In this document: piece by piece, positions 1-64,000 of the stretch | How positions within the stretch are numbered: the first letter of the stretch is position 1 | Layout: every line of letters begins with the position of its first letter | NCBI GenBank assembly: GCA_016934295.1 | Contig: JAFGTD010000101.1 | Location: 12,334-76,333, forward strand | Length of the DNA: 64,000 bases | Direction of reading: 5' to 3' | Origin: Acidobacteriota bacterium | Lineage (GTDB): Bacteria > Acidobacteriota > UBA6911 | The notes under the pieces: generated by a model | The model's database searches: none | What the model was told of the DNA's origin: nothing | What the model saw: the letters and a program-made list of their open reading frames with translations, nothing else | Translations under genes and position numbers: made by a program

Positions 1-723
1 GATCGCCCGCCCGTATTCCGTACCGAAACTGTTGTTCACAACACGGAATTCGGCGACCGATTCCTGCGGAGGCGTAGCGCGCTGAACGCCGCTGATTGAA
101 TTAATAAAGTCGGCACCATCCACGGTAATGATGTTGCTGAATGAACGCTGGCCTCCGAAAGATATCTGTGTAACCTCAAACTCCGTAACCACCGTTCCCA
201 GACTGGTGCGGCCGGAAGCGACACCGGGCGTCAACAGAGCGAAGTCCGTAAAAAGCCGTCCGCTTACCGGGAGGGATTCGATCTGTTCCGTGCCGATTAC
301 CAGACTTATCTCAGTCCGGGTCGGCTCGATCAGGGGCATCTCCTCGGTAACCGTCACCATCTCTTCGGTGCCGGCCACATTCAGTATGATATTGACCGTC
401 GCGGTCTGACCTACTCTCAAATCAATCAGGCTTATGTAATCGGAAAATCCGGGGTATGAAACGGTCATTTCATACTTGCCCGGGGACAAATTCGGCACAA
501 TATAGGATCCGGACTCGTTGGATTCGGCATTGTAAGTCCGGTTGGTGCCGGTATTGCGCACGGCAATCTCAGCCCCTACGATTATCTGTTCACTGGGATC
601 CAGAACGGTCCCGTTAAGCTGAGCGTAACTCAAAGTGGCTTGAGCGACGACTGTTTGAGGAAAAATCACAGCCAATAAAACCGCGCACATGAGTGTAACC
701 AACGCGTATCTGACAGTAGCCAT
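1..723 (-). CDS. TonB-dependent-receptor-like outer-membrane protein, N-terminal part with carboxypeptidase-regulatory-like (CarbD) beta-sandwich domain; gene continues beyond window start (partial)
   Basis: Manual minus-strand translation from ATG at 723-721: MATVRYALVTLMCAVLLAVIFPQTVVAQA (signal peptide) then LNGTVLDPSEQIIVGAEIAVRNTGTNRTYNAESNESGSYIVPNLSPGKYEMTVSYPGFS, the typical CarbD / TonB-receptor N-terminus. Frame stays open to position 1. Confidence 0.55.
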   Translation of the reverse strand, partial: MATVRYALVTLMCAVLLAVIFPQTVVAQATLSYAQLNGTVLDPSEQIIVGAEIAVRNTGTNRTYNAESNESGSYIVPNLSPGKYEMTVSYPGFSDYISLIDLRVGQTATVNIILNVAGTEEMVTVTEEMPLIEPTRTEISLVIGTEQIESLPVSGRLFTDFALLTPGVASGRTSLGTVVTEFEVTQISFGGQRSFSNIITVDGADFINSISGVQRATPPQESVAEFRVVNNSFGTEYGRAI

Positions 724-1004
724 AGACCTCCCTACTACAGGCAATTCCCGGTCTAATGGGAATTTCCTGTATATGGTTTGATTCAAAATAGTTAGATCCA
801 TTTCCCTAACTTGATGCGGCTTTATTATCATTCTACTGATTCCCGGTTTCGCATTGCCGGGAAGGATCGAAAGAACTCTCTCTTAAAAACTTAAATGATT
901 AAAATTTTCGGTATGTTAGACCTTTCTGCAATTCAAGTAAATAAAAAATTTATTTGGGTACGGGGTACAGGCAAAAGCATGGATGGCACAATCGGCCATG
1001 CTCT

Positions 1005-1574
1005 TTATCGGCATGATTCAAAAAGCTTCATGACTTCGGCGTTTGTCCACCCCCCGGAGATCAGTACGGACGGATCCGTGGATGCGGCTAACCGACAGGC
1101 GGATTTTTCGCCTGATTCCCCGAATAGATCGTCCAGGACACCGAACTTCAAAGCCTCTCCCGGACACGTTTCGACGCATGCCGGATTCCTGCCCCGCTCC
1201 ATTCTCTCCAGGCACATGTCGCATTTCTGCATGGCTCCGCTGCTGCCGTACTGGGGCACCCCAAACGGGCAGGCGTCCCCGCACGTCCTGCAGCCGACGC
1301 ATTTTTCAGCATCGACCACGACGATACCGTCTTCGCTCCTTTTCGATATGGCCTCTTCCGGGCACACTTCCATACAGGCAGGGCTTGCGCAATGGGCACA
1401 GGCAAACGAGAAGCTTCGGTTCGTAATATCCGGGAACTCTCCATACCATACGTCCATCACTTTTCTCCACCGCAATCCCTGTTCGACCTCCCTGATGGAT
1501 CCACAGGCCAATTCACAGGCATGGCACTGAACGCATCTGTCTGTGAGAAGGTAGAATCCATATTGTTTTCCCAT
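1005..1574 (-). CDS. 4Fe-4S ferredoxin-type beta subunit of a molybdopterin oxidoreductase (DmsB/PsrB-like)
   Basis: 189 aa with four Cys clusters (CVQCHACELAC, CAHCASPACMEVCP, CVGCRTCGDACP, CDMCLERMERGRNPACVETCP). ATG preceded by AGGAG. Starts 8 nt after the stop of the catalytic subunit gene. Confidence 0.75.
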   Translation of the reverse strand: MGKQYGFYLLTDRCVQCHACELACGSIREVEQGLRWRKVMDVWYGEFPDITNRSFSFACAHCASPACMEVCPEEAISKRSEDGIVVVDAEKCVGCRTCGDACPFGVPQYGSSGAMQKCDMCLERMERGRNPACVETCPGEALKFGVLDDLFGESGEKSACRLAASTDPSVLISGGWTNAEVMKLFESCR

Positions 1575-1582
1575 GGTCGCTC

Positions 1583-3751
1583 CTAAGCTTTTTTCACCTC
1601 GACCAGTGTCTGACTAGACATGGCGGTCGTCAGCGGATCGTATGCTTTGCGCGTATCCACGCTGTACATGCTGTTTGTATTCGCGCCTCCGTCAAGCAGA
1701 GGGAATCCCGGCAATTCAAGCTCTTCACACCCTTGCCACCAACCATGCAAAGCCATGACCGTATCCGGACGAATGCCTTCATTCACTTCCGCTTTGATTT
1801 TCATGCTCCCGTGCGGGGACTCGACCGTCACCCAGTCCCCATCGCTAATCCCGCGCTTCAGGGCCGCATCGGGATGTATCTGCAGCGTGGGATAAGGAAG
1901 CACTTCCCGAAGGCACGGCACGTTTCGAAGCCATCCCGCATTGTAGACTTTGGAAGTATGGAAATCGGAAAACACAAGCGGGTACCGCTCGGCAAGCTTG
2001 GGAGTGCCGGTCAGACTCTCGGGCGGCTCAACCCAGACAGGCAGCGGCTCGAATCCATGCTCTTCAAATGTCGTGTTGTAAATCGCCACTTTCCCCTGGG
2101 GCAGGTAAGGCTCCCGGGAGAGGCGGGTGCTGGAACGCGCGAATACCTTTGTATACTTTTCATATACCCGGGGCTTCAAAGGGTAAATAATCCCGGTCGG
2201 GTATTCTCTCAGCTCTTCCATCGTCAACCGAAGGGGCTGAAGCAGGTCATTCATACATGCCTCGATACTGCCGTTCCAGAAATCCTCCCCGTATCCCATT
2301 CTGACGGCCAGGTCGAACCAGAACTCGTAATCCGATTTATAGTCTCCGAGCGGCTCTATGACTTTCCTGCGCGCCATAATCCAGTTGGGGCTGAATTCGA
2401 AAGGGTGATCGGTTTCATACATCGTAGCCACCGGAATCACGATATCGGCATACCGCATATCGGCCGTTTGCATCACATCGACGACAACGTAGAAATCCAG
2501 CTTTTCAAGGGCTTTCAGAACATTGTATGTCCCGCGGGTACTGACTGCAGGCTGTGTTCCCGGCGCAATAATGGTTCTCACCGGGTAGGGCTTCTCCGTT
2601 AGAACGCTTTCGATAATCCGGTAATACGCGGACGACGTTCCCTCCATCCAGGGCTGAAAAGGCTTCGGGAACTCGGGGCCGACCAGTTTCTCCACCCACT
2701 CCGAAGTATACCTGTCCTTCAGGCTCGGACTTTTCGGCCACGGCATGCTGCCGCCTGTCGGGAAAATATCTCCGCCCGGGCGATCCAGATTCCCTGTAAT
2801 CGCCATCAGAATTGCGATAGCCCGCACGGCGTCATTTGAAGAGGGTGCATGTTCCAGCCCGTTCCCGTGATCGATACATGCCGGCTTTGTCGTCGCATAC
2901 AGGCGCGCAAAATCGACAATCTGCTTTTCTGCAATTCCCGTGATCCGCTCCGCCCACGCAGGCGTATATGTCCGGATGTGTTCCGCCAGCCTTTCAAATC
3001 CATACGTCCACCGGGCGACAAACGCATCGTCATAAAGATTCTCTTTAATGACAACGTGAAGAACTGCCAGTGCTAACGCCGCATCCGTCCCCGGACGGAT
3101 GGGAATCCAGAGGTCGGAAAACGCAACATCCGGTTCCATTGTGGGCTTGACGGCAACAATCCTGGCGCCGCGGTCTCTGGCATCCAGCATATCCTTCAGA
3201 TTGCTCCGCGGGCTTCCGGAATAAACAGGCTGTTTTCCCCAGATCACTATAAGGTTGCTTCGGGCAATATCCGGAATCGGAGTTGCGCCCAGGGTGTAGG
3301 AAAAGGCAAAAGCTTTCTGCATGGCGCAAATCCCGCTGTGGCCGTAATTCGGGCTTCCGTGCGCCACCAGAAACCGGTTCATGAAATCGCTGTAGGATCG
3401 CCGGGCCGGGGAAAGAACGGCCAGGGATTCCGGACCGTATTTTTCCTTCTGTTCTTTTAATTTGTCGGCCACTACATCCAATGCATGGTTCCATGAAATC
3501 CGCTCGAATTTGCCTTCGCCTTTTTTGCCCGCTTGTATGAGAGGGTATTTCAGCCGATCCGGGGAATATACCCACTGGGGTGCGGCGTAGGCTTTAGCGC
3601 AGAGCCGGCCCTTGTTCAGCGGAGATTCCTTCATCCCCTCGACGCTTATCAATCTTCCGTCCCGAACATGGGCGTAAATACCGCACCCCGGCCCGGGACC
3701 GCACATGGCGCAAAAAGCGGGAATCGCTTTCTCATCCGAACTCGGTTTCAC
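1583..3751 (-). CDS. molybdopterin (bis-MGD) oxidoreductase catalytic subunit, DMSO-reductase superfamily, no Tat signal (cytoplasmic type)
   Basis: 722 aa. N-terminal FeS-0 motif CAMCGPGPGCG...C. Length and general similarity to MopB-family enzymes. GTG start with GGAGGA RBS. No RR Tat motif at N-terminus. Confidence 0.8.
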   Translation of the reverse strand: MKPSSDEKAIPAFCAMCGPGPGCGIYAHVRDGRLISVEGMKESPLNKGRLCAKAYAAPQWVYSPDRLKYPLIQAGKKGEGKFERISWNHALDVVADKLKEQKEKYGPESLAVLSPARRSYSDFMNRFLVAHGSPNYGHSGICAMQKAFAFSYTLGATPIPDIARSNLIVIWGKQPVYSGSPRSNLKDMLDARDRGARIVAVKPTMEPDVAFSDLWIPIRPGTDAALALAVLHVVIKENLYDDAFVARWTYGFERLAEHIRTYTPAWAERITGIAEKQIVDFARLYATTKPACIDHGNGLEHAPSSNDAVRAIAILMAITGNLDRPGGDIFPTGGSMPWPKSPSLKDRYTSEWVEKLVGPEFPKPFQPWMEGTSSAYYRIIESVLTEKPYPVRTIIAPGTQPAVSTRGTYNVLKALEKLDFYVVVDVMQTADMRYADIVIPVATMYETDHPFEFSPNWIMARRKVIEPLGDYKSDYEFWFDLAVRMGYGEDFWNGSIEACMNDLLQPLRLTMEELREYPTGIIYPLKPRVYEKYTKVFARSSTRLSREPYLPQGKVAIYNTTFEEHGFEPLPVWVEPPESLTGTPKLAERYPLVFSDFHTSKVYNAGWLRNVPCLREVLPYPTLQIHPDAALKRGISDGDWVTVESPHGSMKIKAEVNEGIRPDTVMALHGWWQGCEELELPGFPLLDGGANTNSMYSVDTRKAYDPLTTAMSSQTLVEVKKA

Positions 3752-3798
3752 TGTTCATCCTCCATCCGAGTTTCTAGTAGAACTGTTCGAAGAGCAGG

Positions 3799-5067
3799 CT
3801 AGTAATTATATCGGATCCACTTGACAATCTGGGACCATTTCGGCTTCGTTCCGGTCCGAAGGATGCCTACACGGTAGATTTTACCGGCCAATTTAAAAAT
3901 TATGCAGACCGTAGCGACATTAATGCAGAAAGATAGAATTATCTTCCATACAGCCACATCCGCGACGGTCATTTTTACCGGCATGATCATAATCGATGCA
4001 AACGGCAGAAGGGAGGCGACATTAACCACCGGATTGTCCGGATTATTGAACATGGAAAAAGTCATAAAGAACGGGATCATGATCAGAAGCAGCAGCGGCC
4101 ACACTCCCGATTGTGCATCCTGTTGATTGTCGAAAATGGAACCGACCGCAGCATACAGGCCGACAAAGGTTAGGAGTCCAATGAAGTAATTCAACAGGAA
4201 ATAGAGCAGCAGCCCCGGGCTGACATCGATCGATATCTGGGGTGGCAGTGCAAACCAGGTGGTGGATGCCAGCATAAGGATGGGAGACAGCCAGATCGCC
4301 ATTTGAATAACTCCGGTTATCGATACTCCAAGAATTTTCCCGGCAAGCAATTCCCGGCTGTGCACGGAAGAGAGAAGAATTTCCGATATGCGGCCCGTTT
4401 TTTCGTCCATAACGGTCTGCATCGTCATGGTGCCGATCATGATCAGGCTCAGGTAGAGAAAAAAGGCAAAAATATACGCCAGTATTGTGTTTCCCATCCC
4501 GGTCTCTTCCACCGCTTTCTCTTCCGTCACTTTGAATGTTTTTACATCCACATTCATCCGTGCGTAATTCAAATCTTCATCGGCGATATTTCTTTCCCTG
4601 AAATAAACATCCATTAGGCAGGCGTTTACAAGGCCGGATACTTTTGAAGTGACGGCAAATGCCTTGGGCGTTTTGGAATAATATTCGATAGATTTATCAT
4701 TAATGGCGGACTCGGGTATAAAAACGATGCCGTCGATTTTCCCGGCGCTCAGCGACTTGTTTTTTTCTTCAATATAACCATCCACCTGTGCCCGGGACAT
4801 ATGCCTGTACGACAAAGAGTATTTGGCTTCTTCAATGGATTTGTTTTGCGAGAAGGCGGTCTGCAGTTCTTTCAACAGCGACGGAGATTCCACGATGATT
4901 TCCAATACCGTATTTTTATCGCCCTGAAACTGCATAATCACGCCCTGAACAACGATGATTCCGAGCATGAACAGAGGGATAAGGAATGTCGTTAAAAGAA
5001 ACGACTTGGAAAACAGCTTTTCCTTGAGTTCCCTTTTGACAACGGCAACGATTCTATAATTGATCAT
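3799..5067 (-). CDS. ABC-2 family exporter permease (NatB-like)
   Basis: Multi-TM protein with large extracytoplasmic loop after TM1, typical of ABC-2 permeases. Start is probably the internal Met (MINYRIVAVVKRELK...) immediately after the ATPase gene; the longer ORF reaches 5112. Confidence 0.65.
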   Translation of the reverse strand: MINYRIVAVVKRELKEKLFSKSFLLTTFLIPLFMLGIIVVQGVIMQFQGDKNTVLEIIVESPSLLKELQTAFSQNKSIEEAKYSLSYRHMSRAQVDGYIEEKNKSLSAGKIDGIVFIPESAINDKSIEYYSKTPKAFAVTSKVSGLVNACLMDVYFRERNIADEDLNYARMNVDVKTFKVTEEKAVEETGMGNTILAYIFAFFLYLSLIMIGTMTMQTVMDEKTGRISEILLSSVHSRELLAGKILGVSITGVIQMAIWLSPILMLASTTWFALPPQISIDVSPGLLLYFLLNYFIGLLTFVGLYAAVGSIFDNQQDAQSGVWPLLLLIMIPFFMTFSMFNNPDNPVVNVASLLPFASIMIMPVKMTVADVAVWKIILSFCINVATVCIIFKLAGKIYRVGILRTGTKPKWSQIVKWIRYNY

Positions 5068-5995
5068 GGTGCACCTTGTCGACGACGGATGTGTCGGCCT
5101 CACTGCCTGCAAGTTCTATGAATATTTCATGAAGGGATATTTCATTGGCATTGAACTTTGTAACTCCGACATTATGGTCCACCAGGAGCTTCAGCAGTGT
5201 CTGAATATCCTCCGGCTTTTTCACCCTGATGCCCTTGGAGTTCCCGAAGTCCGATATCTTTTCAACTATAGGGTGACCGTTCAGGAACGAGATATCCCCC
5301 GTATGTTCCAGGCTGATGTTCTGCCGGGAATATTTGGACTTAATATCCTGGAGGGAGCCCTTCAAAATGATTTTCCCGTGATCGATCATTGCAATGTGAT
5401 CGCACAGCTTCTCGGCGAAATCCATCAGGTGCGTCGAAAACAGAATGACTTTGCCCTTTCTTTTCATTTCCAGGATGATTTCTTTCAGAAGGTTGGTATT
5501 GATGGGATCCATGCCCGAGAAGGGCTCGTCCAGGATTATGAAATCCGGATCGTGCAGGACCGTAATAATAAATTGGATTTTCTGCTGATTCCCCTTGGAC
5601 AGATCTTCCAGTTTCGACATTTTCCTGTCGAGCAGATCGAACCGCTCCAGGTATTCTTCCGCGCTGCGATGGATTTCTTTGCCGGTTTTGCCCTTGATTT
5701 CCGCAAAGTACAGGAGCGTATCCAGCACCCTCATTCGCTTGTACAGCCCACGCTCCTCCGGCAAGTACCCGGATTTGCTTCGAAACTCCTGCCCGATGGG
5801 ATTGCCCCTTAACTTTACCTCCCCCCTGTCCGGCATATATATATTCATCAACAATCTGAGAGTGGTTGTTTTTCCGGCGCCGTTCCTGCCTATCAGGCCG
5901 AATATGCATCCGTCAGGCACTTCGAAAGATGCGTCATCCACAGCCGTGATGGTGTTAAAAGTTTTCGTCAGGTGAATCACTTCAAGAGCATTCAT
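5054..5995 (-). CDS. ABC transporter ATP-binding protein (NatA-like)
   Basis: Walker A GRNGAGKTT, signature LSKGNQQK, Walker B ILDEP, H-loop. Likely start at MNALEVIHLTKTF (5995); the ORF-track start at 6148 lacks an RBS. Confidence 0.8.
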   Translation of the reverse strand: MNALEVIHLTKTFNTITAVDDASFEVPDGCIFGLIGRNGAGKTTTLRLLMNIYMPDRGEVKLRGNPIGQEFRSKSGYLPEERGLYKRMRVLDTLLYFAEIKGKTGKEIHRSAEEYLERFDLLDRKMSKLEDLSKGNQQKIQFIITVLHDPDFIILDEPFSGMDPINTNLLKEIILEMKRKGKVILFSTHLMDFAEKLCDHIAMIDHGKIILKGSLQDIKSKYSRQNISLEHTGDISFLNGHPIVEKISDFGNSKGIRVKKPEDIQTLLKLLVDHNVGVTKFNANEISLHEIFIELAGSEADTSVVDKVHHDQL

Positions 5996-6212
5996 AAATC
6001 CCTCTAGGAAAACGGTATCGCGAATCGAACAATCCTGCAGACGGCCGCAAACGAATTCCGCCGATTCATACAGGCGGACATTTCTTAATGAATTCTGCAC
6101 TTCCACCCAATACGGGAACAATTGCTGAATAGTTTCAGTCGAGCGCAATTATTGAAGATATTTTCGTCAGATACCTGTTCCACGGCAATACCTGCATGGG
6201 GAATGTATTTCT

Positions 6213-7319
6213 TTAGAATTCAAGGTCCAGCCCGGGGGCATTCAATTCGTCACACAGTGCCTGCAGGGATTTTTGAACCGCGGGCGGTATTTCTACTCCG
6301 TCCCGTGCTACACGGACTTCATTCCCGTAGGCTTTTTCTCCCGGAGTGTATATCTTTTCTTCCCCGGGAATTTTTCCGGACTCGCGCAGTTCCCTTAGAA
6401 TTTTCCCGGTCGTTTCCCGGAATTGCTTCTGCGGCAGGAAATGGTCGATATTGATTGCCAGAAAAAAATGCCCGATGCGTGAAGGCTGCGGATTCCCGGA
6501 CTTGTCCGAATCGTGCAATTCCGAGAGGAAGGCTCCATTCTGGAAGGCGGCCGAAAAAATCTCGACCGCGGCCGCAAGACCGTACCCTTTATGCCCGCCC
6601 ATCTGTTCTCCGCCGCCGCCAAGCGGCAACAGTGCGGCGTTGCCCCTGTCGATCTCTTCAATCAACCGGCTGCTTTCGGCAGGAAAGGACCCATCCTTCC
6701 CAATAACCCATCCCGGCGGAATGGTTTCTCCGTTGCGGGCGGCCACTTCAAGCCTGCCTCTCGGAACAACCGACGTAGCGGCATCAAAGGTAAATGCAAA
6801 AGCTTCATCGCTTGGTGCGCTGATCGCTATCGGATTCGTGCCCAGTAGAGGTTCCGATCCGAATGTCGGGGCTACGGATGGATGGGCATTGGAGAGGCTC
6901 ATCCCCAACATCCCCTCGTCCGCCGCCATCCGGGTGTAATAACCGGCGACCCCGTAATGACTGGAATTCCTGACGGCAACCGCCCCCAGTCCATTTGCCC
7001 GGGCCTTTCCAATGGCCGTCTTCATCGCGTGGTAACCGGCCACCATGCCCATCCCGTTGCCGCCGTCCATGACCGCGGTCGTCGGCGTTTCATGCACGAG
7101 AACCCAGTGCGTAACGGGCAGCTGCAGACCGGCCTTGATCCGGTCATAGTACATTTTAAGGTGGGCGATCCCGTGCGAGCGAACTCCGTAGAGGTCCGAT
7201 GCAAGAAGAACATCCGCGACAATAATCGCATCCTCACGGGGCACGCCCATTTTAACAAGAGCCCCGATCATGAATTCCGTCAACCGTTTTGCCGGCACGT
7301 ATACGCTTCCATCAGCCAT
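6213..7319 (-). CDS. Ldh_2 family (malate / L-sulfolactate / 2-hydroxyacid) NAD(P)H-dependent dehydrogenase
   Basis: 368 aa. Conserved Ldh_2 motifs (SHGIAHL, AVRNSSHYGVAGYY, GTNPIAISAP). ATG at 7319. Confidence 0.8.
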   Translation of the reverse strand: MADGSVYVPAKRLTEFMIGALVKMGVPREDAIIVADVLLASDLYGVRSHGIAHLKMYYDRIKAGLQLPVTHWVLVHETPTTAVMDGGNGMGMVAGYHAMKTAIGKARANGLGAVAVRNSSHYGVAGYYTRMAADEGMLGMSLSNAHPSVAPTFGSEPLLGTNPIAISAPSDEAFAFTFDAATSVVPRGRLEVAARNGETIPPGWVIGKDGSFPAESSRLIEEIDRGNAALLPLGGGGEQMGGHKGYGLAAAVEIFSAAFQNGAFLSELHDSDKSGNPQPSRIGHFFLAINIDHFLPQKQFRETTGKILRELRESGKIPGEEKIYTPGEKAYGNEVRVARDGVEIPPAVQKSLQALCDELNAPGLDLEF

Positions 7320-7338
7320 AAATTAATTTCCCTAAAAC

Positions 7339-7370
7339 AAATTGGCGCCGATCCGGCCTGTCGCCAATTT
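7339..7370 (-). terminator. stem-loop AAATTGGCG-N14-CGCCAATTT between the glcD-like and Ldh_2 genes (possible attenuator/terminator)
   Basis: Perfect 9-bp inverted repeat seen directly. On the minus strand it is followed by GTTTTAGGG, a weak U-tract. It overlaps the stop codon of the upstream gene. Confidence 0.3.
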
Positions 7371-8751
7371 AATCTTCAAACATTTTGCCCGGATTTAGAA
7401 TATTAAGCGGATCCAGCGCATGCTTGATGCGCCGCTGGACATCCACGGACACCGTTCCCAGCGCATGCTCGAAATACGGGCGCTTGAGAACTCCGACGCC
7501 ATGCTCGCCCGAAAGGGTTCCTCCCACAGAAAGCGCCGCTTCAAAAATCTCACCCATCATCCTTTGGACCTTGGACCACTGCTCCGGGTTTCTTTTATCA
7601 AAAAGAATATTCGGATGCAGGTTTCCATCCCCGGCATGACCGAATATCGCAATCGGGAGACCGTGTTTGGCGCTGATTCCGCGCAGCCGCTCCACAACCT
7701 CCGGGATCGCACTGCGCGGTACCGTGATGTCTTCGCCAAGCTTGTTCGGAGCTTTGCGCGCCAACGATGACCCGACGGAACGGCGCGCTTTCCATAATCC
7801 GTCCCTTTCCTCCCCGGTTTTCGCTACCTTGACCGTCCGGGCGCCGCTCTCCCTGCAGATCCGCCCTATGGCGTCTATTTCCCGAACCACGGTGGATTCG
7901 TCGGACCCGTCCGTTTCTATTATCAGAACAGCTTCGACATCCGTCGCCAGGCCCAGGTGCATGGCTTCCTCGATACAGACAATGGCCGTCTGATCCACAA
8001 GCTCCAGGGTGGCCGGTACGATCCCTTCGGCCAGGATAGCATTCACCGTATGGGACGCGTTTGCCAGAGAATCAAATTCGGCAAGGGCGGTTCTGACTTG
8101 AGTGGGTCGGGCAACCAGGCGGAGTAGCGCCTCCGTGATCAGGCCGAGCGTTCCCTCCGATGAGGCGAACATGGAAGTCAGGTTGTACCCGGTCACATCC
8201 TTGATCGGTTTGCCGCCGGTCTTTAAAATTCTGCCGTCCGCAAGCACAACGGTCAGTCCCAGTAAATAATTGCTTGTAACCCCATATTTCAAACACCGCG
8301 GACCGCCCGCGTTACAGGCGATATTTCCGCCGATTGTGGAATGCCGGATACTCGAAGGGTCGGGAGGGTAAAAAAGACCCTGCTTCTCGACTTCCGCCTG
8401 CAGATCGGCGGTGACGACTCCCGCCTCAGCCTGGACGGTTGCGTTTTGTGCATCTATCTCCAGGATTCTGTTCATCCGGGTGAAGCATATTACAATACTC
8501 TCGCTGTTGATCGGGACCGATCCCGCGGCCAGCCCCGACCCCATCCCGCGGGCAACCAGCGGAATGCGGGCCTCGGCGGCCAGCTTCACTATTTCGCTTG
8601 TCTGACCGGTCGTTTCCGGGAGAACAACCGCCCTGGGAACGCCTTCGGCAAACGTACCGTCGTAGCTGTATACGGCAAGGTCTTCCGGAGTGCAGAGAAC
8701 GCCGTCATAACCCAAAATCTTTGCTAGTTTTTCAATCATTCTGCCGTCCAT
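7369..8751 (-). CDS. FAD-linked oxidase, GlcD / D-lactate dehydrogenase family
   Basis: FAD-binding PCMH domain plus C-terminal FAD-oxidase domain. Start probably MDGRMIEKL, preceded by a G-rich RBS; the ORF track extends to 8772. Overlaps the upstream FeS subunit gene, suggesting translational coupling. Confidence 0.8.
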   Translation of the reverse strand: MDGRMIEKLAKILGYDGVLCTPEDLAVYSYDGTFAEGVPRAVVLPETTGQTSEIVKLAAEARIPLVARGMGSGLAAGSVPINSESIVICFTRMNRILEIDAQNATVQAEAGVVTADLQAEVEKQGLFYPPDPSSIRHSTIGGNIACNAGGPRCLKYGVTSNYLLGLTVVLADGRILKTGGKPIKDVTGYNLTSMFASSEGTLGLITEALLRLVARPTQVRTALAEFDSLANASHTVNAILAEGIVPATLELVDQTAIVCIEEAMHLGLATDVEAVLIIETDGSDESTVVREIDAIGRICRESGARTVKVAKTGEERDGLWKARRSVGSSLARKAPNKLGEDITVPRSAIPEVVERLRGISAKHGLPIAIFGHAGDGNLHPNILFDKRNPEQWSKVQRMMGEIFEAALSVGGTLSGEHGVGVLKRPYFEHALGTVSVDVQRRIKHALDPLNILNPGKMFED

Positions 8752-10012
8752 CCCCACCCCCGTATGCTTCATCCAATAAAGTAACCGGGTGCACGACGCG
8801 CGCCGGTGTTCCGCGCCGCTGCAGGCCGGTTTTCAGCTGCATCCGGCATCCGGGACATCCTGAAGCGATAATGTCCGCTTCCGTTTCCTCAATATTATCA
8901 AGCTTCCTGTCGAGCACCTTCCGGGAAGTGTCATAATGCGTAATCAGCTGGCTCCCTGCAGAGCCGCAGCACCAGTCGGCTTCCGGCATCTCGACAAATT
9001 CCAGGCCGTCTATAAGAGATAAAAGCTTCCTCGGCTCTTTCCACACCTTCTGAGCACGACGAAGGTGACAGGGATCGTGATACGTTACCCTGGCTTCAAT
9101 GCGGCCGGTCGGTTTTTTCAGGGGAATCCCCGCAAGGAATTCGCTTACATCGCGCACTTTACTCCGAAATGCAGCCGCACGATCGGCCCATTCAGGATCC
9201 CGGGCAAAAAGAGAATCATATTCTTTTAAAGTCGAACCGCATGTGGCGCAGTCGGCCACGATCACATCAACATTGAAGCGTTCGAAAACAGCGATATTCT
9301 GTCGTGCCTGGCTCAGCACCAGATCCATGCGTCCGTAGCCGCGAGCAGGCATCCCGCAGCATTCGATATCTTTTGGCGTTATAACGGTGCATCCATTGCG
9401 GGCCAGCACACGCAGGGTTGCGGCGCTCTGTTCCGCAAAAAGCAGGCTCTGCGCACAACCGAGAAAAAACCCAATGCGATATCGTGTCTCGCCATGCGCC
9501 TCGGTTATTTCCGGCAGGACCCGTCGCAACGGCCTCTGCGGAATCCTCGGCAGCATCGCTTCAAGGTCCCGTATTCGATCCGGCAGCAGGCGGTTGAGTC
9601 GTAAAAAGTAAACCAGGCGTCGAATCCCCAGTTTCTCATACAATCGCAACGGCAGCATTGCAAGCTCCAGACGCCCTGCTTTCGACAGCAATCCTTTGAA
9701 AATTACCTCTTTCCACTTTTTCGGCTGCCGCTGCTCCTGGACGTACCGCATTGAAAGTGCGAGGTTTGCGGGCTGGATACCGACGGGACAGATATCATTA
9801 CAGGCCATGCAGGCGAAACAGCCGTACATCTCTTCGATGAGGTTCGGAGAAAGATCCAGTTTCCCTTCCAAACCTTTGCGAGTGAGAGCAACACGCCCCC
9901 GTGGGGAAGCGGTTTCTTTGAGATATTCGCGATACGTCGGACAGACCGCCAGGCATAATCCGCAGCGGATACAGTTGAGATATGTGGATTCTTCCGGCTT
10001 TTCTAGTTCCAA
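8732..10012 (-). CDS. FeS oxidoreductase with two 4Fe-4S motifs and two CCG (HdrD/GlcF-like) domains; partner of the FAD oxidase
   Basis: CIRCGLCLAVCP and CFACMACNDICP ferredoxin motifs. C-terminal Cys-rich CCG repeats (CCGMPA, CCGSAG). TTG start. Confidence 0.75.
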   Translation of the reverse strand: MELEKPEESTYLNCIRCGLCLAVCPTYREYLKETASPRGRVALTRKGLEGKLDLSPNLIEEMYGCFACMACNDICPVGIQPANLALSMRYVQEQRQPKKWKEVIFKGLLSKAGRLELAMLPLRLYEKLGIRRLVYFLRLNRLLPDRIRDLEAMLPRIPQRPLRRVLPEITEAHGETRYRIGFFLGCAQSLLFAEQSAATLRVLARNGCTVITPKDIECCGMPARGYGRMDLVLSQARQNIAVFERFNVDVIVADCATCGSTLKEYDSLFARDPEWADRAAAFRSKVRDVSEFLAGIPLKKPTGRIEARVTYHDPCHLRRAQKVWKEPRKLLSLIDGLEFVEMPEADWCCGSAGSQLITHYDTSRKVLDRKLDNIEETEADIIASGCPGCRMQLKTGLQRRGTPARVVHPVTLLDEAYGGGDGRQND

Positions 10013-10430
10013 AACAATTAATCCTGATACCGGTTAAACCGGTTTTCGAATCGATACATGTATCTGTTGCCCGCAATAATCATGCATCATGATACAAGAA
10101 GCCATTAGTCGGAAGCCAGAAGATCAACAATACCTCCCAAAAACAATAAACATGGACACCCATTGTTTTTGGGCTGTAAAAAGCAATCCTCAAAAATGTG
10201 GACATCCCCGTTTTATTTTCTGTATCTTTTTTATTTTCATATTTTTATGGGAATCGAAGGCTAATAGTCCTTATTCGGTTGAATTATGGGTGTCCAGAAT
10301 TTTTTTATGAAAAATCATACTCTATTTCATTTGATGGAATCTTTTTTCGTAAGGTGAAATATATTTCTTTAAAAGCAGGTTCATTTGGCAACTATCTGGA
10401 TCTGGATATTATTTGCCTATTCGAAAGTGA

Positions 10431-10486
10431 TTGACATAAAGGAGGCTGGTTAGCTATTATGAAACTTTGTTCCGCATAATGGAACA
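10431..10486 (+). promoter_or_regulatory. sigma70-like promoter (TTGACA-18-TATTAT) overlapped by operator ATGAAAC-N13-ATGGAACA containing TTCCGCATAATGGAACA
   Basis: Hexamers seen directly. An almost identical -35/-10/operator arrangement recurs at 17204-17257. Confidence 0.45.
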
Positions 10487-10599
10487 AAATGGTTTCATAA
10501 TACAGCTCTTGTAAGCATTTGCCACTAGGTTTCGCCACCGCTCAGCCGGCAATGCGACGATTACTAATAAGAAATACGGGTGAAGAAGGAGAATTCTAA

Positions 10600-11676
10600 A
10601 TGAGTGGAAAAATCACGTACGAGGCGCTGACGGCCTATACCACGAAAGTCCTGGAAAAACTGGGGTATCCCAAAGCTCAGGCGGAAATAACCGCATGGGT
10701 TCTGGTGGAAGCCGATGCGCGCGGCGTACCGTCCCATGGAGTCGGACGACTTCCTTTCTATGAAACGAACATAAAGAAAAAATTTGTCTTTCCGGATGCG
10801 GAGCCTGAAATTGTCCACGAAACTCCCATTTCCCTGACAGTCGACGGCCACAACGGTATCGGCGGCCATATTTCCAAATTCGCCATGGATCGTATTATAG
10901 AAAAAGCCGGGAATTCCGGCGCCGGATTCGCCGCCGTTCGCAATTCCAGTCATTTTGGAATGGCCGCTCTCTGGGCCGAAATGGCCTCGAAGGAAGGTTT
11001 CATAGGAATGTCCTTCACCAATACCCGGATCTGCTCAATCGTGACTTTCGGACGGGAACGCATCCTTGGAACCAATCCCATCTGCTATTCGATTCCGACA
11101 ACGGGTAAAACCCCATTCACACTGGATATGGCAACGACCACAGTGGCTCACGGAAAAGTTGAGGTTCACGAGCGCAGAAATAAACCGATGCCTATCGGCT
11201 GGTGTGTCGACGAAGAAGGCAACGACACGACAGACATCCATGCGTTCCAGAAAATCTATCGTGAAAGCAATATGGGCGGACACCTCTTCCTCGGCGGCGC
11301 CGGTGAAGAACTCGGCGGGCATAAAGGTTACGGGCTTGGTTTGCTGGTAGATGTTCTCTGCTCCGGGATGTCGATGGGATCATGGTGCCGCGATACCTTC
11401 AGCCCGACCAACGGCTGCGGCGTGACACATTTCTTCGGAGCTCTTAACACCAATCTTTTCGGAGACCCCAAAGCGATCACGGCCCATGTGGAATCCATCC
11501 TTCAGCAGGTGCGTGACAGTGAAAAGGCCCCTGGTCACGACCGGATCTTCATTCATGGAGAAAAAGAGCTGGAAAAACGGGCGGAATCCCTGGCGGAAGG
11601 CGTTCATGTCGACGACGACGAGTTGAATATGCTCGCCGGTTATGCCGAAAAATTCGGGCTGGAGAAACTCCGGTAA
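10600..11676 (+). CDS. Ldh_2 family 2-hydroxyacid dehydrogenase (second copy)
   Basis: 358 aa. Same motif set as 6213-7319 (SHGVGRL, AVRNSSHFGMAALW, GTNPICYSIP). AGGAGAA RBS. Confidence 0.8.
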   Translation: MSGKITYEALTAYTTKVLEKLGYPKAQAEITAWVLVEADARGVPSHGVGRLPFYETNIKKKFVFPDAEPEIVHETPISLTVDGHNGIGGHISKFAMDRIIEKAGNSGAGFAAVRNSSHFGMAALWAEMASKEGFIGMSFTNTRICSIVTFGRERILGTNPICYSIPTTGKTPFTLDMATTTVAHGKVEVHERRNKPMPIGWCVDEEGNDTTDIHAFQKIYRESNMGGHLFLGGAGEELGGHKGYGLGLLVDVLCSGMSMGSWCRDTFSPTNGCGVTHFFGALNTNLFGDPKAITAHVESILQQVRDSEKAPGHDRIFIHGEKELEKRAESLAEGVHVDDDELNMLAGYAEKFGLEKLR

Positions 11677-11703
11677 AAACCCTCACCGCAGAAGAGCAAA
11701 AAA

Positions 11704-11760
11704 CGCAGAGGTTTTCAGAGCTTGAACGCATTACTCTGAGAACCTCTGCGTTTTTTATTT
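11704..11760 (+). terminator. rho-independent terminator
   Basis: CGCAGAGGTTTTCAGAG...CTCTGAGAACCTCTGCG stem followed by TTTTTTATTTT, immediately after the Ldh_2 stop. Confidence 0.8.
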
Positions 11761-11914
11761 TCTGGTCGACAGAAAGAATAAACACCGGTCTTCATATATT
11801 CCCTGCCTATTAGAACAATCCCGGTGATTTCAACAGAATGTGCAAGGCTCGCTAAGCGCTATCGGGATACAGCCTCGCGTGAAATTTGCCGGTCCCGAGG
11901 CTTCTCCTTTATGT

Positions 11915-14389
11915 CTACTGATTGATATGGGCTAAAATGCTTCGTCCGGGATCCAGCAGGACACTGTTCGGGCGCATCGGAAGCTGCACGGTTGTTTTTA
12001 CCGGCCCGGTCCCTACCGTTTTTATGGTTCCAAGGTACGCCAATCCTCCTTCAACCTGTGCATATAAAGGTAAATGCACCCGGAAAGATTCGCCCACATT
12101 CGACTGGGTAAGAGTCATATCAAGTTTTGTCTTCCCGTCCCCGGCATCCGATATCTGATAACTGAAATCATAGGACGGGATACGGGTTCCGTAAACCCAT
12201 TGATCGAAGAACCAGTCCATTGGTTCCCCTATGTGCTTTTCAACCGTTTTCCGGAAATCACCTGTAGAGGCGTTCTTACCTGCGTAGGTTTTCATAAAAT
12301 CCTTCATCATGGTGATAAATCGAGCATCGGGATTCTTTGTGCTTGGGTCGTACATCATCACGCGCAGCATTTCTATAACGTAGGCGCCTTTTTCATAGAT
12401 TATTCTGCTGCTTCCCCCTCTATATGTGTCCAGTTGGGTATTCATCCACAGCGGACCTGCGTCAACCGGTCTGTAGCCGAATCTGTTGTTGGAAAGAAGC
12501 CACTGTCGCTTCATCCCCCAGAATTCGTTCAGGGATCCCGGTTGGAATTGTTTCAGGTACATTGCACAGGAAAATTCTGCAAGCCCTTCGGAAAGCCATT
12601 GGTCATGATAGGTGTTCCATCCAACCAGGTGCCCCCACCACTGGTGCGCCATCTCATGAACTGCGACCGTCTGGTAGAATCCCCGTTCTTCTCCCATGTC
12701 CTGGAGTCCCAAACTGTTTCGCGTTGTCGCATCCAAAAGCGAATCATAGGGCAAAAAAATCAGGTTGGGCCAACTCTGGCCGTAACCCCTGATTGGCTGC
12801 TCCGTAACGGAGATGGTTTTGAAAGGCAGCGGCCCGTATAAAAATTCAAAAAGACTAAAAGCCTGAAAGCTTATGCCTGCAGCGTATTTTACATTTTGGG
12901 CAGTGTTAAATCCGCCGGTCATAATACCCATTTGATTGATTTCCCTGCCATACCCCGCGAGCTCGGCGACCGACAGTTCCATTTCCAGCTGCTTCAATTC
13001 GTTCGGTATTTCTTTTCCGGAATAGGCGGTAACCGTTAAGGATTGAGAGGAATTGGACGATTCAACGAAATCACCGTAGTTAAAACCGAAGACGCCCAAA
13101 GGGATTTCCGATTTCCAGATTGTTACAAGTTCCTTTTTCTTTTTTTCGGATGAAACCAGGGAGCCGCTTGCTAAAAATTTATAGTTTTTCGGTGAATGTG
13201 CTTTTAAGCGAAACATGGTCCTGTCATCGAGGAATTTAAAGCTGGGGAACCATGAAGCACGTGAAGTGACGTAATAAAGCCCTCCGCCTTCCTTGTAGAT
13301 TATCCTGCTGTCGCTGGTGGAATCTTCCTGGTAGGTGATTTTAAGCTTGCCTGTTTCCCCCGGGGTTGATGGCCCCGGTAGAATCAGCCATGGATCGCTG
13401 TCGAGGTCGCGGGCTTCCTGAATAAAACTGAGGGTATTGCCGGTGCTGTCTTCTATTGAGCTTATGCGAAGCACCCCATTGAGATTAAAGGGAAGAACCC
13501 GTACCGGTGCGTCTTTGACAACATACTCCAGGTCCACAACGGCCGAAATCTTTCTATTATTGGGGACCGACAAATCAATGTCCATGGATGAGCAGTGTAC
13601 GAGTGAGCGATTATGATCGGGTCGGGATGTCTCTGCATATTCGGAAGCAAGATGAAATCCGGACATCCACTCATAATAGTCTCCCGGATTGAGGTGAAGT
13701 AGAATGACCTCTTCACCTTTGCTGGAATCCGGAAGCAGGAGGGAGTCCCGATTCCAGCTTATGTGAAAAAGCAGATCGCCCGACTCCTTTCCTTTAAAGT
13801 CAGCCAGGAAAAATCCTTTGCTGGTGCTGTCGGTCAGATCGGCCAGCATGCGTGCGGCCAGGTTTCGCATTGTCGGGTGCCCTTTGCGTCGGTTATTTAT
13901 CCAATCATTATAGTTCTTACTGTAAAACTTCTGTTTCGACGCAATATCGGTTTTATCCTTTTCATTCCGGGATGGCTTGACCTGCAGAATCTTCTTTAAT
14001 TCCACAACCGTATCATCCGTAAAGAAAAAGACCGCTTTGCTGAAAGTATCAACAAGATCCGGCTCTCCGGTAAATCTGGCCATCTGATACTTATGGATAA
14101 ATGTAGGGGGCGTAAGTTCAAATGTACCCTCGCCTTCAAACTGTGCTGCCAGAATGCGTCCTTCTACAGGAGCGGCAAAAGTTAAATGGCCGCTTTTCAA
14201 GGTGAAGGTTGCCGCATCCCGTTTAAATACAACATTTTCCGTGAGTGCAACATCGCCGCTTCCTTGAAGTGACCGTAGTTGCTGGTAAACGGCAAGCAGT
14301 TCTTTTGAGGAAGATTCAGATAAATCCTCGGCAAAAGTACCGATACTGATACCCATAAATCCCATCAGCAGAAAGGCAATACGCTTCAT
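11915..14389 (-). CDS. secreted M1-family zinc aminopeptidase-like metalloprotease
   Basis: HEMAHQWWG...(18 aa)...E gluzincin motif. Signal peptide MKRIAFLLMGFMGISIGTFA. Start set at the internal ATG (14389) with AGGAGG RBS; the ORF track extends to 14590 without an RBS. Confidence 0.75.
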   Translation of the reverse strand: MKRIAFLLMGFMGISIGTFAEDLSESSSKELLAVYQQLRSLQGSGDVALTENVVFKRDAATFTLKSGHLTFAAPVEGRILAAQFEGEGTFELTPPTFIHKYQMARFTGEPDLVDTFSKAVFFFTDDTVVELKKILQVKPSRNEKDKTDIASKQKFYSKNYNDWINNRRKGHPTMRNLAARMLADLTDSTSKGFFLADFKGKESGDLLFHISWNRDSLLLPDSSKGEEVILLHLNPGDYYEWMSGFHLASEYAETSRPDHNRSLVHCSSMDIDLSVPNNRKISAVVDLEYVVKDAPVRVLPFNLNGVLRISSIEDSTGNTLSFIQEARDLDSDPWLILPGPSTPGETGKLKITYQEDSTSDSRIIYKEGGGLYYVTSRASWFPSFKFLDDRTMFRLKAHSPKNYKFLASGSLVSSEKKKKELVTIWKSEIPLGVFGFNYGDFVESSNSSQSLTVTAYSGKEIPNELKQLEMELSVAELAGYGREINQMGIMTGGFNTAQNVKYAAGISFQAFSLFEFLYGPLPFKTISVTEQPIRGYGQSWPNLIFLPYDSLLDATTRNSLGLQDMGEERGFYQTVAVHEMAHQWWGHLVGWNTYHDQWLSEGLAEFSCAMYLKQFQPGSLNEFWGMKRQWLLSNNRFGYRPVDAGPLWMNTQLDTYRGGSSRIIYEKGAYVIEMLRVMMYDPSTKNPDARFITMMKDFMKTYAGKNASTGDFRKTVEKHIGEPMDWFFDQWVYGTRIPSYDFSYQISDAGDGKTKLDMTLTQSNVGESFRVHLPLYAQVEGGLAYLGTIKTVGTGPVKTTVQLPMRPNSVLLDPGRSILAHINQ

Positions 14390-14659
14390 ACAACCTCCTA
14401 ATCGAACAGCATAATCATAGAATGGCGCAAATAGACTATGCGTCCCAATCGAGACAACCTGAATGTTGAAATTTAAGCTTTCTATTAATATAAACGAAAA
14501 CCGAGGGTAGTTGCCTACTAATGTCGTAAAAAATAAAATTTCTAATCTAACGCTTGTAGAAGCAGGAATGGAGCCATCGGCAGACAGCATCGGTGACTCC
14601 TACGACAAAGTTTACGAACTTGGACTGGCAGGCCTTGTCTTTTTCGGAATGAACACGAT

Positions 14660-15649
14660 TTACCAGCTCTGCATATCCAGTAGAGCTTTCATTACTCCTT
14701 CATCATGCCGTTCATACATCCGGTAGGCTTCGGCCGCCTCCCGGACCGGCATCCTGGGAGTTGCCAACGGAGACAGTTCATCTTTGTGCTTCAGATAAAG
14801 GTCCAGCGCCCGTAAAAGGTAATCCGACCAGTCCGGAGTCACCGTAGCCATGAGAAGGGCGTTCTTGCGGAAAAAAACTTCATACTCCAGCGCGTAGACC
14901 GTCTGGTCGGGCACGCCGAATGCGACTACGGTGCCGTATTTGCGCACAAGTTCCAGGCAATCGTTGATCGTGTCCATCTGATGCCCGACGGCTTCGATAC
15001 AGATATCGGGCCGGTTCCATTCTCCCGCTGAAAGACGAGCTGCCTGAACGACCTCGATGCTGCGGCTGCTGATCGTACGGGCGACGCCCAAATTGGCCGC
15101 AATACGGCAGCGTTCCCTGCAGGGATCGATTCCAACAACGGAACCGGCCCCCCTGAAGACCGCATACCAGCAGAGCAACAGTCCCATAGGCCCCAGGCCC
15201 GCGACAGCAATCGATTTTCCCCCGATGTCTCCCAGCCTGTCTATTGCATGCATCACGGTCGACAGCGGTTGTATCAGGCAGGCCGCCCCGAAATCTTCAA
15301 TCTCTTCGGGCAGAACCACCGCCTTGGATGCCCGGGCAAGAAAAATCTCGGCCAACCCTTTGTTCTCGTCCGGTATGGCCAGAACCTTGTCTCCGGGACG
15401 GAAACGATCCGATGCACTCTCTATTACTTCCCCCACGCATTCGTGAATCGGCGCCGCCGGCTCCAGCGGATAGGTCCGGCATCTTTTATTCCCTGCAAAA
15501 AACGCGATATCGCTTCCGCATAAGGCCCCCCAACAGGTCCGCACCAGGATTCCTTCCCCGTCACCGGAAGACAATTGCGGCACGGGTACCTGAATCGGTT
15601 CAAATTCCCTGGGGCGGACAACCTGGAGCGCTTTCATCATCATAGTCAC
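14660..15649 (-). CDS. zinc-dependent medium-chain alcohol/polyol dehydrogenase (MDR family)
   Basis: Catalytic Zn motif around HECVGEV. Rossmann motif GLGPMG. Confidence 0.75.
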   Translation of the reverse strand: MTMMMKALQVVRPREFEPIQVPVPQLSSGDGEGILVRTCWGALCGSDIAFFAGNKRCRTYPLEPAAPIHECVGEVIESASDRFRPGDKVLAIPDENKGLAEIFLARASKAVVLPEEIEDFGAACLIQPLSTVMHAIDRLGDIGGKSIAVAGLGPMGLLLCWYAVFRGAGSVVGIDPCRERCRIAANLGVARTISSRSIEVVQAARLSAGEWNRPDICIEAVGHQMDTINDCLELVRKYGTVVAFGVPDQTVYALEYEVFFRKNALLMATVTPDWSDYLLRALDLYLKHKDELSPLATPRMPVREAAEAYRMYERHDEGVMKALLDMQSW

Positions 15650-15762
15650 TTATCCGTTAATTGCTATTTTCCAATGAGCTAATAATCCGGATTCCATCGC
15701 TGATTTATTCATTGGCATAACAATTGAAGATTAAAGATTGAAAATTAAAAACCGGCCCGCAT

Positions 15763-17049
15763 TCATTCCTGGACAACCGGAAGCGTTAAAAGCGCATGTG
15801 GAACAATCAGAACGTCGCTTGAAAAACCGATTGCTTTGCCCGCTATCCGCAATGCTTCTTCCATGGTAGCGGCGGGAATCATTTTACAATCCGCGACCGC
15901 ATCCGGACATTCACTGCCCACAATAATCACATTCGTTTTTTCCAGGACTTTCGCGATTACAAAAGCACGCTGCTGCCCGGGCGGGTATCCGTTCTTTCGC
16001 GCGTCCTCCAGGATGCACGCAACATCCGGAGCGTCCCGCATCGCCGCATAAAACCTCTGCTCGCCCACGCCGCTCCCCACGCCCTCCCGGCAGGGAGCCG
16101 GGATGATGAAATATCCACCGGGGCGAACGACACAAGTCGGGGCAAAAAACAGATACGACGGAGCCCGGCTTGCCTGGTACAGGTTGCTGTCTTTTGGAAA
16201 GCCCACACCTCCAACTGCTATATCGAATTTGTGCGGAATTGCAACCTCGTAAACCGAACGGGCAAATGCAACCTGTTCACGGAAAGCCTCGTCCGGATCC
16301 CCTGCCGTCACCCGCAGCAGGCGTTTGTCGTCATCAAGGACGACGTTGAGAATAAACCGGAGCCCGGCAAGGCGCGCTGCTTCCGTTACCGCTTCATGAA
16401 ACGGATTGCCTTCGATACATCCCAACCGGGTACCCGGATGATCCACAAAAGCGGGCCCATGGGTATGGGCGATCAAGTCTTCGCCGGCCGCCCCAACAGC
16501 CAGCGTCTTGCGACCGCCGGAATAACCGGCATATTGATGCGGCTCTACAATTCCCGTGGCAATGACAATATCGGATTCAACAACCGTGCGATGCACGGAA
16601 ACAGGAACGCCTCTATTTGTGGTTCCCAGATCCGCCAGTGCCGCCGGATTCTGCGGTTCGTTATCAATCACCCGGTAACACGAAACAATGTCGGCCCCAA
16701 GCTTTGCAATCTTTTCTTCGTGCGTCGAAGGACGGTGCATCCCGACACCGCAGATCAGCGTAATGTCTTCATCCCGCACACCACCTGCCTGCAATTCGGC
16801 AAGCAACGGCGGAACAAGCAGATGATCGGGGCATGCGCGGGTAACATCGGTAAAAACAATACAGGCACGATTCCCTTCCCGAACAGCATGGCGCAAAGGC
16901 GGCATCCCAAGCGGATGTGCCAAGGCCTCTGCAACGGCAGCGCGCTCATCTTCTATCGGCGGTACAGGTTTCGAAACCGCCACTGTAGCCCGCATCCCGG
17001 ACGGAATTGAAAATCGAAGCGATTCTTTCCCATAGGGCACTGAATACAT
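15763..17049 (-). CDS. larA: LarA-like nickel-pincer-dependent lactate (2-hydroxyacid) racemase, DUF2088 family
   Basis: 428 aa. Resemblance to LarA including the EPHQYAGYSGGRK segment (Lys that tethers the NPN cofactor in LarA) and His-rich segments. No larBCE in the window. Confidence 0.6.
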   Translation of the reverse strand: MYSVPYGKESLRFSIPSGMRATVAVSKPVPPIEDERAAVAEALAHPLGMPPLRHAVREGNRACIVFTDVTRACPDHLLVPPLLAELQAGGVRDEDITLICGVGMHRPSTHEEKIAKLGADIVSCYRVIDNEPQNPAALADLGTTNRGVPVSVHRTVVESDIVIATGIVEPHQYAGYSGGRKTLAVGAAGEDLIAHTHGPAFVDHPGTRLGCIEGNPFHEAVTEAARLAGLRFILNVVLDDDKRLLRVTAGDPDEAFREQVAFARSVYEVAIPHKFDIAVGGVGFPKDSNLYQASRAPSYLFFAPTCVVRPGGYFIIPAPCREGVGSGVGEQRFYAAMRDAPDVACILEDARKNGYPPGQQRAFVIAKVLEKTNVIIVGSECPDAVADCKMIPAATMEEALRIAGKAIGFSSDVLIVPHALLTLPVVQE

Positions 17050-17203
17050 ACTTATAAAGATAACATTTATTTACAATGAGTTATAAGCTTATAACAATTT
17101 CACATTGCGAAAGCTTGTTCCGTAGGGCAGAATAAATTCCTATAGACAACTTTGTCAATTTTCAACTATTCCTTAGGATCATATTTCCGATATGCGAAAT
17201 TGA

Positions 17204-17257
17204 TTGACATAGAGTGGAATTTAACTTAATATGGAACGCGATTCCGCATAATGGAAC
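17204..17257 (+). promoter_or_regulatory. sigma70-like promoter (TTGACA-16-TAATAT) overlapped by operator ATGGAAC-N13-ATGGAACA containing TTCCGCATAATGGAACA
   Basis: Same architecture and 17-nt identical core as 10431-10486. Lies upstream of the cupin operon. Confidence 0.45.
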
Positions 17258-17269
17258 AGACTGGAGGAT

Positions 17270-17638
17270 TTGTATATGAGCAAACCGCCTTTTGTAAGGG
17301 CTGCTGATGTGGAAGGCGAATTTCGGAACCCGCCGCGCACTTCTAAGCTTCTTTTGGCTCCCAAATTCGGCGGAGTCAAAAATGTATCGATGGGAATGAA
17401 TATTACAGAGGTCGGAAGCCAGATTCCCGACCATACCCACACAGAATCCGAAGAGGTACTTTTCCTGATCAGCGGGAAGGCACGGATCGTTATGGAAGGT
17501 TCAGAACCCTATGAAATCGGTCCTGAGACCGCTTTCTACTCACCGCTTGGTGTAAAGCACAGGGTTGAGAATATTGGCGACGAACCCTTAAGAATCGTCT
17601 GGTGCTATTGCCCGCCACTACCGCAACACTGTGAATAA
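17270..17638 (+). CDS. cupin-domain protein
   Basis: 122 aa. Two-His cupin motif region (IPDHTHTESEEVLFLISG ... GVKHRVEN). GGAGGA RBS. Confidence 0.6.
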   Translation: MYMSKPPFVRAADVEGEFRNPPRTSKLLLAPKFGGVKNVSMGMNITEVGSQIPDHTHTESEEVLFLISGKARIVMEGSEPYEIGPETAFYSPLGVKHRVENIGDEPLRIVWCYCPPLPQHCE

Positions 17639-17668
17639 ACTACTTTTTTTCTCAAGGAGAATGCAGTC

Positions 17669-18592
17669 ATGATTTTTGAAGAAACCCGTAAAGCATTGAA
17701 GAGACTGGGACTTCCTGAAGGCGACGCTTTCGATCTTCCGTCTTCAGACAAAAGATTCCCTGACGGAGCGCACTTCCGCATTGAATGCCCGACCGTCAAT
17801 TCCGCTGTTGCTATTGAAGCCCTTCTGAACAGATCGCTGGAGATGGGCATCACGATCAACCGTATCACGGAAACTTTCGGTATGTTCCGCCATACGAGAG
17901 AGGAAATCAAAGAAATGTGCAAGCTCTGCCACGACTACGGCTGTGAGCTGCTGCTTTCCACCGGCCCCCGCGCCACCTATGATACCGGCGCCACCGTTCT
18001 GTCCGAACAGGGCGTACGCGTCAGCTATCGTCTTCGCGGCCAGGAACAGCTGATTCGTGCGATCGAAGACATCAAACGCGGCTATGAACTCGGCTGCCGC
18101 GGCTTTCTGATTTATGACGAAGGCATGCTCTGGGTCGTCAATGAAATGCGTAAAAACGGCGATCTTCCCAAGGAAATCATTTTCAAGACCTCGGCCCACC
18201 TCGGCCACTGCAACCCGGCATCCGTAAAGCTCCTGAAAGACCTGGGCGCCGACAGCATCAATCCGATCCGCGATCTGCAGATCCCGATGCATGCCGCCAT
18301 CCGCCAGGCAGCCGGCGACACGCCGCTGGATATTCACACAGACAACCCTCCGGGATCCGGCGGATTCATCCGTACGTACGAAGCGCCCGAAATCGTCCGC
18401 GTAGCGGCTCCTCTGCATTGCAAGACCGGGAACTCCGTTATCGGCGGCCATGGTCAAATGACCGGTGCGACCGAAGGAAAGAGAATGGCGGAACAGGCTG
18501 CCATCATCGTCGAGATGATTAACCGGTACTATCCGGACTTCAAGCAGTCCGGAAAGAACGTAGCAGACATGCGCATTCCCGTCGTCGTTTAA
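17669..18592 (+). CDS. conserved hypothetical protein, function unknown
   Basis: 307-aa ORF with GGAGAA RBS, co-oriented and tightly spaced with the cupin and creatininase-family genes. No family recognised from sequence. Confidence 0.5.
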   Translation: MIFEETRKALKRLGLPEGDAFDLPSSDKRFPDGAHFRIECPTVNSAVAIEALLNRSLEMGITINRITETFGMFRHTREEIKEMCKLCHDYGCELLLSTGPRATYDTGATVLSEQGVRVSYRLRGQEQLIRAIEDIKRGYELGCRGFLIYDEGMLWVVNEMRKNGDLPKEIIFKTSAHLGHCNPASVKLLKDLGADSINPIRDLQIPMHAAIRQAAGDTPLDIHTDNPPGSGGFIRTYEAPEIVRVAAPLHCKTGNSVIGGHGQMTGATEGKRMAEQAAIIVEMINRYYPDFKQSGKNVADMRIPVVV

Positions 18593-18641
18593 GTTCTGAC
18601 CGTAATCTGTGGGCTTCACGCCCGCAAGTAAAGGAGGAATC

Positions 18642-19625
18642 ATGGGTAGTAAATGGGGAGATTGGGGAGAATGGGAACTGCCTCCGAAAGGCGGACTCAT
18701 GGAAACCCCGGGAGTCTATCTCCAGACCATGAATATGACGCAGATCAATGAACGTCTCAAGACAAACGATCTGATCATTATTCCGGTTGGAAGTACCGAA
18801 TGTCACGGGGCGTCTCAACCAATCGGCGAAGACACCTTCCTTGTCACGCGTATGGCCGAGCAGGTCGCCGCGAAGATGGGGTGCACGATCGCGATGCCGG
18901 TGTGGTACGGATCTCATCCGTTCAACCATCTGGGTATGCCGGGCACGGTTGTCGTTCCTGAAGACGCATTCCTGGCGAACCTGCGGGCCATCATCGCCGG
19001 CCTGTGGAACATGGGCTTCAGAAAGCAGATCTTTCTGAACGGCCACGGGCAGGAAGAAGTCATTCCGCTCGCACTCCACCAGTGGGCGAAAAAGTATCAG
19101 GTGCCCTCGGTCCTGATTTCGCTGCACTGGGAGACGGTCATTCATGATCATCTGAGGACCAAGGAGTACGGAGGCCCCTTCGAGACGCAGTTCTCGCATG
19201 CGGACGAAGCGGAAGCGTCTTATTCTCTTGCGCTCTTCCCCGAGTTCTGTGACATGAAACTGGCTGTGGACAACAAACCCTCCGGATTCATTCCCAAGGG
19301 TCACGTGGACGGTGGGGGTGAAGTTTATCACAGACCCATCAGAGGACACGAGCATATCGGCCTGAGCGGTTCGGAAATCAACGTCTATCCGGAAGGAGTC
19401 ATCGGAAGTCCGACACTTGCCAGTGCGGACAAGGCTTTTGCCGGTCTCAATGAGCTTCTCGATTACATGTGCAAGCTCATCAACGACATCATGACCGCCT
19501 TCCCGGCCGGAGAGCTGCCGCCAGCGGATAAAGTCACGCAGCGCGATCCCAAGGAAATTGAGGATCTGCTGAAGGGCCCGCTGAAGGGTGGAAAACATAT
19601 TTATACCCTTTCATATCCACCCTAA
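18642..19625 (+). CDS. creatininase-family amidohydrolase (creatinine amidohydrolase / ArfB / MftE-like)
   Basis: IIIPVGSTECHG motif, the family signature (LxxPxGxxEQHG), plus downstream His/Glu metal ligands. Start at ATG 18642 behind AAGGAGGAAT; the ORF-track GTG start at 18609 is less likely. Confidence 0.7.
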   Translation: MGSKWGDWGEWELPPKGGLMETPGVYLQTMNMTQINERLKTNDLIIIPVGSTECHGASQPIGEDTFLVTRMAEQVAAKMGCTIAMPVWYGSHPFNHLGMPGTVVVPEDAFLANLRAIIAGLWNMGFRKQIFLNGHGQEEVIPLALHQWAKKYQVPSVLISLHWETVIHDHLRTKEYGGPFETQFSHADEAEASYSLALFPEFCDMKLAVDNKPSGFIPKGHVDGGGEVYHRPIRGHEHIGLSGSEINVYPEGVIGSPTLASADKAFAGLNELLDYMCKLINDIMTAFPAGELPPADKVTQRDPKEIEDLLKGPLKGGKHIYTLSYPP

Positions 19626-19686
19626 ACAGCTGTGGTGCCTGACCGGCGGTTTCCGCAGGCGCCACAATGTATTTTACTGAACACCC

Positions 19687-19764
19687 GGAACACGCCGTTG
19701 GGAGGTTTATGCTGCATTCCTTGCGGCGTGTTCCTTACGCCGGCCCGCAAAAGCCGGCTTTTGT
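19687..19764 (+). terminator. tandem stem-loops after the operon (GGAACACGCCG...CGGCGTGTTCC; GCCGGC-N8-GCCGGC-TTTTGT)
   Basis: Perfect 11-bp inverted repeat, then a second GC hairpin followed by a T-tract. Confidence 0.6.
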
Positions 19765-19820
19765 ACATATCCCGCGCAAACGGGTCCTAATAAGAAGCAT
19801 TTCACATAAGGAGGTTCGCT

Positions 19821-20612
19821 TTGTCCCAGTCAGTGCGCGCCGTTGAGAGAGCGCTCGATATCCTCCTCTGCTTCACACGTGAAGAACCCACCCGCTCCCT
19901 GACTCAAATAGCAGAGTCCATTCAAATGTCCAAGACCACGGTGCACCGGCTCCTGGCGACGCTTGAAAGCAAGCGCTTCATTACCCGGGATAAAGTAACC
20001 GGTTTCTACCGCCTCGGTTTCAGGTTTATTGAAATGGCCTCTCTGGTCCTGCAGGACGTGGACCTCCACCGCTGGGCCCATCCCTATCTGGAAAACCTTT
20101 CGGAAGAGTGTGGAGAAACAGTAGACCTGTCGATCCTTGACGATTCCCACGTAATCTACCTGGATGTCATAGAAAGCCCCCAGCGCGTTAAGCTGGCCGC
20201 CGCGATCGGACAACGCCTGCCGGCCTTATTCACGGCATCCGGAAAAGCGCTGCTGGCATATATCCCCGAAGAACAGGTTCTTAAAATAATCGAAAAGAAT
20301 CTGGCCGAAAGCACCGATCGCGAACCGGCGTCCATTCCCGAAATTCTGGCGGACTTAAAGCTGACGGCTGAACGCGGATATGCTATCTCCCAGCAGGAGT
20401 ATGAAAAGGACATCAACGCCGTCGCCGCGCCTATATTCGACGTGAACCATCGTCCGATCGCATCCATCGCAATCGTCGGCCCCTCGTTCCGGTTTACCGA
20501 GGACCGCCTTCCCGCCCTCGGAGAATCCATCCGCAGAATGACCCAGGTCATCGCCGAAGAAGTCGGACTCGTTGCTCTGTCCGCAATCGTCACCCAGACC
20601 CGCAACCGGTAA
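19821..20612 (+). CDS. IclR-family transcriptional regulator
   Basis: N-terminal wHTH (LTQIAESIQMSKTTVHRLLATL) and C-terminal IclR effector domain. GGAGG RBS. Confidence 0.8.
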   Translation: MSQSVRAVERALDILLCFTREEPTRSLTQIAESIQMSKTTVHRLLATLESKRFITRDKVTGFYRLGFRFIEMASLVLQDVDLHRWAHPYLENLSEECGETVDLSILDDSHVIYLDVIESPQRVKLAAAIGQRLPALFTASGKALLAYIPEEQVLKIIEKNLAESTDREPASIPEILADLKLTAERGYAISQQEYEKDINAVAAPIFDVNHRPIASIAIVGPSFRFTEDRLPALGESIRRMTQVIAEEVGLVALSAIVTQTRNR

Positions 20613-21845
20613 CTAATAACCGCCCGACATGAAAAGCATAATGGCAAACGCCGTTAGAAGCTCTTGCTCGGTGAAGGCGCAGTGCCCGTAACGCACCACC
20701 GGTATGTTCAGATGGTACAGCAGGGAACCGCCGAACAAAGTTTTTAAGTTATAGAGGGTCTCATGCCAGTACGGAACGATGGGATCCTGCGTCGTGTGCA
20801 GCGTGACCAGGGGATCGGAAAGTCTTCCCGAGGCCTGGAGACCGCTTTCAATATTATCGAGAGCCTCGGTTTCGGCGCAAAACCGGTCGATGCGCCAGTT
20901 CAAACGCCAGTCATTTCTCGATCCGAAATACCAGCGGCGGCTGTTGTCGTAGGGGCCGCCGTCCAGTTTCACAATGGCATCGTTGGTCGCAAAGATGCCA
21001 TACCAGAGAACTCCCAGAATGGTTTCCTTCGATAAAGGATCGTCGGGGTTCGCCGGCGCGTTTGCGACCCGAAGAAGCTGTCGCTTCGCGGATGGATCTG
21101 ATTGTATCGCCGATACAACCATCGGCGCGACGATTCCATCCCAAACATCCTGATTCACCAGGACATCCGGTATGCCTGCCGGAGTCGGTTTTTCCAGGAC
21201 AAACAGCGGTCCCAGTTCCGGTATTCCCTGAAGTTGGACTTCAACATCTTCCCAGAAATCCGGGAAGAAATAATTGAACAGGACCAGAAAATCCCCAAGG
21301 TAATTGATCTGTTTTCTGAAATTTCCGACGGGGCCGCAGATCGCGAGTCCTCCGTCGAATATACCGGGATTCCTTTCAAGTGCGAGCGCCGTAACCAGCC
21401 CTCCCTCGGAGGCTCCTACCAGATAGATATGGTTGGTCTCAGGATATTGAGTTAAAAAATAATCTGTCAATGCCCTAATATCTTCCACTGCCTGAGGAAT
21501 GGCCAGACCGTTGCTGCTGTAACTCGTGGTTGCAAAGGCATAACCCAAACCGGTCAGGATCTTGGAAACCGTTTGGTTACTACCCGGCGGTATTTCATAG
21601 TCTACAACCATCGGTTTCTTGATTGCGGGGCTTATATATCCGTGAGCAAAAACAACAAGATCATGGTTCCATGGAACTTGGTCAGGCATGACTATAAGGT
21701 TGCAGCTCGTTCCAATTTGATGCATCCCTTCGGGACAAAATGGTTCATCGGCTTTTATCGGCAATGCCGTCATCAGGGAAAGGATCAGGCATGAAAACAT
21801 GATCCCCCCGATCCGAGTTTTTTCATTCTTAGCAATTTGAAGCAT
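20613..21845 (-). CDS. secreted alpha/beta-hydrolase (esterase/lipase-like)
   Basis: Signal peptide. Nucleophile elbow GASEGG. Convergent and abutting the IclR gene. Confidence 0.65.
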   Translation of the reverse strand: MLQIAKNEKTRIGGIMFSCLILSLMTALPIKADEPFCPEGMHQIGTSCNLIVMPDQVPWNHDLVVFAHGYISPAIKKPMVVDYEIPPGSNQTVSKILTGLGYAFATTSYSSNGLAIPQAVEDIRALTDYFLTQYPETNHIYLVGASEGGLVTALALERNPGIFDGGLAICGPVGNFRKQINYLGDFLVLFNYFFPDFWEDVEVQLQGIPELGPLFVLEKPTPAGIPDVLVNQDVWDGIVAPMVVSAIQSDPSAKRQLLRVANAPANPDDPLSKETILGVLWYGIFATNDAIVKLDGGPYDNSRRWYFGSRNDWRLNWRIDRFCAETEALDNIESGLQASGRLSDPLVTLHTTQDPIVPYWHETLYNLKTLFGGSLLYHLNIPVVRYGHCAFTEQELLTAFAIMLFMSGGY

Positions 21846-22468
21846 GACTTCCCTCGCTTTCTATGCAAAAGACCAGCTGAAATCCTGTCCGGCACCGGAT
21901 TCATGTAGTTTCATAACTTCATATTTTTTATGACGGCTGCGGGTCCTTTCCCACGACCCGGTCGTCATAAGGTGTTTCCGTCCAATAGGCTATAATCGAG
22001 TAACTTTTTGAATTATTAAGAACTTATCGCGTGCGGGCCCTGAAATCAAGGGTATGTTGAGGGAACGTTCATAAACGAAATTTTACCGGCGGCGAATATA
22101 GTCCCTGTCGCCTATCCGAAAAGGAAAGGAGCGGATAAGTGGTGCCAACGGCAGCGCTGATTAAAAATTCCACGGAACTCCGGGGCAGTCCGGGGATGCA
22201 TCTTCATCAAGTCCTGTGCCGGGTACCGGCAGAAAATCGGAATCGTAATTACGGTCGTTATCATTAAACAAGGGAAAATAAGACGACAAGCAACGTTTTC
22301 ATAATTGCTCCCCCTATTGTATTGGAATCACTGGACCTGGTTTATCTATAAATATACTCACAGATGTACTTCAAGAAAAGTTTGCTCCGGAATCAAACAT
22401 GTCGCGGGAGGATTGGCGAACAGGACAAGGGGAATTTGGTATGAGGCAGGACTGGTGTCAAATAATAA

Positions 22469-22633
22469 TTAACCGCCGGTGATGTAGGGGAAAAAGCACA
22501 ACCTGGAATCGGATTGCACAAGGTCATCCAGGCTGCTCTGCATTCCATTGATAGTGATAAGACCGATATCGTCCGGATTCAGCCCGATCGTCATTGCGAG
22601 CTCCCGGGCTGTTTCCGGCTTCTGAATTTTCAT
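22469..22633 (-). CDS. MoaD/ThiS-family small sulfur-carrier-like protein (C-terminal Gly-Gly)
   Basis: 54 aa: MKIQKPETARELAMTIGLNPDDIGLITINGMQSSLDDLVQSDSRLCFFPYITGG, ending in GG before TAA. Starts 70 nt downstream of the AOR gene on the same strand. The longer 136-aa ORF in the track is probably an over-extension. Confidence 0.55.
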   Translation of the reverse strand: MKIQKPETARELAMTIGLNPDDIGLITINGMQSSLDDLVQSDSRLCFFPYITGG

Positions 22634-22703
22634 GGCCTGTCTTCGGGGTTTTCCGGGAAGAAGCTGCCCGAAGACTTCAATGTCGACTGCCACCGAATTC
22701 TCC

Positions 22704-24413
22704 CTACAGGGTGTCGAATATCGTATCCAGGTCCGAATCCGGCACATCGAAAACCGCGTTATGGGGCGGCAACGGCTCTTCGCGCATGTATTCCGGAATC
22801 CGATAATCATTTTGGGTGATTCCGGCTCTTCGATTGAATTCCAGTTCCGTACGAAGGACGTCCCGGTTGAACCGGTCATAATCTTCCAGCGTCCAGCCCC
22901 AGCCGTGAATCCCGTTGATCATGTCGAGCATAAGCTGCGGATTGGCAATAATAGGGGGACGGGCGAACAGGCACAATCCGGTGCTGTCGAGCATGGCCGC
23001 GATGATCTGCAGCTTCAGCGAAAGCTCTTTCTGGCCTTCCGTTCCGAGAGGATTGACCTCTTTGCGGGCTCCGAAAGCATTCCCCGCCGTATGGTCCGCG
23101 CCCTGGGGCGAAGTCGCATACGTAACGCCGTTCCCCTTCAAGGTCCGCGGATCGTAGCCCGGCATCGCCTGTCCAAGGGCAACCGGAACACGCCGCACTC
23201 CCAGTACGCGGCCCGTTGTTGCGGCGCCGCATCCCAGGACACGACCGAGAACGGTCCCTTCTCCGATCTGTTTCATAAGTCCGAGAATCCCGTCAATATC
23301 ACCGAATTCAGCCAGTCCGGCTTCGAGCGCCACACCCAGGGCCGCACCGGTCTCAATCGTATCGAGACCGAAATCGTTGCACATGTAATTAATCTCGGCG
23401 ACATCGTCGAGTTTGCCGAGCCCCAGGTTGGATCCGACAAGGGCAATGGTTTCATACTGAACGGATCCGACAACCGGCTTGCCCGTAGGGTCCGCAAACA
23501 GGTTCCGGCATGCAATCACGCAGCCGGGCATGCAGCGCGTCCCGATCTTGCCTTCACGAGCCAGTACGAGTTCACGAAGCTTTTCGCCCCGCAGTTCCGT
23601 GGAGGGTTCGAACTGTCCCTCGGAAAAATTCTTCGTCGGCAGGGATCCCATCTCGTTGACAGCGCCGACAATCGATGCCGTCCCGTAAAGATGCTGCGAT
23701 CCTTTCGTCCCCAGTTTCGGGCTCTGGATCAATTCCTGGGCAAATGCCTTGGAGGCCGCACGGAAAAGCTTCTCATCCTTAAACTCAAATTTACCTTTCG
23801 GCTTTAAAATGACCAGGGCTTTCAGGCCCTTGCTTCCCATCACGGCACCCAGGCCGCCGCGCGCCGCATGATTGCTCCGTTGGTCCTTTTCCCCGGTCGA
23901 AGAAATGCCGGCTCCCGTCATCAGCTGTTCGCCTGCCTGTCCGATGCAGATAACCGTGGAATTAGTCCCGTAGCGCTCCTGCAACGTATCCGTAGTTGCG
24001 TACGTCCCTGTATTCAACAGGTCCTCTGCTGGTACGAGTTCGGCCGAATCGCCGTCAATAACCAGGATAAAAAATCGTTTCGGTTTGCCCTGGCCTTCGA
24101 CAACTATCGCCTTAATTCCCAGTTTCCCCAGGTTATCCCCGCCGGTGCCGCCGGCGTTCGCCTCCTTAATGCCTTTCGTCAAAGGGCTTTTCGCCCCGAC
24201 AGACAACCTTCCGGCTGTCGGCACAACGGCGCCGCCGAGTATTCCGGGGGTAAAGATCAGTTTATTGTGCGGACCGAGTGCGTCACAATCGGGCGGGATT
24301 TCATTCAGTAAAAGCTTTGCAATCAGGGCTCTGCCACCGAGCTGTTCATATTCAGCGGAAACGGGTTCCCAGCGAGCTCCGGCTTCCTTCATATTAACGC
24401 GCAGTATCTTCAC
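22704..24413 (-). CDS. tungsten-type aldehyde:ferredoxin oxidoreductase (AOR family)
   Basis: 569 aa. Canonical AOR N-terminal domain (LRVNMKEAGARWEPV...GGRALIAKLL...KLIFTPGILGG...GRLSVGAKSPLTG) and C-terminal domains. Confidence 0.85.
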   Translation of the reverse strand: MKILRVNMKEAGARWEPVSAEYEQLGGRALIAKLLLNEIPPDCDALGPHNKLIFTPGILGGAVVPTAGRLSVGAKSPLTKGIKEANAGGTGGDNLGKLGIKAIVVEGQGKPKRFFILVIDGDSAELVPAEDLLNTGTYATTDTLQERYGTNSTVICIGQAGEQLMTGAGISSTGEKDQRSNHAARGGLGAVMGSKGLKALVILKPKGKFEFKDEKLFRAASKAFAQELIQSPKLGTKGSQHLYGTASIVGAVNEMGSLPTKNFSEGQFEPSTELRGEKLRELVLAREGKIGTRCMPGCVIACRNLFADPTGKPVVGSVQYETIALVGSNLGLGKLDDVAEINYMCNDFGLDTIETGAALGVALEAGLAEFGDIDGILGLMKQIGEGTVLGRVLGCGAATTGRVLGVRRVPVALGQAMPGYDPRTLKGNGVTYATSPQGADHTAGNAFGARKEVNPLGTEGQKELSLKLQIIAAMLDSTGLCLFARPPIIANPQLMLDMINGIHGWGWTLEDYDRFNRDVLRTELEFNRRAGITQNDYRIPEYMREEPLPPHNAVFDVPDSDLDTIFDTL

Positions 24414-24829
24414 GGACGACCTCCTGGATACATTGAAATAAAACTTTTATCATAATGCCGTTTCCGCTCTGCGTCAATGATTTTCACACTACGGAAACAC
24501 ACTAGCCATAATTACCGGGAATTTCCATCCCGATTCCTGGTAAATATAATCGAATCCTAAGAGAAATATCAGTCTAAATTCGGAATTTCCGGTGTTTATC
24601 CTGCTCAAAAACGAAAAATATATTTAAAGGCGGGGGAATATCGGGAAATCATCGCTTCGAGGTGAGAATTTTTCATCAGCCATATATCCGACACTTCGGT
24701 TTAAAGTTCACAGTACAACCCGGATAGGGTATATTCTTAGTAAGTTCCGGGATAGAACGCCCCCCTCGGAGAATCTTGGATGATTCGATAACCTTTTTCT
24801 TATTCAAGTAGCTTTCGGGAGAAATTGCC

Positions 24830-25354
24830 ATGCACCGGTTTGTAAGGATCGCTCTTTTTTTATCTCTCCTGCATACTGCAGGCCCATTTGCCTTCTCTCA
24901 ACTTCGAAACACCAGTCCATATATGCAGGACCGCATCAATGTAGAAAACACCTGGTTCGTACTATACGACTCCAAAGAAGCCGGCTTTGGCTGGGCTTCG
25001 GAGTGGACACAGGCAACTGCGCGGACACAGGCCGAAAAGACGGCACTGTTCAAATGGCACTTCAAAGACGGTTCCGTCGCCTACGCCCGGCAGGGGGAGT
25101 ACATCGGCGATATAGGCATGTTTCAGCCCTACCTTCTGACCGATGAATCGGAAAAGCTTAAAGATATTCACGGCGATCCGGTCCAGCCGATGACGCTCGC
25201 TAATTATCCGGTGAAAATCGAATTATGGATGGGGCCGGCCGGAGAAAAAAGCGATTTCAAACCGGAAATACTGATCGATTCCATTTGTTACAACGAAGAG
25301 AGTATCGAATACGGCTACGCCTATTACTTCTATGATTGCGGTTATGTAGAGTAA
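24830..25354 (+). CDS. secreted hypothetical protein
   Basis: 174 aa with N-terminal signal peptide (IALFLSLLHTAGPFAFS). No recognisable family. Confidence 0.4.
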   Translation: MHRFVRIALFLSLLHTAGPFAFSQLRNTSPYMQDRINVENTWFVLYDSKEAGFGWASEWTQATARTQAEKTALFKWHFKDGSVAYARQGEYIGDIGMFQPYLLTDESEKLKDIHGDPVQPMTLANYPVKIELWMGPAGEKSDFKPEILIDSICYNEESIEYGYAYYFYDCGYVE

Positions 25355-25387
25355 AAATCCAATGCCTCATTCCAGAATCTTGAATCT

Positions 25388-26428
25388 TCAATTAATTATC
25401 AATCCCCAGGTTCCGGGATCGTCTTTCATGACAACAGCTTTGCCCCTCAATGGCACACAATCGGGCAGTTTCCCACGCAGACCGGCTTCCAGTATCAGTT
25501 CGGCCGGGTTTATCCGGGAAACCTGACGGAGACCGATATAGGAAGTTGTCAGCCTGGGATTGATCTCGACCAGTCGAACGGCATCATCGGTCAGGATCAG
25601 ATCCACTCCCGCATATCCATTGAGACCGGGAATCAATCCAACCGCTTCGCAGGCCAGATCCATGACATTTCGAATTCTCTCATGGATGAAAGGCACCTCG
25701 CAGCCCCGATAACAAAACGGCATGCCGGGCTGAATCAACTGCCGGTTCAGACTCAACGGCAGGCAGCGGTCTCCCGCAACAAGCAAAGAAACACTCACAT
25801 GGAGTCCGTCCAGGAACGGTTGGATCGAAATGCGATCGCGGGACGTGACAGGGCGTATTCTTTCCAAAGCCCCGAAAATATCAGTCCGATTGCCGACAAG
25901 ACAAACGCCCTCACTTCCAAAACCATCGAGAGGTTTGAGAACCAGCGGGAATCCTTTCGCCTCCGCCATTTGTTCCGCACTATCGAATCCTGCAATGCAG
26001 GTTTCAACAGTCGGCAGGCCGGCATCGCGAAAGATCCTGTCGCAGGCTTCTTTATCACCGGCAACGGCGGTTGCCGAAGCACAGGATCCCAACAAAGGAA
26101 TCCCGGCATTCTCGACCTGCAAGGAAAGCCTTGATAAAATACCGTCGGTTTCCGGTGCAACCACCAATGCAGCGTCACAGCGGCTTAATAGAGAGAGGAA
26201 GATTGCATCATGTCCGCCTGGAGATGCACACACCACTTCACCCGCGGGAAGCGTATTCCGGTTCAGTCCCGGGATGCAGTCCTCGAACCGGGGATCCAGG
26301 ACGGTGACGGTACGCACGCCATCCCACTTATTGAAATCGGCCAGAAGCGCCCACAGGATGCCCAGAGCCTCCGCCGCAAGACCGCCCGGCAGTTCCCCGC
26401 CGGGGGAGCCTCCCCCGGAAAAATATTC
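25388..26428 (-). CDS. ATP-grasp ligase of the H4MPT/methanofuran-linked group (MfnD / tyramine-glutamate-ligase-like)
   Basis: ATP-grasp fold motifs (VLKPLDGFGSEGV, LVEINPR). Placed at the internal ATG (MSVPSNIFVYEYFSGGG); the ORF-track TTG start at 26491 would overlap the divergent hisA-like gene. Confidence 0.55.
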   Translation of the reverse strand, partial: EYFSGGGSPGGELPGGLAAEALGILWALLADFNKWDGVRTVTVLDPRFEDCIPGLNRNTLPAGEVVCASPGGHDAIFLSLLSRCDAALVVAPETDGILSRLSLQVENAGIPLLGSCASATAVAGDKEACDRIFRDAGLPTVETCIAGFDSAEQMAEAKGFPLVLKPLDGFGSEGVCLVGNRTDIFGALERIRPVTSRDRISIQPFLDGLHVSVSLLVAGDRCLPLSLNRQLIQPGMPFCYRGCEVPFIHERIRNVMDLACEAVGLIPGLNGYAGVDLILTDDAVRLVEINPRLTTSYIGLRQVSRINPAELILEAGLRGKLPDCVPLRGKAVVMKDDPGTWGLIIN

Positions 26429-26457
26429 ATACACAAATATATTGGACGGCACAGACA

Positions 26458-27197
26458 TGCGATTAATCCCTGTTATAGATTTATTGAACAACCAGGCGGT
26501 CCATGCTGTTAAAGGCGAGCGGAAACATTATAAACCGTTAAAGAGCGTCTTGTGCAGTTCATCCGATCCCCTGGAGATTGCCCGAGCGTTTCGCGATCGC
26601 CTGGGATTGAATGAAATCTACATCGCCGACCTGGACGCCATCCAGAATTCAAACCCGACAAAACACCGGGAATTGATTGTATACCTCTCTTCCAGTGAAA
26701 AAATCCGCATTCTCCTGGATGCCGGAATTTCGGATGCCGCGCAGGCCCGGATCCGGCTCGACACAGGCATCCATAAAGTGATTATTGGAGCAGAAACCCT
26801 TAAAAGCCGGGATGCCCTGAAAGGACTCCCCTGCGACATCGATCCTGCCCGCCTGATATTCAGCCTCGATTGCCGCAATGGAAAAATTCTTTCAAGGTGC
26901 TCCGACCTGGTGAAACTGGCCCCGATGAAAGCTCTGGAATGCCTGCAATCCTCGGGCTGGCGGGAGATAATTTTGCTGGATCTTGCGCGAGTGGGAAGCG
27001 GCCGTGGTATAGACCGCTCATTGATTATTCAGGCACGGGCAAATTTTCCCGAGCTGACACTTCTTGCCGGTGGGGGAATCACCGGTCCACATGAAGCAAA
27101 CGAACTGAACTCCATGGGTATTGAAGGTGCACTCTTGGCAACCGCTCTCCATAATGGCAGCATCGGCCCGCAACACATCCCCGAGTTAAAAACATAA
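26458..27197 (+). CDS. HisA/HisF-like (beta/alpha)8-barrel protein of the H4MPT-linked C1 gene set
   Basis: 246 aa. MRLIPVIDLLNNQAVHAVKG N-terminus and C-terminal GGGI phosphate-binding motif, typical of the HisA/HisF family. Confidence 0.7.
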
Positions 27198-27202
27198 CGC
27201 GA

Positions 27203-27300
27203 AGACGCAAGACCTCAAAGACGCAGAGAAAAATAAATTATTTGATGCAATTTATTTTGGACTCTGCGTTCTCTGCGTCTCTGCGGTGAATTTTTTTATC
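27203..27300. terminator. large imperfect hairpin between convergent hisA-like and fae genes, built from AAGACGCA / CTCTGCGT tandem octamers around an AT-rich palindromic loop, followed by T7
   Basis: GAAGACGCAAGACCTCAAAGACGCAGAG ... CTCTGCGTTCTCTGCGTCTCTGCGG then TGAATTTTTTTATC. Confidence 0.6.
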
Positions 27301-27308
27301 GGCAATGC

Positions 27309-27821
27309 CTACTGATGCGCCGCGAAAGGATGGGCCGCTTCGCCTTTCTTTGCAACAACTTCAGCGGCTTTCGGTTCGCCTGCTACGGCACGCTTTATGG
27401 CAAGCTTGGTCGCTTCGTAATTGAAATCCTGAATCTTGGTGTCGTCCTTGGCTTCCCAATGGATGAAAACACCGACGAGGATATATACATCATCAGCTTC
27501 TCCGGCCGGAATCGTGCCGTCTTCGACACAATCGGCAACGGCCATGCCAACGGCGCGTTGAGCCGGGCCGAACATCTGGACCGCCTGGGTGGCGTTCTTG
27601 ATGGTGACCTTATTGAACATTACCGTGGAAGGTTTGCACGGCAGGTTCGGAGCGACAACAGCCAGCAGGGAAGTAAATCCGTCTTTGTTATTGGCAAGTG
27701 TATTGCAGAAAGCAGCCTCGGCGGCGCTCCCCCGTGGGCCCAGTATCAGATCGATATGGGCGATTTCGTTTCCGTCTCCAACCAGTGCTTCTCCAACCAT
27801 AACTCGATCAATCTTTGCCAT
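27309..27821 (-). CDS. fae: formaldehyde-activating enzyme (5,6,7,8-tetrahydromethanopterin hydro-lyase)
   Basis: 170 aa, near-collinear with Fae of methylotrophs ([61 protein letters not shown]...[10 protein letters not shown]...[13 protein letters not shown]...NYEATKL.I.RAV.GEPKA...HPFAA). Confidence 0.9.
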
Positions 27822-27974
27822 TTCAATCCTCCTGATATTTATTCCGCAACCGGGAAAAATAGGGCTGAATTAGACCAGCGAATTTTAAGACCAGCAATTT
27901 TCTATCCGACTGAGACCTCGATCTATATATCGATGCACCTGTTTTGTCAACACGAATCCGGCAAGAAATGCGGG

Positions 27975-29129
27975 CTAGAAGAAGCGAAGATACCCGCTTG
28001 CCTTCTTCAGGCGGAGGGAAGGCCTTCCGAGGGCGTCGATGCTCCAGATTCTGCCTGTTTTTCTCTGTTCGAGAATCCGGTTTACGGTTATCTCACCCAG
28101 GCCGGGAACACGCAGAAGCTGGTATTTGGGGGCTTTATTTATATCAAGGGGGAAATATTCGGGATGAAGCATTGCCCAGTGCTCTTTGGGATCGATATCG
28201 AGCGAAAGATTTCCCGTCCTGTCAAAACAGATATCCGATTCGGTGAATCCGTATTTGCGCATCAGGAAATCAACCTGGTACAGGCGATGCTCTCGCATAA
28301 ACACATCGCCCGGATTCTGCCCCTTATATTCATCCATAGCGGTATGCCCTAAATCCTTCTGGTAAGCGCTGAAGTAAATCCTTTTGAGATGGAGCCGGTC
28401 GTACAGTCCCCACATATAACGAACAATTTCCGAATCCGTCTCCTCCGCCGCGCCGACGACAAACTGGGTGGTCTGTTTGACCCTTTCGTATTTGTTGCCC
28501 CGGCCGGTCAGCCGGCTTATCAGTTTGATAGGTTCGGCAATATCCTCGATGAACCGCTTGCGGGATGACAGCTTGGCCAGATGCCCGGCACCGGGAGTTT
28601 CGATATTCAGGGAGACTGCCGTCGACAGGGAAACGGCCTCTTCAATGGCTGCGGCGCTTGCACCGGGTATGATCTTCAGATGAATGTATCCCCTGAAATC
28701 GCGTTTGCAGCGAAGAATTCGCGCTATACGGTTCAGTCGCTCCATTGTCGCATCGGGTGTGCCGAGTACGCCGGAAGTAAGAAACAGTCCGAAAACTTCC
28801 CGGCGGTTGAAATAATCCAGGAAGGCATTGACGGTTTCCTCCTCGCTTAGCGTGCATCGGCGAACATCCTGGTCGGCCCTCAGCGGGCAGTATCTGCAGT
28901 CGCTGGAACATACATTGGAAATGAGGGTTTTAAAGAGAACGCTCGTTCCTCCATTAGGCAGGGTTACGGGATAAATCCATTTATCCTGCTTGCCTCGCCT
29001 TCGGTGGCCGCCCTCATTAGTGCCGCACGCGCAGGCCAGATCGTACTGGGCGTCTGCACTGAGTATTTCAAGTTTCTGCTGCGTATCCGGCTTGCTGATT
29101 ATGGCGGTCATTAATATCCCGGGAGTCAA
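27975..29129 (-). CDS. radical SAM protein with C-terminal helix-hairpin-helix (resembles the putative DNA modification/repair radical-SAM family)
   Basis: CSSDCRYC (Cx3Cx2C) motif. C-terminal LLRVPGLGEITVNRILEQRK HhH-like segment. 384 aa. Confidence 0.6.
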   Translation of the reverse strand: MTPGILMTAIISKPDTQQKLEILSADAQYDLACACGTNEGGHRRRGKQDKWIYPVTLPNGGTSVLFKTLISNVCSSDCRYCPLRADQDVRRCTLSEEETVNAFLDYFNRREVFGLFLTSGVLGTPDATMERLNRIARILRCKRDFRGYIHLKIIPGASAAAIEEAVSLSTAVSLNIETPGAGHLAKLSSRKRFIEDIAEPIKLISRLTGRGNKYERVKQTTQFVVGAAEETDSEIVRYMWGLYDRLHLKRIYFSAYQKDLGHTAMDEYKGQNPGDVFMREHRLYQVDFLMRKYGFTESDICFDRTGNLSLDIDPKEHWAMLHPEYFPLDINKAPKYQLLRVPGLGEITVNRILEQRKTGRIWSIDALGRPSLRLKKASGYLRFF

Positions 29130-29237
29130 TCAACCCAAAACTCATCTACATGCAATTTTACTTCGAAATCATACTATGGGAAAAAATAATAGCCACTCCC
29201 TGTTTCGATGCGATCCCCATGATTCTGTGATGGGTCG

Positions 29238-30131
29238 TTATTCCAGTCCGGTTTCTTCTTCAAGCAATGCGAGGAAGATTGCGGCTGCGGTCAGGTCCGC
29301 GGTCGTGCCGGGATTCAACTTGTGGGCTTCGTCGCGCAAAGCACGATCCATTTCCTGAAGTTTCGCCCGGCCTTGAGGCGTAAAAACACCCCCCTGCAGA
29401 AGAACCTCCTGTGCCGAATTTGAAACCTGGCGGGAAACCTCCACACCGTTTTTTCTGGCAACCAGAGAGTCCGGCACTCGACCCAGGATTGTAAGAAATG
29501 CCTGGACAACAGCATCGGAGCAGGTCACTCCCCTAGCGAGGGCATCTTTCAGGGCCGGCAGCGCGGTACCAAAAGTGATCTCAAAGCCTGTAATATATTC
29601 CGATGCAATGGAATCCCGATCTTTCGCCAGATCCATTGCTTCCAGCAAAGTCATTGACGGCTCTTCGGAAACATCCTGCGCAGCGGCTCGGCCCAGGCCT
29701 CCGGGATTTGCCGCCCGGATAGCCTCATAAGCCAGCCTGGCGTCCTCAACCGTAAGCGCACCCAACACGTCGCCCAGGTCTTTTCGTATTTTCCCAATAT
29801 CCTCCATCGGTTTCCCGATATCGACCAGGCAGGCTTTTGCAAGCGGGGCCAGAAGCAGGATAATTCCGAGGTTGGTATTGTTCCCTACCAGCTTCCGACT
29901 GTCATTTACTGCATGCAGAATAGTCCGGCCTACACTTGAATGCCCGGATTTCTCGAATGCGGGACCGATCGCAACGGCGCTGAGCAGGAAATCCTCAAAG
30001 CAGGCGTCGGTAAAATCGTGATGCCTGCTCACATTGCCCGGTTTTGGGGCGCAAACCTCCCGGATGCAGGCTTCCTGAACCATTTGTGCGATCCGCTTTC
30101 CTTTATCCTCTTTCATGATACAATCAAACAC
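29238..30131 (-). CDS. triphosphoribosyl-dephospho-CoA synthase (CitG/MdcB)-like protein of the H4MPT/MFR cofactor-biosynthesis gene set
   Basis: 297 aa with CitG-family resemblance (PKPGNVSRHHDF...NTNLGIILL). Such homologues sit among H4MPT-linked genes in methylotrophs. Confidence 0.5.
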   Translation of the reverse strand: MFDCIMKEDKGKRIAQMVQEACIREVCAPKPGNVSRHHDFTDACFEDFLLSAVAIGPAFEKSGHSSVGRTILHAVNDSRKLVGNNTNLGIILLLAPLAKACLVDIGKPMEDIGKIRKDLGDVLGALTVEDARLAYEAIRAANPGGLGRAAAQDVSEEPSMTLLEAMDLAKDRDSIASEYITGFEITFGTALPALKDALARGVTCSDAVVQAFLTILGRVPDSLVARKNGVEVSRQVSNSAQEVLLQGGVFTPQGRAKLQEMDRALRDEAHKLNPGTTADLTAAAIFLALLEEETGLE

Positions 30132-30268
30132 TGTATTTTGATTCGCCGATTGATATCGGAAAGACCTGAAATTTGTACGGCCCTGTTCGATTCATTGGCT
30201 TAAATACAAACCGTTTATAAGTTTTTTTCATAATATCCCAATCCGAATCCGAATCAACAGGGGGAATC

Positions 30269-30796
30269 ATGAATGATTTACGCTATCCCATCGGTACTTT
30301 ACAAAGGGAAGACAAAATCACCAGTGAGAAGCGGCATCAATATATCGATCAATTTGCAGAAACACCGTCAAAGCTCCTTGAGGCGGTAAGCGGCCTGTCC
30401 TCCTCTCAACTGGATACACCCTATCGCCCCGAAGGGTGGACGATCCGGCAGGTGGTCCATCACCTGGCAGACAGTCATCTCAATGCGTATGTCCGATTTA
30501 AACTGGCGCTTACCGAGGAAATCCCGACCGCCAAATCGTACGATCAGAAGAGCTGGTCTGAACTCGAGGATTCCCGCACTGCACCGGTCGAAGCTTCGCT
30601 TTCAGTATTTGAAGGATTGTATCAACGCTGGTCTATCCTGTTACGTTCCTTGAGCCCTGAAGGCTTCGCCAGAACATTACATCATCCGGATTGGGGCATC
30701 ATCAGTCTCGACAGTTATCTCGGTATGTGTGTGTGGCATGGGCTGCATCACATCGCCCATATCACGGAACTGCGGCAACGCATGCACTGGCAATAA
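30269..30796 (+). CDS. DinB_2 / YfiT-like metal-dependent hydrolase family protein
   Basis: Three-His motif positions (HHLADSHLNAY...WHGLHHIAHI). 175 aa. Own RBS GGGGGAA. Confidence 0.65.
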   Translation: MNDLRYPIGTLQREDKITSEKRHQYIDQFAETPSKLLEAVSGLSSSQLDTPYRPEGWTIRQVVHHLADSHLNAYVRFKLALTEEIPTAKSYDQKSWSELEDSRTAPVEASLSVFEGLYQRWSILLRSLSPEGFARTLHHPDWGIISLDSYLGMCVWHGLHHIAHITELRQRMHWQ

Positions 30797-30872
30797 AAGC
30801 TCTCGGTAATCACTTAACGGATTAATTATACTGAAGTGAAGAACGCTGAGATTCCCGAAGTAATTAAATAAT

Positions 30873-31772
30873 TCATTTATCCCGTGTTTGCGCCTTCGCG
30901 TTAGTCTTTTCAAGGACGTGATCGACAATCCTACCTGGGATGTCTACATCAGTGATCTTCTGCAGGCCTCTCCATCCGGGAATGCTGTTAATCTCTATCA
31001 CATACGTCCTGCCGTCTTCCGACTGCATCAGGTCCACGCCCGCATAATTCAATCCTATCGTTCGAACGGCCTCCAACGCCAGCTCCTCCATACGCTGACC
31101 TAATTCAACCGGTGCCAATTCAGCTCCCTTGGAGTAGTTGGTCTTCCATCCTTTTCCATTCCGCTGCATTGCGGCAACAACTTCGTTTCCTATGACAAAC
31201 GCCCGAATGTCTTTTTGAAAATGCGGCAGATATTCCTGAATGTAAAAAATATACCGGTTCAGTTCCCAGGCCCGCAGCACCCGGTAGGCAGTCTCTTCAT
31301 CCGAGGTCCGGACAATCCCCTTCCCTTCGGAGCCGAAAAGGGGCTTGATCACGACATCTCCCATATCATTGCAGGCATTCAAAGCCGTCTCGAAATCCTC
31401 GGTTACCAGGGAACGGGGAGTCGGAATACCTGCGTCCGCAAGAAGAAAAGACGTGTAGTATTTGTCCACCGTTCGCTCTATCGCCGAACCGGAATTGACA
31501 ACAGGAATCCCCAGCTTTTCCAGGCGGTGCAGAACGTCCATGCGGAAAATTATCTGTTCAAGGGATCCTGTCGGAATGGTGCGCACCAGCAGAGCCCGGC
31601 AACCATCCAGGCGCTCTCCACGCACCTCGACACCGGGACTGTCGCCGATCCGTCCCGCCAGGCGGGTAATGTTAAAAAAAACCGGTTCGCAGTCCCTGCT
31701 GCGCACGGCCTCTTCAAGAGCCAGCGCGTGATAGCCCCTTTGGGAGGACAGGATTCCTATTCTTGCGGACAT
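30873..31772 (-). CDS. RimK-family ATP-grasp alpha-L-glutamate ligase (MptN-like, tetrahydromethanopterin:glutamate ligase family)
   Basis: 299 aa. RimK-type ATP-grasp (VIKPLFGSEGKGI, YVIEINSIPGW). Directly downstream of mch in the same operon. Confidence 0.6.
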   Translation of the reverse strand: MSARIGILSSQRGYHALALEEAVRSRDCEPVFFNITRLAGRIGDSPGVEVRGERLDGCRALLVRTIPTGSLEQIIFRMDVLHRLEKLGIPVVNSGSAIERTVDKYYTSFLLADAGIPTPRSLVTEDFETALNACNDMGDVVIKPLFGSEGKGIVRTSDEETAYRVLRAWELNRYIFYIQEYLPHFQKDIRAFVIGNEVVAAMQRNGKGWKTNYSKGAELAPVELGQRMEELALEAVRTIGLNYAGVDLMQSEDGRTYVIEINSIPGWRGLQKITDVDIPGRIVDHVLEKTNAKAQTRDK

Positions 31773-31775
31773 ACC

Positions 31776-32747
31776 TCAGTCTTCCAGAAGTGAGCTTCTC
31801 AGAAGCGCGGGGTTGATACTCCCGGAGCGGAATGTGCGCCCCGAATTCATGTTACTGATTGCAACACGGGCGGGGCTGAAAAGCATGGGATCGATCTGGT
31901 AAAAGTCCCCGTTATAGCGCCGGAACAGTTCATAGAACGGCGTGCCGTAATCCCGGGATCCCGCGGAGGGAATCCTGTCGATCAGGAAAGCCAGTTCCTC
32001 ATCCTCCGCAGCAACCGCAAAGAAAGCCTGGCTTCCGTACAGGATGGCGTCGTTGGTTCTGCCGATTGCGTGCAGATCGTCCGCCGCAACAGGTGCCAGC
32101 GGGCAAACGCCGGAAGCCGCCTTAACTTTACGGACGTCAAATCCGAGCTCCGCCAGCTTGTGCATTCCGGTCTCGGCCGACCGTGCGGCGATTTGAATCG
32201 ATCCCACAAGGGATGCCGTCGGCGCAATCAGCAGACAGACATGATCCGGCTTGACCCCGCATTTTTCAGCAACAAAAGCGGCCAGGTCCTCATCCGGCAT
32301 CCGGCGCCCCTCCAGCATCAGAACAGCCGTATCGAACTGATCTTTATATTCCAGTTTCCGGAAGATTTCTTCATCCGCGAACAGCGCCCGCGCAGGGCCC
32401 GACCCCATGGCGAAAAACTGATCCTGTTTCACGGCCCAACCGGCATACTGCGAAGCCATGCAGGCGATATGGGGAGAACTGACGCTGACCTCCACCGTTG
32501 GAAGCCAGAACGAACCTCCGTCCGAATCCCGAAGGTGATAGCTTTTATCGCTGAAACCGACCTGCGCCAGCCCGCCCAGGCAGGCGCAGGAAAAGAGCCG
32601 GCCGGCCTCCAGGCTGCCGGAAACCTCAATCCCGGCATCCAAAACGTTAGCACCGTTTTTTAAACGTTTTACACTGATATCGAGCGCTTCACACTCTTGG
32701 ATCATCTGAACCACAATCGATGCAGCCCGTTGGTTAACGCTGATCAT
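31776..32747 (-). CDS. mch: methenyl-tetrahydromethanopterin cyclohydrolase
   Basis: 323 aa. N-terminus SVNQRAASIVVQMIQECEALDISVKRLKNGANVLDAGIEVSGSLEAGRLFSCACLGGLAQV matches the Mch family pattern. Confidence 0.8.
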   Translation of the reverse strand: MISVNQRAASIVVQMIQECEALDISVKRLKNGANVLDAGIEVSGSLEAGRLFSCACLGGLAQVGFSDKSYHLRDSDGGSFWLPTVEVSVSSPHIACMASQYAGWAVKQDQFFAMGSGPARALFADEEIFRKLEYKDQFDTAVLMLEGRRMPDEDLAAFVAEKCGVKPDHVCLLIAPTASLVGSIQIAARSAETGMHKLAELGFDVRKVKAASGVCPLAPVAADDLHAIGRTNDAILYGSQAFFAVAAEDEELAFLIDRIPSAGSRDYGTPFYELFRRYNGDFYQIDPMLFSPARVAISNMNSGRTFRSGSINPALLRSSLLED

Positions 32748-33543
32748 AAACCAGGATTTCTCCTTTCCCCAACCGGTTGAAATCCCCGCTGTAACGCCGG
32801 TAGCAGCCGGTTATGTATTCTTCGGAAATCGACAGACCCTGGAGGCGGAGATCCCGAAGGATGAGCTTCAGAAAACTCGGAGAATAACTGCAGTCATAGC
32901 AGAAAGTGGGCAGCAGTTCCGGTTGATTGAAAGTAACAAGGGTGCCGCGCAACAGTCCGGCACCCGCACGAATTCCCAGTTTCCCGAAAACCATAAGGGT
33001 ACCGGCTATCATAAAGGCTCCGGCGAAATCCCCCGCATTCCCTGCAACTACTATTAATCCCCGTCGCATTACGGCACCCGCTTCATTTCCGGCGTTGCCT
33101 TCGACGATAATCATACCCCGGTTCATACCCCGGCGGCTGCCCCGGTATGCGCCGCCCAGGCCGTGTCCCGCATTTCCATGTATATGGATTTTGCCGCCCT
33201 TCATTTCCGATCCGGCCCAGTCGCCGACATTGCCGTAGACATTGATTACACCCCCGCGCATTTCCGATCCAAGATGCATGCCTGCATCTCCGTGGACCGT
33301 GATCTTCCCCCGAGTCATTCCGGCGGCTATATTTTTTACGCGGCCAAGGTCGCCTTCCAGGACAATCTCCGTCGATCCGGCCCCGGCTACCTTAAAAAAA
33401 TCCCCCAGACAGGCGGCTTCATTGCCATAGGTAACCGGCATCCCGGCAACAGCCGCGACCGAATTGCCGGCAAACCGGTCCGGTACGATGACTCCCGCCT
33501 CCAGAGGTGCCTGCAGCTGCGATTTAAGCGTCAGTACGGTCAT
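32734..33543 (-). CDS. fwdC: formylmethanofuran dehydrogenase subunit C-like (FwdC/FhcC)
   Basis: Repeated Gly-rich beta-helix turns (GNAGHGLGGAYRGS, GNAGNEAGAVMRRG, GNAGDFAGAFMIAG) typical of FwdC/GltB-C-terminal-like proteins. Confidence 0.8.
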   Translation of the reverse strand: MTVLTLKSQLQAPLEAGVIVPDRFAGNSVAAVAGMPVTYGNEAACLGDFFKVAGAGSTEIVLEGDLGRVKNIAAGMTRGKITVHGDAGMHLGSEMRGGVINVYGNVGDWAGSEMKGGKIHIHGNAGHGLGGAYRGSRRGMNRGMIIVEGNAGNEAGAVMRRGLIVVAGNAGDFAGAFMIAGTLMVFGKLGIRAGAGLLRGTLVTFNQPELLPTFCYDCSYSPSFLKLILRDLRLQGLSISEEYITGCYRRYSGDFNRLGKGEILVYDQR

Positions 33544-34438
33544 TCCGCCGAGTCTCTTCCATTATTTTCTGCAGGTAAAACTTGAACTTCCCCAGGTTGC
33601 CCCCGTAGTTTCCCGCCGAGATCCGACGGATGCCCGGAATACAGGCAGCCTGTATTCCCTCACATGTTGCCTTTTCAATAGACTGCACATCCAGCCCGTT
33701 AATAACAATTTCCAATACGGAGTTGACGCCTTCCGGAAGATCCGTATCCGCAACACCGCGCAGGCTCGGACAGAATGCATCGTTTGTACTGGCCTTTAAA
33801 AATTTATACCGGGACCCGACCTTGCTGCCGCTGCGTACGATCCCGCCCGGAAAGGGCATTATAACTCCAGGAACGTGCTGCATCGCCTCCACGGCCAGTT
33901 CCGCCGCCTGCAGCGTCACCCCCGGGTCGCTTCCAAGAATCAGGAAATTCCCACCCGCCACAGCCGGCTGAACACCGAACTTGTCCTCCACCAGGAACTC
34001 GCCTTCCATGACAGGAATACGCCAGTACCGGCAACCGGCGATCACCTTGCTGCTCTGGTACCCATCTCCGAAAAACCTCAACTGTCCACCGACCGAAACC
34101 TTATCCCCTGCATCCAAACCGTTGAAGCAGGCGGTTGTCGGGCACGTCAACACACATTGCCCGATACGATCAATCAATTGCTGCGCCAGGGAATCCTTTG
34201 AAAACCCGAAGAAAAGGACGCTTACACCCGGTCTCCCATCGGGCGTCTGCTTCAGATCGAGTTCGATGGCGCCTTCACAGTGACAGCGGATAACGGAAGT
34301 GGCGAAGCCGGTCATCTTGGAAGCCGCTTCTCGCGCCCATTTTCGATTCACGGCCGTAATAATCACCCGCGAACCCCACATGCCGAAGGCTTCCGCGAAA
34401 GTGTCTTCGATTTCTACTCCATTGATGGAATGCGTCAT
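33524..34438 (-). CDS. ftr: formylmethanofuran:tetrahydromethanopterin N-formyltransferase (Ftr / FhcD)
   Basis: N-terminus INGVEIEDTFAEAFGMWGSRVIITA...KWAREAASKMTGFATSVI matches Ftr closely. 304 aa. Confidence 0.85.
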   Translation of the reverse strand: MTHSINGVEIEDTFAEAFGMWGSRVIITAVNRKWAREAASKMTGFATSVIRCHCEGAIELDLKQTPDGRPGVSVLFFGFSKDSLAQQLIDRIGQCVLTCPTTACFNGLDAGDKVSVGGQLRFFGDGYQSSKVIAGCRYWRIPVMEGEFLVEDKFGVQPAVAGGNFLILGSDPGVTLQAAELAVEAMQHVPGVIMPFPGGIVRSGSKVGSRYKFLKASTNDAFCPSLRGVADTDLPEGVNSVLEIVINGLDVQSIEKATCEGIQAACIPGIRRISAGNYGGNLGKFKFYLQKIMEETRRNDRTDA

Positions 34439-34445
34439 AGGATTA

Positions 34446-34480
34446 AAGGTTCATCGTTCAAGGTTCAGGGTTCAAGGTTA
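34446..34480. repeat. tandem heptanucleotide repeat (AAGGTTCA TCGTTCA AGGTTCA GGGTTCA AGGTTA) in the ftr-fwdA spacer
   Basis: 7-nt periodicity seen directly. Related to the repeats at 37446-37497 and 39978-40036. Confidence 0.6.
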
Positions 34481-34529
34481 AAAATCAAGCTGCAAAAGAT
34501 CGGCGAATAAAATTCAACCGAAAACATCC

Positions 34530-36161
34530 TTACGAATCACCGGTTGTTGCGACTTCCCGGGGGCGCGGCAGATAGTGCTCCAGCTGCACCGGGTAATTCT
34601 CAAATTCGATTGTGTAATATTTCCTGAAGTACTCCCGGATATCTTTTTCGACGGCCGTGTCGTACACGGGCGCGACATACAGGGTTTTCCCGAATGTTTC
34701 CCGACGGATGGATCCGTCCTCCACTAAAACCTCGCCTTCTTTAATCACATAGCGGGGGACGGAGAACATCTTTTCCGCGTCATCGCATTTATCATAGATC
34801 GTAACATCGGCATCGGCGCCGATGCCCAGATGGCCCTTATGCTTCAGTCCCAGGATTCGGGCCGGGGCGGCCCGCGTTATAATAGCGATCTCAAAAAGGG
34901 AATATTCCCTGTCCAGATCCGGCAGCGCCGTTTTGGCGACCGCCTTCGGGTTCACTTTTTTGATGGCCTCCCGCCGAAACTCGCGGTCCATCAGCAGGCG
35001 GATGACCTGCGGGTACGAGACGAACGACGCCCCATTCGGATGATCCGTCGACAATGCAATCCGCCAGGGATCGTTCACCATCAGGTACCATTCCAAACCG
35101 ACGGCCCACTGGGTCGTGTGCATGTGGCTTTTATCCTTGTATTCGATCGGGACAATCCCGCAGCCGCACTCATTTTCTACATCCACATTCACCCATTTTC
35201 GCCCCGTCACCTGATGCAGCATGTGTGCCAGGGGCCCGTCCCCGGTCATGGAGGTCGTATCCCCGAACAGTATCTGCCCGACATCCACCGTCAGGTTCGG
35301 GTGTGTATTCACATATTCCGCCAGTTCCGGAACCCTGGAAACAAACATGCCTCCCGGATCGCCGCCATAGCTGTGGAACTGAACGTGAGCCAGGTGCCCC
35401 CGCACTCCGTCCAGAGTCTTCATTGTCTCCAGGGTGGTTTCCCAGTTTCCGGCAACCCCCAATTCATTACAGTGTATATGTACCGGGTGCGGCAGGTGCA
35501 ATTCCATACCGGCTTCGGCAAGGGATCGTATGATTCCCCGCGGAGTGACCCCGAATCCGACCACTTCCTCATCAAGCGTGTGCGTATTCCCCAGGGATTT
35601 CCACATTTCGACACCTCCCGGGTTCACCATCTTTATCGCATACCCCTTCGTCGCCTGCAGCAGCCAGGCCACGTAGTCGCGCATGCGCCCGCGCTCCCCG
35701 GCGGCTATCTGCTGCATGATGTATTCGTTATTGCCCATCAGGACAAAGAAGCCCTTGTCGACTACGGGAATATCGGAAAATTCCTCATGGGCATGGCGGG
35801 CTGCAATGGGAGGAACCGCGGCATCGAAGGCAGTCGTGTACCCCATTGCCGCATAGCGATACCCCGTCGCGAAAGTTGAGGGTACCGACTTGCCGACTCC
35901 CGAACGCGTCAGGGATGTCCGGGGGACTGGATCCAGCCGGTGATCTTCCGGGCGCATTTTGCGCGCGGTATTCACCTTCGGTCCGGCGATGTGGGCATGC
36001 ATGTCCACGCCGCCCGGCATGACGATCATCCCGGACGCATCGATCGTGCGGCCGCCTTCAACCGAATCTACAACCTTCCCGTCATCGATACAGACATCGC
36101 GCACTTCCCCGTCGATATTATTGGCGGGATCGTAGACTGCCCCGTTCACGATTTTCAGCAT
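34530..36161 (-). CDS. fwdA: formylmethanofuran dehydrogenase subunit A-like amidohydrolase (FwdA/FhcA)
   Basis: 543 aa. Amidohydrolase metal-site HxH (GGVDMHAHIAGPKVN). FwdA-like length and context. Confidence 0.85.
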   Translation of the reverse strand: MLKIVNGAVYDPANNIDGEVRDVCIDDGKVVDSVEGGRTIDASGMIVMPGGVDMHAHIAGPKVNTARKMRPEDHRLDPVPRTSLTRSGVGKSVPSTFATGYRYAAMGYTTAFDAAVPPIAARHAHEEFSDIPVVDKGFFVLMGNNEYIMQQIAAGERGRMRDYVAWLLQATKGYAIKMVNPGGVEMWKSLGNTHTLDEEVVGFGVTPRGIIRSLAEAGMELHLPHPVHIHCNELGVAGNWETTLETMKTLDGVRGHLAHVQFHSYGGDPGGMFVSRVPELAEYVNTHPNLTVDVGQILFGDTTSMTGDGPLAHMLHQVTGRKWVNVDVENECGCGIVPIEYKDKSHMHTTQWAVGLEWYLMVNDPWRIALSTDHPNGASFVSYPQVIRLLMDREFRREAIKKVNPKAVAKTALPDLDREYSLFEIAIITRAAPARILGLKHKGHLGIGADADVTIYDKCDDAEKMFSVPRYVIKEGEVLVEDGSIRRETFGKTLYVAPVYDTAVEKDIREYFRKYYTIEFENYPVQLEHYLPRPREVATTGDS

Positions 36162-37444
36162 GCCTTCAGCTCCTTCACCCCGGCCAGCAGACGGTCGAGC
36201 ACTTCTTCATCCGACGGATAGGACGAGTCCATCACCTTGCGCAAATGAATGGGGATGTTGTCCATGCGATATACCGTTCCTTCAGCGTGAATCCCCGCAG
36301 TAGAGGTCGTAAACGCGATCCGGGCGCTGCGCGTCGTTTCGCTGTCGTGCGTATCCAGGGAGACAAGAGGGATTTCCGCCAGCCGTCGAGCAGCTTTCCC
36401 CGGAAGGCTTGAAATCGGGTCCGCGGCAACGACCAGAGCCGCGTCTGCCTCCCCCCGGCTGAGCAGATCGACAACGGTGTATTCGCCCGGATTGAACCGC
36501 GGATATCCCAGGCTGAAATTAACCCCGAAAGGGTATCCGGTCTGCCAGGCAAGTACGTTGTCGATACCGGTGACGTTCCCGTGCCCGCGCATGGGAATCA
36601 GGGCAAATTTGACATGCCGATTGAGAGCGCGCACCAGCAGAAATACGGCCGAAGTATTGAAATGTTTGCCCCGTGTCTGTGTCAGCCCCTGCCCGACAAA
36701 TATAACGCCGAATTTACAGTGCATCATCCGGTCGGCCAATCCGGTCAATTGTTCATAGGTCAGGCCGGTATTCTCAATGGATATTTCATCCGGTTTTTGA
36801 CCGTTCGCCAGTGCCTGAAGAGCCCAAAGAACCTCAAAATCCTTGCCCGGCTTGATCTGCAGGAAGATGTCCGCGGCGCGCGCACTGGGCGTGCGTCTCA
36901 CGTCGATCAAAACAACCGTTCTTCCTTTTCGTCCGTCAGGTACAAACATGCCTTTAGGGGTCACGGCATAGCGCGCCATATGGCGTGGATGGGATTCTGC
37001 GGGATTGGATCCCCAATAGATAATAAGGTCGGCGCGGTTTTTCACCTCGCCCAGGGTGCAGGTCGGCTCCCCGACGCCCTGCAGCGCCATCCCGGAGGGA
37101 CCGTGACAGACCGACGTGCAGCAGTCGATACATCCCCCGAGAACTTCCGCCAGGGCGACCGCCTTCCGTTGCGCTTCACAGGAGGTGCTGCTTAATCCGT
37201 AGATAAGAGGGTACCGGGCATTCGCTAGACAACGGGCGGCCTCTTCAATCCCTCGATCCAGGCTGACCGGCTTCCCTTCGATCCTCGCAACCGGAAGATC
37301 CGAAGGGGTGCCATGACTTAAAAACCAGGACTTGCCCAGGACACATGCATTTTTTGCCTTTGTGATACGGTCGCCTTCTACAGTGACGCTGATGTCGTCG
37401 CAAACACAGCCGCAGAATGCACAAACCACATGATCGACTTGCAT
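36155..37444 (-). CDS. fwdB: formylmethanofuran dehydrogenase subunit B (molybdopterin-binding), retaining the active-site Cys
   Basis: N-terminal 4Fe-4S motif CAFCGCVC. TSVCHGPSG segment equivalent to the (Se)Cys-HGPS metal-ligand motif of formate-dehydrogenase-type enzymes. 429 aa. Confidence 0.8.
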   Translation of the reverse strand: MQVDHVVCAFCGCVCDDISVTVEGDRITKAKNACVLGKSWFLSHGTPSDLPVARIEGKPVSLDRGIEEAARCLANARYPLIYGLSSTSCEAQRKAVALAEVLGGCIDCCTSVCHGPSGMALQGVGEPTCTLGEVKNRADLIIYWGSNPAESHPRHMARYAVTPKGMFVPDGRKGRTVVLIDVRRTPSARAADIFLQIKPGKDFEVLWALQALANGQKPDEISIENTGLTYEQLTGLADRMMHCKFGVIFVGQGLTQTRGKHFNTSAVFLLVRALNRHVKFALIPMRGHGNVTGIDNVLAWQTGYPFGVNFSLGYPRFNPGEYTVVDLLSRGEADAALVVAADPISSLPGKAARRLAEIPLVSLDTHDSETTRSARIAFTTSTAGIHAEGTVYRMDNIPIHLRKVMDSSYPSDEEVLDRLLAGVKELKAC

Positions 37445-37445
37445 A

Positions 37446-37497
37446 AAAAACCGTTTCCCGTTTCCCGTTCCCCGTTTCCCGTTGAATACAACGGGAA
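37446..37497. repeat. tandem heptamers (CCGTTTC x4.5) followed by hairpin CCCGTT-gaatac-AACGGG in the fwdD-fwdB spacer
   Basis: AAAAAACCGTTTCCCGTTTCCCGTTCCCCGTTTCCCGTTGAATACAACGGGAACC seen directly. Confidence 0.6.
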
Positions 37498-37498
37498 C

Positions 37499-37840
37499 CT
37501 AAAAGAGCAACGGTTTTATTTCGACCTCAAGGTGTTTGGAGTCCGGCATGCCGGACGCGTAGGTTTCGTCTCCAACCAGGCGGTTGCAGGCCGGTCCGAA
37601 GGGAATAAAAGCCAATCCTTCCGGCATATCGCCTTTAAAACATTTGACGGATGCTTCCCCGAATTCAGACTTCAAAACTACAGAATCCCCGTCGTGCAAT
37701 CCAAAATGCAGCATATCCGAAAGATTCATCTCAACCGCGTTCGTAGCCTCCTGATACTCCGGGCCTTCCTTGCCGGTGGATATTCCGGTTCCCTGCTTCG
37801 TGGATCGCCCTGAAATCAAAATTAGCCGAGTTTTATCCAT
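37499..37840 (-). CDS. fwdD: formylmethanofuran dehydrogenase subunit D-like (molybdopterin-dinucleotide-binding beta-barrel domain)
   Basis: 113 aa. Resembles the small MopB C-terminal-domain-type subunit (ISTGKEGPEY...EASVKCFKGDMPEGLAFIPFGPACN). Confidence 0.6.
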   Translation of the reverse strand: MDKTRLILISGRSTKQGTGISTGKEGPEYQEATNAVEMNLSDMLHFGLHDGDSVVLKSEFGEASVKCFKGDMPEGLAFIPFGPACNRLVGDETYASGMPDSKHLEVEIKPLLF

Positions 37841-38993
37841 AAATCTCTTCTTTGAGCTCTTCCGCGAAACGAATCAATTCCGCAAGGGTTTCCTCCCTGT
37901 CCGGCCGGTCTCGCAGAATCGTACATATCGGACCACCCCTGGGGATCGTTTCTCCGGATGCGGGAATATCCCGGATGCCCCTGCCCTTCCAGTTCCGGGT
38001 GTCCGGCACCGTCGCATCCTTCCCGGCAAAAAGGATGCTCTTCCCGAAACACTTCCCGGTATTTAATGCGCTTTCCAGCCTGAAATCCGGAAGTTCCCCA
38101 TGAAGCGCTGCTCTTACATGCAGATGGAAAATTGGAAGCCCGTAAGACTGTTCTATCAACTCCATGGAAGCCGAATAACGGGGATTCACCTCAAGCAGGT
38201 ATATTCGATCACCAGAGAGTATGAAGTCAATTCCATTCACACCCATTAATCCATATTCAGATGTCAGGAATGCGGCCAATCTCTTCAGCTGGTCCAGAAT
38301 TGCCTTTCCGGTATCAGGATCCATGACTTCCGGTAAAGGCAGAAGGTTACCGCAATAACGGAACCCTTGAGAGCCAAATTCCTTTATGCCGATCAACTGC
38401 TCGGTGATTCCGAGAACGACAGCTTCCTTGCCATTCGCTACAAAGGAGACGGAACACGGTCTGCCGGAAATATATTCCTGGAGCATTGAATCCGGAACGC
38501 CATGCATCCTCTCTCTTCCAGGCAATGATTCTGTCCAAAAAGAAATCCCATGTCCTCCCCCGCTCAGCAGCGGTTTCAGCAGCCAGCGGCATTGGGAATC
38601 AACCGGCCGTGTTTCATTGTTAAAGACCATTTTCGGCACGGGAAAACCCGCGCGTCCGAGCCTGTCGAACAGGTCGGACCAGCTGCGCACGGCAGCGACA
38701 ACCCGGGATGAATTTCCGATAATCCTGTGTCCTTCGCCGAATCGGGCAAGTATCCCGGGATAGTTTTCAATGTTGGATGTATAGGCAACGGCGTCAAAAT
38801 TCATCTTCCGGCTGGCTTTAAAGAGTGCCCCGGGGCTGTATCCGGTATGGAAATCGCGACGCAGGGAGTAGGATTCCGTTAATTCCTTCAGATCCCGGTC
38901 GCCGAAGGCATCCAGGGCAATCACGGCATATCCGCTGCGTACAGCGGATTCGGCCATTGCCCGCACGCTTATTCCTATGACAAGAACCTTCAT
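37833..38993 (-). CDS. ATP-grasp domain protein of the H4MPT-linked C1-transfer gene set
   Basis: 386 aa. ATP-grasp signature (IYLLEVNPRYSASMELIE). Overlaps fwdD by 8 nt, suggesting translational coupling. Confidence 0.55.
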   Translation of the reverse strand: MKVLVIGISVRAMAESAVRSGYAVIALDAFGDRDLKELTESYSLRRDFHTGYSPGALFKASRKMNFDAVAYTSNIENYPGILARFGEGHRIIGNSSRVVAAVRSWSDLFDRLGRAGFPVPKMVFNNETRPVDSQCRWLLKPLLSGGGHGISFWTESLPGRERMHGVPDSMLQEYISGRPCSVSFVANGKEAVVLGITEQLIGIKEFGSQGFRYCGNLLPLPEVMDPDTGKAILDQLKRLAAFLTSEYGLMGVNGIDFILSGDRIYLLEVNPRYSASMELIEQSYGLPIFHLHVRAALHGELPDFRLESALNTGKCFGKSILFAGKDATVPDTRNWKGRGIRDIPASGETIPRGGPICTILRDRPDREETLAELIRFAEELKEEIYG

Positions 38994-39030
38994 CCTTTAT
39001 CCGTGGAAAGGAAGCAAATCCAGGTTGACT

Positions 39031-39945
39031 TTATATAATCTCTTTGGCGATGGCGTAGACGCTTTCGGTGTCCAGCACAAGATCGTTGTATTCAAACAAT
39101 TTGGCGATGCAGGCTTTATGCACTTTCATTTTGGGATTCCCGACGGCCAGCGCTCCCAATGCAAATTTGCCGTCATACCCGGCAAAATCATCCCCCGGCT
39201 TGACGCCCTCAATACCCAACGGCTCCACGAGATTAAAATCGATCAGCCATTTCAAACCGGGTCTGGCCGACCAGGAGGCCGACGGCAGCAGGCGCAATCC
39301 CGCAGGTCCGGCCGAAACCAGAATTTCGGTCTCATCCAGTAAATTTTCAAGCTCCGCGTCATCGGCGGGATCGCTCACCTGAATTGTTCCGCCGGAAGCG
39401 GCAGAGGGATTATGAGAGAATGTTTCCGCCGTCGCTCTTCCGCTTTTAAGCGTTTGTTGCGCCAGGTCTTTATTAAAACGGTCCCCCAGCAATCCGGGAA
39501 GAATGGACACAACCCGCACCCGGCATCCCTCTGCAGCCATTAAAACAGCGGCGCGCAAGCCTACAGGGCCCGGTCCCATCACCAGCGCACTCTTCCCTTG
39601 AAGATCCGTCTGCCGGGCCAGCTTGGCAATTGCCGTGGAGGCGGTGGTATTGCAGCCGTTGGAATCGAGCATGAGGGATATTTGAAACGGTCCGAAAAAT
39701 ACCCGGCGGGCTTCAGCCAGCATTTGTTCCCCCCTATCCACATCGGAACCGCCTATCCATACCGCAATGCTTTTCAGATCCGGTATGCCGCGGGTAAAGA
39801 TGGCTCCCTGGACCAAACCGCGTATGTCCGACGGCTTCACTCCTCCGTAACTCAGCACAACATCCGCGCCTGAATCCTGTGCAACAATACTATCGAAGGT
39901 ACTGGCGAATTTATCGCTGTCCAATTGAATAAGAATCTTTTTCAT
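39031..39945 (-). CDS. NAD(P)-dependent methylene-tetrahydromethanopterin dehydrogenase (MtdA/MtdB family)
   Basis: 304 aa. Strong family motifs RVFFGPFQISLMLDSNGCNTTA and HKACIAKLFEYNDLVLDTESVYAIAKE. Confidence 0.85.
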   Translation of the reverse strand: MKKILIQLDSDKFASTFDSIVAQDSGADVVLSYGGVKPSDIRGLVQGAIFTRGIPDLKSIAVWIGGSDVDRGEQMLAEARRVFFGPFQISLMLDSNGCNTTASTAIAKLARQTDLQGKSALVMGPGPVGLRAAVLMAAEGCRVRVVSILPGLLGDRFNKDLAQQTLKSGRATAETFSHNPSAASGGTIQVSDPADDAELENLLDETEILVSAGPAGLRLLPSASWSARPGLKWLIDFNLVEPLGIEGVKPGDDFAGYDGKFALGALAVGNPKMKVHKACIAKLFEYNDLVLDTESVYAIAKEII

Positions 39946-39977
39946 ACTGTGTCCTTTCGAAAAAACCAGGGGGACCT

Positions 39978-40036
39978 AAGGTTAATTCCGTTCAGCGTTT
40001 CCCGTTTCCCGTTTCCCGTTCAGGGTTCAGGGTTAT
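39978..40036. repeat. tandem heptamers (CGTTTCC x3 then CGTTCAGG GTTCAGG) in the mptG-like / mtd spacer
   Basis: AAGGTTAATTCCGTTCAGCGTTTCCCGTTTCCCGTTTCCCGTTCAGGGTTCAGGGTT seen directly. Confidence 0.6.
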
Positions 40037-40103
40037 AAAAACCCACACGACCTGAACTAGCCCGCAATAATCTCAATGAATTAAAATTTTGGAAATAAGT
40101 CTA

Positions 40104-41141
40104 TTACCGGAATTCGATTATTCGGGCGCCGCGGTTCTGGGGCCGGACCAGGAATGATTCGCCTCCACCGAGGCTGTCGAGATAAGCCTGCGTTTGATCG
40201 AGTAGCTTTTGCGCTTCAGCCTTTCCCTGGATCAGGCCATAGACGGTCGGCCCCCAGGAGCTCTGCCCGATGCCGGCGGCTCCGCGACCCATCATAAATT
40301 CCACAATCTTTTCCGAAACGGGATTGGCGAAACGACCTCCCTGGACGGAGGCAAAACAGTCCCCGACCATGCACTGGATACCGGTCAAGGCACAACCGAA
40401 ATTTTCTATATCCTTTTCCACCAGGGCCGGCAGCATCCGGATCAACAGCTCCCGGCTTATTTTCTCCACCAGGCCGGACGGCGCCCGGGGCAGTTTTATG
40501 AAGGCATTGTCCTCCTTCTTACCGTTCAATCCCTTTTGGGTTTTAGGAATAACTGTTACAAAGATCCAGTCCCTGGGCACTGCATGGTGAAACAGAACAG
40601 GGGGAACATGGTTTTTCTCCACCGCCCGGGCCGAACCATTCTTAAATCCGGCTTCGCTCGAGCCGAATCTTCGATTCGGCCGGGCTGCGCCGGAAAGATC
40701 CGTGAGAACACGATGACCGCCATCCAGGACAAATCCGCCATGTTGGAAAGTGGAAATGCCGATCCCGGAATGCACGCCCCTTCCCACCGCCAATGCAATT
40801 TCCTGAATACTGAGTCTGCGACCGGACAGCCGCGCCAGCGCCGCGCCGACGGCCAGAGCCAGCTGGGTTCCGGAACCCAATCCGACATGCGCCTGGATAT
40901 GGCTTATCAGATTCAGATGCGCCCCTGAGGGGAAGCCGTAACGCCGCATGAACCGCCGTGCATAGGTTGCAACCCGCCGTCGCTCCAGTCCCTCAACCTG
41001 CAGTGTCTTCGCCGTCCGCGCCCGCAGAACGAGTTTCGGCCGATCCACCGCCAATCCCACACTTCCGTACAAGCGTCCCAGTCCGCCGTTATTGTCCAGC
41101 AAACCCAGATGCAAACGCGCACAGGTTCGTACTTCAATCAT
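40104..41141 (-). CDS. GHMP-kinase-fold protein resembling beta-ribofuranosylaminobenzene 5'-phosphate synthase (MptG-like, methanopterin biosynthesis)
   Basis: 345 aa. N-terminus CARLHLGLLDNNGGLGRLYGSVGLAV like beta-RFAP synthases. GHMP motif region. Confidence 0.55.
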   Translation of the reverse strand: MIEVRTCARLHLGLLDNNGGLGRLYGSVGLAVDRPKLVLRARTAKTLQVEGLERRRVATYARRFMRRYGFPSGAHLNLISHIQAHVGLGSGTQLALAVGAALARLSGRRLSIQEIALAVGRGVHSGIGISTFQHGGFVLDGGHRVLTDLSGAARPNRRFGSSEAGFKNGSARAVEKNHVPPVLFHHAVPRDWIFVTVIPKTQKGLNGKKEDNAFIKLPRAPSGLVEKISRELLIRMLPALVEKDIENFGCALTGIQCMVGDCFASVQGGRFANPVSEKIVEFMMGRGAAGIGQSSWGPTVYGLIQGKAEAQKLLDQTQAYLDSLGGGESFLVRPQNRGARIIEFR

Positions 41142-41695
41142 TCCTTCCCCGCTTTCCGGATATAATCCCGAACCACTTGCAGCGCCTGTTTTTCCGTTGC
41201 CCCGCCTGTCTTCTCCACGATCTCCGCGAAACCAAATATCTTCTCATCTACGATTTTTCGATCGTAGAAAGCCAGCCGGGTCGCCAGGATAATCGCTTCA
41301 ATCACGGCACCTGCAGCCCGGCAGAAACCAGGAAAATCCTTCCGCTCTTCCGTGTGCACGACCCGGCACTTCACTTCCGCCCGGGCTTCGGAACCTTCAC
41401 TGAAAATCACCTCCAGTTCCCGCCACGCACATGTCCCTTCAAAAACAATCCCCGGAATCTTCCTTGCCGGGAAATTCGGCAGAATATCACCGTTCAAGGC
41501 ACATCGTGCATACGCCAGCACATCGTCGGCAATATTCGCCACACCATATCCGGTGGAAAGAAGATTTCGACACGTGTCGGTATTCCGAAACGGTCGCACG
41601 GTAACAATATCATCCGCCCACAAGACGCCCATCGGGGCGAAATTCGGCTTGCCACCTTCATCAATAGTTGAAAAGATCGTCTCAACAATCATCAA
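41138..41695 (-). CDS. DUF447-family protein (H4MPT-biosynthesis-associated)
   Basis: 185 aa. Family membership inferred from general resemblance and context only. Confidence 0.45.
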   Translation of the reverse strand: MMIVETIFSTIDEGGKPNFAPMGVLWADDIVTVRPFRNTDTCRNLLSTGYGVANIADDVLAYARCALNGDILPNFPARKIPGIVFEGTCAWRELEVIFSEGSEARAEVKCRVVHTEERKDFPGFCRAAGAVIEAIILATRLAFYDRKIVDEKIFGFAEIVEKTGGATEKQALQVVRDYIRKAGKE

Positions 41696-41716
41696 AGTAG
41701 TTAATATGCAAACAGA

Positions 41717-41790
41717 AAAAAACTCACCGCCGAGGCGCAGAGAACGCAGAGGATTTTAAAATAACTCTGTGTCTCTGAAGTGAGTTTTTA
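41717..41790 (-). terminator. long imperfect hairpin (AAAAAACTCAC...GTGAGTTTTT with inner CAGAG/CTCTG) between the DHPS-like and DUF447 genes
   Basis: Inverted repeat seen directly. On the minus strand the stem is followed by an A/T-rich tract. Confidence 0.35.
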
Positions 41791-43107
41791 TTCAGATAAA
41801 TACCCCCAACGCAAGTCCTCTTCCTGTTCATATTTTTTTCCGAGTTTCAGAGCCAGAGACGCTTTCTGCAGCTCCCGCCCCAGGTAAAAGGCCTCTGCGG
41901 CATTCCTGATATTCAAGTGATTGAATATCGACTGAACATCGTTGTCTCTAATGAAAATCTTATTATTAAACACATAAACGGAATCACGGTCTATAAAGAT
42001 GCGATAGTTACGATCCCGCACTTTTTCCTGCATCCCGCGCAGCTCTTCTTCAGAGAATGCTTCAAAAGGAGGATCCTTGATTGTGATCAAGCCGTCATCG
42101 AGATGCTTGGGCAGTATCCTGTGATGACAGGCATAATGCATCAGCCGCCGGGCAACATCGAACTCCCGGACTGCGCCTCGGGCCCAGCTGATCACCTCGG
42201 TAGTCAACACATAATCTATTTCCAGTTCGGTTACAACTCCCGCCATCACCGCACTCATCCCCGTCGTATCCGCGTCCGTCAGTTCGGTGAGATTTCCCGA
42301 TCCCAGGAGCATTTCGGCCTTCGGATGATTCCTTCGGGTTGTAATAAATTCGCCGATCGATTCGGTAAAACCGAATCCGATCGGCCTTAAAACCGGGTCG
42401 ATGATATAGGGAACGCCCCAGGCTTCCAGTTGAGAGATATTGCGCTCCAGCGATTCCAGCCCCTGTTCGAAATCCGGGACAACCACGACCTTGCAGTGCA
42501 GACGCGGCACTACTTCCATATTCCTGGAATTGACACTGAGAAGGAAATCGACATGGGCTTCATCCGCCTTCAGGATATCTTCCTTGCTGAACGAATCCAC
42601 ACTGACCAGGTATCCATCGGATTTCAGAGCTTTCACCACCCTGTCGATGTTCGGGAATCCCCCTTCAACCGGGCAGCCCAGATCTATGACATCGGCGCCG
42701 TTGGCTCTGTAATAGGAAGCCCGCTCCATTATCGCCTCCATACCAAGCCGGTAGGCGTCGACGATCTCGGCGAAAATTCTAACTTTGTGGGCGCCGTATC
42801 CTTCCAGTGCACGGGCTTTCCCGAAGTAGCCGGGAATATCCTTCAGGCACCTGGGGCCGCAAATAACTTCAACTCCCAGTTTGTCCTCTATTATTCCGGG
42901 ATCCGCTGAACACAAACCCGGAATCATGACCTTATCGCAACCCATGGCGCTGGTCAGGTGCTTCGCGACAAACCGTGCATCCATTAATGCCGCGACCGAA
43001 ATGGGAAGAACGGCACACTCATATTTCAGGCCTCTACCCATCCCTTCCAGTGTCTTCTGGAGGAACGGACCGGCCAGTTTGCCGGTTACAAATAGGTAGC
43101 GAGACAT
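41788..43107 (-). CDS. dihydropteroate-synthase-like (pterin-binding) protein of the methanopterin biosynthesis type
   Basis: 439 aa. Pterin-binding TIM-barrel resemblance (GADVIDLGC ... ADEAHVDFLLSVNS). Overlaps the downstream flavoprotein gene. Confidence 0.55.
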   Translation of the reverse strand: MSRYLFVTGKLAGPFLQKTLEGMGRGLKYECAVLPISVAALMDARFVAKHLTSAMGCDKVMIPGLCSADPGIIEDKLGVEVICGPRCLKDIPGYFGKARALEGYGAHKVRIFAEIVDAYRLGMEAIMERASYYRANGADVIDLGCPVEGGFPNIDRVVKALKSDGYLVSVDSFSKEDILKADEAHVDFLLSVNSRNMEVVPRLHCKVVVVPDFEQGLESLERNISQLEAWGVPYIIDPVLRPIGFGFTESIGEFITTRRNHPKAEMLLGSGNLTELTDADTTGMSAVMAGVVTELEIDYVLTTEVISWARGAVREFDVARRLMHYACHHRILPKHLDDGLITIKDPPFEAFSEEELRGMQEKVRDRNYRIFIDRDSVYVFNNKIFIRDNDVQSIFNHLNIRNAAEAFYLGRELQKASLALKLGKKYEQEEDLRWGYLSE

Positions 43108-43613
43108 TTTGTCAATTCCTCCCGGCTCCCGACAACGTTCGTTCCCGCCAGCCTTCTGAGTTTTCCGGTATTCTCAAGATCAATCGGTCTCGGATACACT
43201 TTTAACGGTTCCCGGTGAGGTCCGAAGGACAACGTCTCGGGAGCCAGGTCGGTCGGGTACACAATGATCGGCACCCTGGATTTGCCGGCCTGAGCAAACA
43301 GGTTGGTCACAAGGGTGTCCGAGATGCCGTGCACGAATTTAGCGACTGAATTGGAGGTGGCGGGTGCTATTATTAATAGTTTGTACCTGCCGCCGTAAAA
43401 CCGCGCCGCCACCGGGGCGCTCTTCCCTTCATCCCGGCAAATCGACATGCCGGATGCCTGAAGGCGGGAGTATAAACCGTACATCTTCAGAACCTCTTCT
43501 GCCGCCCGGGACAGGAATAGATCGATCTTTTTCCGTTCCATAATCATGCCTATACATTCTTCCAAAGCATGCCCCGCGCCGGTAATCGCCCATGCGATTC
43601 TTTTTTTATCCAT
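43086..43613 (-). CDS. archaeal-flavoprotein-like FMN protein (DmrA/AfpA family, dihydromethanopterin reductase-like)
   Basis: 175 aa flavoprotein fold (WAITGAGHALEECIGMI ... LLIIAPATSNSVAKF). Confidence 0.55.
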   Translation of the reverse strand: MDKKRIAWAITGAGHALEECIGMIMERKKIDLFLSRAAEEVLKMYGLYSRLQASGMSICRDEGKSAPVAARFYGGRYKLLIIAPATSNSVAKFVHGISDTLVTNLFAQAGKSRVPIIVYPTDLAPETLSFGPHREPLKVYPRPIDLENTGKLRRLAGTNVVGSREELTKCLATYL

Positions 43614-43877
43614 ATCGGATCCCTTAGAGTGAACGGTTGAACTCAGACCGAGAATGGCATAAAGTCCCGGGATTTTTCCACCCGAAAGACATTTATTTTT
43701 CTCCCACCCGTCCCTTTAACCTGGATTATTCATGAAGCTTCTTCTGCGGCAGCCTGCTAAGCGAAGCGACCGGATCCGGATTAAATCCCGACATGGCGTA
43801 TTTGTTGATGACAGGATATTACATTGACCTGTACGATAGGTATTATTGAAAGGCACCCGTGGTAGTGACCGGGAGAT

Positions 43878-44966
43878 TTGCACCTCAGGAACGGATATGC
43901 CATGCCGGGAAAAAACCTTCAGTATGCTAACAATAATGCCCAGCGTCTCCTGGACTTTCTCTCCAAGCGGCGGGACTCTCTTTCTCCCTTGTTGATTCTG
44001 ACGCACGACTATCCGGATCCGGACGCGCTGGCGGCGGCGATGGCTCTCAGCCATCTGGCTCAGCAGTACTTCAATATCGCCACAAGAATCACCTACGGCG
44101 GAGTCATCGGAAGAAGCGAAAACAAGGCTATGGTGCGAATCCTGAAAATACCGATACACAAGATTCGGCCGGAATATTTCAAGAAATACCGAAATATCGC
44201 CCTCGTTGACACCCAGCCGAAATTCAAGAACAACTCATTCCCGGAAAAACGTAAAGCGACGATCATTCTTGACCAGCACACCTCCAACTTCAAACCTTCG
44301 GCCGAATTGTCCATTATCGATACGGAATGCGGCGCCACCTGCGTTATTGTCGCTCAGGCGCTGTTGCTGCAGGGAAGTCCTATTCCGTCCCGGATCGCCA
44401 CCGCCCTGGTCTACGGAATTCTTTCAGACACACTGGATCTGTATCGGGCTCATCGGGAGGATGTCATTAAGACTTACCTCGATATCATATCCCATTGTGA
44501 TCTGAAAATGCTGGCCCAGATTCAGAATCCAACCAGATCAAGAAGATTTTTCGTCACACTTCACCGGGCATTGAACCGCGCGATTGTCTATAGACATCTG
44601 CTGGTTTCGCACCTGGGCTTTGTGGAAAATCCCGATCTGGTATCGCAAATGGCCGAGTTCCTTCTTACCTATGAAAAGGTGCAATGGTCTTTCTGCACCG
44701 GCCGCTATCACGGGAGACTGTATGTTTCTCTGCGCACATCGTTGTCAAACGTCCATGCCGGCGAAACACTGCGCTCTATTTTTGACAATCCCAAAAATGC
44801 CGGCGGCCATGCCGCCATAGCCGGCGGAAGCATGAAAATCGCCGGCGAGCCCACCGATAAATTATGGCAGGAAACCGAACAAACACTTCAGCACAGGCTT
44901 TTCAGGAAGCTGCGACGCTCCGTCAATGCAAAATTTCAGAAACCCTTCCAGGGCGGCCAGTCGTGA
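43878..44966 (+). CDS. DHH/DHHA1 family phosphoesterase (NrnA-like)
   Basis: DHH motif region (LTHDYPDPDALAAAMAL, DQH) and C-terminal DHHA1 (GGHAAIAGGS). Confidence 0.7.
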   Translation: MHLRNGYAMPGKNLQYANNNAQRLLDFLSKRRDSLSPLLILTHDYPDPDALAAAMALSHLAQQYFNIATRITYGGVIGRSENKAMVRILKIPIHKIRPEYFKKYRNIALVDTQPKFKNNSFPEKRKATIILDQHTSNFKPSAELSIIDTECGATCVIVAQALLLQGSPIPSRIATALVYGILSDTLDLYRAHREDVIKTYLDIISHCDLKMLAQIQNPTRSRRFFVTLHRALNRAIVYRHLLVSHLGFVENPDLVSQMAEFLLTYEKVQWSFCTGRYHGRLYVSLRTSLSNVHAGETLRSIFDNPKNAGGHAAIAGGSMKIAGEPTDKLWQETEQTLQHRLFRKLRRSVNAKFQKPFQGGQS

Positions 44967-45100
44967 TGTTATCGACCACTCCTTGAATTGAAAAGATAAA
45001 CTATATTTCCTTTCTTCGGCCGGGGGCAACGTCCCACTTCATTGCTGAATGGACTTGGTGAATAATTTCGAGGTTATGGTGACTGTCACCGAAATTTACG

Positions 45101-46876
45101 CTAAAAGGGCCATAGGAGGGGAATAACGAGGGATGAAACGATCCAGACGCCTAGGGACAGCGGGATGCCGAGTTTCAGGTAATCCTTGAAAACATACCCG
45201 CCCGGCCCATATACGAGAAGGTTGGTTTGATAGCCGATAGGCGTCGCATAGCAGGCGGATGCCCCGAAACACAAGCCGATTACAAACGCCCTCGGATCCA
45301 CATTGAGAGCCGCCGCGGTAGACAGGGCAATAGGCATTAACAGGACCGCAGTTGAATTATTACTCAGAAAAAGACTCAACAGGCTGGTCAGCAGGATAAA
45401 CGCACTCAAAACAATATAGGGACTCATGCCCACAAGGGGCTTCAACAGGATTCTCGTATAGAGATCCGCCGCCCCGGTTATAGACAATGCATTCCCAAGC
45501 GCGATAGTCCCGATAATAAGAATCAGCACCTTGGAATCGATGGAACGATACGCTTCCCGGAGACTGATGCAGCCCGTCAGTATCATCAGAAGCATCGCCG
45601 TCATGGCGGAAACAAGAATGTCCGCAACTCCAAATGTCGTCGCAAGAATCATCATTAAAAAGATGCCCATCGCCAGCGGCGCTTTTTTCCGGTTCACGAT
45701 CGATTTGTGCACGTCTTCGATAACAATCAATTCTTCGGCCGAACGAATCTGTTCCAGATGATCCAAAGGCGACTGTACCAGGATAATGTCCCCCAGTGCC
45801 AGTCTGAGGTTCCGGACTTTTCCGGCAGGGTAGTGCTTCCAGTGCCGATTGACTCCCAGAACTTTGATATGCGCATCCAAGGATGCGATGAACCGGTTAA
45901 GTGATTGTCCGACGGCGTTGGAATTGGGATGCACCAGCAGTTCCACAATCCTGAAATTGCTGTCGTGAGGCCGTGTCGCCGATTCGCTGTCTTCATGGGG
46001 CAGGACTGCATGGCGGCTGTCCAGTATCTGCGTCAGATGCTGCGCCGAAGCCTTCACCAGGATTTCATCTCCCTGTCGTAAAATGACCCGATCCCGGACC
46101 GGATCGAGGATCGCGTAATTACGGAAAACCTGGAAGAGTTCGATATCCGACGACCGCTCCTCGAAAAATTGTGCCGCGTTCTGTCCCACCAGCGGGCTGT
46201 TTTCGGGGATTATCAAATCGGATATGTACCGGTTTTTCCCCCGGTTCTTTACCTCTCCTATCGGCTCTTTATGGGCGGGTAGCATGCGGGATGAAAAGAA
46301 GTATAAAAAAACAGCTCCGGCCATTGCCATGGGAATTCCCAAAGCGGAAAGTTCGAACATGGCGATGGGGGCCATGCCGTTCTGAACCGCCAGATCGCTG
46401 ACGATGATGTTGGTGGAAGTTCCGATTAGCGTACTCGTACCCGCCAGGATTGAAACAAAAGAAATCGGCATCAGAAACTTGGACGGACTCAGCGAATACT
46501 CGCTGCATACGGCGATGGTTATGGAGATGAACAACACAACCACAGGTGTGTTGTTCAGGAAAGAAGAAAAGCCGCCCACAAGAAACAGGCTTAAGAAAAG
46601 CAACCGCTTGGGATTTCCTTTTGAAAATTTCATCACCGACGCCGTGATGAAATCGAGCGCCCCGCTTCGGACAAGGGCGCGGCTGACCACGAAAAGAACC
46701 GCGACAGTAACAATGGCCGGATTGGAAAATCCGATCAGGGCCTCTGAGGGAGTTATTATCCCGGCCACCATAAGAACGACGATAATCCCGATCGCAGTCA
46801 GGTCCGTGGAGAATTTCTCACTGACAAGCAGTATGATCGCTGCAAACAGAATTAGGGTTACGGCAATAATGGCCAT
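45101..46876 (-). CDS. SLC13/DASS-type anion permease with two central TrkA-C (RCK_C) domains
   Basis: 591 aa. Hydrophobic N- and C-terminal halves flanking a hydrophilic region with two TrkA-C-like repeats. Confidence 0.7.
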   Translation of the reverse strand: MAIIAVTLILFAAIILLVSEKFSTDLTAIGIIVVLMVAGIITPSEALIGFSNPAIVTVAVLFVVSRALVRSGALDFITASVMKFSKGNPKRLLFLSLFLVGGFSSFLNNTPVVVLFISITIAVCSEYSLSPSKFLMPISFVSILAGTSTLIGTSTNIIVSDLAVQNGMAPIAMFELSALGIPMAMAGAVFLYFFSSRMLPAHKEPIGEVKNRGKNRYISDLIIPENSPLVGQNAAQFFEERSSDIELFQVFRNYAILDPVRDRVILRQGDEILVKASAQHLTQILDSRHAVLPHEDSESATRPHDSNFRIVELLVHPNSNAVGQSLNRFIASLDAHIKVLGVNRHWKHYPAGKVRNLRLALGDIILVQSPLDHLEQIRSAEELIVIEDVHKSIVNRKKAPLAMGIFLMMILATTFGVADILVSAMTAMLLMILTGCISLREAYRSIDSKVLILIIGTIALGNALSITGAADLYTRILLKPLVGMSPYIVLSAFILLTSLLSLFLSNNSTAVLLMPIALSTAAALNVDPRAFVIGLCFGASACYATPIGYQTNLLVYGPGGYVFKDYLKLGIPLSLGVWIVSSLVIPLLWPF

Positions 46877-46968
46877 TCTTCTTTAAAATCCTGCCTGGAA
46901 AATAATTATTTTCAGACTAAGCGTTTATCCATATTACTTAATAAAACTCCGGTTTCATGCATACAATA

Positions 46969-48069
46969 TTATCTCAGGACAATCATCGTATCTTCGGACA
47001 AATTTCCCAACAATAAGCGGTGACGAACATTCCCACGACTGTCCCGAACCTGTTCCAGGGTACCGGATGCCATGACGCGATCCCCATTCCGCGCCTGCTC
47101 GCAAAACCTGCCCCGGAAGGATACTATTTCACCCGGTTCCGGCACCCGTTGTCCCTCGACGTTTTTAACCCCGGACAACAGGTAACGGCAGGGAGTAAAA
47201 ATCGCCTCCGCATCATCTGCAACCGACGCATGGACTCTTGTACGCCCAAGCGCTTTATACCGGCAGCTTCCATACCTTTCCTTTGTTTCACCCGGCTCCT
47301 TAATAAAGCGGACAAACCAGGTCCTTCCCCGGAATCGGCCCTGGTTCGCCTTATGATTCTCCAGATCCGCAAACTCCCGAAAACCCATTTTGGTATCGAC
47401 GACTCTTTGGGCGTAAAGCTCTTCCATGCCCTCGGCGTCCAATCGGATCAGGTTTTCTTCTCCTCCATCCTTGAGCAGACCCCTCAAAGCCCGATGCACC
47501 CTTTTGCAGCTACGCTCCCCGAACACGGCCACATCCATATCGGAATTCTCTGTATGCATGCCGATGAGCACGGAACCGGTAATCCCCAGCGAAGATACAG
47601 GCACCTCAGCCTTTTTCTGTAATACAGAAAGAAAAGACACGACATCCTCCTCGAGGGCGCTTTTATCGGACCTCTGCATCAATCTTTGAAATTGCCGCCG
47701 GGGGCTGTAAATGCGTCGCACCCTGTTTCGGGGTACGCCTTGCAGCATCACTCCAAAAACCGGATCGTACTCTCTGTACCGCGGGCATGTTTCCTCTATC
47801 CAATGTTCCTGTTCCGCAAAACGGTACAGCCGGCGGCAGGTTATTCCGTTTTTTTCGCGGTCTCCCATCACCGGATCGGGCACGTATCTCAGAACGGCAA
47901 TCCAGCGATCTGGAGGATGCTCCAGTCCCTTGACCGCAAAAAATAATCCCTCCATGGTTTCGAGATAATAGCTTTCAACCACTTCATGCGCGGTAATATC
48001 CTCCGGAGCATATGCAGATTCCACCACTGAATTGCCTTCCGGTTGTTCCATCGTATTCCGCTCGTTCAA
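46969..48069 (-). CDS. predicted Pol-beta-superfamily nucleotidyltransferase with long N- and C-terminal extensions
   Basis: 366 aa. Central GITGSVLIGMHTENSDMDVAVFG = [GS]-x9-SD-x-D nucleotidyltransferase signature. Rest unassigned. Confidence 0.45.
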   Translation of the reverse strand: MNERNTMEQPEGNSVVESAYAPEDITAHEVVESYYLETMEGLFFAVKGLEHPPDRWIAVLRYVPDPVMGDREKNGITCRRLYRFAEQEHWIEETCPRYREYDPVFGVMLQGVPRNRVRRIYSPRRQFQRLMQRSDKSALEEDVVSFLSVLQKKAEVPVSSLGITGSVLIGMHTENSDMDVAVFGERSCKRVHRALRGLLKDGGEENLIRLDAEGMEELYAQRVVDTKMGFREFADLENHKANQGRFRGRTWFVRFIKEPGETKERYGSCRYKALGRTRVHASVADDAEAIFTPCRYLLSGVKNVEGQRVPEPGEIVSFRGRFCEQARNGDRVMASGTLEQVRDSRGNVRHRLLLGNLSEDTMIVLR

Positions 48070-48117
48070 TCGGGCTAAAGTTTATTTAAATCCTATAAAT
48101 ATTCAACTTAAGCATTA

Positions 48118-48909
48118 TTGCTTTTCAGGAAGGACTTCAATGTAACCGGCAGCCGCATCCTCGCTTTTGTCAGGAAAACCCTCCAGGCGGATTTCATCTC
48201 CGGGACGCAGGGCAATGCCGGTCACCACACGACGGGTGGAAGAGGTGCCGTCCGGTTCGGTCCGGCGAGTCGGAAGCGTATCGTCGGCGATCCAGGCATC
48301 GACAAGCTGGCCCGCTTAAAAAAGATGGAACCTTGCGGAACCTTGAGCGTAATCAAAGTATCGGATCTTGAAATTATACCATCCGGGATCTCCTTTGAAG
48401 ATAAATCGTGCGGTGCACCGTCCCTCCGGGCACCGCACAGCTGTTTCCCCGGACGCTGTTTCAAAATGTATGACCGGTTGTGAAATATAGCCTTCCAACA
48501 GCATCGATTCGGCTTCAATCCGGCCCGGATAGACTCCTACCCGTACCTTTTCGTCGGCAATTCCGGAAGTTTAAAAAAACCAGCCCGCAACGGCATCCCG
48601 CCAGAGTTCGGCGGCCCCCGCCTGATATTGAAGGGATTGCAGAATTTCACGATACCGTTGTTCATCGACGCGGCCTGAAAGCGATTGCCAGTCCCGCACA
48701 TAGCCTTCAGCCGATTCCGCACCGTCATAGTGGAAATCGTAAATATACTGGATCACGGTTTTCCCGGAATGCAGACTGTGCATATACGGCACATGATGCA
48801 TAAAAAGAGCCAGATCGTCGGGACAGGTTTCGAGAGACTCGTAAACTGCGGCAACTTCAGGAGGATACTGCCCGATGAAACCGGTGCCTGTGGCTACGGT
48901 ACGGTCCAT
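48118..48909 (-). pseudogene. frameshifted C-terminal remnant of a glycoside-hydrolase-like gene (weak resemblance to alpha-glucuronidase C-terminal domain)
   Basis: Three consecutive minus-strand ORF pieces in different frames (48571-48909, 48316-48504, 48222-48518) with no N-terminal catalytic part. The upstream space is occupied by the AOR gene. Confidence 0.35.
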
Positions 48910-49006
48910 TCCGAATCCGCCTTCATTACAAAACCGGCCAGATCCGGAATCACGTCATAGACGCCTTTGTGTTATATTTTTACCCGGCTACTCCCAGATT
49001 TCGGAA

Positions 49007-51055
49007 TCAGCCCAGCCTGCCTTTTTTCTCGAGCGCGGCCGCAACTTTCCCAAGATTCATCTTCTCGAGAGTGGCTCGCGTCGGATAGCCGTTTTCGTGA
49101 TTGTAGCCTTCGAATTTATAGAACCTGGTCTTGAAGTCTTCGACTTTTGCCCGATCCAGCTTGCGGCCGGCACCCGTGTCGTACTTCCACTTGCCGTCTA
49201 TATACATTGTCATATCGTGCCCCCTGGTCGGCCTGTCATAGATGTAGTCCGGGTAGACCTCCATATCCCGATGCCTTCCCTGCAACACCCAGATGGACCG
49301 GTCCAGGGTATAGATCTTGTGTCCGATTTCCATGTAGTCGGCAAAGGTAAGATTGTTACCGGTAACAGCGTTCCAGAATTTCTCTTCAGCCCGAGGCGTC
49401 GGGCCTCTCCTGTCGGCTGTATTGTTGGTGATGCACATCGGCCATCGCCAGCCGCAGAAACCTCCGGCTCCGACCCAGAATTTTTCATAGTGCTTGATCC
49501 ACGCGACCTGCTTGACCTTGGAATCGGAGTAGATCCCCGTCGGCCCGTCACTGTGATCCACCATGAACGGATCCCCCTGGTAGGGCTCCATTGCGTCCGT
49601 ATACAGCTTAGCCGTTTCTTCGGCCGTCAGGTACGGATCTCCCGACCAGGCCATCCAGTGTATAGGATAGTTGGACATCATGTGCAGCATGAGATCCCTT
49701 TCTCCCAACAGGGACCCGAACCCCCATTCCGCCTCTATGACCGGATCGTAATGGTTGGCCGTTCCATAGTAAGCCAGACTCAGTTCTCCGCTGTTGACAT
49801 CCTCCTCGTACCGACCGATTTTTTCCGCAAATCTGGCACAAGCCTCGGACAAATCATTGCCGATTCCCTCGCGCAGGGCGATCTGCCTCATGAGGGTATC
49901 GGCGTATCCGAACGTTCCATTCCGGTCCAGGGGAAGGTCGGTGTCGATCTGTTTCCCCTTCCCCAGAATTCCTTTCCGGTAAAGCGTCTGTACATAGCCC
50001 ATGAGAGGTATCAACTGCCAGTGGCCCAAGCCGTATTTCTGCATCAAATCGTTGCCCTGGCGGGTGAACTTCGTGGATCCCTGAACCGTGATCGTCATCG
50101 TACCGCCGCAGACCGACTCGTTGCTGTCACTCGTCGCCAGTCTCATGCGGCACCCTCGCGGACACGAAGCGCAGGCGGCCGCACGAGCCGGAGTGAGTGG
50201 GATATCACGATTGAGGGTATTGCCGCCGCTGGGCCGGCCGCTGATCAGGGCATAGGGCCCCCCAGTACCGAACCTTTCAGCCTCCCGGGGATTGTCCACA
50301 TCCCACTGGAACCGGCGGTACCATAGTCTGGCATCCATAAATGCCTTTGGATCGGCAATGGGAACATCGCTGGTCCCGATAGCGCTGATCGCCTTCAGCT
50401 TCTTGGAGCCGAACACGCCTCCGAAACCGCAAAGCGCCGCTTGAGAACCGGGACCATGCAACAGCGCCCCCAGTCGGCTCTTATTTTCGCCCGCCGGGCC
50501 GCAGCAGACAACGGCAGGTATCTGTGTCGTAAAGCAGTTCTCCGCCAGCTCGGCCCATTCGCCGTACTTAAGGTCGGGTACGACGCGCCTGGAGATTTCT
50601 TCCTGGGTGTCCCAGGTATCCATCCCCCAGATTCCGTTGGCACTTTCAATCTTGACCTTGTCGTTGACAATATTGATCCATACGGGCTCATCGGAGGCAC
50701 CTTCCACCACAATACCGTCCCATCCGGCAAACTTCAGCTGGGCCGTGAAACGTCCTCCAAAGTTACTGTGCCCGAACCATTCAATCGGATACAGCATCGG
50801 CCCGAGGCCCTGGACCTCGCATCTGCCGGAGCCCGGCATAAAAGTACCGGAGAACGGGGAAGCCATCATGATGATGCAGTTTCTGGGATCGAAGGCATCA
50901 AACGGCAGCTGATCGCCGACCAGGTCGAAAAAGACTGCGGAGCCTATGCCGTGGCCGCCACCGAACTCTTCATACTTCGCCGTATCGATCGTGCCGATTG
51001 TCTTTGTAGTCAAGTTGACTCTTAATATTTTTCCGGTGTATCCGCCTTTCATCAT
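49007..51055 (-). CDS. tungsten-type aldehyde:ferredoxin oxidoreductase family enzyme (long form, 682 aa)
   Basis: AOR N-terminal domain (GKILRVNLTTKTIG...EEFGGGHGIGSAVFFDL...) and C-terminal domains. Overlaps the upstream FeS-subunit gene by 4 nt. Confidence 0.85.
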   Translation of the reverse strand: MMKGGYTGKILRVNLTTKTIGTIDTAKYEEFGGGHGIGSAVFFDLVGDQLPFDAFDPRNCIIMMASPFSGTFMPGSGRCEVQGLGPMLYPIEWFGHSNFGGRFTAQLKFAGWDGIVVEGASDEPVWINIVNDKVKIESANGIWGMDTWDTQEEISRRVVPDLKYGEWAELAENCFTTQIPAVVCCGPAGENKSRLGALLHGPGSQAALCGFGGVFGSKKLKAISAIGTSDVPIADPKAFMDARLWYRRFQWDVDNPREAERFGTGGPYALISGRPSGGNTLNRDIPLTPARAAACASCPRGCRMRLATSDSNESVCGGTMTITVQGSTKFTRQGNDLMQKYGLGHWQLIPLMGYVQTLYRKGILGKGKQIDTDLPLDRNGTFGYADTLMRQIALREGIGNDLSEACARFAEKIGRYEEDVNSGELSLAYYGTANHYDPVIEAEWGFGSLLGERDLMLHMMSNYPIHWMAWSGDPYLTAEETAKLYTDAMEPYQGDPFMVDHSDGPTGIYSDSKVKQVAWIKHYEKFWVGAGGFCGWRWPMCITNNTADRRGPTPRAEEKFWNAVTGNNLTFADYMEIGHKIYTLDRSIWVLQGRHRDMEVYPDYIYDRPTRGHDMTMYIDGKWKYDTGAGRKLDRAKVEDFKTRFYKFEGYNHENGYPTRATLEKMNLGKVAAALEKKGRLG

Positions 51056-51834
51056 TCCTCACCTCCCGGCAGTATCCGCCACGTGAGATCCATTTTCGGC
51101 ACAACCGTACTGTTGTCCACCAGGCCGAGATTCAGCCAGTGATCGTTCCGAAGATTCACATCGTAGCCTTCGGTCTCTTTCTGCTCGGGCATTACGGCGA
51201 CAAATTTGATTGCCTTCATCGGGCAGGTTTCGACGCAGGCCTGTTTTCCGCCGGGGCCCCCTTTCTCATTCCAGTAGGGCGTGTCCAGGCACAAATCGCA
51301 CTTGGAAGATTTTCCTTTGCCGTCAATGACAACCCATACGGTCCGGTGAGGCTGTTGCGGACACATTTTCAGACAGGTCCTGCAGCCGATGCATTTGCTG
51401 CTGTCGATCCTTCGAACATTGCCGTTTTCAGTATCCACAAAGGCTGCGCCAACCGGGCAGTTCTGAACGCAGACCGGAGTCTTGCACTGCCGGCAGGGCG
51501 CCATTTGGATATCGTTGGGAAATTTGCCGAAGGAATCCTGGATAATCTGAATGCGGGAACGCGACAGATTCTGGACTCCATAATGAACCAGCGAGCAGCT
51601 GAGCATGCACGTCGTGCAGCCCGCGCATTTCTTACTGTCGTACACCAGATAGCCTTCGGACGCGGGATACGTCGTTGCAGCGGCCGGCGGCGAGGGTGTG
51701 GCTGCCTTCGCGGGGGTTGATGCAATGAGGGCATCCACGGCGGCAACCGTTCCTCCGGCGACTAGAAAGTCGCGCCTTGATAATCCCTTTTTGACATTAG
51801 ATTCTTTGTTTCCGGCCTTTTTATCTCCAGGCAT
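51052..51834 (-). CDS. Tat-signal 4x[4Fe-4S] ferredoxin-type subunit, partner of the AOR
   Basis: Twin-arginine motif SRRDFLVAGG followed by AxA-like cleavage region. Four CxxCxxCxxxCP-type clusters. AAGGAG RBS before ATG at 51834; the ORF track extends to 51864. Confidence 0.75.
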   Translation of the reverse strand: MPGDKKAGNKESNVKKGLSRRDFLVAGGTVAAVDALIASTPAKAATPSPPAAATTYPASEGYLVYDSKKCAGCTTCMLSCSLVHYGVQNLSRSRIQIIQDSFGKFPNDIQMAPCRQCKTPVCVQNCPVGAAFVDTENGNVRRIDSSKCIGCRTCLKMCPQQPHRTVWVVIDGKGKSSKCDLCLDTPYWNEKGGPGGKQACVETCPMKAIKFVAVMPEQKETEGYDVNLRNDHWLNLGLVDNSTVVPKMDLTWRILPGGEE

Positions 51835-52484
51835 ACATAACTCCTTTTCCCTCTTAATCCTCACCCCTCACACCATTCCGCCGATGCGCCGACCTGAAGC
51901 AGTGCACAGCAGCGCGGCTGCGCCGACACAGTAAAAATCATGCGGGAAGTGCGGATTAAGCACCCGCCCGGCCAGGCGGCCGACGGGAATTATTTTTGGG
52001 ATCAAATCCGTCATATTCGGAATCTTATAGCATCCCTTTTGAAAAATAAAAACCCTATTAAATTGAAACACGATCGCTCCATGGGACGGGAACAGAACCG
52101 TCAACTGCAGCTGCATGGTTCCAGCGTGGAAGGTGCGCCAGACGGAGTATCAATTTTATGGAGAATGGAAAAGACAGGGGGAAAAACAAGCAGGCGCATG
52201 CTCGGAAAATACGGCTATCCAGGCTCTCACCGGAAAATTCCAGCCGGATTATTACAGGTGGAAAACGGACGTTCCGGTTCTATATTTCTCGGCGACGGCG
52301 ACCATGTGCGATCGCGGCCGAAGTCTTAATGGAGTTGAAATAATGGGAACCTATTCTCATTTCCTGAAAATAATACAGTCTTCCTCTTGCGGACGGTATC
52401 GTCCCCATCGTATCGGCAAACCGCCTGAAGGGCAGACCGGCGGTAGAGGATAATCAAATATTACCAACCGGTTACCGGTCGTAT

Positions 52485-52889
52485 TTAAGGACAGCTTTCA
52501 AGCCACTTCTTGGCTTCGTCAATATTCGAGAAAAAACGGGTCTCAACACCCCGAGCGGTATATTTTTCAGCCAGCTTTTTTAAGGTAATCTGGCCGATAG
52601 CCTTTTCCGGAGTAAGGATAGCCCAGTATTTCCAACCGCACAAAGCCACGCGGGGAAACCAGTCCTTGTCGCCCCACTCCAGGTCTTCCTGGGCAAAGGC
52701 GGAGACTTTCCTGTCATCGGACAGCCACTTCTTGGCCCCGTATTTCTGGAAAACTTCCACACCCTTATTCATGATATCGCGGAATTCCTGACCGAAAAAA
52801 AACTGATGCATTTCGTGATGCAGAATTTTGCTGTCCGGATAGTACTTCATAGTGACATTTTTATTGTCCAAAACCATAATTTCTGCCAT
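52485..52889 (-). CDS. hypothetical protein (weak resemblance to STAS/SpoIIAA-like DUF3478-type domains)
   Basis: 134-aa ORF. No confident family assignment. Confidence 0.35.
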   Translation of the reverse strand: MAEIMVLDNKNVTMKYYPDSKILHHEMHQFFFGQEFRDIMNKGVEVFQKYGAKKWLSDDRKVSAFAQEDLEWGDKDWFPRVALCGWKYWAILTPEKAIGQITLKKLAEKYTARGVETRFFSNIDEAKKWLESCP

Positions 52890-53242
52890 TGCTCGTTTCT
52901 CCTTGAGCTTTAATTAATAATCGAAGAGGGTAGGCCGATACATTTCACCCATCATAGAATCATTATCGGCAAAAATTACTAGTCAATTAGAAGGATCGCC
53001 TCGAATTTACGGCACAAAAATGCCTCTATTCTTTCCAACAAATTACAACGATTGATTGCCGATTGAAGCTTGAAGATTACAGATTGGGGATGACTTGAGT
53101 AGTTACCTTGTTAGTATTATTTGTACAGTTTTTTAGTTTTGAGAGGATTTAATTTCCCAACTTATGCTCCTGTTACAATGAACCCCGCAAACATGGTGAA
53201 TCCAGACCGACAGTTTATAATCTTCAATATTTAATTTTCAAT

Positions 53243-54802
53243 TTATTTCATCCATGCCGGCATCCCGTCCAGGGAGATGCCCCATACCGGAACGATCCAG
53301 AAATATATGAAGGCGGTAATGAATATCACCGTAATCAGGTTCAGCAGGAATCCGGTTTTGGCCATGCGGTCGAGGCTGACACGCCCGCTTGCAAACACGA
53401 TGGCATTGGGAGGCGTTCCGATAGGAAGCATGAATGCGCAGGAAGCGGCCATTGTGGCGGGCAGCATCAACAGGAGCGGGTTAATGTTTAAAGCTTCGGC
53501 TGTAGCCACCAGTATGGGAAGCAGCATTTGAGTGGAAGCGGTATTGGAGGTGACTTCCGTTAAAAAAGTCATCATTAGAGCGATTGCCGCAATCAAAACC
53601 GGAACCGGAACGTCCTGAAGAACCGCGAGCTGGGCGCCCACCCACTCCGTCAATCCCGACTCCTCGAATCCGGCGGCAATGGCGAATCCACCGCCGAACA
53701 GCAGCAGAATGCCCCACGGCGCCTGCTTGGCATGCTTCCAGTCAAGAAGATAAACGTGTTTTTTCATGTCCACGGGCAGAATAAAACAGAGTATCCCCAT
53801 CCCCATTGCAACCGTGGAATCGTGTACATACTCGTCGACGCCTAAAAGACCGGCCCAACCGCGGATCGTGATATTGCCCAGGTTAATATCGCTGCGAAAT
53901 ATCCAAAGAAGTGCGGTCACTATAAATACTGCAAGAATCATTTCTTCGCCCCGATTCATTTTCCCCAGTTTTTCCGTTTCCACCCGGATGACCTCGTCGG
54001 CGTTCTCAAGAACCTGCCCTCTTGTCGGGAGAGCAATCTTGATCATATAGATCCACATGAGCGGCACGAGAATAGCCGTGAAAGGCAGGCCGATTTTGAG
54101 CCATTCAATAAAGGTAATGGCCGGCGCACTCGGAAATTGGTTCTCGAAAATCCCTGCGAAGACAAGGTTGGGAAAGGTGCCTATCAGGGTTCCCACGCCG
54201 CCGATATTGGCGGCATAAGCGATGCCCAACATCATACACATACCGAAATTCATGACGTTCGGGAGGGGATTTTTTCCCTGCAGTTCCTCTGTCTTGACGA
54301 TGATTCCCAGACCGATGGGCATCATCATCATGCAGGTGGCGCTGTTTGAAATCCACATGGACAAAAAAGCTGAAGCTATCATGAATCCCAAGATCAATCG
54401 CGGCGCACTGGTGCCGACAAGATTGATGATCCAAAACGCGATACGCGTGTGAAGGTTCCAGCGCTGCATGCTTATGGCTATGAAAAAACCGCCCAGCAGA
54501 AGAAAAACGAAATGGTTTGTGTAGTTGGGCGCTACCAGGCTGTATGGCATGATTTTAAGCAGAGGGAATGCGACAAGCGGAATCAGTGCCGTAACGCCCA
54601 GGGGCATGGACTCGCCTATCCACCAGCAGCACATCAGAACAACGGTGGCGGCCATGAACTTCGCCTCCGGCATCATTCCCTCAGGTGTCGGGCCGAGCGC
54701 AACCAGGCCAAAAAGAGCAATTCCAAGCCAGAATCCCGCAGTTTTCCGCCAATGGGTAGGCGACGCCATTTTAACGGAAGGATCGGAAGATAAAGTATCC
54801 AT
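53243..54802 (-). CDS. DASS/SLC13 family Na+-coupled anion (dicarboxylate/sulfate) permease
   Basis: 519 aa, about 13 predicted TM segments, typical DASS architecture. Confidence 0.75.
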   Translation of the reverse strand: MDTLSSDPSVKMASPTHWRKTAGFWLGIALFGLVALGPTPEGMMPEAKFMAATVVLMCCWWIGESMPLGVTALIPLVAFPLLKIMPYSLVAPNYTNHFVFLLLGGFFIAISMQRWNLHTRIAFWIINLVGTSAPRLILGFMIASAFLSMWISNSATCMMMMPIGLGIIVKTEELQGKNPLPNVMNFGMCMMLGIAYAANIGGVGTLIGTFPNLVFAGIFENQFPSAPAITFIEWLKIGLPFTAILVPLMWIYMIKIALPTRGQVLENADEVIRVETEKLGKMNRGEEMILAVFIVTALLWIFRSDINLGNITIRGWAGLLGVDEYVHDSTVAMGMGILCFILPVDMKKHVYLLDWKHAKQAPWGILLLFGGGFAIAAGFEESGLTEWVGAQLAVLQDVPVPVLIAAIALMMTFLTEVTSNTASTQMLLPILVATAEALNINPLLLMLPATMAASCAFMLPIGTPPNAIVFASGRVSLDRMAKTGFLLNLITVIFITAFIYFWIVPVWGISLDGMPAWMK

Positions 54803-55075
54803 GCACTATTCCAGCCGGCAGTTCGCTCAAAGCTCCTGCTGCAGGCAGTACTCAAACACAATGAATTGACCCGTTAGTATAGGCCTATGATGCCAAGAGT
54901 GCGTGTGAATTGAAAAGAAAAAACTAAAATTAGCCGGGAGTCAGGCTCAGCCTACGGTGCCAATGAAGGCAAGCAGATTAAGAATGCAACGTCCATAATC
55001 CAAAAAACCCGGGATCCCTTTTTACATTAAGGCTCCGGTTTGAATAATTTAAGATGCCTTATTCCCGGGCAGGCT

Positions 55076-56824
55076 TTATTTCTCAATCTTAATCGCCTGA
55101 ATAAGTCCGATGAAATCCTCGTCGAAGGCCGTGACGTATTCAATCTCCACCTGACAGTCTTGAAGATCCCGGCAGGGATCGAATTCCTCCTCTCCGGAGA
55201 GCTCGGGTCCCCAATATCCGACCTCGTAATAGTTCCGGGCCCGCAACATCTGCCGTTTATTACCGGATTCCAGCGTTATGTCCATAACCGCGGGGTATTC
55301 GCAACCGACAGAACGGATGATTCCCCTGATCTTAGACTTCGGACCGGTTCGAACCGGGCGTTTGGATTCATCAATCCGCCGATTCAGCTCCTGCCATTGC
55401 ATGGACTGGTCACCGGACAGTTCGTCCGTTGCCGAATTATTCGCCGTTGACTCATCCGTCATGAACCCACCCATGGAAGAGTCATCGGCTTCAGTGAGAT
55501 CCCCGGACGGGGAGTCCGGCTTTGAATTACGGATACGATTCTCCCATTCCTTTTTTTCGCGTTCCGCCCTTAGTCTGTTCTCCTTGTTTTGGAGTATATT
55601 CTTCAAAAAATCACGGCTTGCCTTGTCTTCGGGATTCATTGCAACGGCTTTTTGCATGTACTCTTCTGCTTTATCGAGGTCCGAATCCCGCTTTAACGCC
55701 GCTTCAGCGGCAAAAAAATAGGACAGGTAGCTTTGCCCGCCAAGATCGGCTGCCGTTGCATAGTGCTCTCCGGCTTTTGCGCGGTCGCCCTGACGTAGAA
55801 ACAGCATCCCCATGCCCTCGTGGGCGGCCGGATTATCAGGATCCAGCTGCAGGGCTTTATTCAGCATTCTTTCGGACTGTTCCATCTGACGATTCGCAAA
55901 CAGGACTCCGCCGCGAACCGCCAGGGATTCGCTTTCAGACAGAACGCGGATCGGGTATTCGTCCTCTTTAGTTTCAAGTTCGATCTGGATGCGCATGTGT
56001 TTCATCGACAGGTTTCCGTAGCGATTGATTTCCAATCTCAGGTTTTCAAAATCCCCGAAGATTTGCCGGGCTGCGTCCGTCGACGAAACACCGCTCCGCA
56101 CCTTGCTAAGGTAGGCATTCAGCTTGCCGCTGTTCTCCTTATCCCCCAGCTGCATATAATGAACCAGCCCCCAGCACTGCGCATAAAACATTTCGTGCCT
56201 GGTCCTGTCTCCGGCATATGCGGATCCGTCGGTGTCGGAAAATAGGACTTCCCACGGAAGCATGCGGCGGTTTCTCAGGTAATAGAGGAATGCTTCATGG
56301 GGCAATCCGATAAAAGCGTTTTTGTCGGAACATTTCGCTTCGCCGTAAAATTCCGACAATCCTATGGCAAGCCAGCGCGGCAGAGTCCTGATGTTGAGCT
56401 GTAGAATCCGGCTGACATAGCCCTTGTATATAATCGGATAGGCCTGGTCCACATGGACGTCCGTTTGAAGAATGACGTAATCCCTGTCCGTAGCATTGGC
56501 AAAAAATCCCACCGGCACCATCCGGCCGGGAGGATCGTTTTCACCGAAAAGCAACCGTTTCATGCTGTTCCCGTTGTGCGCGGCAACAACGACCAGCGAT
56601 CTTCCGCCTTCGATTTTGTATTTCGGAAAAGCTGTCTCCATAACTTTGCGGAACTGTTCCAGACGGTGTGCCGTCTGCCGGGCTCTTTTTTCAGAGGAAT
56701 CGCTGAAAACATTAAAATGGGGACTTCGGGCTTCAATCCATTTCCGTTCCTTTGCATGACCCGGAAGGGAGCAGGCCAGAAATCCAAGGATAAACAGGCT
56801 GTATACATAGCGGCGGTTCGTCAT
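55076..56824 (-). CDS. secreted TPR-repeat protein
   Basis: Signal peptide. Multiple TPR-like repeats in the central part. Acidic/K-rich linker then C-terminal domain. Confidence 0.55.
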   Translation of the reverse strand: MTNRRYVYSLFILGFLACSLPGHAKERKWIEARSPHFNVFSDSSEKRARQTAHRLEQFRKVMETAFPKYKIEGGRSLVVVAAHNGNSMKRLLFGENDPPGRMVPVGFFANATDRDYVILQTDVHVDQAYPIIYKGYVSRILQLNIRTLPRWLAIGLSEFYGEAKCSDKNAFIGLPHEAFLYYLRNRRMLPWEVLFSDTDGSAYAGDRTRHEMFYAQCWGLVHYMQLGDKENSGKLNAYLSKVRSGVSSTDAARQIFGDFENLRLEINRYGNLSMKHMRIQIELETKEDEYPIRVLSESESLAVRGGVLFANRQMEQSERMLNKALQLDPDNPAAHEGMGMLFLRQGDRAKAGEHYATAADLGGQSYLSYFFAAEAALKRDSDLDKAEEYMQKAVAMNPEDKASRDFLKNILQNKENRLRAEREKKEWENRIRNSKPDSPSGDLTEADDSSMGGFMTDESTANNSATDELSGDQSMQWQELNRRIDESKRPVRTGPKSKIRGIIRSVGCEYPAVMDITLESGNKRQMLRARNYYEVGYWGPELSGEEEFDPCRDLQDCQVEIEYVTAFDEDFIGLIQAIKIEK

Positions 56825-56890
56825 CTTTGCCTCTGGATTGTATATATTTCTAAAGGACGTTCCTGTACCGCTGGTGCGGCATGCTCTCTC

Positions 56891-58192
56891 CTATTGCCGG
56901 TCGTCGGGCATCTTCGCTAACATCTCATGCATTTCCGCCACGAGGATTTCGGCATTGCGTACGGGAGACAGGTTATATTTCCACCAAGGATCGTTATCGT
57001 TGGGAGACTTGCCGACCGGCAGTTCAAAGATGCGCTCAATCCCCAGCAGGGCGCCCTCGGAATCGTTTCTGATGCGGGCAAGCTGGCTCAGCCCGAAAAG
57101 AGGAGATTGTGCATTCGGGTAAAGCATGGCAGCGCGTTCGTAATGATTCCGCGCCTCTCTGAAACGGGAAATCATTGCAAATTCACGGCCCTGATAGAGT
57201 GCGATGTAGTATTTGAGTTGTGGATCCTTAATAAACTCGGATGCCTTTTGCAGTTCCGCAATTGCTTTGCGATGGTCCCCAAGGAGTCCATAGACTCTCC
57301 CAAGCCGCAGACGCGCTTCAGCAAAATCAGGATTCACTTCTATCGCCTTGAGGAATAATTTTCTCGCCTTTTTCAATTCTGATTTCTTTGATCCGTAAGA
57401 CCCTGAGCTTCCCGGAGGCAACTGGGCATTTTGATGGGAAGGGGCCGCCTGGGTTTCATGCAATACACCGGTATAAAAAAGGATCCTGTCGTCTGAAGGG
57501 TATATTTCTTTCGCGCTTTCGAGGTTAGGCTTGGCATCTGCCAGATGGCCGCGACTCAACATGTAGGCTGTCGTTGCAATATACCACTGCCTTGCCGTCT
57601 CATCCTGTGAAGGGGATGGAGCGATTGCGTCAATCAGCCTGCGGGCAAAAGGCCAATGGAATTTCCGGGGAATGGGGATAACGCGACCGTCTACAAATAT
57701 GCCTACTCCGTCATTTCTGTCGGGATATGCATCCGTTTCCAGGTCCAGCAAAGCGATATCCGTGTGCAACAGGGCGCCTTCTTTCAGTATGCGATTCAAG
57801 TCTCCCTGCTGGATTTCCTGTGTCGTAACGCCCAGCCTTCGCCGAATCGGTGCTTTGGACAATGTACGACTTATGGATTTCTTCGATTTACCCGCCAGAT
57901 CGGTGACAAAATCTATTACGATTTCACAATCCGCGGGATTCCATTGGCCTATCGTTGCCGCCGCCGTGTCGGGTTTCCCGGCCGCATGTTGTTCGGCTGC
58001 TTCCCGCCACTCCATCACTTTCTGCAGGATGTAGTTGGTATCGTTTCTTCTGTCGTCTTCCTGCCGCCCCGGAGACGGCGGCAGTGGCCCGGGAGATCCA
58101 TGCAAAGATATCGCCCCACCTATCGTGACAGCGCAGAACAGAATCGTTCCGGCTGCCAGGTTCTGCAGTCTACGGACTGAAGGATGCTTCAT
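56891..58192 (-). CDS. secreted TPR-repeat protein
   Basis: Signal peptide and TPR repeats in the C-terminal half. Confidence 0.55.
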   Translation of the reverse strand: MKHPSVRRLQNLAAGTILFCAVTIGGAISLHGSPGPLPPSPGRQEDDRRNDTNYILQKVMEWREAAEQHAAGKPDTAAATIGQWNPADCEIVIDFVTDLAGKSKKSISRTLSKAPIRRRLGVTTQEIQQGDLNRILKEGALLHTDIALLDLETDAYPDRNDGVGIFVDGRVIPIPRKFHWPFARRLIDAIAPSPSQDETARQWYIATTAYMLSRGHLADAKPNLESAKEIYPSDDRILFYTGVLHETQAAPSHQNAQLPPGSSGSYGSKKSELKKARKLFLKAIEVNPDFAEARLRLGRVYGLLGDHRKAIAELQKASEFIKDPQLKYYIALYQGREFAMISRFREARNHYERAAMLYPNAQSPLFGLSQLARIRNDSEGALLGIERIFELPVGKSPNDNDPWWKYNLSPVRNAEILVAEMHEMLAKMPDDRQ

Positions 58193-58398
58193 TTCACCCT
58201 CCCAACGGCTGCAATTCCTGACGGGCCTATCATAAAACTCACCAATGTATTCTTATAAAATATATAATGCAGTATAAGGTTGAATCTATTCTAAATCTGC
58301 AAAAATAATATAAACCATTGTATTATAAAGAAATTCCGGGAAAGTTTGATAGAGCCCATGAGTTTCAAACAGCCTGCATCCTCTATTAGGAACCGCTG

Positions 58399-60804
58399 AT
58401 GAAAAAACGTCCTTTATATTTTGCCACTGCTCTGATTCTATGCTGTATCCCTCTTATTTCCGCCCAGTATGACGGAACCGAACCGGAGCCGCAAGAGTCC
58501 GGAGAACCTTCAAAAATAAAAGTTGAAATCGAACTGATGGAAGTTCAGGCCATTGTGACGGACCGCGAGGGCCGGGCTGTGGAAGATCTCGGGAAAGAAG
58601 ATTTTGAACTTCAGGAAAACGGCGTGCCGCAGGAGATCAGCTTTTTTACCGTTTCAAAGATTGAAGCCGGCAGCATCCGGCCTGAATCGGTTGAAGCAGA
58701 ACGGGAAAAAGGATCCGATGACGCGGGGGAAGCCGCGAATGGATCCGCCATCGGTCAGGAGGCGGAGGCCACCGTGCGAAGCGCTCCGGCGCATTTGAGA
58801 GAACCGCCCGTTCGAACCACCCTGCTGTATGTGGATAACCTGCACATGTCCTTTTCAAGCCTAAACTGGGTGAAACAGGCGCTGCATCGTTTCATAAACG
58901 AGCAGATGACCGAACAGGATGTGGTCGCACTGGCTGCCAGCCACACCCTCGGCGTCTCACAGCAGTTTACGCGAGACAGGCAGCTTCTGCATTACGCGGT
59001 CGAGCAAATGCGATTCGGGTCCCAAAACAGCAGTAGTTATTTTACCCCGAATATTGCTGCAGGCGTCCTGGACGAACGCCAGGACGCGCTCAGGCTTGCG
59101 GTGGATATCGTGCGAATAGAAGATAAAATCGAATGTCCCTGCTCTCTGCTGTTGCAGCTCGCAAGAACCAGGGCCCGGCAGATTCTTTCACAGACAACCA
59201 ATACCAGGAGGAATACTCTCGCGATTCTCGGGGATTATGCTGGACGCATGGTCGATCTTCCCGGAAAGCGAATGATCGTGGTATTTTCCGACGGTTTCAC
59301 CATGCGCGACAGCATGGGTGGAGTGAACCAGGATGCACTTCATTCCGCCATAAACCGCGCCGTCCGTTCGGGTGTCGTGATCTATTCCATCGATGCGGCC
59401 GGAGTGCATCTTCCACCGACAGTGGACGCCAGCCGCAGTCGTCCCGCACAGGGTTTCAGTGACGAGGGCCTGATGAGCTGTTATAGGGAGTGCGAACATG
59501 GATCATCCCCCTTTATTGAGGAGTGTATAGAGCAGGGAGCGGGCGGTGCAGATCCTAGACTATGCTGCATGAAAAAGTGTATGGAGAAGTTCCCCGGTAC
59601 TTCCTGTCCTGAGGATAAAAATGCGGGCCCGAATCCACTCTGCTTTTCCCCGGGGGCCGGGATGCTGGAAGTGTACGCAAGCGAATTTGAGCAGGAGCAG
59701 CTTAACGGGCTTCATAGGATGGCGGAGGAAACCGGCGGTAAAATGTACAGCGGCACCAACAATCTCAATAAAGTACTGGGGCAGGCATTCGATGCCAACG
59801 GCTACTATTACGTCCTTTCCTACTACCCGCCGGAAAGGGACGACAGGGACAGGTTTAGAGACATCAAAGTGCGTGTTCCCAATCACCCCGAATACACCAT
59901 CCGGGCACCCAGAGGTTTTCGTCTGTCGGATACAAAAATTGAGTTTACAGCCGCAGAGGAAGACACGCCTCAACGGCGTCTTCTCACGGCAATGCAGGCG
60001 CCTTTGCCCATAACCGATCTGGGGGTTTCCGCTCAGGCGGATTTCATTGAAACCGAGAGGGACGGCAACCGGGTATCCCTCACTGTTTACTTTGAAGGCG
60101 ACCGGTTTCAGTACCGGTCGCTGGAACGGCGCAATGCCTTCAAACTCGAAATTCTGTCGGTCTTCTATGATTCTTCCGGAAAGCAGGTGGAAGGAATCTC
60201 CGCGCAGGTGGAAGGAAAATTGACCCAGTATGGCATGGAACAGGCCAGGAAGAGCGGTTACCGGTTTTGCCGACGCTTGCCGCTGGAGCCGGGTGTTTAT
60301 CAGGCACGCATCGGCGTCCGTGAGGAAGGAACGGATCGCATTGGAACGGCCTCAACTTGGGTCGAGGTGCCGGAAATCTCCGATGACAGGCTGGAAATGA
60401 GCAGCCTGATACTCTGCAATCCTCTCGATGCCGATCCTATCGGGGAAGAGGGTATCCGGGTGGGCAAACTGGAACAGGTCAAAATGGTGCAGGGAGTTCC
60501 AATGTATGAGAGGGACGATATTTTCTATTATATTTTCCGCATCCACCGGGCCATGGATGCTCAAGCCGGTTCAGGGATTCAATGGATGTGGGAAGTGCTG
60601 CAGGGCGGCCATCCGATTATGCAGGTGCCGTGGACTGAGATAACGGAGGAAGAACTGGATACGGACAGCAAAGGATGGGCCGATCTGGACGGCGAGGTGG
60701 ATATCCGCGAATTCGATACCGGCGTCTACGAACTGCGCGTCAGTGTGAAGGATATCGAATCAAACAGGACAGTTACGCGTACGGCATCCTTTGGGATACT
60801 GTAA
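58399..60804 (+). CDS. VWA-domain protein with N-terminal VWFA-related (TIGR03436-type, Acidobacteria-associated) domain and a Cys-rich insertion
   Basis: Signal peptide. IKVEIELMEVQAIVTDREGRAVEDLGKEDFELQENGVPQEISFF matches the TIGR03436 N-terminus. VWA region (MIVVFSDG). Insert with 9 Cys (CYRECEHG...CIEQG...LCCMKKCMEKFPGTSCPEDK...LCF). Confidence 0.6.
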   Translation: MKKRPLYFATALILCCIPLISAQYDGTEPEPQESGEPSKIKVEIELMEVQAIVTDREGRAVEDLGKEDFELQENGVPQEISFFTVSKIEAGSIRPESVEAEREKGSDDAGEAANGSAIGQEAEATVRSAPAHLREPPVRTTLLYVDNLHMSFSSLNWVKQALHRFINEQMTEQDVVALAASHTLGVSQQFTRDRQLLHYAVEQMRFGSQNSSSYFTPNIAAGVLDERQDALRLAVDIVRIEDKIECPCSLLLQLARTRARQILSQTTNTRRNTLAILGDYAGRMVDLPGKRMIVVFSDGFTMRDSMGGVNQDALHSAINRAVRSGVVIYSIDAAGVHLPPTVDASRSRPAQGFSDEGLMSCYRECEHGSSPFIEECIEQGAGGADPRLCCMKKCMEKFPGTSCPEDKNAGPNPLCFSPGAGMLEVYASEFEQEQLNGLHRMAEETGGKMYSGTNNLNKVLGQAFDANGYYYVLSYYPPERDDRDRFRDIKVRVPNHPEYTIRAPRGFRLSDTKIEFTAAEEDTPQRRLLTAMQAPLPITDLGVSAQADFIETERDGNRVSLTVYFEGDRFQYRSLERRNAFKLEILSVFYDSSGKQVEGISAQVEGKLTQYGMEQARKSGYRFCRRLPLEPGVYQARIGVREEGTDRIGTASTWVEVPEISDDRLEMSSLILCNPLDADPIGEEGIRVGKLEQVKMVQGVPMYERDDIFYYIFRIHRAMDAQAGSGIQWMWEVLQGGHPIMQVPWTEITEEELDTDSKGWADLDGEVDIREFDTGVYELRVSVKDIESNRTVTRTASFGIL

Positions 60805-61125
60805 AAACCCGGGTCAAGCCCGGTGCTCCATTTCCCTTAAAGAGAATCCTTTCGATTTCAGCAGATTCGCAACTTTAATTCCGCACCACATACGAATCTT
60901 TTATTATTATAAGATAATCTAATGCTATTTTTAATTAATTTTAGTTGAATGCATACCTGTAACGAATACCATCGTCGTGGCGCGGCAAGGTACGAGAACA
61001 TTAATGACAGCGGAAAAATTCTTATGGAATGTGTTAAATGCACCTCTTGGAGAGCACGGTGAATGCTTTCAGGCAGGAATGAAGTCAAGGTGGATGTTTA
61101 AGACTATGTGAAGAAGGAGATGTTT

Positions 61126-63045
61126 ATGAGTATGGGTTTTCGTACAAGATGGTCGCGGGTATTGATTGTTTTAATGGTAATGGCTCTTGTTAATCTGTCA
61201 GGCTGCGGGTGGTTTTTTTCGGACGAGGACGACGAAGAGGATCCCATTGAAGAAACCGTATCTTATACCCTGACGGTCCAGACTGTAGGCACGGGTACCG
61301 GCACGACCACTCCTGGTGCCGGAGTGCATGCGTATGATGAAGGAACCGTAGTGGACATCAGTGCTGGTGCCTCGGCTTCCTCGGTTTTCAGCGGATGGAG
61401 CGGCGATGTGGATGCGGGCGGAAATACAGTTACAATGGACGGCGACAAAACGATAACCGCAACTTTTACCCTTAAGACTTTTACCATAGTCGCAACTGAC
61501 GGTGAAAACGGAACTGTCGATCCAAACGGCAGTGTCACGGTGAACTACGGCAGCGACCGGAGCTTTATCCTTACCCCGGATGTGGATTACGAAGTGGATA
61601 CGGTTACCGTGGACGGTCAGCCCGTTAACATTACAGGAAATTCCTATACCTTTACGAATGTTACGGCCGACCACACAATTGATGTGACTTTCAGGGCTTC
61701 AGTGGTAGAAACGGCCTGGTCCAAAACCTATGGTCACGCCGACTGGGATGTCGAATACCACACCTATGGATTGGATGTTACGGATGACGGGGGTTATGTT
61801 TTCGTTTCCCAGCAATCCGATACCCTGACGACGAGTTACGCTTACGACTTCTGGGTAGTCCGGCTGGACGCCAACGGAAACATCCTTTGGGAGAAGGGCA
61901 TCGGCAGCACGGAATCCGATGGAGACGATCAACCTTATGCGGTGCACCAGACGTCCGACGGCGGCTTTATTGTGGCCGGTGAAACCTATTCTTTCGAAAC
62001 CGGCGGCCATTATAATGATGCCTGGGTAATCAAATTAACAAGTTCCGGGAATATCGAGTGGCAGTATACCTACGGCGACACCGGAGCCGATGCAGCCAGG
62101 GATCTGAAGGAGACTTTCAACAGTCAGGGCGATTCCACGGGATTTCTGTTTGTCGGATATACAAATTCCTTCGGAGCCGGCGGGCGCGATGTCTGGCTCG
62201 TAAAGCTCAACAACTCAGGCATTGTGGAAAAGGAGTATGCCCTTGGAGGCGGCGGCGATGAATACGGCCGGGCTTTTTCCGTCACGCTGGACGGAGGATT
62301 CGTTCTAGTGGCGGACACCCAGTCGTTCGGCGCCGGGGAACGGGATGTCTGGGTCGTTAAGTTTGACAGCTCTTACAGCGTACAGTGGGAAAAGACTTTC
62401 GGCGGATTGCAAAGAGAAATGCCCACTTCTATCGAATGTACCGATGATGGCGGTTATGTGGTGGGTGCCTATTCGGAATCTTTTGGCGCCGGTGAATATG
62501 ATTTCTGGGCGTTTAAGCTGGATTCCGCGGGCGATGTGGTCTGGCAGTACAGCTACGGCGGATCCGATACCGATACGGCACAGGACCTGGCAAAGACCGA
62601 TGACGGCGGATACATCATGACCGGCTGGACATTGTCGTTCGATGTGGATTCCTATGATGCATGGGTTGTCAAACTCGACGATGACGGCCTGATTCAATGG
62701 CAGAAGAGCTACAATGTCGTTTACGATGACGGCGCTGCCTACGACGGCAATGAATGGGCTTATAGAATTGTTCAGGCACCGGACGGCGGATATGCGGTTT
62801 CCGGAGACAGCGGCGACCTGAGTGTCCGCCAGGAAGATGTTTGGATTTTCAAGACCGATTCCACAGGTGCCCTTGGTAGTGGTATGACGACGGATACCAC
62901 CGCGACTGAAAATGCAACGGCTACGACTGCCGGCGACACCTTCGGATTATCCTCCCTGGCAGCAACCAGTGCAGTCAGGGCCGCCACCCCATGTATCGGG
63001 TATGATGTTACTCCCGACGTAAATACCCAGTATGAGGTGCCGTAG
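61126..63045 (+). CDS. lipoprotein with two InlB-B-repeat-like Ig domains followed by about 7 SBBP-type beta-propeller repeats
   Basis: Lipobox LVNLSGC. Repeated W-x-x-YGG-x-x-D-x-A ... DGGY ... G-x-T-x-SFGAG-x-x-D-x-W-x-x-KL units. Start at MSMGF behind AAGGAG; the track start at 61108 is 6 codons upstream. Confidence 0.6.
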   Translation: MSMGFRTRWSRVLIVLMVMALVNLSGCGWFFSDEDDEEDPIEETVSYTLTVQTVGTGTGTTTPGAGVHAYDEGTVVDISAGASASSVFSGWSGDVDAGGNTVTMDGDKTITATFTLKTFTIVATDGENGTVDPNGSVTVNYGSDRSFILTPDVDYEVDTVTVDGQPVNITGNSYTFTNVTADHTIDVTFRASVVETAWSKTYGHADWDVEYHTYGLDVTDDGGYVFVSQQSDTLTTSYAYDFWVVRLDANGNILWEKGIGSTESDGDDQPYAVHQTSDGGFIVAGETYSFETGGHYNDAWVIKLTSSGNIEWQYTYGDTGADAARDLKETFNSQGDSTGFLFVGYTNSFGAGGRDVWLVKLNNSGIVEKEYALGGGGDEYGRAFSVTLDGGFVLVADTQSFGAGERDVWVVKFDSSYSVQWEKTFGGLQREMPTSIECTDDGGYVVGAYSESFGAGEYDFWAFKLDSAGDVVWQYSYGGSDTDTAQDLAKTDDGGYIMTGWTLSFDVDSYDAWVVKLDDDGLIQWQKSYNVVYDDGAAYDGNEWAYRIVQAPDGGYAVSGDSGDLSVRQEDVWIFKTDSTGALGSGMTTDTTATENATATTAGDTFGLSSLAATSAVRAATPCIGYDVTPDVNTQYEVP

Positions 63046-63135
63046 GGATCTCCTCATCGGGCACGCAACAATAACAAACCGTTCGTCCAGGCCCGACTTG
63101 CTGCGAAAAACGGATTAATCTCTGGAGGATCCTGT

Positions 63136-63579
63136 ATGAAAGTGCCGCAATACATCACGGTTGAAGAAGTCAGGAGTGTTTGCAGGGAATTGAAAATCAG
63201 AGACTGGACAAAACTCAAGGAAGCCCGAGTCCTTCCCCGGGAGGCTAAAACAATTTTGGCTCTGGTGAACAAATCGAAGATGAAAATAGATCTCGACGAT
63301 TTCCGTTCAGGGCTGGAGGTCGAACTGGAACATGGCTGTACGTTCAAGGATGCCAACGTCACCAATAATCATCCAATCCTTACGGGACTCATCGTGATGG
63401 CGCATTTCAAGGAATCCCTGGACTACTATAAACTTCTCGAAGTGGCGGAACTGGAAGGCGATCTTGTGAAGGCGGTCCGTGCAGGCAATACCTCAAAAAT
63501 TAAAAAATATTACAAGAAACTGTCTGCGGCAAGAATCGTCTTGAGTCAGGCGGAGCTGAAACGGTTGGGAGCAAAGTAG
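63136..63579 (+). CDS. hypothetical protein
   Basis: 147-aa ORF with GGAGGA RBS. No family recognised. Confidence 0.4.
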   Translation: MKVPQYITVEEVRSVCRELKIRDWTKLKEARVLPREAKTILALVNKSKMKIDLDDFRSGLEVELEHGCTFKDANVTNNHPILTGLIVMAHFKESLDYYKLLEVAELEGDLVKAVRAGNTSKIKKYYKKLSAARIVLSQAELKRLGAK

Positions 63580-63712
63580 GAAGCTGTATCGACACTCCCG
63601 GGCATTCCGGCAACCATGCGGGGGAGAAGTGCATCCCGGCCCATTCCGCCACGGTGCGGAATCCTGTGAATTCCGGGGCTGCGTAAATCAGGGAAAATGC
63701 GGTCGCCCCCCA

Positions 63713-64000
63713 TTACCTGCGCCAGAATGCGCGCGTGAAAATCACCAGTACCGCATAGAACTCCAGCCGGCCGGCGAGCATACACAGGCTCAATACCCAC
63801 TTCGCAAGCATCGGCAGGTTCCCGTAATGGAACGCCGGTCCCACTTGCTCGAGTCCGGGGCCTACATTGAACATGCATGCCGCGACGGCGGAGATGCCGG
63901 TAAAAACATCAATCCCCGAAAGAGACAGCAGCAGGCAGGAAACAAAATTCGTAATGAAGGCCAGATATACCAGATTCAAAAGGCTCTGGATGGTCTGTTC
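63713..64000 (-). CDS. trkH: TrkH/KtrB-family K+ transporter, C-terminal part (gene starts beyond window end; partial)
   Basis: C-terminal sequence ...NVGPGLEQVGPAFHYGNLPMLAKWVLSLCMLAGRLEFYAVLVIFTRAFWRR matches the TrkH C-terminus (...NLGPGLG...KW.L...ML.GRLE...LVLFTP.FWR). Confidence 0.7.
   Translation of the reverse strand, partial: EQTIQSLLNLVYLAFITNFVSCLLLSLSGIDVFTGISAVAACMFNVGPGLEQVGPAFHYGNLPMLAKWVLSLCMLAGRLEFYAVLVIFTRAFWRR

Follow-up and report, generated by a model that had tools for sequence, protein, structure and literature searches.

The 64-kb window, i.e. the whole stretch of DNA that was analysed, carries a catabolic gene cluster that is conserved yet uncharacterised. The features annotated in and beside the cluster are:

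6213–10012, minus strand: glcF-like Fe-S subunit, glcD-like FAD oxidase and first Ldh_2 gene, a divergent putative operon (Pfam)
10600–11676, plus strand: second Ldh_2-family dehydrogenase, Ldh2_B (Pfam PF02615, E = 5.5e-109)
14660–17049, minus strand: LarA-like nickel-pincer racemase/epimerase homologue and Zn-dependent dehydrogenase (Pfam, NCBIfam)
17276–17638, plus strand: cupin, gene 1 of a three-gene operon at 17276–19625 (Pfam)
17669–18592, plus strand: 307-aa divergent U32-like TIM-barrel protein (no Pfam match; U32 link; structure model with pLDDT 94.7)
18609–19625, plus strand: creatininase-family hydrolase, IolN equivalog by score (NCBIfam NF041098)
19739–19758, plus strand: terminator-like hairpin with T-run, downstream of the hydrolase gene and upstream of iclR
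19821–20612, plus strand: IclR-family transcription factor, candidate repressor (PF09339 and PF01614)
22704–24413, minus strand: aldehyde:ferredoxin oxidoreductase, AFOR (Pfam)

The gene cluster, its regulatory sites and the adjacent IclR gene are kept in Acidobacteriota and Chloroflexota MAGs. The glcF-glcD-Ldh_2 gene order is maintained in both phyla and AFOR adjoins the cluster in both; the larA-like/Zn-dehydrogenase pair displays a conserved gene order and an orientation divergent from the cupin operon. Ldh2_B has a 36% identity to the first Ldh_2. The hydrolase at 18609–19625 is predicted by sequence to be an IolN protein (3-dehydro-scyllo-inosose hydrolase), as it clears the NF041098 equivalog cutoff with 496.3 bits vs 245.

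An earlier note on this DNA described two promoters, one in front of Ldh2_B and one in front of the cupin operon, that share an operator-like element with an identical 17-nt core. Two exact copies of this core, TTCCGCATAATGGAACA, are present at 10470–10486 and 17242–17258, both on the plus strand and with 6772 bp between them. A promoter scan finds the proposed −35/−10 pairs with 11/12 consensus matches at the first promoter and 10/12 at the second. The element described as ATGRAAC-N13-ATGGAACA reads ATGAAAC-N13-ATGGAACA from position 10459 and ATGGAAC-N13-ATGGAACA from position 17231, and the palindrome TGTTCC-N7-GGAACA is found within copy 1. The genes named as lying downstream are also there: Ldh_2 at 10600–11676, the cupin, the 307-aa protein without Pfam match and the creatininase-family protein at 17276–19625, and IclR at 19821–20612.

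Taken alone, the exact 17-mer pair is near chance level: about 0.24 such pairs are expected in 64 kb by our own estimate, and a second, unrelated exact pair is found in the window at 10643/15937. The three-box promoter context is above chance. Each 17-mer copy supplies the second and third box of a three-box site. RYGRAAC appears there in forward, reverse and forward direction with 10 bp between box starts. The promoters and box arrays are:

10324–10360, no strand assigned: four-box array ATTTCAT-TTG-ATGGAAT-CTT-TTTTCGT-AAG-GTGAAAT, alternating orientation, 10-bp register
10431–10436 and 10455–10460, plus strand: Ldh2_B promoter, TTGACA, 18-nt spacer, TATTAT (promoter scan, 11/12)
10459–10485, plus strand: putative three-box operator ATGAAAC-TTT-GTTCCGC-ATA-ATGGAAC, holding the first 17-mer copy
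10492–10498, minus strand: extra inverted half-site GTTTCAT, 6 nt past box 3 and off the 10-bp register
17123–17097, minus strand: putative larA three-box operator ACGGAAC-AAG-CTTTCGC-AAT-GTGAAAT (3-box match)
17158–17153 and 17134–17129, minus strand: larA promoter, TTGACA, 18-nt spacer, TATTCT (promoter scan, 10/12)
17184–17220, plus strand: four-box array TTTCCGA-TAT-GCGAAAT-TGA-TTGACAT-AGA-GTGGAAT, with the cupin −35 hexamer as third box position
17204–17209 and 17227–17232, plus strand: cupin-operon promoter, TTGACA, 17-nt spacer, TAATAT (promoter scan, 10/12)
17231–17257, plus strand: putative three-box operator ATGGAAC-GCG-ATTCCGC-ATA-ATGGAAC, holding the second 17-mer copy
24477–24472 and 24454–24449, minus strand: AFOR promoter, TTGACG, 17-nt spacer, TATGAT (promoter scan, 10/12)
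24497–24461, minus strand: four-box array TTTCCGT-AGT-GTGAAAA-TCA-TTGACGC-AGA-GCGGAAA, with the AFOR promoter embedded in it

Site scanning covered the 64-kb window and used a 31-nt PWM and a half-site array model, trained solely on orthologous sites from other genomes. Both models pick only two intergenic regions, Ldh2_B/glcF and cupin/larA; all six best PWM matches fall within these 813 bp, which make up 1.3% of the window. The degenerate pattern RYGRAAN-N3-NTTYCRY-N3-RYGRAAN has 5 matches in the window vs 0.02 expected, all in the same two regions. The three-box pattern is thus 250-fold above expectation and restricted to promoter regions. For 4-box array scores, the null distribution has a maximum of 18.6 and a 95th percentile of 14.9.

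In the Ldh2_B/glcF region, the 10459–10485 operator (PWM score 35.9, array score 30.7) overlaps the −10 and extends to about +20; Ldh2_B has a leader of ~133 nt. This site is kept upstream of Ldh2_B orthologues at three other loci and in a weaker form at three more. The 10324–10360 array gives the top 4-box score of the window (33.2 vs the null maximum of 18.6) and includes two overlapping 3-box pattern matches. On the glcF side it is preceded on the minus strand by a −10-like hexamer, TATATT (10363–10358). Because the −35 in the window is poor, the glcF-side promoter is assigned only tentatively; homologous glcF-side promoter-operators are found at five loci.

The cupin/larA region displays three arrays. 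The 17231–17257 operator (PWM score 49.6, array score 30.8) overlaps the cupin −10 and extends to about +20. The 17184–17220 array has a score of 15.3, against the null 95th percentile of 14.9, and a PWM match at 17182 on the minus strand; its columns TGTTCC..ATGCGAAA..TTGACA..GTGGAAT are kept in alignment A2, and its layout recurs in Chloroflexota. The larA operator has an array score of 21.4, above the null 95th percentile, and the arrangement TTGACAAA...TTATTCTGC...TGGAAC-N3-TTTCG-N4-RYGRAAC is kept in 12 further Acidobacteriota larA promoters. The AFOR array has a score of 10.5, below the null 95th percentile and thus of no significance within the window alone. It is kept at seven other loci, and the AFOR promoter is a probable member of the regulon.

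The earlier note had proposed a repressor operator on the −10/+1 region that would tie Ldh_2 and the cupin operon into one regulon. In silico this reading is supported by three-box sites that are conserved at both promoters, which form only part of the putative regulon. At least two more arrays are on divergent promoters, a further one covers the cupin −35, and the AFOR promoter probably has one as well. The sites added are at least the larA-like operator, the glcF-side four-box array, the cupin −35 array and probably that of AFOR, and the cluster appears to have at least four or five switched promoters.

A comparison of related genomes, suggested in the earlier note as a form of footprinting, shows box-specific conservation. 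An alignment of 23 orthologous cupin promoters shows little or no change in the −35 (TTGACA, invariant), the TA of the −10, all three boxes and the RBS, next to flanking columns that are saturated or randomised. Sites are also kept at both promoters in other genomes. The top-scoring three-box array was determined across the full length of 72 loci, each 6 kb or longer, and in 65 of these it falls in the 400 nt upstream of a cluster gene; the Chloroflexota subset, none of which was used in training, gives 48/55. The possibility of a dispersed repeat was checked by a metagenome scan. The exact 17-mer is found in 71 stretches, 13 of which have a three-box site with a promoter, and all 13 are beside cluster genes; the motif is therefore not dispersed. 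The remaining 58 show neither the three-box/promoter context nor a cluster gene.

The protein encoded at 19821–20612 has an N-terminal winged HTH domain, HTH_IclR (PF09339, residues 7–57, E = 7.4e-16), and a C-terminal effector-binding domain (PF01614, residues 76–244, E = 2.4e-43). Its PDB relatives are all of the IclR family, and 1mkm is the best sequence match (E = 1.3e-34). Scores against NCBIfam models of characterised subfamilies are below the cutoffs (BhcR, 164 vs 350 bits; PcaR/PcaU/PobR, TIGR02431, 142 vs 284.75; KdgR, 141.6 vs 275; IclR, 128 vs 380; AllR, 117 vs 406), so no effector can be transferred from any of them. The region 19626–19820 upstream of iclR displays neither a sigma-70-like promoter nor an IclR box. 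The earlier note's choice of this protein as the obvious candidate is supported by the fit of the motif to the IclR-family consensus and by gene position: every Acidobacteriota locus long enough to show it (16/16) has an orthologue directly downstream of the cupin operon, and the recognition helix MSKTTVHRLL is invariant across these orthologues. An IclR-family gene is present in 39 of 42 long Chloroflexota loci. In many Chloroflexota loci there are two IclR paralogues whose recognition helices are alike (HK[SA]T[VT]HR), which makes the assignment of sites to regulators ambiguous there. At loci with iclR in first position of the operon, the site is found in front of iclR instead.

The group-1 consensus of the IclR family is GKTYCRY-W3-4-RYGRAMC (Suvorova and Gelfand 2021, PMC8222616). 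The segment GTTCCGC-ATA-ATGGAAC at 10469–10485 fits the strict form, GKTYCRY-W3-RYGRAMC, with 2 matches (both strands of one palindrome) vs 0.04 expected; ATTCCGC-ATA-ATGGAAC at 17241–17257 fits except that it begins with A, which is a feature of the WTT-11-AAW type, and it agrees with the WTT/GTT-11-AAC subgroups. For the second box pair of three-box sites a group-2 consensus, TGRAACA-N1-2-TGTTYCA, is given (PMC8222616). The strict form TGRAAC-N3-4-GTTYCA has 0 matches in the window because box 2 ends in CG, not CA, and only the geometry (TGRAAC, 3 nt, nTTYC) fits boxes 1 and 2. The family is known to have sites in which three boxes alternate in direction, as well as tandem sites spaced by about two turns, and the GTT-11-AAC operator type is linked to sugar and sugar-acid catabolism (PMC8222616). 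The sites in the window share with this catalogue the RYGRAAC half-site, the GTTYCRY-W3-RYGRAAC core palindrome, the third box of alternating direction and the location near gene starts; they differ in having arrays of up to four boxes that take in the −35 hexamer. The survey includes no Acidobacteria, and for Chloroflexi its supplementary text yields only mhpR-type sites. The operators are a solid but ordinary regulatory feature.

It is likely that the 17-mers lie in three-box IclR-family operators and that the adjacent protein would act as an effector-released repressor of a local regulon. The 19821–20612 protein would most likely bind the three-box sites as a dimer or tetramer, and probably also the larA-like, glcF-like, cupin −35 and AFOR arrays. 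The operators occupy the stretch between the −10 hexamer and about +20 of strong sigma-70-type promoters, and binding there would block RNA polymerase; this location, on promoters with 10–11/12 consensus matches, fits repression. A small-molecule effector, presumably a pathway substrate or intermediate, would bind the C-terminal domain and cause release. The regulon would comprise glcF-glcD-ldh2A, ldh2B, larA-ZnADH, cupin-U32-like-IolN-like and AFOR. Points that speak against the model are the mismatch of boxes 1 and 2 to the strict group-2 form, the subfamily scores below cutoff, the position of iclR behind a terminator with no recognisable promoter or operator in front of it, the double paralogues in Chloroflexota and the low AFOR array score.

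That the protein acts at these IclR-family sites as an activator, like PobR and PcaU, or in a dual role is unlikely. Activators are known in the family (PMC8222616), the four-box arrays around −35 (17184–17220 and 24461–24497) are at class II activator positions, and the glcF-side promoter is without a good −35 in the window. However, an activator bound at the strongest sites, −10 to +20, would be in the way of polymerase, and promoters so close to consensus should need no activation. We give somewhat less weight to another regulator, an IclR paralogue elsewhere or a protein of another family, with the adjacent iclR as a bystander. The paired paralogues of Chloroflexota would allow this, but in Acidobacteriota the adjacent orthologue is present in all 16 loci and is the sole IclR gene in a homology search with the window proteins, the motif agrees with the IclR-family consensus rather than those of other families, and the site precedes iclR wherever iclR heads the operon.

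Very improbable is a function of the palindrome as RNA, i.e. a 5′-leader hairpin, attenuator or riboswitch-like element. Boxes 2 and 3 belong to the leader transcript, where a stem of 4–5 bp could arise between them, yet no relevant Rfam family is found at E ≤ 1 in 9900–17400, which includes the Ldh2_B leader, and the putative stem shows 0 compensatory pairs in 23 sequences, not above shuffled controls. Box 1 is moreover a direct, non-complementary repeat, and boxes also occur upstream of −35, outside the transcript. Least probable of all is a chance match, recent segmental duplication or dispersed repeat with no regulatory role. Exact 17-mer pairs are not rare in 64 kb, and the 58 context-free metagenome matches are of the chance type; this reading is nevertheless contradicted by the comparative data, as both sites are kept box-specifically at orthologous promoters in many genomes of two phyla, and by the enrichment of the three-box pattern in promoter regions only.

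The likely repressor-operator system resembles several others in part. According to the account in PMC8222616, PcaU and PobR of Acinetobacter need a palindrome and an external direct repeat for binding (Popp et al. 2002). The three-repeat operator, with a palindrome and a direct repeat one helical turn off, is similar here; in contrast, PcaU and PobR are described as activators of aromatic catabolism with GTNCG-type half-sites, whereas the sites in the window are at −10/+1 and the IclR protein is below the TIGR02431 cutoff. E. coli IclR and AllR and P. putida TtgV, tetrameric IclR repressors that cover −35/−10, also occupy promoter core elements, as would the putative repressor here, and the tandem sites of the window, about two turns apart, are compatible with a tetramer. 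There is no orthology to E. coli IclR or AllR, whose cutoffs are far above the scores obtained.

KdgR, a member of the IclR family, represses sugar-acid catabolism in enterobacteria and Thermotoga and is similar in being a local repressor (putative here) of carbohydrate-acid catabolic genes. The KdgR box is an A/T-rich palindrome of the GAAAC type, with a half-site that may resemble the boxes of the window. Unlike KdgR, the window protein is under the equivalog cutoff, and the regulated genes differ. The closest solved structure is that of T. maritima IclR, 1mkm.

The Thermotoga maritima inositol operon includes iolN, whose threshold the 18609–19625 hydrolase passes. The regulator of that operon is IolR, which belongs to the ROK family and not to IclR (PMC3750489). 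Of the window proteins included in an NCBIfam scan, none scored as IolG or IolO; the score of the Zn-dehydrogenase is far under the IolM cutoff. The partners of the hydrolase here are instead a cupin and U32-like, LarA-like, Ldh_2, GlcDF-like and AFOR proteins.

The 17-mer TTCCGCATAATGGAACA is present in two exact copies in the window, at positions 10470–10486 and 17242–17258, both on the + strand. A near-consensus sigma-70-type promoter lies before each of them: TTGACA (10431–10436)-18-TATTAT (10455–10460) upstream of copy 1, with 11 out of 12 matches, and TTGACA (17204–17209)-17-TAATAT (17227–17232) upstream of copy 2, with 10 out of 12 matches. The element ATGAAAC-N13-ATGGAACA begins at 10459 and ATGGAAC-N13-ATGGAACA at 17231, and the first copy contains the palindrome TGTTCC-N7-GGAACA. 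An earlier note, made from the sequence alone, is right on every sequence detail that it gives. Its identification of the neighboring genes is also correct. These are:

10600–11676: Ldh_2 gene (Ldh2_B, the second Ldh_2 dehydrogenase of the window)
17276–17638: cupin gene
17669–18592, + strand: 307-aa protein without a Pfam match
18609–19625: creatininase-family protein
19821–20612: IclR-family regulator

A local alignment of the two regions displays similarity over about 65 bp, from GAAAnTGATTGACATA through the operator, and a weaker similarity further upstream. The repeated 17-mer represents boxes 2 and 3 of a three-box operator. The half-site is the 7-mer RYGRAAC, and each operator has three boxes of alternating direction whose starts are 10 bp apart. 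A half-site array model, with a training set from other genomes only, was used to locate related arrays. The operators and arrays are:

ldh2B operator: ATGAAAC-TTT-GTTCCGC-ATA-ATGGAAC
cupin operator: ATGGAAC-GCG-ATTCCGC-ATA-ATGGAAC
10324–10360: four-box array on the glcF side, with the top four-box score of the window (33.2 versus a null maximum of 18.6)
17123–17097, minus strand: three-box site on the larA side, detected with the half-site array model
17184–17220: four-box array on the cupin side, in which the –35 hexamer TTGACAT fills one box position
24461–24497: weaker array at the aldehyde:ferredoxin oxidoreductase (AFOR) gene, with a score under the 95th percentile of the null

A promoter directed toward the LarA-like gene, TTGACA (17158–17153)-18-TATTCT (17134–17129), is followed directly by the 17123–17097 site, and the AFOR promoter TTGACG-17-TATGAT is enclosed by the array at 24461–24497. 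Since the arrays face both ways, each of the two intergenic regions is a divergent control region with one module per direction. The regulated promoters number at least four and probably five, and those with the 17-mer copies are the two strongest. A perfect 12-nt palindrome of two abutting half-sites, GTTCCATGGAAC, is found at 21666–21677 inside the alpha/beta-hydrolase gene (20613–21845). The array models did not pick it up, and it is probably a chance occurrence.

The identity of the two 17-mers is not by itself beyond chance, because an estimated ~0.24 exact 17-mer pairs are expected in 64 kb with both strands counted, and another, unrelated pair is present within coding sequence (10643/15937). 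A scan of a metagenome collection for the exact 17-mer yielded 71 stretches. Thirteen of these show the three-box and TTGACA context, and all 13 adjoin genes of the cluster (cupin, Ldh2_B or GlcF). The other 58, with a G+C content of 30% to 65%, have no such context and no cluster gene, as expected by chance for a 17-mer in so large a collection. Identity of the 17-mer was therefore rejected as sufficient evidence. The earlier note had also raised the possibility of a dispersed repeat; this search for further copies argues against it, as the copies in context are all at cluster genes.

The three-box arrangement gives a much clearer signal. The degenerate pattern RYGRAAN-N3-NTTYCRY-N3-RYGRAAN has 5 matches in the window versus 0.02 expected, and all five are within the two intergenic regions, 10013–10599 and 17050–17275. 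A 31-nt matrix trained solely on orthologous sites of 17 other genomes scores 49.6 at position 17229 and 35.9 at 10457, with a shuffle maximum of 14.1. The next four matches (16.5, 11.1, 8.8 and 8.7) are also in these two regions, together 1.3% of the window. A 17-mer match with 3 mismatches at 47812 was rejected as chance; it has no three-box context and is absent from the matrix, array and pattern matches.

Relatives of the 307-aa protein were sought in one genome per species. This yielded 80 loci, 18 in Acidobacteriota and the remainder nearly all in Chloroflexota. The whole cluster is kept in both phyla: Ldh2_A (the first Ldh_2 dehydrogenase)-GlcD-GlcF, ZnADH-LarA, the divergent operon of cupin, 307-aa protein and hydrolase genes, IclR and AFOR. 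Ldh2_B is optional, and ABC transporter genes are added in Chloroflexota. An 891-aa protein with a C-terminal M1-peptidase domain, encoded at 11915–14590 (–) between Ldh2_B and the Zn-dehydrogenase, has no counterpart in other loci and thus looks inserted into the conserved cluster.

ATGRAAC-N13-ATGGAAC precedes the cupin gene in nearly all Acidobacteriota loci, and in many of them the 17-mer is unchanged. When 23 distinct cupin promoters are aligned, TTGACA, the –10 TA, the three box cores and the RBS are invariant, while columns in the spacer and upstream are randomised; conservation extends to the upstream boxes TGTTCC..ATGCGAAA. This comparative footprinting, which the earlier note had proposed, displays box-specific conservation at orthologous promoters. 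The Ldh2_B promoter site is retained in three other loci (L004, L101 and L150) and is weaker in L014–L016. At the LarA promoter TTGACAAA...TTATTCTGC...TGGAAC-N3-TTTCG-N4-RYGRAAC is retained in 12 other genomes, and the AFOR array is retained in seven. In Chloroflexota the layout is identical, with boxes of the GAAAC type. The use of the –35 hexamer as one position of a four-box array is kept across the two phyla.

Seventy-two loci are 6 kb or longer, and in 65 of them the locus-wide best three-box array is no more than 400 nt upstream of a cluster gene; for Chloroflexota loci outside the training set the best array is upstream of a cluster gene in 48 out of 55. In three of the seven exceptions (L029, L054 and L057) the array is behind a TTGACA/TATACT-type promoter. 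These arrays of the three Chloroflexota loci are additional sites ~10 kb from the operon (L029, 19932–19958; L054, 19975; L057, 19985). The one in L029 is upstream of a lipoprotein-type solute-binding protein, which suggests that a transporter belongs to the regulon there.

The protein at 19821–20612 has both IclR domains. In Acidobacteriota, every one of the 16 loci that are long enough to show it has its ortholog 3′ of the hydrolase gene, after a gap of 122–302 bp; of 42 long Chloroflexota loci, 39 have an IclR-family gene. The protein is under the NCBIfam cutoffs for BhcR, PcaR/PcaU/PobR, KdgR, IclR and AllR, and thus it is a family member outside these characterised subfamilies. Among solved structures, the T. 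maritima IclR protein 1mkm is the closest relative. Exact look-ups of the protein, beginning with L or with M, gave no match; the sole match in an exact look-up of Ldh_2 is a 4.8-kb copy of the same locus.

The operator boxes agree with the family-wide IclR consensus (Suvorova and Gelfand, PMC8222616). The segment GTTCCGC-ATA-ATGGAAC conforms to the strict group-1 pattern. The box 1–2 pair has the group-2 geometry, with 0 matches to the strict group-2 consensus in a pattern scan of the window. Three-box sites of alternating direction are described in 32 orthologous groups, as for PcaU, where the third box is required for binding, and the operators here are likewise of three boxes in alternating direction. 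Tandem sites 18–22 nt apart occur in 94 groups, consistent with tetramers (PMC8222616).

Acidobacteriota IclR orthologs share one invariant recognition helix, MSKTTVHRLL. Mapping it onto the protein-DNA contact rules of PMC8222616 was dropped, as the numbering is not reliably transferable; the helix residues M-S-K-T-T-V-H are absent from the contacts listed there. At position 4 of the half-site (RYG[R]AAC), Acidobacteriota have G in 11 of 16 box 2 and 14 of 16 box 3 sequences, and ~90% of Chloroflexota boxes have A. This runs parallel to MSKTT versus MHKST/LHKAT in the helix, a trend that is only anecdotal because there are only two lineages.

The boxes might alternatively act as an RNA element rather than a DNA operator. 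This reading is not supported: an Rfam search of 9900–17400 gave no relevant family (one chance miRNA match), the putative stem lacks compensatory changes in a hairpin covariation test on the 23 promoters, box 1 is a direct repeat, and identical boxes occur in DNA that is not transcribed. A DNA operator is the preferred reading, and repression by occlusion is its best form, because the strongest sites extend from –10 to about +20 on promoters that should be strong unaided; the arrays over the –35 add to this. Judged from sequence, the local IclR-type protein would repress by occluding the promoters, and by analogy with other family members a small-molecule effector may release it. The system thus appears to be a local IclR-type repressor/operator system, with a mechanism standard for bacteria and boxes typical of the family. 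The proposal in the earlier note, of IclR repressor operators that place Ldh_2 and the cupin operon in one regulon, is strengthened and extended by the consensus match, conservation and co-localisation.

No recognisable promoter or box was found for iclR in the window, and a terminator-like hairpin (19739–19758) precedes it. In Chloroflexota operons with iclR as first gene, the module is before iclR, which implies autoregulation there. The gap between the hydrolase gene and iclR has a long GC-rich hairpin, GGAACACGCCG...CGGCGTGTTCC, followed by the terminator-like stem and a T-run (19686–19758, +). L002 and L004 have the GC-rich hairpin too.

With 496 bits versus a threshold of 245, the creatininase-family gene scores as an NCBIfam equivalog of IolN (3-dehydro-scyllo-inosose hydrolase). 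The Thermotoga iolN operon differs in having a ROK regulator and other partner genes (PMC3750489), whereas the regulator here is of the IclR type. The 307-aa protein has 4378 homologs and 75% identity between Acidobacteriota and Chloroflexota. It gave no Pfam match even at E ≤ 10 and no NCBIfam match, and a profile search of PDB sequences was equally negative. Weak matches to Peptidase_U32 are seen for 30 of 42 diverse family members. A first AlphaFold (AF2) model was poor (pLDDT 61). A second, from a deeper alignment (pLDDT 94.7), predicts a TIM barrel, for which Foldseek finds only distant, generic TIM-barrel matches, to class II aldolases and the U32 protein Mk0906 (TM ~0.45–0.5). Other U32-family proteins are O2-independent hydroxylases. 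The IolN-like and TIM-barrel proteins, taken with the LarA-like, Ldh_2, GlcDF-like and AFOR enzymes, suggest that a ring or C-C bond is cleaved and that hydroxy-acid and aldehyde products are then oxidised.

It is conceivable, though less likely than not, that the arrays belong to one regulon, serving an undescribed and probably anaerobic catabolic pathway common to uncultured Acidobacteriota and Anaerolineae. Its enzymes would be an IolN-type 1,3-diketone ring-opening hydrolase, a divergent U32-like TIM-barrel enzyme, a small cupin, a LarA-type racemase/epimerase, two Ldh_2, a GlcDF-like oxidase and a tungsten-type aldehyde:ferredoxin oxidoreductase. A literature search on this gene combination found no paper. 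If this is true, the IclR effector would directly reveal the pathway substrate, and the –35 as a box position would be an unusual, fixed competition of sigma factor and repressor for one hexamer.

The IclR-type regulon by itself ties together about a dozen genes of an uncharacterised pathway in five transcription units, in lineages almost without experimental genetics. A soluble regulator with a 27-bp site offers a handle on the substrate, by effector screening or a biosensor, and extends the IclR-family motif catalogues to Acidobacteriota. As regulation the system is of modest value, and it is worth somewhat more as an entry to a gene cluster that is widely conserved and uncharacterised.

A second motif, with the core GGGTGTCC (often AATGGGTGTCCACAT), recurs 2–7 times, in either orientation, in the same divergent intergenic regions. 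Its copies are placed in the stretch from the operator to glcF or in the one separating the cupin and larA promoters. The window has 6 of them versus 1.9 expected. Its locations include:

10154–10161 (–) and 10288–10295 (+), window; a degenerate copy is near 10199–10206
L004 5464–5676, L150 4909–4996, L101 900–1069 and L102 4226–4428, other loci

The copies form 16-bp tandem repeats in L004 and L150. The motif could be a target of another binding protein, or else a short repeat element. One copy is in the loop of a hairpin at 10136–10173 (–) with a 12-bp perfect outer stem, CCCAAAAACAAT...ATTGTTTTTGGG, within the 310-nt AT-rich leader that runs from the glcF-side operator to the glcF start. 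Elsewhere in the window, the heptamer CCGTTTC / CGTTTCC forms two tandem arrays of 3.6–4.7 copies, 2.5 kb apart, at 37451–37483 and 39996–40020.

Follow-up and report, generated by a model that had tools for sequence, protein, structure and literature searches.

A UBA6911-lineage acidobacterial locus for tetrahydromethanopterin-linked formaldehyde oxidation with a probable CO2-forming FwdB/FwdD enzyme

The 64-kb window, the whole stretch of DNA analyzed, holds what is likely a tetrahydromethanopterin (H4MPT)/methanofuran-linked formaldehyde-oxidation module of a UBA6911-related member of the Acidobacteriota, with most of the genes for H4MPT synthesis and with FwdB and FwdD oxidizing to CO2. 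Judged by its sequence, the enzyme that ends the pathway resembles a redox-active dehydrogenase of archaeal style and not the formate-releasing hydrolase of classical methylotrophs. The ORF map of the window shows a train of 17 minus-strand genes at 25388–43613, from the start of the first ORF (43613) to the end of the last (25388). Families were called by NCBIfam curated cut-offs, Pfam cut-offs and PDB matches. In the order of minus-strand transcription, the genes are:

43086..43613, minus strand: DmrB/AfpA-type flavoprotein (PF02441, 74 bits; TIGR02700/TIGR02699, 123/117 bits, below cut-off)
41788..43107, minus: DHPS-like pterin-binding protein (DUF6513 and PterinBD-DUF4346; TIGR00284, 173 bits, below cut-off 257)
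41138..41695, minus: DUF447 protein, putative accessory (PF04289 and PF20766 above cut-off)
40104..41141, minus: beta-RFAP synthase (MptG), first committed methanopterin step (TIGR00144, 204 bits, cut-off 114)
39031..39945, minus: NAD(P)-type methylene-H4MPT dehydrogenase, MtdA/B/C family (PF09176, 101 bits)
37833..38993, minus: ATP-grasp ligase upstream of fwdD (PF02655, 97 bits)
37499..37840, minus: FwdD, capping domain of the Mo/W-pterin site (PF01568, 46 bits; NF042908, 84 bits, below cut-off)
36155..37444, minus: FwdB, catalytic Mo/W-pterin subunit (TIGR03129, 528 bits, cut-off 328)
34530..36161, minus: FwdA, amidohydrolase, formyl-MFR <-> formate + MFR (TIGR03121, 768 bits, cut-off 393)
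33524..34438, minus: Ftr/FhcD formyltransferase (TIGR03119, 428 bits, cut-off 293)
32734..33543, minus: FwdC/FhcC beta-helix scaffold (TIGR03122, 266 bits, cut-off 131)
31776..32747, minus: Mch, methenyl-H4MPT cyclohydrolase (PF02289, 413 bits; TIGR03120, 401 bits, cut-off 229)
30873..31772, minus: RimK-family glutamate ligase, MptN-like (TIGR00768, 208 bits, above cut-off)
30269..30796, plus: DinB_2 family gene (PF12867, 80 bits)
29238..30131, minus: CitG-like protein, putative accessory (PF01874, 268 bits)
27975..29129, minus: radical-SAM/HHH protein, putative DNA-repair type (TIGR03916, 290 bits, below cut-off 343)
27309..27821, minus: Fae, formaldehyde-activating enzyme (PF08714, 235 bits; TIGR03126, 257 bits, cut-off 118)
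26457..27197, plus: HisA/HisF-family protein (PF00977, 124 bits; TIGR00734, 126 bits, below cut-off)
25388..26491, minus: ATP-grasp ligase, distantly MfnD-like (PF02655 and preATP-grasp_3; NF040722 MfnD, 109 bits, below cut-off 400); its true start is probably the ATG at 26458

Fae, Mch, Ftr, FwdA, FwdB, FwdC and beta-RFAP synthase exceed NCBIfam curated cut-offs. Matches above Pfam cut-offs comprise Mpt_N (Mtd), Molydop_binding (FwdD), CitG, DUF447_N/C, DUF6513, Flavoprotein, RimK, ATP-grasp_3 (twice) and His_biosynth, and Pfam or PDB support extends to Mtd, FwdD, the DmrB-like, DHPS-like, MptN-like and CitG-like proteins, DUF447 and the two ATP-grasp proteins. These matches bear out the initial annotation of a full formaldehyde-to-formyl-MFR route in a bacterial locus; the route passes through methylene-, methenyl- and formyl-H4MPT. 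The earlier list left out the radical-SAM/HHH and DinB_2 genes, put the plus-strand HisA-like gene on the minus strand, and began with fae (27309–27821), which lies close to the end in transcription order. Neighboring genes overlap at 7 of 16 junctions (by 4 to 22 nt) and are separated by 3–158 nt at another 7; gaps of 741 and 817 nt at the remaining 2 each enclose an opposite-strand gene. The overlapping start and stop codons had been taken for a complete set and the train for a single long, translationally coupled operon; it is at least three units, split by the plus-strand DinB-like and HisA-like genes. The long unit starts with the DmrB-like flavoprotein gene and ends with the MptN-like gene. 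The DinB_2 gene that breaks the train is probably unrelated to the cluster; it has a matching place in one related locus (L003) and another cluster position in a second (L001). The radical-SAM/HHH gene, found among 80 related loci in L003 only, is probably an unrelated insertion.

The window also contains three arrays of tandem heptads, and three only:

39986..40034, minus: 7 heptads (AACNNNN) upstream of mtd
37449..37483, minus: 5 heptads (AACGGGR), ending 4 nt before the fwdB ATG
34445..34479, minus: 5 heptads (AACCYTG-like), ending 6 nt before the ftr ATG

The fwdB-side array shares its position with arrays in L006, L007, L010 and L065, with varying unit number.

In the proposed pathway, Fae would condense formaldehyde with H4MPT, and the resulting methylene-H4MPT would be oxidized to methenyl-H4MPT by Mtd, which by sequence (205 bits to M. 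extorquens MtdA, 1lu9) is of the bacterial NAD(P)-dependent MtdA/B/C family. F420-dependent Mtd, Hmd, Mer and Mtr were not found in the window. Mch would then yield formyl-H4MPT, and Ftr would pass the formyl group to a methanofuran-type cofactor. Ftr scores almost alike against an archaeal Ftr (321 bits) and FhcD (311 bits), and its gene sits between fwdA and fwdC, as in fhcBADC. Formyl-MFR would be hydrolyzed by FwdA and the formate oxidized to CO2 at the FwdB Mo/W-pterin site capped by FwdD, unlike in Methylorubrum Fhc. Electrons may exit via the FwdB [4Fe-4S] cluster to a partner encoded outside the locus; neither a FwdF/G polyferredoxin nor a CxxCxxCxxxCP ferredoxin motif is encoded in the 25–48 kb region.

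The identity of the last enzyme was examined at its subunits. FwdB scores 414 bits to archaeal FwdB structures versus 46 bits to M. extorquens FhcB, is 46% identical to M. wolfeii FwdB, and has the FeS cysteines C8, C11, C15 and C34 as well as C113-H114 and R286. In the alignment, C113-H114 matches Cys118-His119 and R286 matches Arg288; these residues and the FeS cysteines are those lost in FhcB, and FwdD, which is required for capping the pterin site, is absent from Fhc (Hemmann et al., PMC6926001). Here fwdD lies directly upstream of fwdB, and its product scores 65–68 bits to the FwdD structures 5t5i_D and 2ki8. Given the retention of all four FeS cysteines, Cys-His and Arg in FwdB, and the presence of FwdD, we infer that formyl-methanofuran is oxidized to CO2 (Fwd-type) rather than hydrolyzed to formate (Fhc-type). 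All seven residues are kept in 65 of the 80 related loci retained for comparison, and in another 11, ten of them Planctomycetota and one Vicinamibacterales, an in-frame TGA for selenocysteine stands at the FwdB Cys position. Selenocysteine is maintained at redox-active sites. Among Acidobacteriota, conservation of FwdB equals or exceeds that of FwdA and Ftr (79–90% identity) and exceeds that of FwdC (63–81%), which would not be expected of a mere scaffold. FwdA matches archaeal FwdA at 527–556 bits versus 354 bits for FhcA, with its metal-ligand motifs (HxH, Lys, His, Asp) aligned; only FwdB, FwdD and FwdA are distinctly nearer to archaeal proteins. The window also encodes two tungsten-type AFOR proteins and a further Mo-pterin oxidoreductase, which indicates that pterin cofactors are made by this organism.

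FwdC aligns with FhcC over its full length, its C-terminus with the FhcC docking region. In the AF2 model (pLDDT 94), helices 223–234 and 241–245 form a C-terminal helix-loop-helix. The model superposed on 6s6y_C with a TM-score of 0.91 and 1.9 Å rmsd in Foldseek, although only these two measures favor FhcC and the E-value puts archaeal 5t5i_C first. It is at this Fhc-type C-terminus that Ftr would probably dock. The C-terminal module occurs in every bacterial homologue, with or without a neighboring ftr, and by itself is no proof of docking. If Ftr does dock, the formyltransferase/dehydrogenase complex would unite Fwd chemistry of the archaeal kind with the architecture of Fhc.

The cofactors would be supplied by MptG, DmrB and DUF447, by the DHPS-, CitG- and HisA-like proteins, and by three ligases, the MptN-like one and another two of the ATP-grasp type. 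The flavoprotein, previously called DmrA-like, matches DmrB of B. xenovorans (131 bits to PDB 3wis, 'putative dihydromethanopterin reductase (AfpA)') and is a probable dihydromethanopterin reductase; DmrA is a dihydrofolate-reductase homologue. The DHPS-like gene overlaps the flavoprotein gene by 22 nt, and its product may perform an MptH-like step of H4MPT synthesis. MptG scores 227 bits to NF040726 (below cut-off 328), and its gene adjoins the DUF447 gene in 12 loci. The ATP-grasp gene at 37833..38993 overlaps fwdD by 8 nt, lies immediately upstream of fwdD also in Acidobacteriota, Chloroflexota and Actinomycetota loci, and is a candidate ligase for the cofactor's glutamate tail. The MptN-like protein scores 294 bits to NF040720 MptN (below cut-off 350); the CitG-like gene follows mptN in many loci. 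The HisA-like gene adjoins fae and an ATP-grasp gene and is kept in 10 loci. Of the cofactor synthesis annotated earlier, the H4MPT homologues stand, whereas methanofuran is represented by distant MfnD-like ATP-grasp ligases only (109 and 37 bits versus cut-off 400), and none of the ORFs scanned in the window matched MfnA, B, C, E or F.

An Fhc-type formyltransferase/hydrolase as in Methylorubrum, releasing free formate to a separate formate dehydrogenase and using FwdB and FwdD as structural parts, would fit the B-A-Ftr-C order of fhcBADC, the Fhc-like FwdC C-terminus, the lack of an electron-transfer subunit gene in the locus, and the pathway of Yadav et al., which ends in formate followed by Fdh. 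We nevertheless judge it unlikely: the FeS domain, Cys-His and Arg are all kept and FwdD is present, whereas FhcB is defined by having lost them; selenocysteine variants occur in related bacterial loci; and FwdB is strongly conserved and scores low against FhcB. The direction might also be reductive, from CO2 through formyl-MFR to methylene-H4MPT, as the methyl branch of a Wood-Ljungdahl (WL)-like or assimilatory route in an anaerobe. In methanogens, CO2 is reduced by a catalytically intact FwdBD, the flanks carry anaerobe-typical genes (two AFOR, FeS/CCG proteins, LarA), and non-soil UBA6911 genera encode the WL pathway (Yadav et al., bioRxiv 10.1101/2021.04.09.439258). Against this direction, which we consider quite improbable, neither the window nor the 21-kb homologous locus of a closed chromosome has Mer, Mtr, F420-dependent Mtd or CODH/ACS, and no low-potential electron-donating module is attached. 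In methylotrophs, Fae and an Mtd of the NAD(P) type are signature enzymes of the bacterial route of oxidation, and both are encoded here.

An artefact, with archaeal DNA binned wrongly or joined to a bacterial contig by chimeric assembly, would fit the finding that, among solved proteins, FwdB, FwdD and FwdA most resemble archaeal structures, but it is refuted for practical purposes by synteny, independent MAGs, flank genes and GC. The cluster is real and conserved, and the host is bacterial, an uncultured UBA6911-lineage Acidobacterium. An NCBI 'Acidobacteria bacterium' MAG has a protein with 100% identity to FwdB, and the FwdB of the nearest GTDB genome, 'Acidobacteria bacterium UBA6911', is 91% identical; another related locus (L004) is from a Zodletone MAG. 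The gene order recurs in many Acidobacteriota MAGs, independent ones sharing 79–91% FwdB identity, and in the closed 6.9-Mb chromosome OY761556.1, so the cluster is no chimera. Other MAGs show synteny at both flanks (DHH gene; AFOR gene), GC stays within 0.47–0.57 without a shift at either edge of the island, and Mtd, DmrB and FwdC belong to bacterial types. Of the Acidobacteria-type envelope genes noted earlier, the TIGR03436 VWA protein is present (58399–60804, 189 bits, cut-off 81); for the CarbD TonB receptor, a CarboxypepD_reg N-terminus was confirmed on a gene running off the left window end, and an SBBP lipoprotein was not confirmed in the window.

The formaldehyde-to-CO2 reading can be set beside known systems. 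The pathway itself is already known for the lineage and is not novel: 'tetrahydromethanopterin-linked formaldehyde oxidation' was reported for genus UBA6911, with no upstream enzymes making formaldehyde from C1 substrates found in UBA6911 genomes (Yadav 2021, bioRxiv 10.1101/2021.04.09.439258). That analysis of UBA6911 (Group 18 Acidobacteria) matches the present locus in lineage and pathway call; it is a KEGG-level pathway ending in formate, in which the Fwd-versus-Fhc distinction, FwdD and the cofactor genes are undiscussed. The initial term 'archaeal-type' suits FwdB, FwdD and FwdA, whereas Fae, NAD(P)-type Mtd and the accessory set are those of the classical bacterial methylotroph module. 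Methylotroph islands have a similar accessory set of beta-RFAP synthase, DHPS-like, DUF447, CitG-like and HisA-like proteins and several ATP-grasp ligases. The Methylorubrum extorquens module (fae, mtdB, mch, fhcBADC, mptG, dmrA, 'archaeal-like' orfs) shares the reaction sequence from formaldehyde to formyl carrier, the NAD(P)-type Mtd and the FhcC-type C-terminus. The gene order, thought to differ from that of Proteobacteria, is also shared: FwdB-FwdA-Ftr-FwdC corresponds to fhcB-A-D-C (Mext_1824-1827), the extra fwdD being the sole difference, and the redox features kept by the acidobacterial FwdB were all lost in FhcB (PMC6926001). The acidobacterial locus further differs in its predicted product (CO2 versus formate), its reductase (DmrB-type versus DmrA), its Acidobacterium host, its anaerobe-type flank genes and the lack of known upstream C1 oxidation genes.

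According to a 2024 review, the structurally characterized enzymes are archaeal FMDs and bacterial Fhc only. With archaeal FwdABCD(FG) (M. wolfeii 5t5i; Ca. Ethanoperedens 8rja) the locus shares the FwdB catalytic and FeS residues, FwdD, the FwdA metal ligands and the FwdC beta-helix. It differs in lacking FwdF/G and an F420-reducing module, in having ftr embedded in the operon, in a helix-loop-helix instead of a beta-hairpin at the FwdC C-terminus, and in coupling Fwd with Fae and NAD(P)-Mtd in place of F420-Mtd, Mer and Mtr. Operons of the form fwdD-B-A-(ftr)-C with catalytic Cys or Sec have been published for Ca. Hakubella (Actinomycetota), Planctomycetes and Ca. Methylomirabilis, and our locus set adds Chloroflexota, Gammaproteobacteria, Gemmatimonadota and Bacillota. 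The Planctomycete operons, with Sec or Cys at the active site (PMC4807772), lack the adjacent ftr of the acidobacterial locus. The Ca. Hakubella operon has the FeS domain and a residue matching Cys118 (PMC7325909); that organism lacks H4MPT biosynthesis genes, whereas the acidobacterial locus has them next door.

The C1-pathway gene cluster at 25388-43613 was borne out when each ORF was scanned against Pfam and NCBIfam, and its two ends are the exact last stop and first start of a minus-strand gene train.

Genes of the cluster, in minus-strand transcription order, with the principal family match
43613-43086, minus, flavoprotein with a DmrB match, first in transcription order
43107-41788, minus, DHPS-like pterin-binding protein (DUF6513 and PterinBD; TIGR00284, 173 bits)
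41695-41138, minus, DUF447 protein (Pfam/NCBIfam scan)
41141-40104, minus, beta-RFAP synthase (TIGR00144, 204 bits, above cut-off)
39945-39031, minus, Mtd (PF09176)
38993-37833, minus, ATP-grasp ligase (Pfam/NCBIfam scan)
37840-37499, minus, FwdD, 113 aa (PF01568, 46 bits)
37444-36155, minus, FwdB (TIGR03129, 528 bits)
36161-34530, minus, FwdA (TIGR03121, 768 bits)
34438-33524, minus, Ftr (TIGR03119, 428 bits)
33543-32734, minus, FwdC (TIGR03122, 266 bits)
32747-31776, minus, Mch (TIGR03120, 401 bits)
31772-30873, minus, RimK/MptN-like ligase (294 bits to MptN, below the equivalog cut-off)
30269-30796, plus, DinB_2 gene (Pfam/NCBIfam scan)
30131-29238, minus, CitG-like protein (Pfam/NCBIfam scan)
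29129-27975, minus, radical-SAM/HHH protein (best match TIGR03916, putative DNA repair)
27821-27309, minus, Fae (TIGR03126, 257 bits)
26457-27197, plus, HisA/HisF-family gene (Pfam/NCBIfam scan)
26491-25388, minus, MfnD-like ATP-grasp ligase, last gene of the locus

The gene identities proposed in the initial annotation, which listed them in roughly ascending coordinates, were largely right. That list misplaced fae, omitted two genes and overlooked the strand of the HisA-like gene.

In FwdB, FwdD and FwdA, the terminal enzyme of the cluster resembles archaeal formylmethanofuran dehydrogenase (Fwd) more closely than the formyltransferase/hydrolase (Fhc) of methylotrophs. Against the archaeal structures 8rja_B and 5t5i_B, FwdB reaches 414 bits (46% identity), compared with 46 bits against FhcB of M. 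extorquens (6s6y_B). C8, C11, C15 and C34 of its N-terminal [4Fe-4S] domain line up with cysteines in the M. wolfeii protein. C113-H114, within the motif SVCHGPS (residues 111-117), and R286, within PMRGH (284-288), match the catalytic Cys/Sec118-His119 and Arg288 of M. wolfeii numbering. Of the 80 related loci that were compared, 65 keep all seven residues, and among Acidobacteriota FwdB is conserved as well as FwdA and more than FwdC or Mch. In 11 of the 80 loci (L059-L061, L064, L066, L068, L070, L073, L076, L077 and L079; ten from Planctomycetota and one from Vicinamibacterales), an in-frame TGA falls exactly at the catalytic Cys codon, codon 111-113 in the context SL*HGP, and is followed by His. 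Past the TGA the frame runs to about 441-465 codons in ten of these loci; in L079 no stop lies downstream of the TGA within the stretch read. These genes encode selenocysteine forms of FwdB, which had already been described in Planctomycetes (PMC4807772); the Vicinamibacterales locus comes from a MAG of the Acidobacteriota.

The neighboring subunits show the same affinity. A 113-residue FwdD homologue lies directly upstream of FwdB and scores 65-68 bits to FwdD structures (NF042908, 84 bits, below the cut-off of 175). FwdA scores 556 bits to archaeal FwdA versus 354 bits to FhcA, and its binuclear-metal motifs (HxH, Lys, His, His and Asp-His) align with 8rja_A. Relative to archaeal Fwd, Fhc has Ser62 in place of Cys118, does not conserve His119 or Arg288, has no FwdD subunit and has an FhcB that lacks the FeS domain (PMC6926001). 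None of these Fhc-defining losses is seen here, where the FeS domain, Cys, His, Arg and FwdD are all retained. Together, the archaeal-like FwdB and FwdA, the kept residues, the presence of FwdD, the conservation across 65 of 80 loci and the selenocysteine variants argue that FwdBD probably functions as a Mo/W-pterin formate/CO2 oxidoreductase. The pathway would then probably end in CO2 rather than in free formate. The locus contains no electron-transfer module of the FwdF/G polyferredoxin, Hdr or F420-reducing subunit type. No ferredoxin-type Cys motif was found in 25-48 kb, nor in the corresponding locus on the closed chromosome, and the electron acceptor of FwdB is therefore not encoded locally.

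Several traits of the cluster are Fhc-like. The ftr gene lies between fwdA and fwdC, and the resulting B-A-Ftr-C order is that of M. extorquens fhcBADC (PMC6926001). The gene order had been described initially as differing from that of fhc, a distinction that rests on gene names and not on the map. In FhcC, a C-terminal helix-loop-helix docks the formyltransferase (PMC6926001). FwdC aligns with FhcC over its full length, including FwdC residues 210-265 (FhcC 208-262), whereas most archaeal FwdC alignments end near residue 214. The AlphaFold (AF2) model of FwdC (pLDDT 94.3, pTM 0.92) displays a helix-loop-helix with helices at 223-234 and 241-245. Its closest solved structure by TM-score and rmsd is FhcC (6s6y_C; 0.91, 1.9 Å), while M. 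wolfeii FwdC (TM-score 0.87, 3.1 Å) ranks first by Foldseek E-value. The Fhc-like C-terminus does not correlate with an adjacent ftr, being common to all bacterial FwdC homologues with or without that gene. The modeled C-terminus thus supports Ftr docking without proving it. The three ATP-grasp/RimK ligases of the locus are likewise compatible with, and not proof of, a putative polyglutamylated methylofuran serving as a prosthetic swinging arm. The fwdD-B-A-ftr-C form is also present in Chloroflexota, Gammaproteobacteria, Actinomycetota and other phyla. We tentatively propose, as a reading that is possible yet short of probable, that it represents an uncharacterised Ftr-docked, Mo/W-dependent formyltransferase/formyl-methanofuran dehydrogenase that combines Fwd redox chemistry with Fhc architecture. 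Such an enzyme would possibly include a tethered polyglutamylated methanofuran arm.

The remaining steps from formaldehyde are those of the bacterial oxidation module, with Fae, an NAD(P)-dependent MtdA/B/C-type enzyme, Mch and Ftr all present; Fae, Mch and Ftr exceed their NCBIfam equivalog cut-offs and Mtd its Pfam cut-off. Mtd scores 205 bits to MtdA (1lu9), which places it by homology in the NAD(P)-dependent MtdA/B/C family of bacteria. F420-dependent Mtd/Hmd, Mer, Mtr and CODH/ACS were absent from the scanned ORFs of the 64-kb window (Pfam/NCBIfam). In the closed chromosome (L001/L011, 7366-8223) and in UBA6911 (L002, ~1715), the Mtd slot holds an inverted gene 42-43% identical to the Mtd of the window, whereas neighboring genes are 58-90% identical. 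This difference in identity points to paralogue replacement and a different Mtd subtype within the lineage.

Cofactor synthesis is partly encoded alongside. For H4MPT, the locus carries beta-RFAP synthase and DHPS-like, DmrB-like and MptN-like (glutamate ligase) proteins, the latter three below equivalog cut-offs. The flavoprotein, taken initially as DmrA-like, instead matches the dihydromethanopterin reductase DmrB of B. xenovorans (3wis, 131 bits). For methanofuran there are only distant MfnD-like ATP-grasp matches (109 and 37 bits against a cut-off of 400); MfnA, MfnB, MfnC, MfnE and MfnF were not seen in the window and may be encoded in another part of the genome. A role for the radical-SAM gene as an H4MPT methylase was rejected as unsupported, since its best match is a putative DNA-repair family (TIGR03916) and it occurs in only one of the 80 related loci.

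The locus does not form the single translationally coupled operon that was first suggested. Overlaps of 4-22 nt occur at just seven of the 16 minus-strand junctions, and another seven have gaps of 3-158 nt. The two remaining gaps, of 741 and 817 nt, are each filled by a plus-strand gene, and the locus therefore comprises at least three minus-strand units.

Minus-strand units of the locus
43613-30873, minus, unit 1, 13 genes
30131-27309, minus, unit 2, CitG-like, radical-SAM and fae genes
last ATP-grasp gene, minus, unit 3, alone

A promoter/terminator consensus scan of 25-44.3 kb gave chance-level counts (18 versus 14.3 expected; 21 versus 22.9) and is thus uninformative on transcription units. 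A CATG palindrome at 26456-26459 is common to the probable ATG of the last ATP-grasp gene (minus, 26458) and that of the divergent HisA-like gene (plus, 26457), which leaves one or both of the assigned starts uncertain.

The 64-kb window contains exactly three arrays of tandem heptads, (AACNNNN) in five to seven copies with AAC in constant phase, against a shuffle expectation of 0.005 per window. All three arrays are on the coding strand and occupy the three widest gaps between same-strand genes within the long unit.

Heptad arrays
39986-40034, minus, upstream of mtd
37449-37483, minus, upstream of fwdB
34445-34479, minus, upstream of ftr

Six related Acidobacteriota loci (L002, L005, L006, L007, L010 and L065) have the fwdB array in the corresponding place, with 2-5 units, and in L065 another 10 units lie upstream of ftr. 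Specificity of the heptads to the H4MPT operon was rejected: more than 120 metagenome contigs from soil and sediment carry (AACGGGA)n, none of them with cluster genes. Since this repeat is common in contigs without H4MPT genes, the arrays are a generic repeat. An Rfam search of 24-45 kb at relaxed E-value returned no match, and RNA folding of the three heptad junctions revealed no significant structure (z-scores of -1.6, +1.0 and -0.7).

The cluster belongs to its acidobacterial host. FwdB is 100% identical to the NCBI entry 'MAG: formylmethanofuran dehydrogenase subunit B [Acidobacteria bacterium]' (77.6-kb contig), and host identity rests on that name together with related genomes. Among species representatives, Acidobacteria bacterium UBA6911 is nearest (91% FwdB identity), followed by further Acidobacteriota MAGs at 79-87%. 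The closed Acidobacteriota chromosome OY761556.1 (6.89 Mb) shares the gene order between the DHPS-like gene and the last ATP-grasp gene, apart from a few insertions, and the upstream DHH and downstream AFOR (aldehyde:ferredoxin oxidoreductase) genes are also syntenic in other MAGs. There is no GC step at the island borders. A chimeric assembly, a possibility raised with the initial annotation, is contradicted by this synteny, by the closed chromosome and by the even GC content; chimerism or archaeal contamination is effectively excluded. Nor is there any sign of a recently acquired mobile island, because the window contains no tRNA, the borders lack a GC step and the cluster is conserved across many Acidobacteriota genomes. 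The cluster is a conserved lineage trait. Of the envelope genes reported earlier, the Acidobacteria-specific TIGR03436 VWA protein was confirmed on the window; the TonB-type receptor is represented by a CarboxypepD_reg-type receptor N-terminus, and the SBBP lipoprotein could not be confirmed.

The flanks encode two tungsten-type aldehyde:ferredoxin oxidoreductases, a Mo-pterin oxidoreductase with an FeS partner, LarA, Ldh_2 and FAD/CCG proteins, a gene content consistent with an organism capable of producing pterin cofactors and of living anaerobically. The two AFOR genes, of the tungsten-enzyme family (22704-24413 and 49007-51055, both minus), lie on either side of the island. A poly-FeS protein (51052-51864) adjoins one of them, and the downstream AFOR also adjoins the cluster in a related locus, L012 (84% identity). 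The PhsA/Fdh-like Mo-pterin oxidoreductase and its Fer4_11 partner are at the left end of the window (1005-3751). A 366-aa ORF at 46969-48069 (minus) has a weak NTP_transf_2 domain alone, without a PDB or NCBIfam match. In the Acidobacteriota loci L001/L011 and the Chloroflexota loci L015, L024 and L071, its homologues (45-49% identity) directly adjoin the DHPS-like or DmrB-like gene of the H4MPT cluster, and it may be an unrecognised cofactor-biosynthesis gene.

The locus is a clean, complete example in which the last enzyme is apparently an intact dehydrogenase and not the Fhc hydrolase usually assumed. If this holds, reconstructions of such MAGs as 'formaldehyde -> formate -> Fdh' are wrong at the final step. 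Where a bacterial Fwd sends its electrons then becomes a concrete question, addressable through a compact, expressible operon, as does the source of formaldehyde in organisms that lack methanol or methylamine oxidation. If the tentative Ftr-docked dehydrogenase is also true, it would be the missing intermediate in the Fwd-to-Fhc scenario of Hemmann et al., and many non-methylotrophic and anaerobic bacteria would take formaldehyde to CO2 without free formate.

Overall, the feature is real and its initial interpretation was largely right, with several details wrong. H4MPT/MF genes are known from many bacterial phyla (Chistoserdova, PMC5020050). For the genus UBA6911, Yadav et al. described tetrahydromethanopterin-linked formaldehyde oxidation, with upstream C1-oxidation genes missing and the role of the pathway unclear (bioRxiv 10.1101/2021.04.09.439258). 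Ca. Hakubella has fwdDBA-ftr-fwdC with the FeS domain and Cys118 (PMC7325909), and Planctomycetes and Ca. Methylomirabilis have fmdD-B-A-C with Sec or Cys (PMC4807772). Wells et al. counted 149 bacterial FwdB versus 94 FhcB and inferred transfer from Archaea (PMC10100899). According to a 2024 review, only archaeal FMDs and bacterial Fhc are structurally characterised (PMC11656701). The locus is thus an instance of an established system, already published for this lineage, and no new kind of system; what appears not to have been spelled out before for Acidobacteriota is only the predicted distinction between Fwd and Fhc and the proposed hybrid architecture.

Follow-up and report, generated by a model that had tools for sequence, protein, structure and literature searches.

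Three tandem heptanucleotide arrays, real and non-random, occupy the spacers ahead of ftr/fhcD, fwdB and mtd in the window (the whole 64-kb stretch of DNA analysed here), all three on the transcribed minus strand. They belong to a known, unexplained class, the prokaryotic heptanucleotide simple-sequence repeats found 5' of start codons. Tentatively, we read them as an RNA-level, Shine-Dalgarno (SD)-poor translation-initiation or coupling region of the downstream cistron.

Array architecture and host gene cluster

Tandem Repeats Finder calls period 7 at 34446-34479 (4.9 copies), 37451-37483 (4.7), 39996-40020 (3.6, 100% match) and 40018-40034 (2.4). This agrees with the sequence and with the first-pass annotation, which had described tandem heptamers in three spacers reading GGGAAAC/CCTGAAC on the minus strand. 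The sense-strand unit consensus is SNKRAAC (CCTGAAC, CTTGAAC, GGGAAAC). When both strands of the 64-kb window were searched for at least three RAAC motifs at 7-nt spacing, only three sites were found, all on the minus strand, while order-1 Markov simulations of the window gave a chance expectation of 0.055 sites with at least three units and 0.0 with at least four. Phased on AAC, the arrays and their surroundings are as follows.

33524..34438, minus strand: ftr/fhcD (formylmethanofuran--H4MPT formyltransferase), the cistron 3' of array 1
34439-34448, minus strand: degenerate sixth unit and tail CTTTAATCCT, 3' of array 1 and followed by the ftr/fhcD ATG at 34438
34449..34483, minus strand: array 1, five heptamers, TTTTAAC CTTGAAC CCTGAAC CTTGAAC GATGAAC
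34513..34519, minus strand: degenerate inverted unit GGTTGAA, shortly past the fwdA stop codon, paired with the first array-1 unit in the predicted fold
36155..37444, minus strand: fwdB/fhcB-like gene, the cistron 3' of array 2
37445-37452, minus strand: tail GGTTTTTT, 3' of array 2 and followed by the fwdB ATG at 37444
37453..37487, minus strand: array 2, five heptamers, ATTCAAC GGGAAAC GGGGAAC GGGAAAC GGGAAAC
37478..37495, minus strand: hairpin CCCGUU-GUAUUC-AACGGG, beginning 3 nt past the fwdD stop UAG (37499-37501)
39031..39945, minus strand: mtd (methylene-H4MPT dehydrogenase, Mpt_N domain), the cistron 3' of array 3
39946..39989, minus strand: mtd leader, 44 nt from array 3 to the ATG at 39945, conserved with L205
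39990..40038, minus strand: array 3, seven heptamers, TTATAAC CCTGAAC CCTGAAC GGGAAAC GGGAAAC GGGAAAC GCTGAAC
40051..40057, minus strand: inverted unit GTTCAGG, predicted to pair (probability ~1) with 40018-40024, the second CCUGAAC of array 3

In all three spacers the array closes the 3' side, a U-rich tail leads from it to the ATG, and one inverted GTTY-type unit lies near the upstream stop codon. The distance from array to ATG is 8-10 nt for ftr and fwdB and 44 nt for mtd, whose leader holds a weak SD, AGGA (39952-39955), and a run of U6, within a weak predicted fold that pairs the U run with AAAGGA. Array 3 combines units of the array-1 type with units of the array-2 type, and heptamer positions 1-4 are non-random, falling into two classes, xxTG and GGGR. 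The previously described hairpin CCCGTT-N6-AACGGG is present, its 3' arm overlapping units one and two of array 2, as are the flanks AAAACCG (37447-37453) and CGGTTTT (37511-37517), the latter inside fwdD.

The gene names given earlier (mptG-like, mtd, fwdD, fwdB, fwdA, ftr) are right, the cluster comprising a beta-RFAP synthase family gene (mptG-like) and those for Mtd (Mpt_N), FwdD, FwdB, FwdA, Ftr/FhcD and FwdC. The cluster is one of H4MPT one-carbon metabolism, and the source is a soil Acidobacterium. The tight operon coupling that had been proposed holds for the remaining junctions of the cluster, which overlap or almost abut, but not throughout, as the DUF6513 and DUF447 genes are separated by a strong hairpin that resembles a terminator (stretch folded: 41700-41795).

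Conservation in relatives and across phyla

Conservation at orthologous loci, whose absence the first-pass annotation had named as refuting, is found: arrays occur at the same junctions in close relatives (FwdB 80-90% identical). AAC recurs in them at the same 7-nt step, whereas copy number and the remaining four bases differ. Array 1 aligns in register with arrays of L001, L008, L203 and L205. The array-bearing relatives include two loci that the pattern search had missed, L203 at every junction and L205 at the junction concerned. Synonymous sites are partly to nearly saturated between the window and these relatives. Identity at four-fold degenerate sites is 0.31-0.61, where unrelated sequence would give 0.27-0.31, and an unconstrained spacer would therefore be mostly randomised in the more distant of the relatives. 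Of 18 phased arrays, 15 have a U-rich tail of 4-17 nt before the ATG.

Arrays of the same build are widespread, being present in many Acidobacteriota and Bacteroidota, where they often form inverted pairs spanning from a stop to a start codon, and in cyanobacteria and others. Among sampled species-representative genomes, the arm order was GTTY 5' and RAAC 3' in 21 cases versus 0, a start codon lay within 60 nt in 15 of the 18 hairpins, and about 11 bridged stop to start. For arrays lacking an inverted partner, the bias of orientation toward start codons across phyla was not significant (13 vs 7, p = 0.26). Equivalent arrays in other Acidobacteriota precede unrelated genes, housekeeping genes included, and those of many Bacteroidota likewise stand ahead of unrelated genes, which argues against a C1-specific regulon.

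Initiation signals and RNA folding

A canonical SD is missing for two of the three array-preceded genes: neither ftr nor fwdB has an upstream GGAG, GAGG or AGGA, one of which precedes about half of the window ORFs, and all three motifs are absent within 30 nt 5' of the fwdB ATG. The gene for Mtd, with its more distant array, has its own AGGA. At the junction compared among relatives, the SD is weak across the whole clade, whether arrays are present or not; more distant orthologues have short spacers and AAGGAG Shine-Dalgarno sites.

Folding of the minus-strand spacers was a check suggested by the first-pass annotation. Spacer 2 folds at -27.8 kcal/mol, better than shuffles (z = -2.57), but spacers 1 and 3, folded whole, do no better than shuffled sequence (z = -0.45 for spacer 1), so a coupling hairpin is weak in the window. 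Stems in the window spacers are just 6-7 bp. The fwdD-to-fwdB spacer of relatives is predicted to form strong hairpins from inverted arrays, their base bracketing the stop and start codons (L008, -45.2 kcal/mol, z = -5.0; L005, -40.8, z = -4.6; L046, -28.9, z = -3.3), that of L005 being near-perfect over ~24 bp.

A possible role in translation initiation

In the mechanism we propose, slippage in intercistronic H4MPT C1 spacers would have given rise to the SNKRAAC repeats and would continue to lengthen and shorten them; in RNA, the repeats would act, or be constrained, as a piece of the downstream cistron's translation-initiation region. The putative spacer plan runs from the stop codon through an inverted GUUY-type unit, a loop, (NNNRAAC)4-7 and a U-rich tail of 8-10 nt (44 for mtd) to the AUG. 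The A-rich, weakly structured array and its tail may offer the 30S subunit an SD-poor landing region, the candidate readers being ribosomal protein S1 or some other single-strand binder of the OB-fold type, each domain of which would take up about one heptamer. Pairing of the inverted unit (in relatives, a whole inverted array) with the array would bring the upstream stop beside the downstream start, and translation of fwdB, ftr and mtd might thereby stay coupled to the preceding cistron across spacers of 54-158 nt. The anatomy and polarity of the arrays, their conservation among orthologues and the missing SD of two genes are observed; from these we infer transcription of the arrays into mRNA, their use by ribosomes, S1 or another protein, and coupling. 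There are precedents: TAACTGA heptamer repeats lie in forward orientation just 5' of start codons in 147 of 170 cases, mostly without a ribosome-binding site (PMC4679880), and in Bacteroidetes A-rich, unstructured leaders tune SD-independent initiation (PMC6847099).

Alternative explanations

The main rival to the translation-initiation reading, in our view only a little less probable than it, holds that the arrays are neutral or selfish slippage repeats, functionless and settled in any tolerant spacer, with polarity and hairpins marking insertions harmless to start-codon regions. Units and copy number do vary among relatives, and array 3 grew from a two-unit seed, being expanded relative to the homologous mtd leader of L205, which has ~2 units. 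Equally close relatives carry unrelated elements or almost nothing at the same junctions, for example CGCAGAG-type hairpins (L001, L203), a GACCCC hexamer array (L040) or 9 nt (L002), so that the operon does not depend on having the heptamers. Slippage would also accommodate the functionally unrelated genes 3' of arrays in other Acidobacteriota, and the frequency of arrays at contig ends (27 of 133 sampled; the L206 contig ends 2 nt short of the fwdB ATG). Heptanucleotides are, moreover, the commonest of 5-11 nt prokaryotic repeats and are credited to polymerase slippage, as cited in a later study (Mrazek 2007 via PMC4679880). However, AAC stays in phase across lineages and inside heterogeneous arrays whose positions 1-4 vary, and this constancy counts against slippage alone, which would homogenise all seven positions. 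Nor does slippage readily account for the retention of arrays at the same junctions despite partial to near saturation of synonymous sites, the strict 21-to-0 arm arrangement, or the presence of three arrays among 17 cluster ORFs and none among the 35 other called window ORFs (p ~0.03, hypergeometric estimate).

A dedicated periodic RNA-binding protein is improbable. Each subunit of such a ring or helical oligomer would contact one AAC (or GRAAC), at steps of 7 nt, and the complex would repress or activate translation of the adjacent cistron. HutP sites are UAG-N4 repeats and TRAP sites are (G/U)AG repeats overlapping start regions, and both proteins are oligomeric; the geometry here may be analogous, with a constant triplet, four variable bases and 4-7 units beside a start codon, at three sites inside one gene cluster. 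For the earlier suggestion of sites for a regulator or RNA-binding protein, the periodic AAC speaks in favour, but the window lacks a candidate, as Pfam gave no HutP, TRAP, CsrA, Hfq or Csp gene among 50 window ORFs. The arrays are also dispensable in close relatives, where unrelated repeats occupy the same junctions, equivalent ones elsewhere precede unrelated housekeeping genes, and the xxTG/GGGR classes suit slippage families as well as spacers.

We give similarly little credence to processing or stability elements, in which inverted-heptamer hairpins would serve as RNase III/RNase E sites or 3'-exonuclease barriers and set segment-specific levels. REP hairpins in E. coli operons set differing segment levels, and both the folding of spacer 2 and the long fwdD-to-fwdB hairpins of relatives would suit such a role. 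Short window stems and the lack of significant structure in spacers 1 and 3 do not, and the conserved AAC and single-stranded 3' arrays would be left unexplained. Of the three junctions, mptG-like to mtd is the only one that fits the proposed separation of biosynthesis from enzyme genes.

Very improbable is an RNA or DNA G-quadruplex (G4) of GGGAAAC units that modulates fwdB expression in the manner of the GGGNATC repeats of Xanthomonas and Nostoc, which favour four units, form G4 in vitro and sit between co-oriented ORFs (PMC4692102). The spacer-2 sense strand does hold four G3+ tracts, 3-4 nt apart, but ViennaRNA with G-quadruplex energies placed no G4 in the minimum-free-energy structure of any of the three spacers, array 1 is without G tracts and array 3 has just three contiguous ones. 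Orthologous arrays carry 1-4 G tracts with irregular loops, and G4 potential is therefore not a conserved feature.

A DNA-level role, as transcription-factor operators at internal promoters or phase-variable contingency repeats, is scarcely credible, since the analogy with 7-bp repeats in H. influenzae hmw promoters and V. cholerae ctx TTTTGAT repeats is opposed by the lack of a sigma-70-like promoter in the three spacers, heterogeneous units at low copy number, a strand polarity relative to genes that points to RNA, and identical spacers, degenerate ftr array included, in L203 and L204 (two samples, 99.96% identical over 5 kb).

Comparison with known systems

The STRR-like family proposed in the first-pass annotation was closest in kind, in that the arrays are of the heptanucleotide repeat class, although their units are not STRR sequences and those in the window are confined to the C1 cluster. 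STRR elements are non-coding tandem heptanucleotides, transcribed and found also between co-transcribed genes, and are defined as highly repetitive genome-wide. Mazel et al. reportedly described them in cyanobacteria in 1990 as STRR1 CCCCAGT, STRR2 TTGGTCA and STRR3 CAACAGT. The present arrays share the non-coding location, spacers of co-transcribed genes included, but come from another phylum and are known from a 64-kb window. HutP and TRAP sites are similar in their fixed-spacing triplet (UAG-N4 for HutP, AAC-N4 here) and several units by the start region, but differ in the triplet, in the absence here of such a gene nearby and of a terminator-antiterminator context, and in the dispensability of the arrays in relatives.

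The GGGNATC repeats (Rehm 2015, PMC4692102), transcribed as the present arrays presumably are, come close in sequence, GGGAAAC being one base from GGGAATC, and in having about four units between co-oriented ORFs, whereas CCTGAAC-type units, which are not G-rich, make up all or part of two of the three arrays here and G4 is neither predicted nor conserved in orthologues. Geobacter metallireducens has heptanucleotide elements of four GGGACCG-type units (49 copies) or five MTYCTGA units (PMC2700814). These likewise consist of four or five heptamers in tandem, recur at numerous loci and have been suggested to be regulatory RNA or sites for regulators, but their units differ, some are intragenic, and they are described without a start-codon rule (PMC2700814). 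The 5-11 nt prokaryotic repeats (Mrazek et al. 2007 via PMC4679880) are also tandem, above chance, mainly non-coding, commonest as heptamers and sporadic among lineages; as cited there, the class is a statistical one, with no rule on position or polarity, in contrast to the fixed stop/start placement and AAC core here.

The TAACTGA direct repeats occur in marine Beggiatoaceae, some cyanobacteria and Bacteroidetes (MacGregor 2015, PMC4679880), with S1, Csp or CsrA proposed as binders. Like the arrays described here, they comprise 2-6 or more tandem intergenic heptamers in forward orientation, directly 5' of mostly RBS-less start codons, at times split by related heptamers and ahead of genes of unrelated function (PMC4679880). 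GAACTGA and AAACTGA, one base from TAACTGA, were found in other Acidobacteriota sampled. Unlike them, the arrays in this acidobacterial window are more heterogeneous and built of CCTGAAC, CTTGAAC and GGGAAAC units, have a U-rich tail of 6-11 nt before the ATG where 1 nt is commonest in BOGUAY (PMC4679880), and form a hairpin with an inverted upstream unit or arm.

Heptamer arrays in the C1 cluster

Three intercistronic spacers of the C1 cluster carry tandem heptamers on the sense (minus) strand, and the account of them in the first-pass annotation agrees with both inspection of the sequence and the period-7 calls of Tandem Repeats Finder (scores 47-59, 3.6-4.9 copies). Every gene around the arrays lies on the minus strand. 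Spacers and arrays are numbered 1, 2 and 3 before ftr/fhcD, fwdB and mtd, respectively, and are listed here in transcription order.

Genes, spacers and period-7 arrays of the cluster (minus strand; array coordinates as called by Tandem Repeats Finder; units on the sense strand, phased on AAC)
First block, minus: DUF6513/dihydropteroate-synthase-like, DUF447 and beta-RFAP-synthase-family (mptG-like) genes
Spacer 3, minus, 158 nt, mptG-like to mtd: inverted unit GTTCAGG near the upstream stop codon
Array 3, 39996-40020 and 40018-40034, minus, before mtd: TTATAAC CCTGAAC CCTGAAC GGGAAAC GGGAAAC GGGAAAC GCTGAAC
Genes after spacer 3, minus: mtd, ATP-grasp gene, fwdD
Spacer 2, minus, 54 nt, fwdD to fwdB: inverted unit CCCGTT, starting 3 nt past UAG, the 5' arm of the hairpin noted in the first-pass annotation
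Array 2, 37451-37483, minus, before fwdB: ATTCAAC GGGAAAC GGGGAAC GGGAAAC GGGAAAC
Genes after spacer 2, minus: fwdB, fwdA
Spacer 1, minus, 91 nt, fwdA to ftr/fhcD: degenerate inverted unit GGTTGAA near the upstream stop codon
Array 1, 34446-34479, minus, before ftr: TTTTAAC CTTGAAC CCTGAAC CTTGAAC GATGAAC
Genes after spacer 1, minus: ftr/fhcD, fwdC, mch and further H4MPT genes down to fae

The arrays are real and far from chance: at least three RAAC at 7-nt spacing occur at 3 sites in the 64 kb (both strands), all in this one cluster, against 0.055 expected from simulated sequence. All three lie between called genes, i.e. in non-coding spacers, and the sole ORF across an array (37430-37813, plus strand) runs antisense to fwdD. 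GGGAAAC is a classical slippery heptamer; frameshifting was rejected because the arrays lie past a stop codon and outside any ORF. The surrounding C1 module is a complete-looking H4MPT-linked one, with fae, mch, mtd, fhc/fwd ABCD, ftr and cofactor-biosynthesis genes, flanked by two aldehyde:ferredoxin oxidoreductase genes together with LarA-type and Ldh_2-type dehydrogenase genes (22704-24413 and 49007-51055; 27309-43613).

Start sites and predicted folding

All three arrays lie 3'-terminally in their spacers. The first two stop 10 and 8 nt short of the ATG, leaving U-rich tails (CTTTAATCCT and GGTTTTTT), and between array 3 and the mtd ATG runs a 44-nt leader that contains a U6 run and a weak AGGA. 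No GGAG, GAGG or AGGA was found upstream of ftr or fwdB; one of these motifs is present at roughly half of the window ORFs, in many cases as a strong site.

In predicted folds each inverted unit pairs with a unit near the 5' end of its array, and the arrays themselves are mostly unpaired. Folding the minus-strand RNA of each spacer, as the first-pass annotation had proposed, gave a structure that beats shuffled sequence for spacer 2 (z = -2.57) but not for spacers 1 and 3 (z = -0.45 and +0.99). An Rfam E-value search of 33000-42000 returned three chance-level matches, none inside the spacers, and a consensus scan of the three spacers revealed no promoter-like or terminator-like site. The U run of spacer 2 sits 25 nt past the hairpin, which does not make an intrinsic terminator.

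Two further features of these leaders were observed. In the conserved mtd leader (39946-39975, minus) the U6 run can pair with the AAAGGA SD region, an arrangement resembling a fourU thermometer; its fold is weak (-5.1 kcal/mol, z = +1.1) and the predicted structure in L205, an orthologous locus, is different. The final complete unit of array 1, GATGAAC (34449-34455, minus), gives rise to a mini-ORF of three codons (AUG AAC CUU UAA) ending 4 nt before the ftr AUG, which is probably incidental.

Conservation and turnover at orthologous junctions

The window FwdB matches a protein from an Acidobacteria MAG at 100% identity and has hundreds of relatives from soil, wetland and sediment metagenomes. 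Across 88 orthologous loci, the conservation on which the first-pass annotation had made its reading depend was found: arrays of the same type occupy the same junctions in relatives whose FwdB is 80-90% identical. They stand before fwdB in L005, L008, L042, L046, L047, L028 and L205, as well as the more distant L033, and before ftr in L001, L008, L203/L204 and L205; L205 has arrays at four cluster junctions, including DUF6513 to DUF447 and the one before mtd. Their units vary (GACCTGG, CTGCAAC, GGGAAAC, CTTGAAC and others), as does their number, from 3 to 10. Where identity drops below about 78%, the spacers of orthologues are short and carry SD sites of AAGGAG type.

What persists is the AAC core. 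When five ftr spacers are aligned, the columns without variation are those of the AAC triplets, kept in 7-nt phase, and of the final bases before the ATG; this is not circular, since L203 and L205 were not chosen at the ftr junction by pattern search. The AAC positions carry 0.9-1.3 bits of information and positions 1-4 carry 0.1-0.4, a comparison that is partly circular through pattern selection. Between the window and array-bearing relatives, 0.31-0.61 of four-fold degenerate sites are identical, where unrelated sequence would give 0.27-0.31, so that in the more distant of these relatives a free spacer would retain little of its original sequence. Array 3 is an expansion: L205 has a clearly homologous mtd leader, with about two units against seven in the window. 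L203 and L204, from different samples and 99.96% identical, have identical spacers down to the degenerate ftr array, and thus give no sign of hypermutability.

The arrays are not required, as equally close relatives carry other elements at the fwdD-to-fwdB junction: a hairpin of CGCAGAG-type units (L001 and L203/L204), a GACCCC hexamer array of about 5 units (L040, about 5900-6000), an octamer-like CCCCTTTG repeat (L006, about 170-257), other hairpins (L003, L004 and L009), or 9 nt only (L002). Similarly, the DUF6513-to-DUF447 junction holds a CGCAGAG hairpin in the window and a RAAC array in L205. These swaps imply that the junctions accept interchangeable repeat or hairpin elements.

CGCAGAG/CTCTGCG hairpins form a second repeat family of the window (11681-11774, 27222-27300 and 41713-41803), with A and U runs at their flanks and two copies closed by CTCAC...GTGAG. 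Their predicted folds are strong and resemble terminators (-43.6 kcal/mol, z = -7.7 for 11676-11770; -28.6 kcal/mol, z = -4.5 for 41700-41795), and the second of these, between the DUF6513 and DUF447 genes, may split the C1 cluster transcriptionally. Close relatives also have REP-like palindromes (GGGGACATAATACTTAAT...) at L001 1163-2100, L203 7448-8290, L205 5820-5906 and, in L008, ahead of the ATP-grasp gene. Those of L001 and L203 accompany an inserted Y1 transposase (RAYT-like) gene that separates mtd from the ATP-grasp gene; the window has no more than a 37-nt spacer there.

Arrays in other genomes and their polarity

At least 120 loci with five RAAC spaced 7 nt apart were found in species-representative genomes. 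Among the matches listed, and counted by record title, about 48 loci are from Bacteroidota and 20 from Acidobacteriota, the remainder being from cyanobacteria, Verrucomicrobiota, Planctomycetota and others. The layout that recurs among the listed Acidobacteriota matches is a stop codon, (GTTYNNN)n, a short loop, (NNNRAAC)m, 2-13 nt and an ATG. Listed RAAC arrays that have an inverted partner invariably place the GTTY arm 5' of the RAAC arm, by 21 to 0 (binomial p about 1e-6). Among the same matches, 15 of the 18 distinct hairpins lie within 60 nt of the start codon of an ORF of at least 100 codons, and about 11 of the 18 bridge stop to start. Genes downstream of listed arrays include prephenate dehydratase, recR, purB, mnmA, ligT and a CoxB-like protein; they are mutually unrelated, and the arrays do not mark a C1 regulon.

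The orientation bias belongs to the hairpin class. Partnerless arrays among the matches listed point RAAC-sense toward start codons 13 to 7, which is not significant, and the overall start-codon bias of 20 to 7 is inflated by hairpin-type arrays. Greedy ORF calls over all phyla, which placed 35 downstream genes on the same strand and 39 on the opposite strand among these matches, were uninformative; that analysis was replaced by the explicit start-codon test, where bias appears only with hairpin-type arrays included. Strong hairpins are predicted for relatives' fwdD-to-fwdB spacers, with a base that brackets stop and start (L008, -45.2 kcal/mol, z = -5.0; L005, -40.8, z = -4.6; L046, -28.9, z = -3.3), and the three window spacers look like this modelled design with the 5' arm cut to one unit.

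Another period-7 array of the window (15718-15751, minus) is AT-rich and not of RAAC type (TTTTCAA TCTTTAA TCTTCAA, sense). It lies shortly past a stop codon, in the spacer after the LarA-like gene at 15763-17049, and is T-rich on the sense strand, in agreement with a T-rich-after-stop polarity.

Of the 133 arrays counted among the matches listed, 27 are no more than 300 nt from the end of their locus, and L206 (90% identical) begins 2 nt before the fwdB ATG. The arrays appear to break short-read assemblies, and contig ends at arrays suggest that the units are multi-copy in those genomes. L107, a contig of a Rhodothermales MAG, ends in (AAACCCT)12 (1-82), which is the plant-type telomere repeat TTTAGGG read on the opposite strand, with a second, internal run of 6 units at 2994-3033; the run could be contamination, the end of a linear replicon, or just a heptamer array.

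Possible function

The arrays are heptanucleotide simple-sequence repeats, oriented with the transcribed strand and placed at a fixed position between the stop and start codons that bound intercistronic spacers. Their distribution is lineage-specific and their copy number dynamic, and the AAC core is kept in phase. We infer that they are constrained as RNA. Whichever the strand, it is always the A-rich arm that faces the start codon, which fits the preference of SD-independent initiation for A-rich, unstructured leaders (PMC6847099).

Tentatively, and with a little less than even confidence, we favour a reading in which array and U-rich tail would form an SD-poor initiation region, while the inverted unit or arm would fold the spacer out, keep stop and start codons adjacent and so preserve translational coupling. 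A reader built from repeated modules is suggested by the phased AAC; S1 OB-fold domains or Csp, binding about 6-7 nt each, are candidates. Both were proposed as readers of the TAACTGA repeats of Beggiatoaceae (MacGregor 2015, PMC4679880). A wider version is unlikely: phased AAC-N4 arrays of strict polarity would be the code of a widespread SD-independent initiation/coupling system in Acidobacteriota, Bacteroidota and other SD-poor contexts, with a periodic binder of single-stranded RNA, be it an S1 OB-fold array, Csp or another oligomer, reading one heptamer per module, and TAACTGA repeats as one dialect.

The main rival to the initiation and coupling reading, possible and somewhat on the unlikely side, is that the arrays are tolerated products of slippage, their polarity reflecting only what start regions can bear.

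The first-pass annotation had also considered a repeat-recognising regulator. HutP/TRAP-type sites have a cognate oligomeric RNA-binding protein whose gene is usually nearby, and the arrays share with them a conserved triplet, regular spacing and non-conserved spacers. A dedicated oligomer of this kind is geometrically attractive but improbable, as a Pfam search of 50 window ORFs gave no candidate or other nearby RNA-binding regulator gene, and it is at odds with the dispensability of the arrays. Processing or stability hairpins are similarly doubtful, accounting for only part of the data.

The same partial fit applies to the remaining two readings, both of which we consider very improbable. 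For a G-quadruplex in spacer 2, G3+ tracts number four there, three contiguous in spacer 3 and none in spacer 1, and GGGAAAC is one mismatch off the GGGNATC quadruplex repeats (Rehm 2015, PMC4692102), yet ViennaRNA does not predict one, structure and energy being unchanged with or without G4. The other is DNA-level operators or phase variation. In addition, what we take to be resemblances of the units to 16S helix 45 and the tRNA T-arm were both dropped because they predict nothing checkable, and the idea that spacer 3 derives from a 150-aa ORF present at that place in L205 was rejected for want of tblastn similarity.

To our knowledge, function has been demonstrated for none of the heptanucleotide repeats beside start codons in sulfur bacteria, cyanobacteria, Bacteroidetes and Geobacter. 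To these the locus adds a case from an Acidobacterium, set in a well-defined enzyme operon whose stoichiometry presumably matters; evidence that AAC core and phase outlast heavy synonymous-site turnover; and a simple polarity rule, with the T-rich arm past the stop codon and the A-rich one ahead of the start codon. Should the arrays tune SD-independent initiation or coupling, they would be a compact, evolvable means of setting subunit ratios and would bear on how gene starts are annotated and expression is predicted in SD-poor lineages; if neutral, they are still a practical nuisance because assemblies break at them.

Comparison with known repeats

An STRR-like family had been among the first suggestions for these arrays. 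The cyanobacterial STRR heptamers (CCCCAGT, TTGGTCA and CAACAGT) are highly repetitive across heterocystous cyanobacterial genomes. The class stands, as the arrays are tandem units within 5-11 nt, beyond chance and non-coding, that is, heptanucleotide simple-sequence repeats (LSSR); the family does not, since the units differ, the host is an Acidobacteria MAG and the window has no further such arrays. Judged by sequence, no sequence-defined repeat family is matched and the class-level definition applies. Heptanucleotides dominate the long simple-sequence repeats of prokaryotes, according to Mrazek 2007 as relayed in PMC4679880. Related cases are the GGGNATC quadruplex repeats discussed above, the Geobacter heptanucleotide elements (PMC2700814) and the Nostoc heptamer repeats near the recF and recO start codons, deletion of which altered reporter activity (preprint).

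The closest described system is the TAACTGA set, found in Beggiatoaceae, cyanobacteria and Bacteroidetes, with about 170 sets in the BOGUAY genome, 147 of 170 pointing toward a start codon and most without an RBS (PMC4679880). Common to both are the kind of element, its orientation, its position and the lack of an RBS: the window arrays run forward before the start codon with tails of 10, 8 and 44 nt, ftr and fwdB having no GGAG, GAGG or AGGA and mtd a weak AGGA. However, unit, phylum and tail differ, no TAACTGA unit occurs in the window arrays (CCTGAAC, CTTGAAC, GATGAAC and GGGRAAC instead), and the TAACTGA set is without a hairpin partner. The conservation of AAC-N4 through heavy synonymous turnover and the 21-to-0 polarity of the arms may be new.
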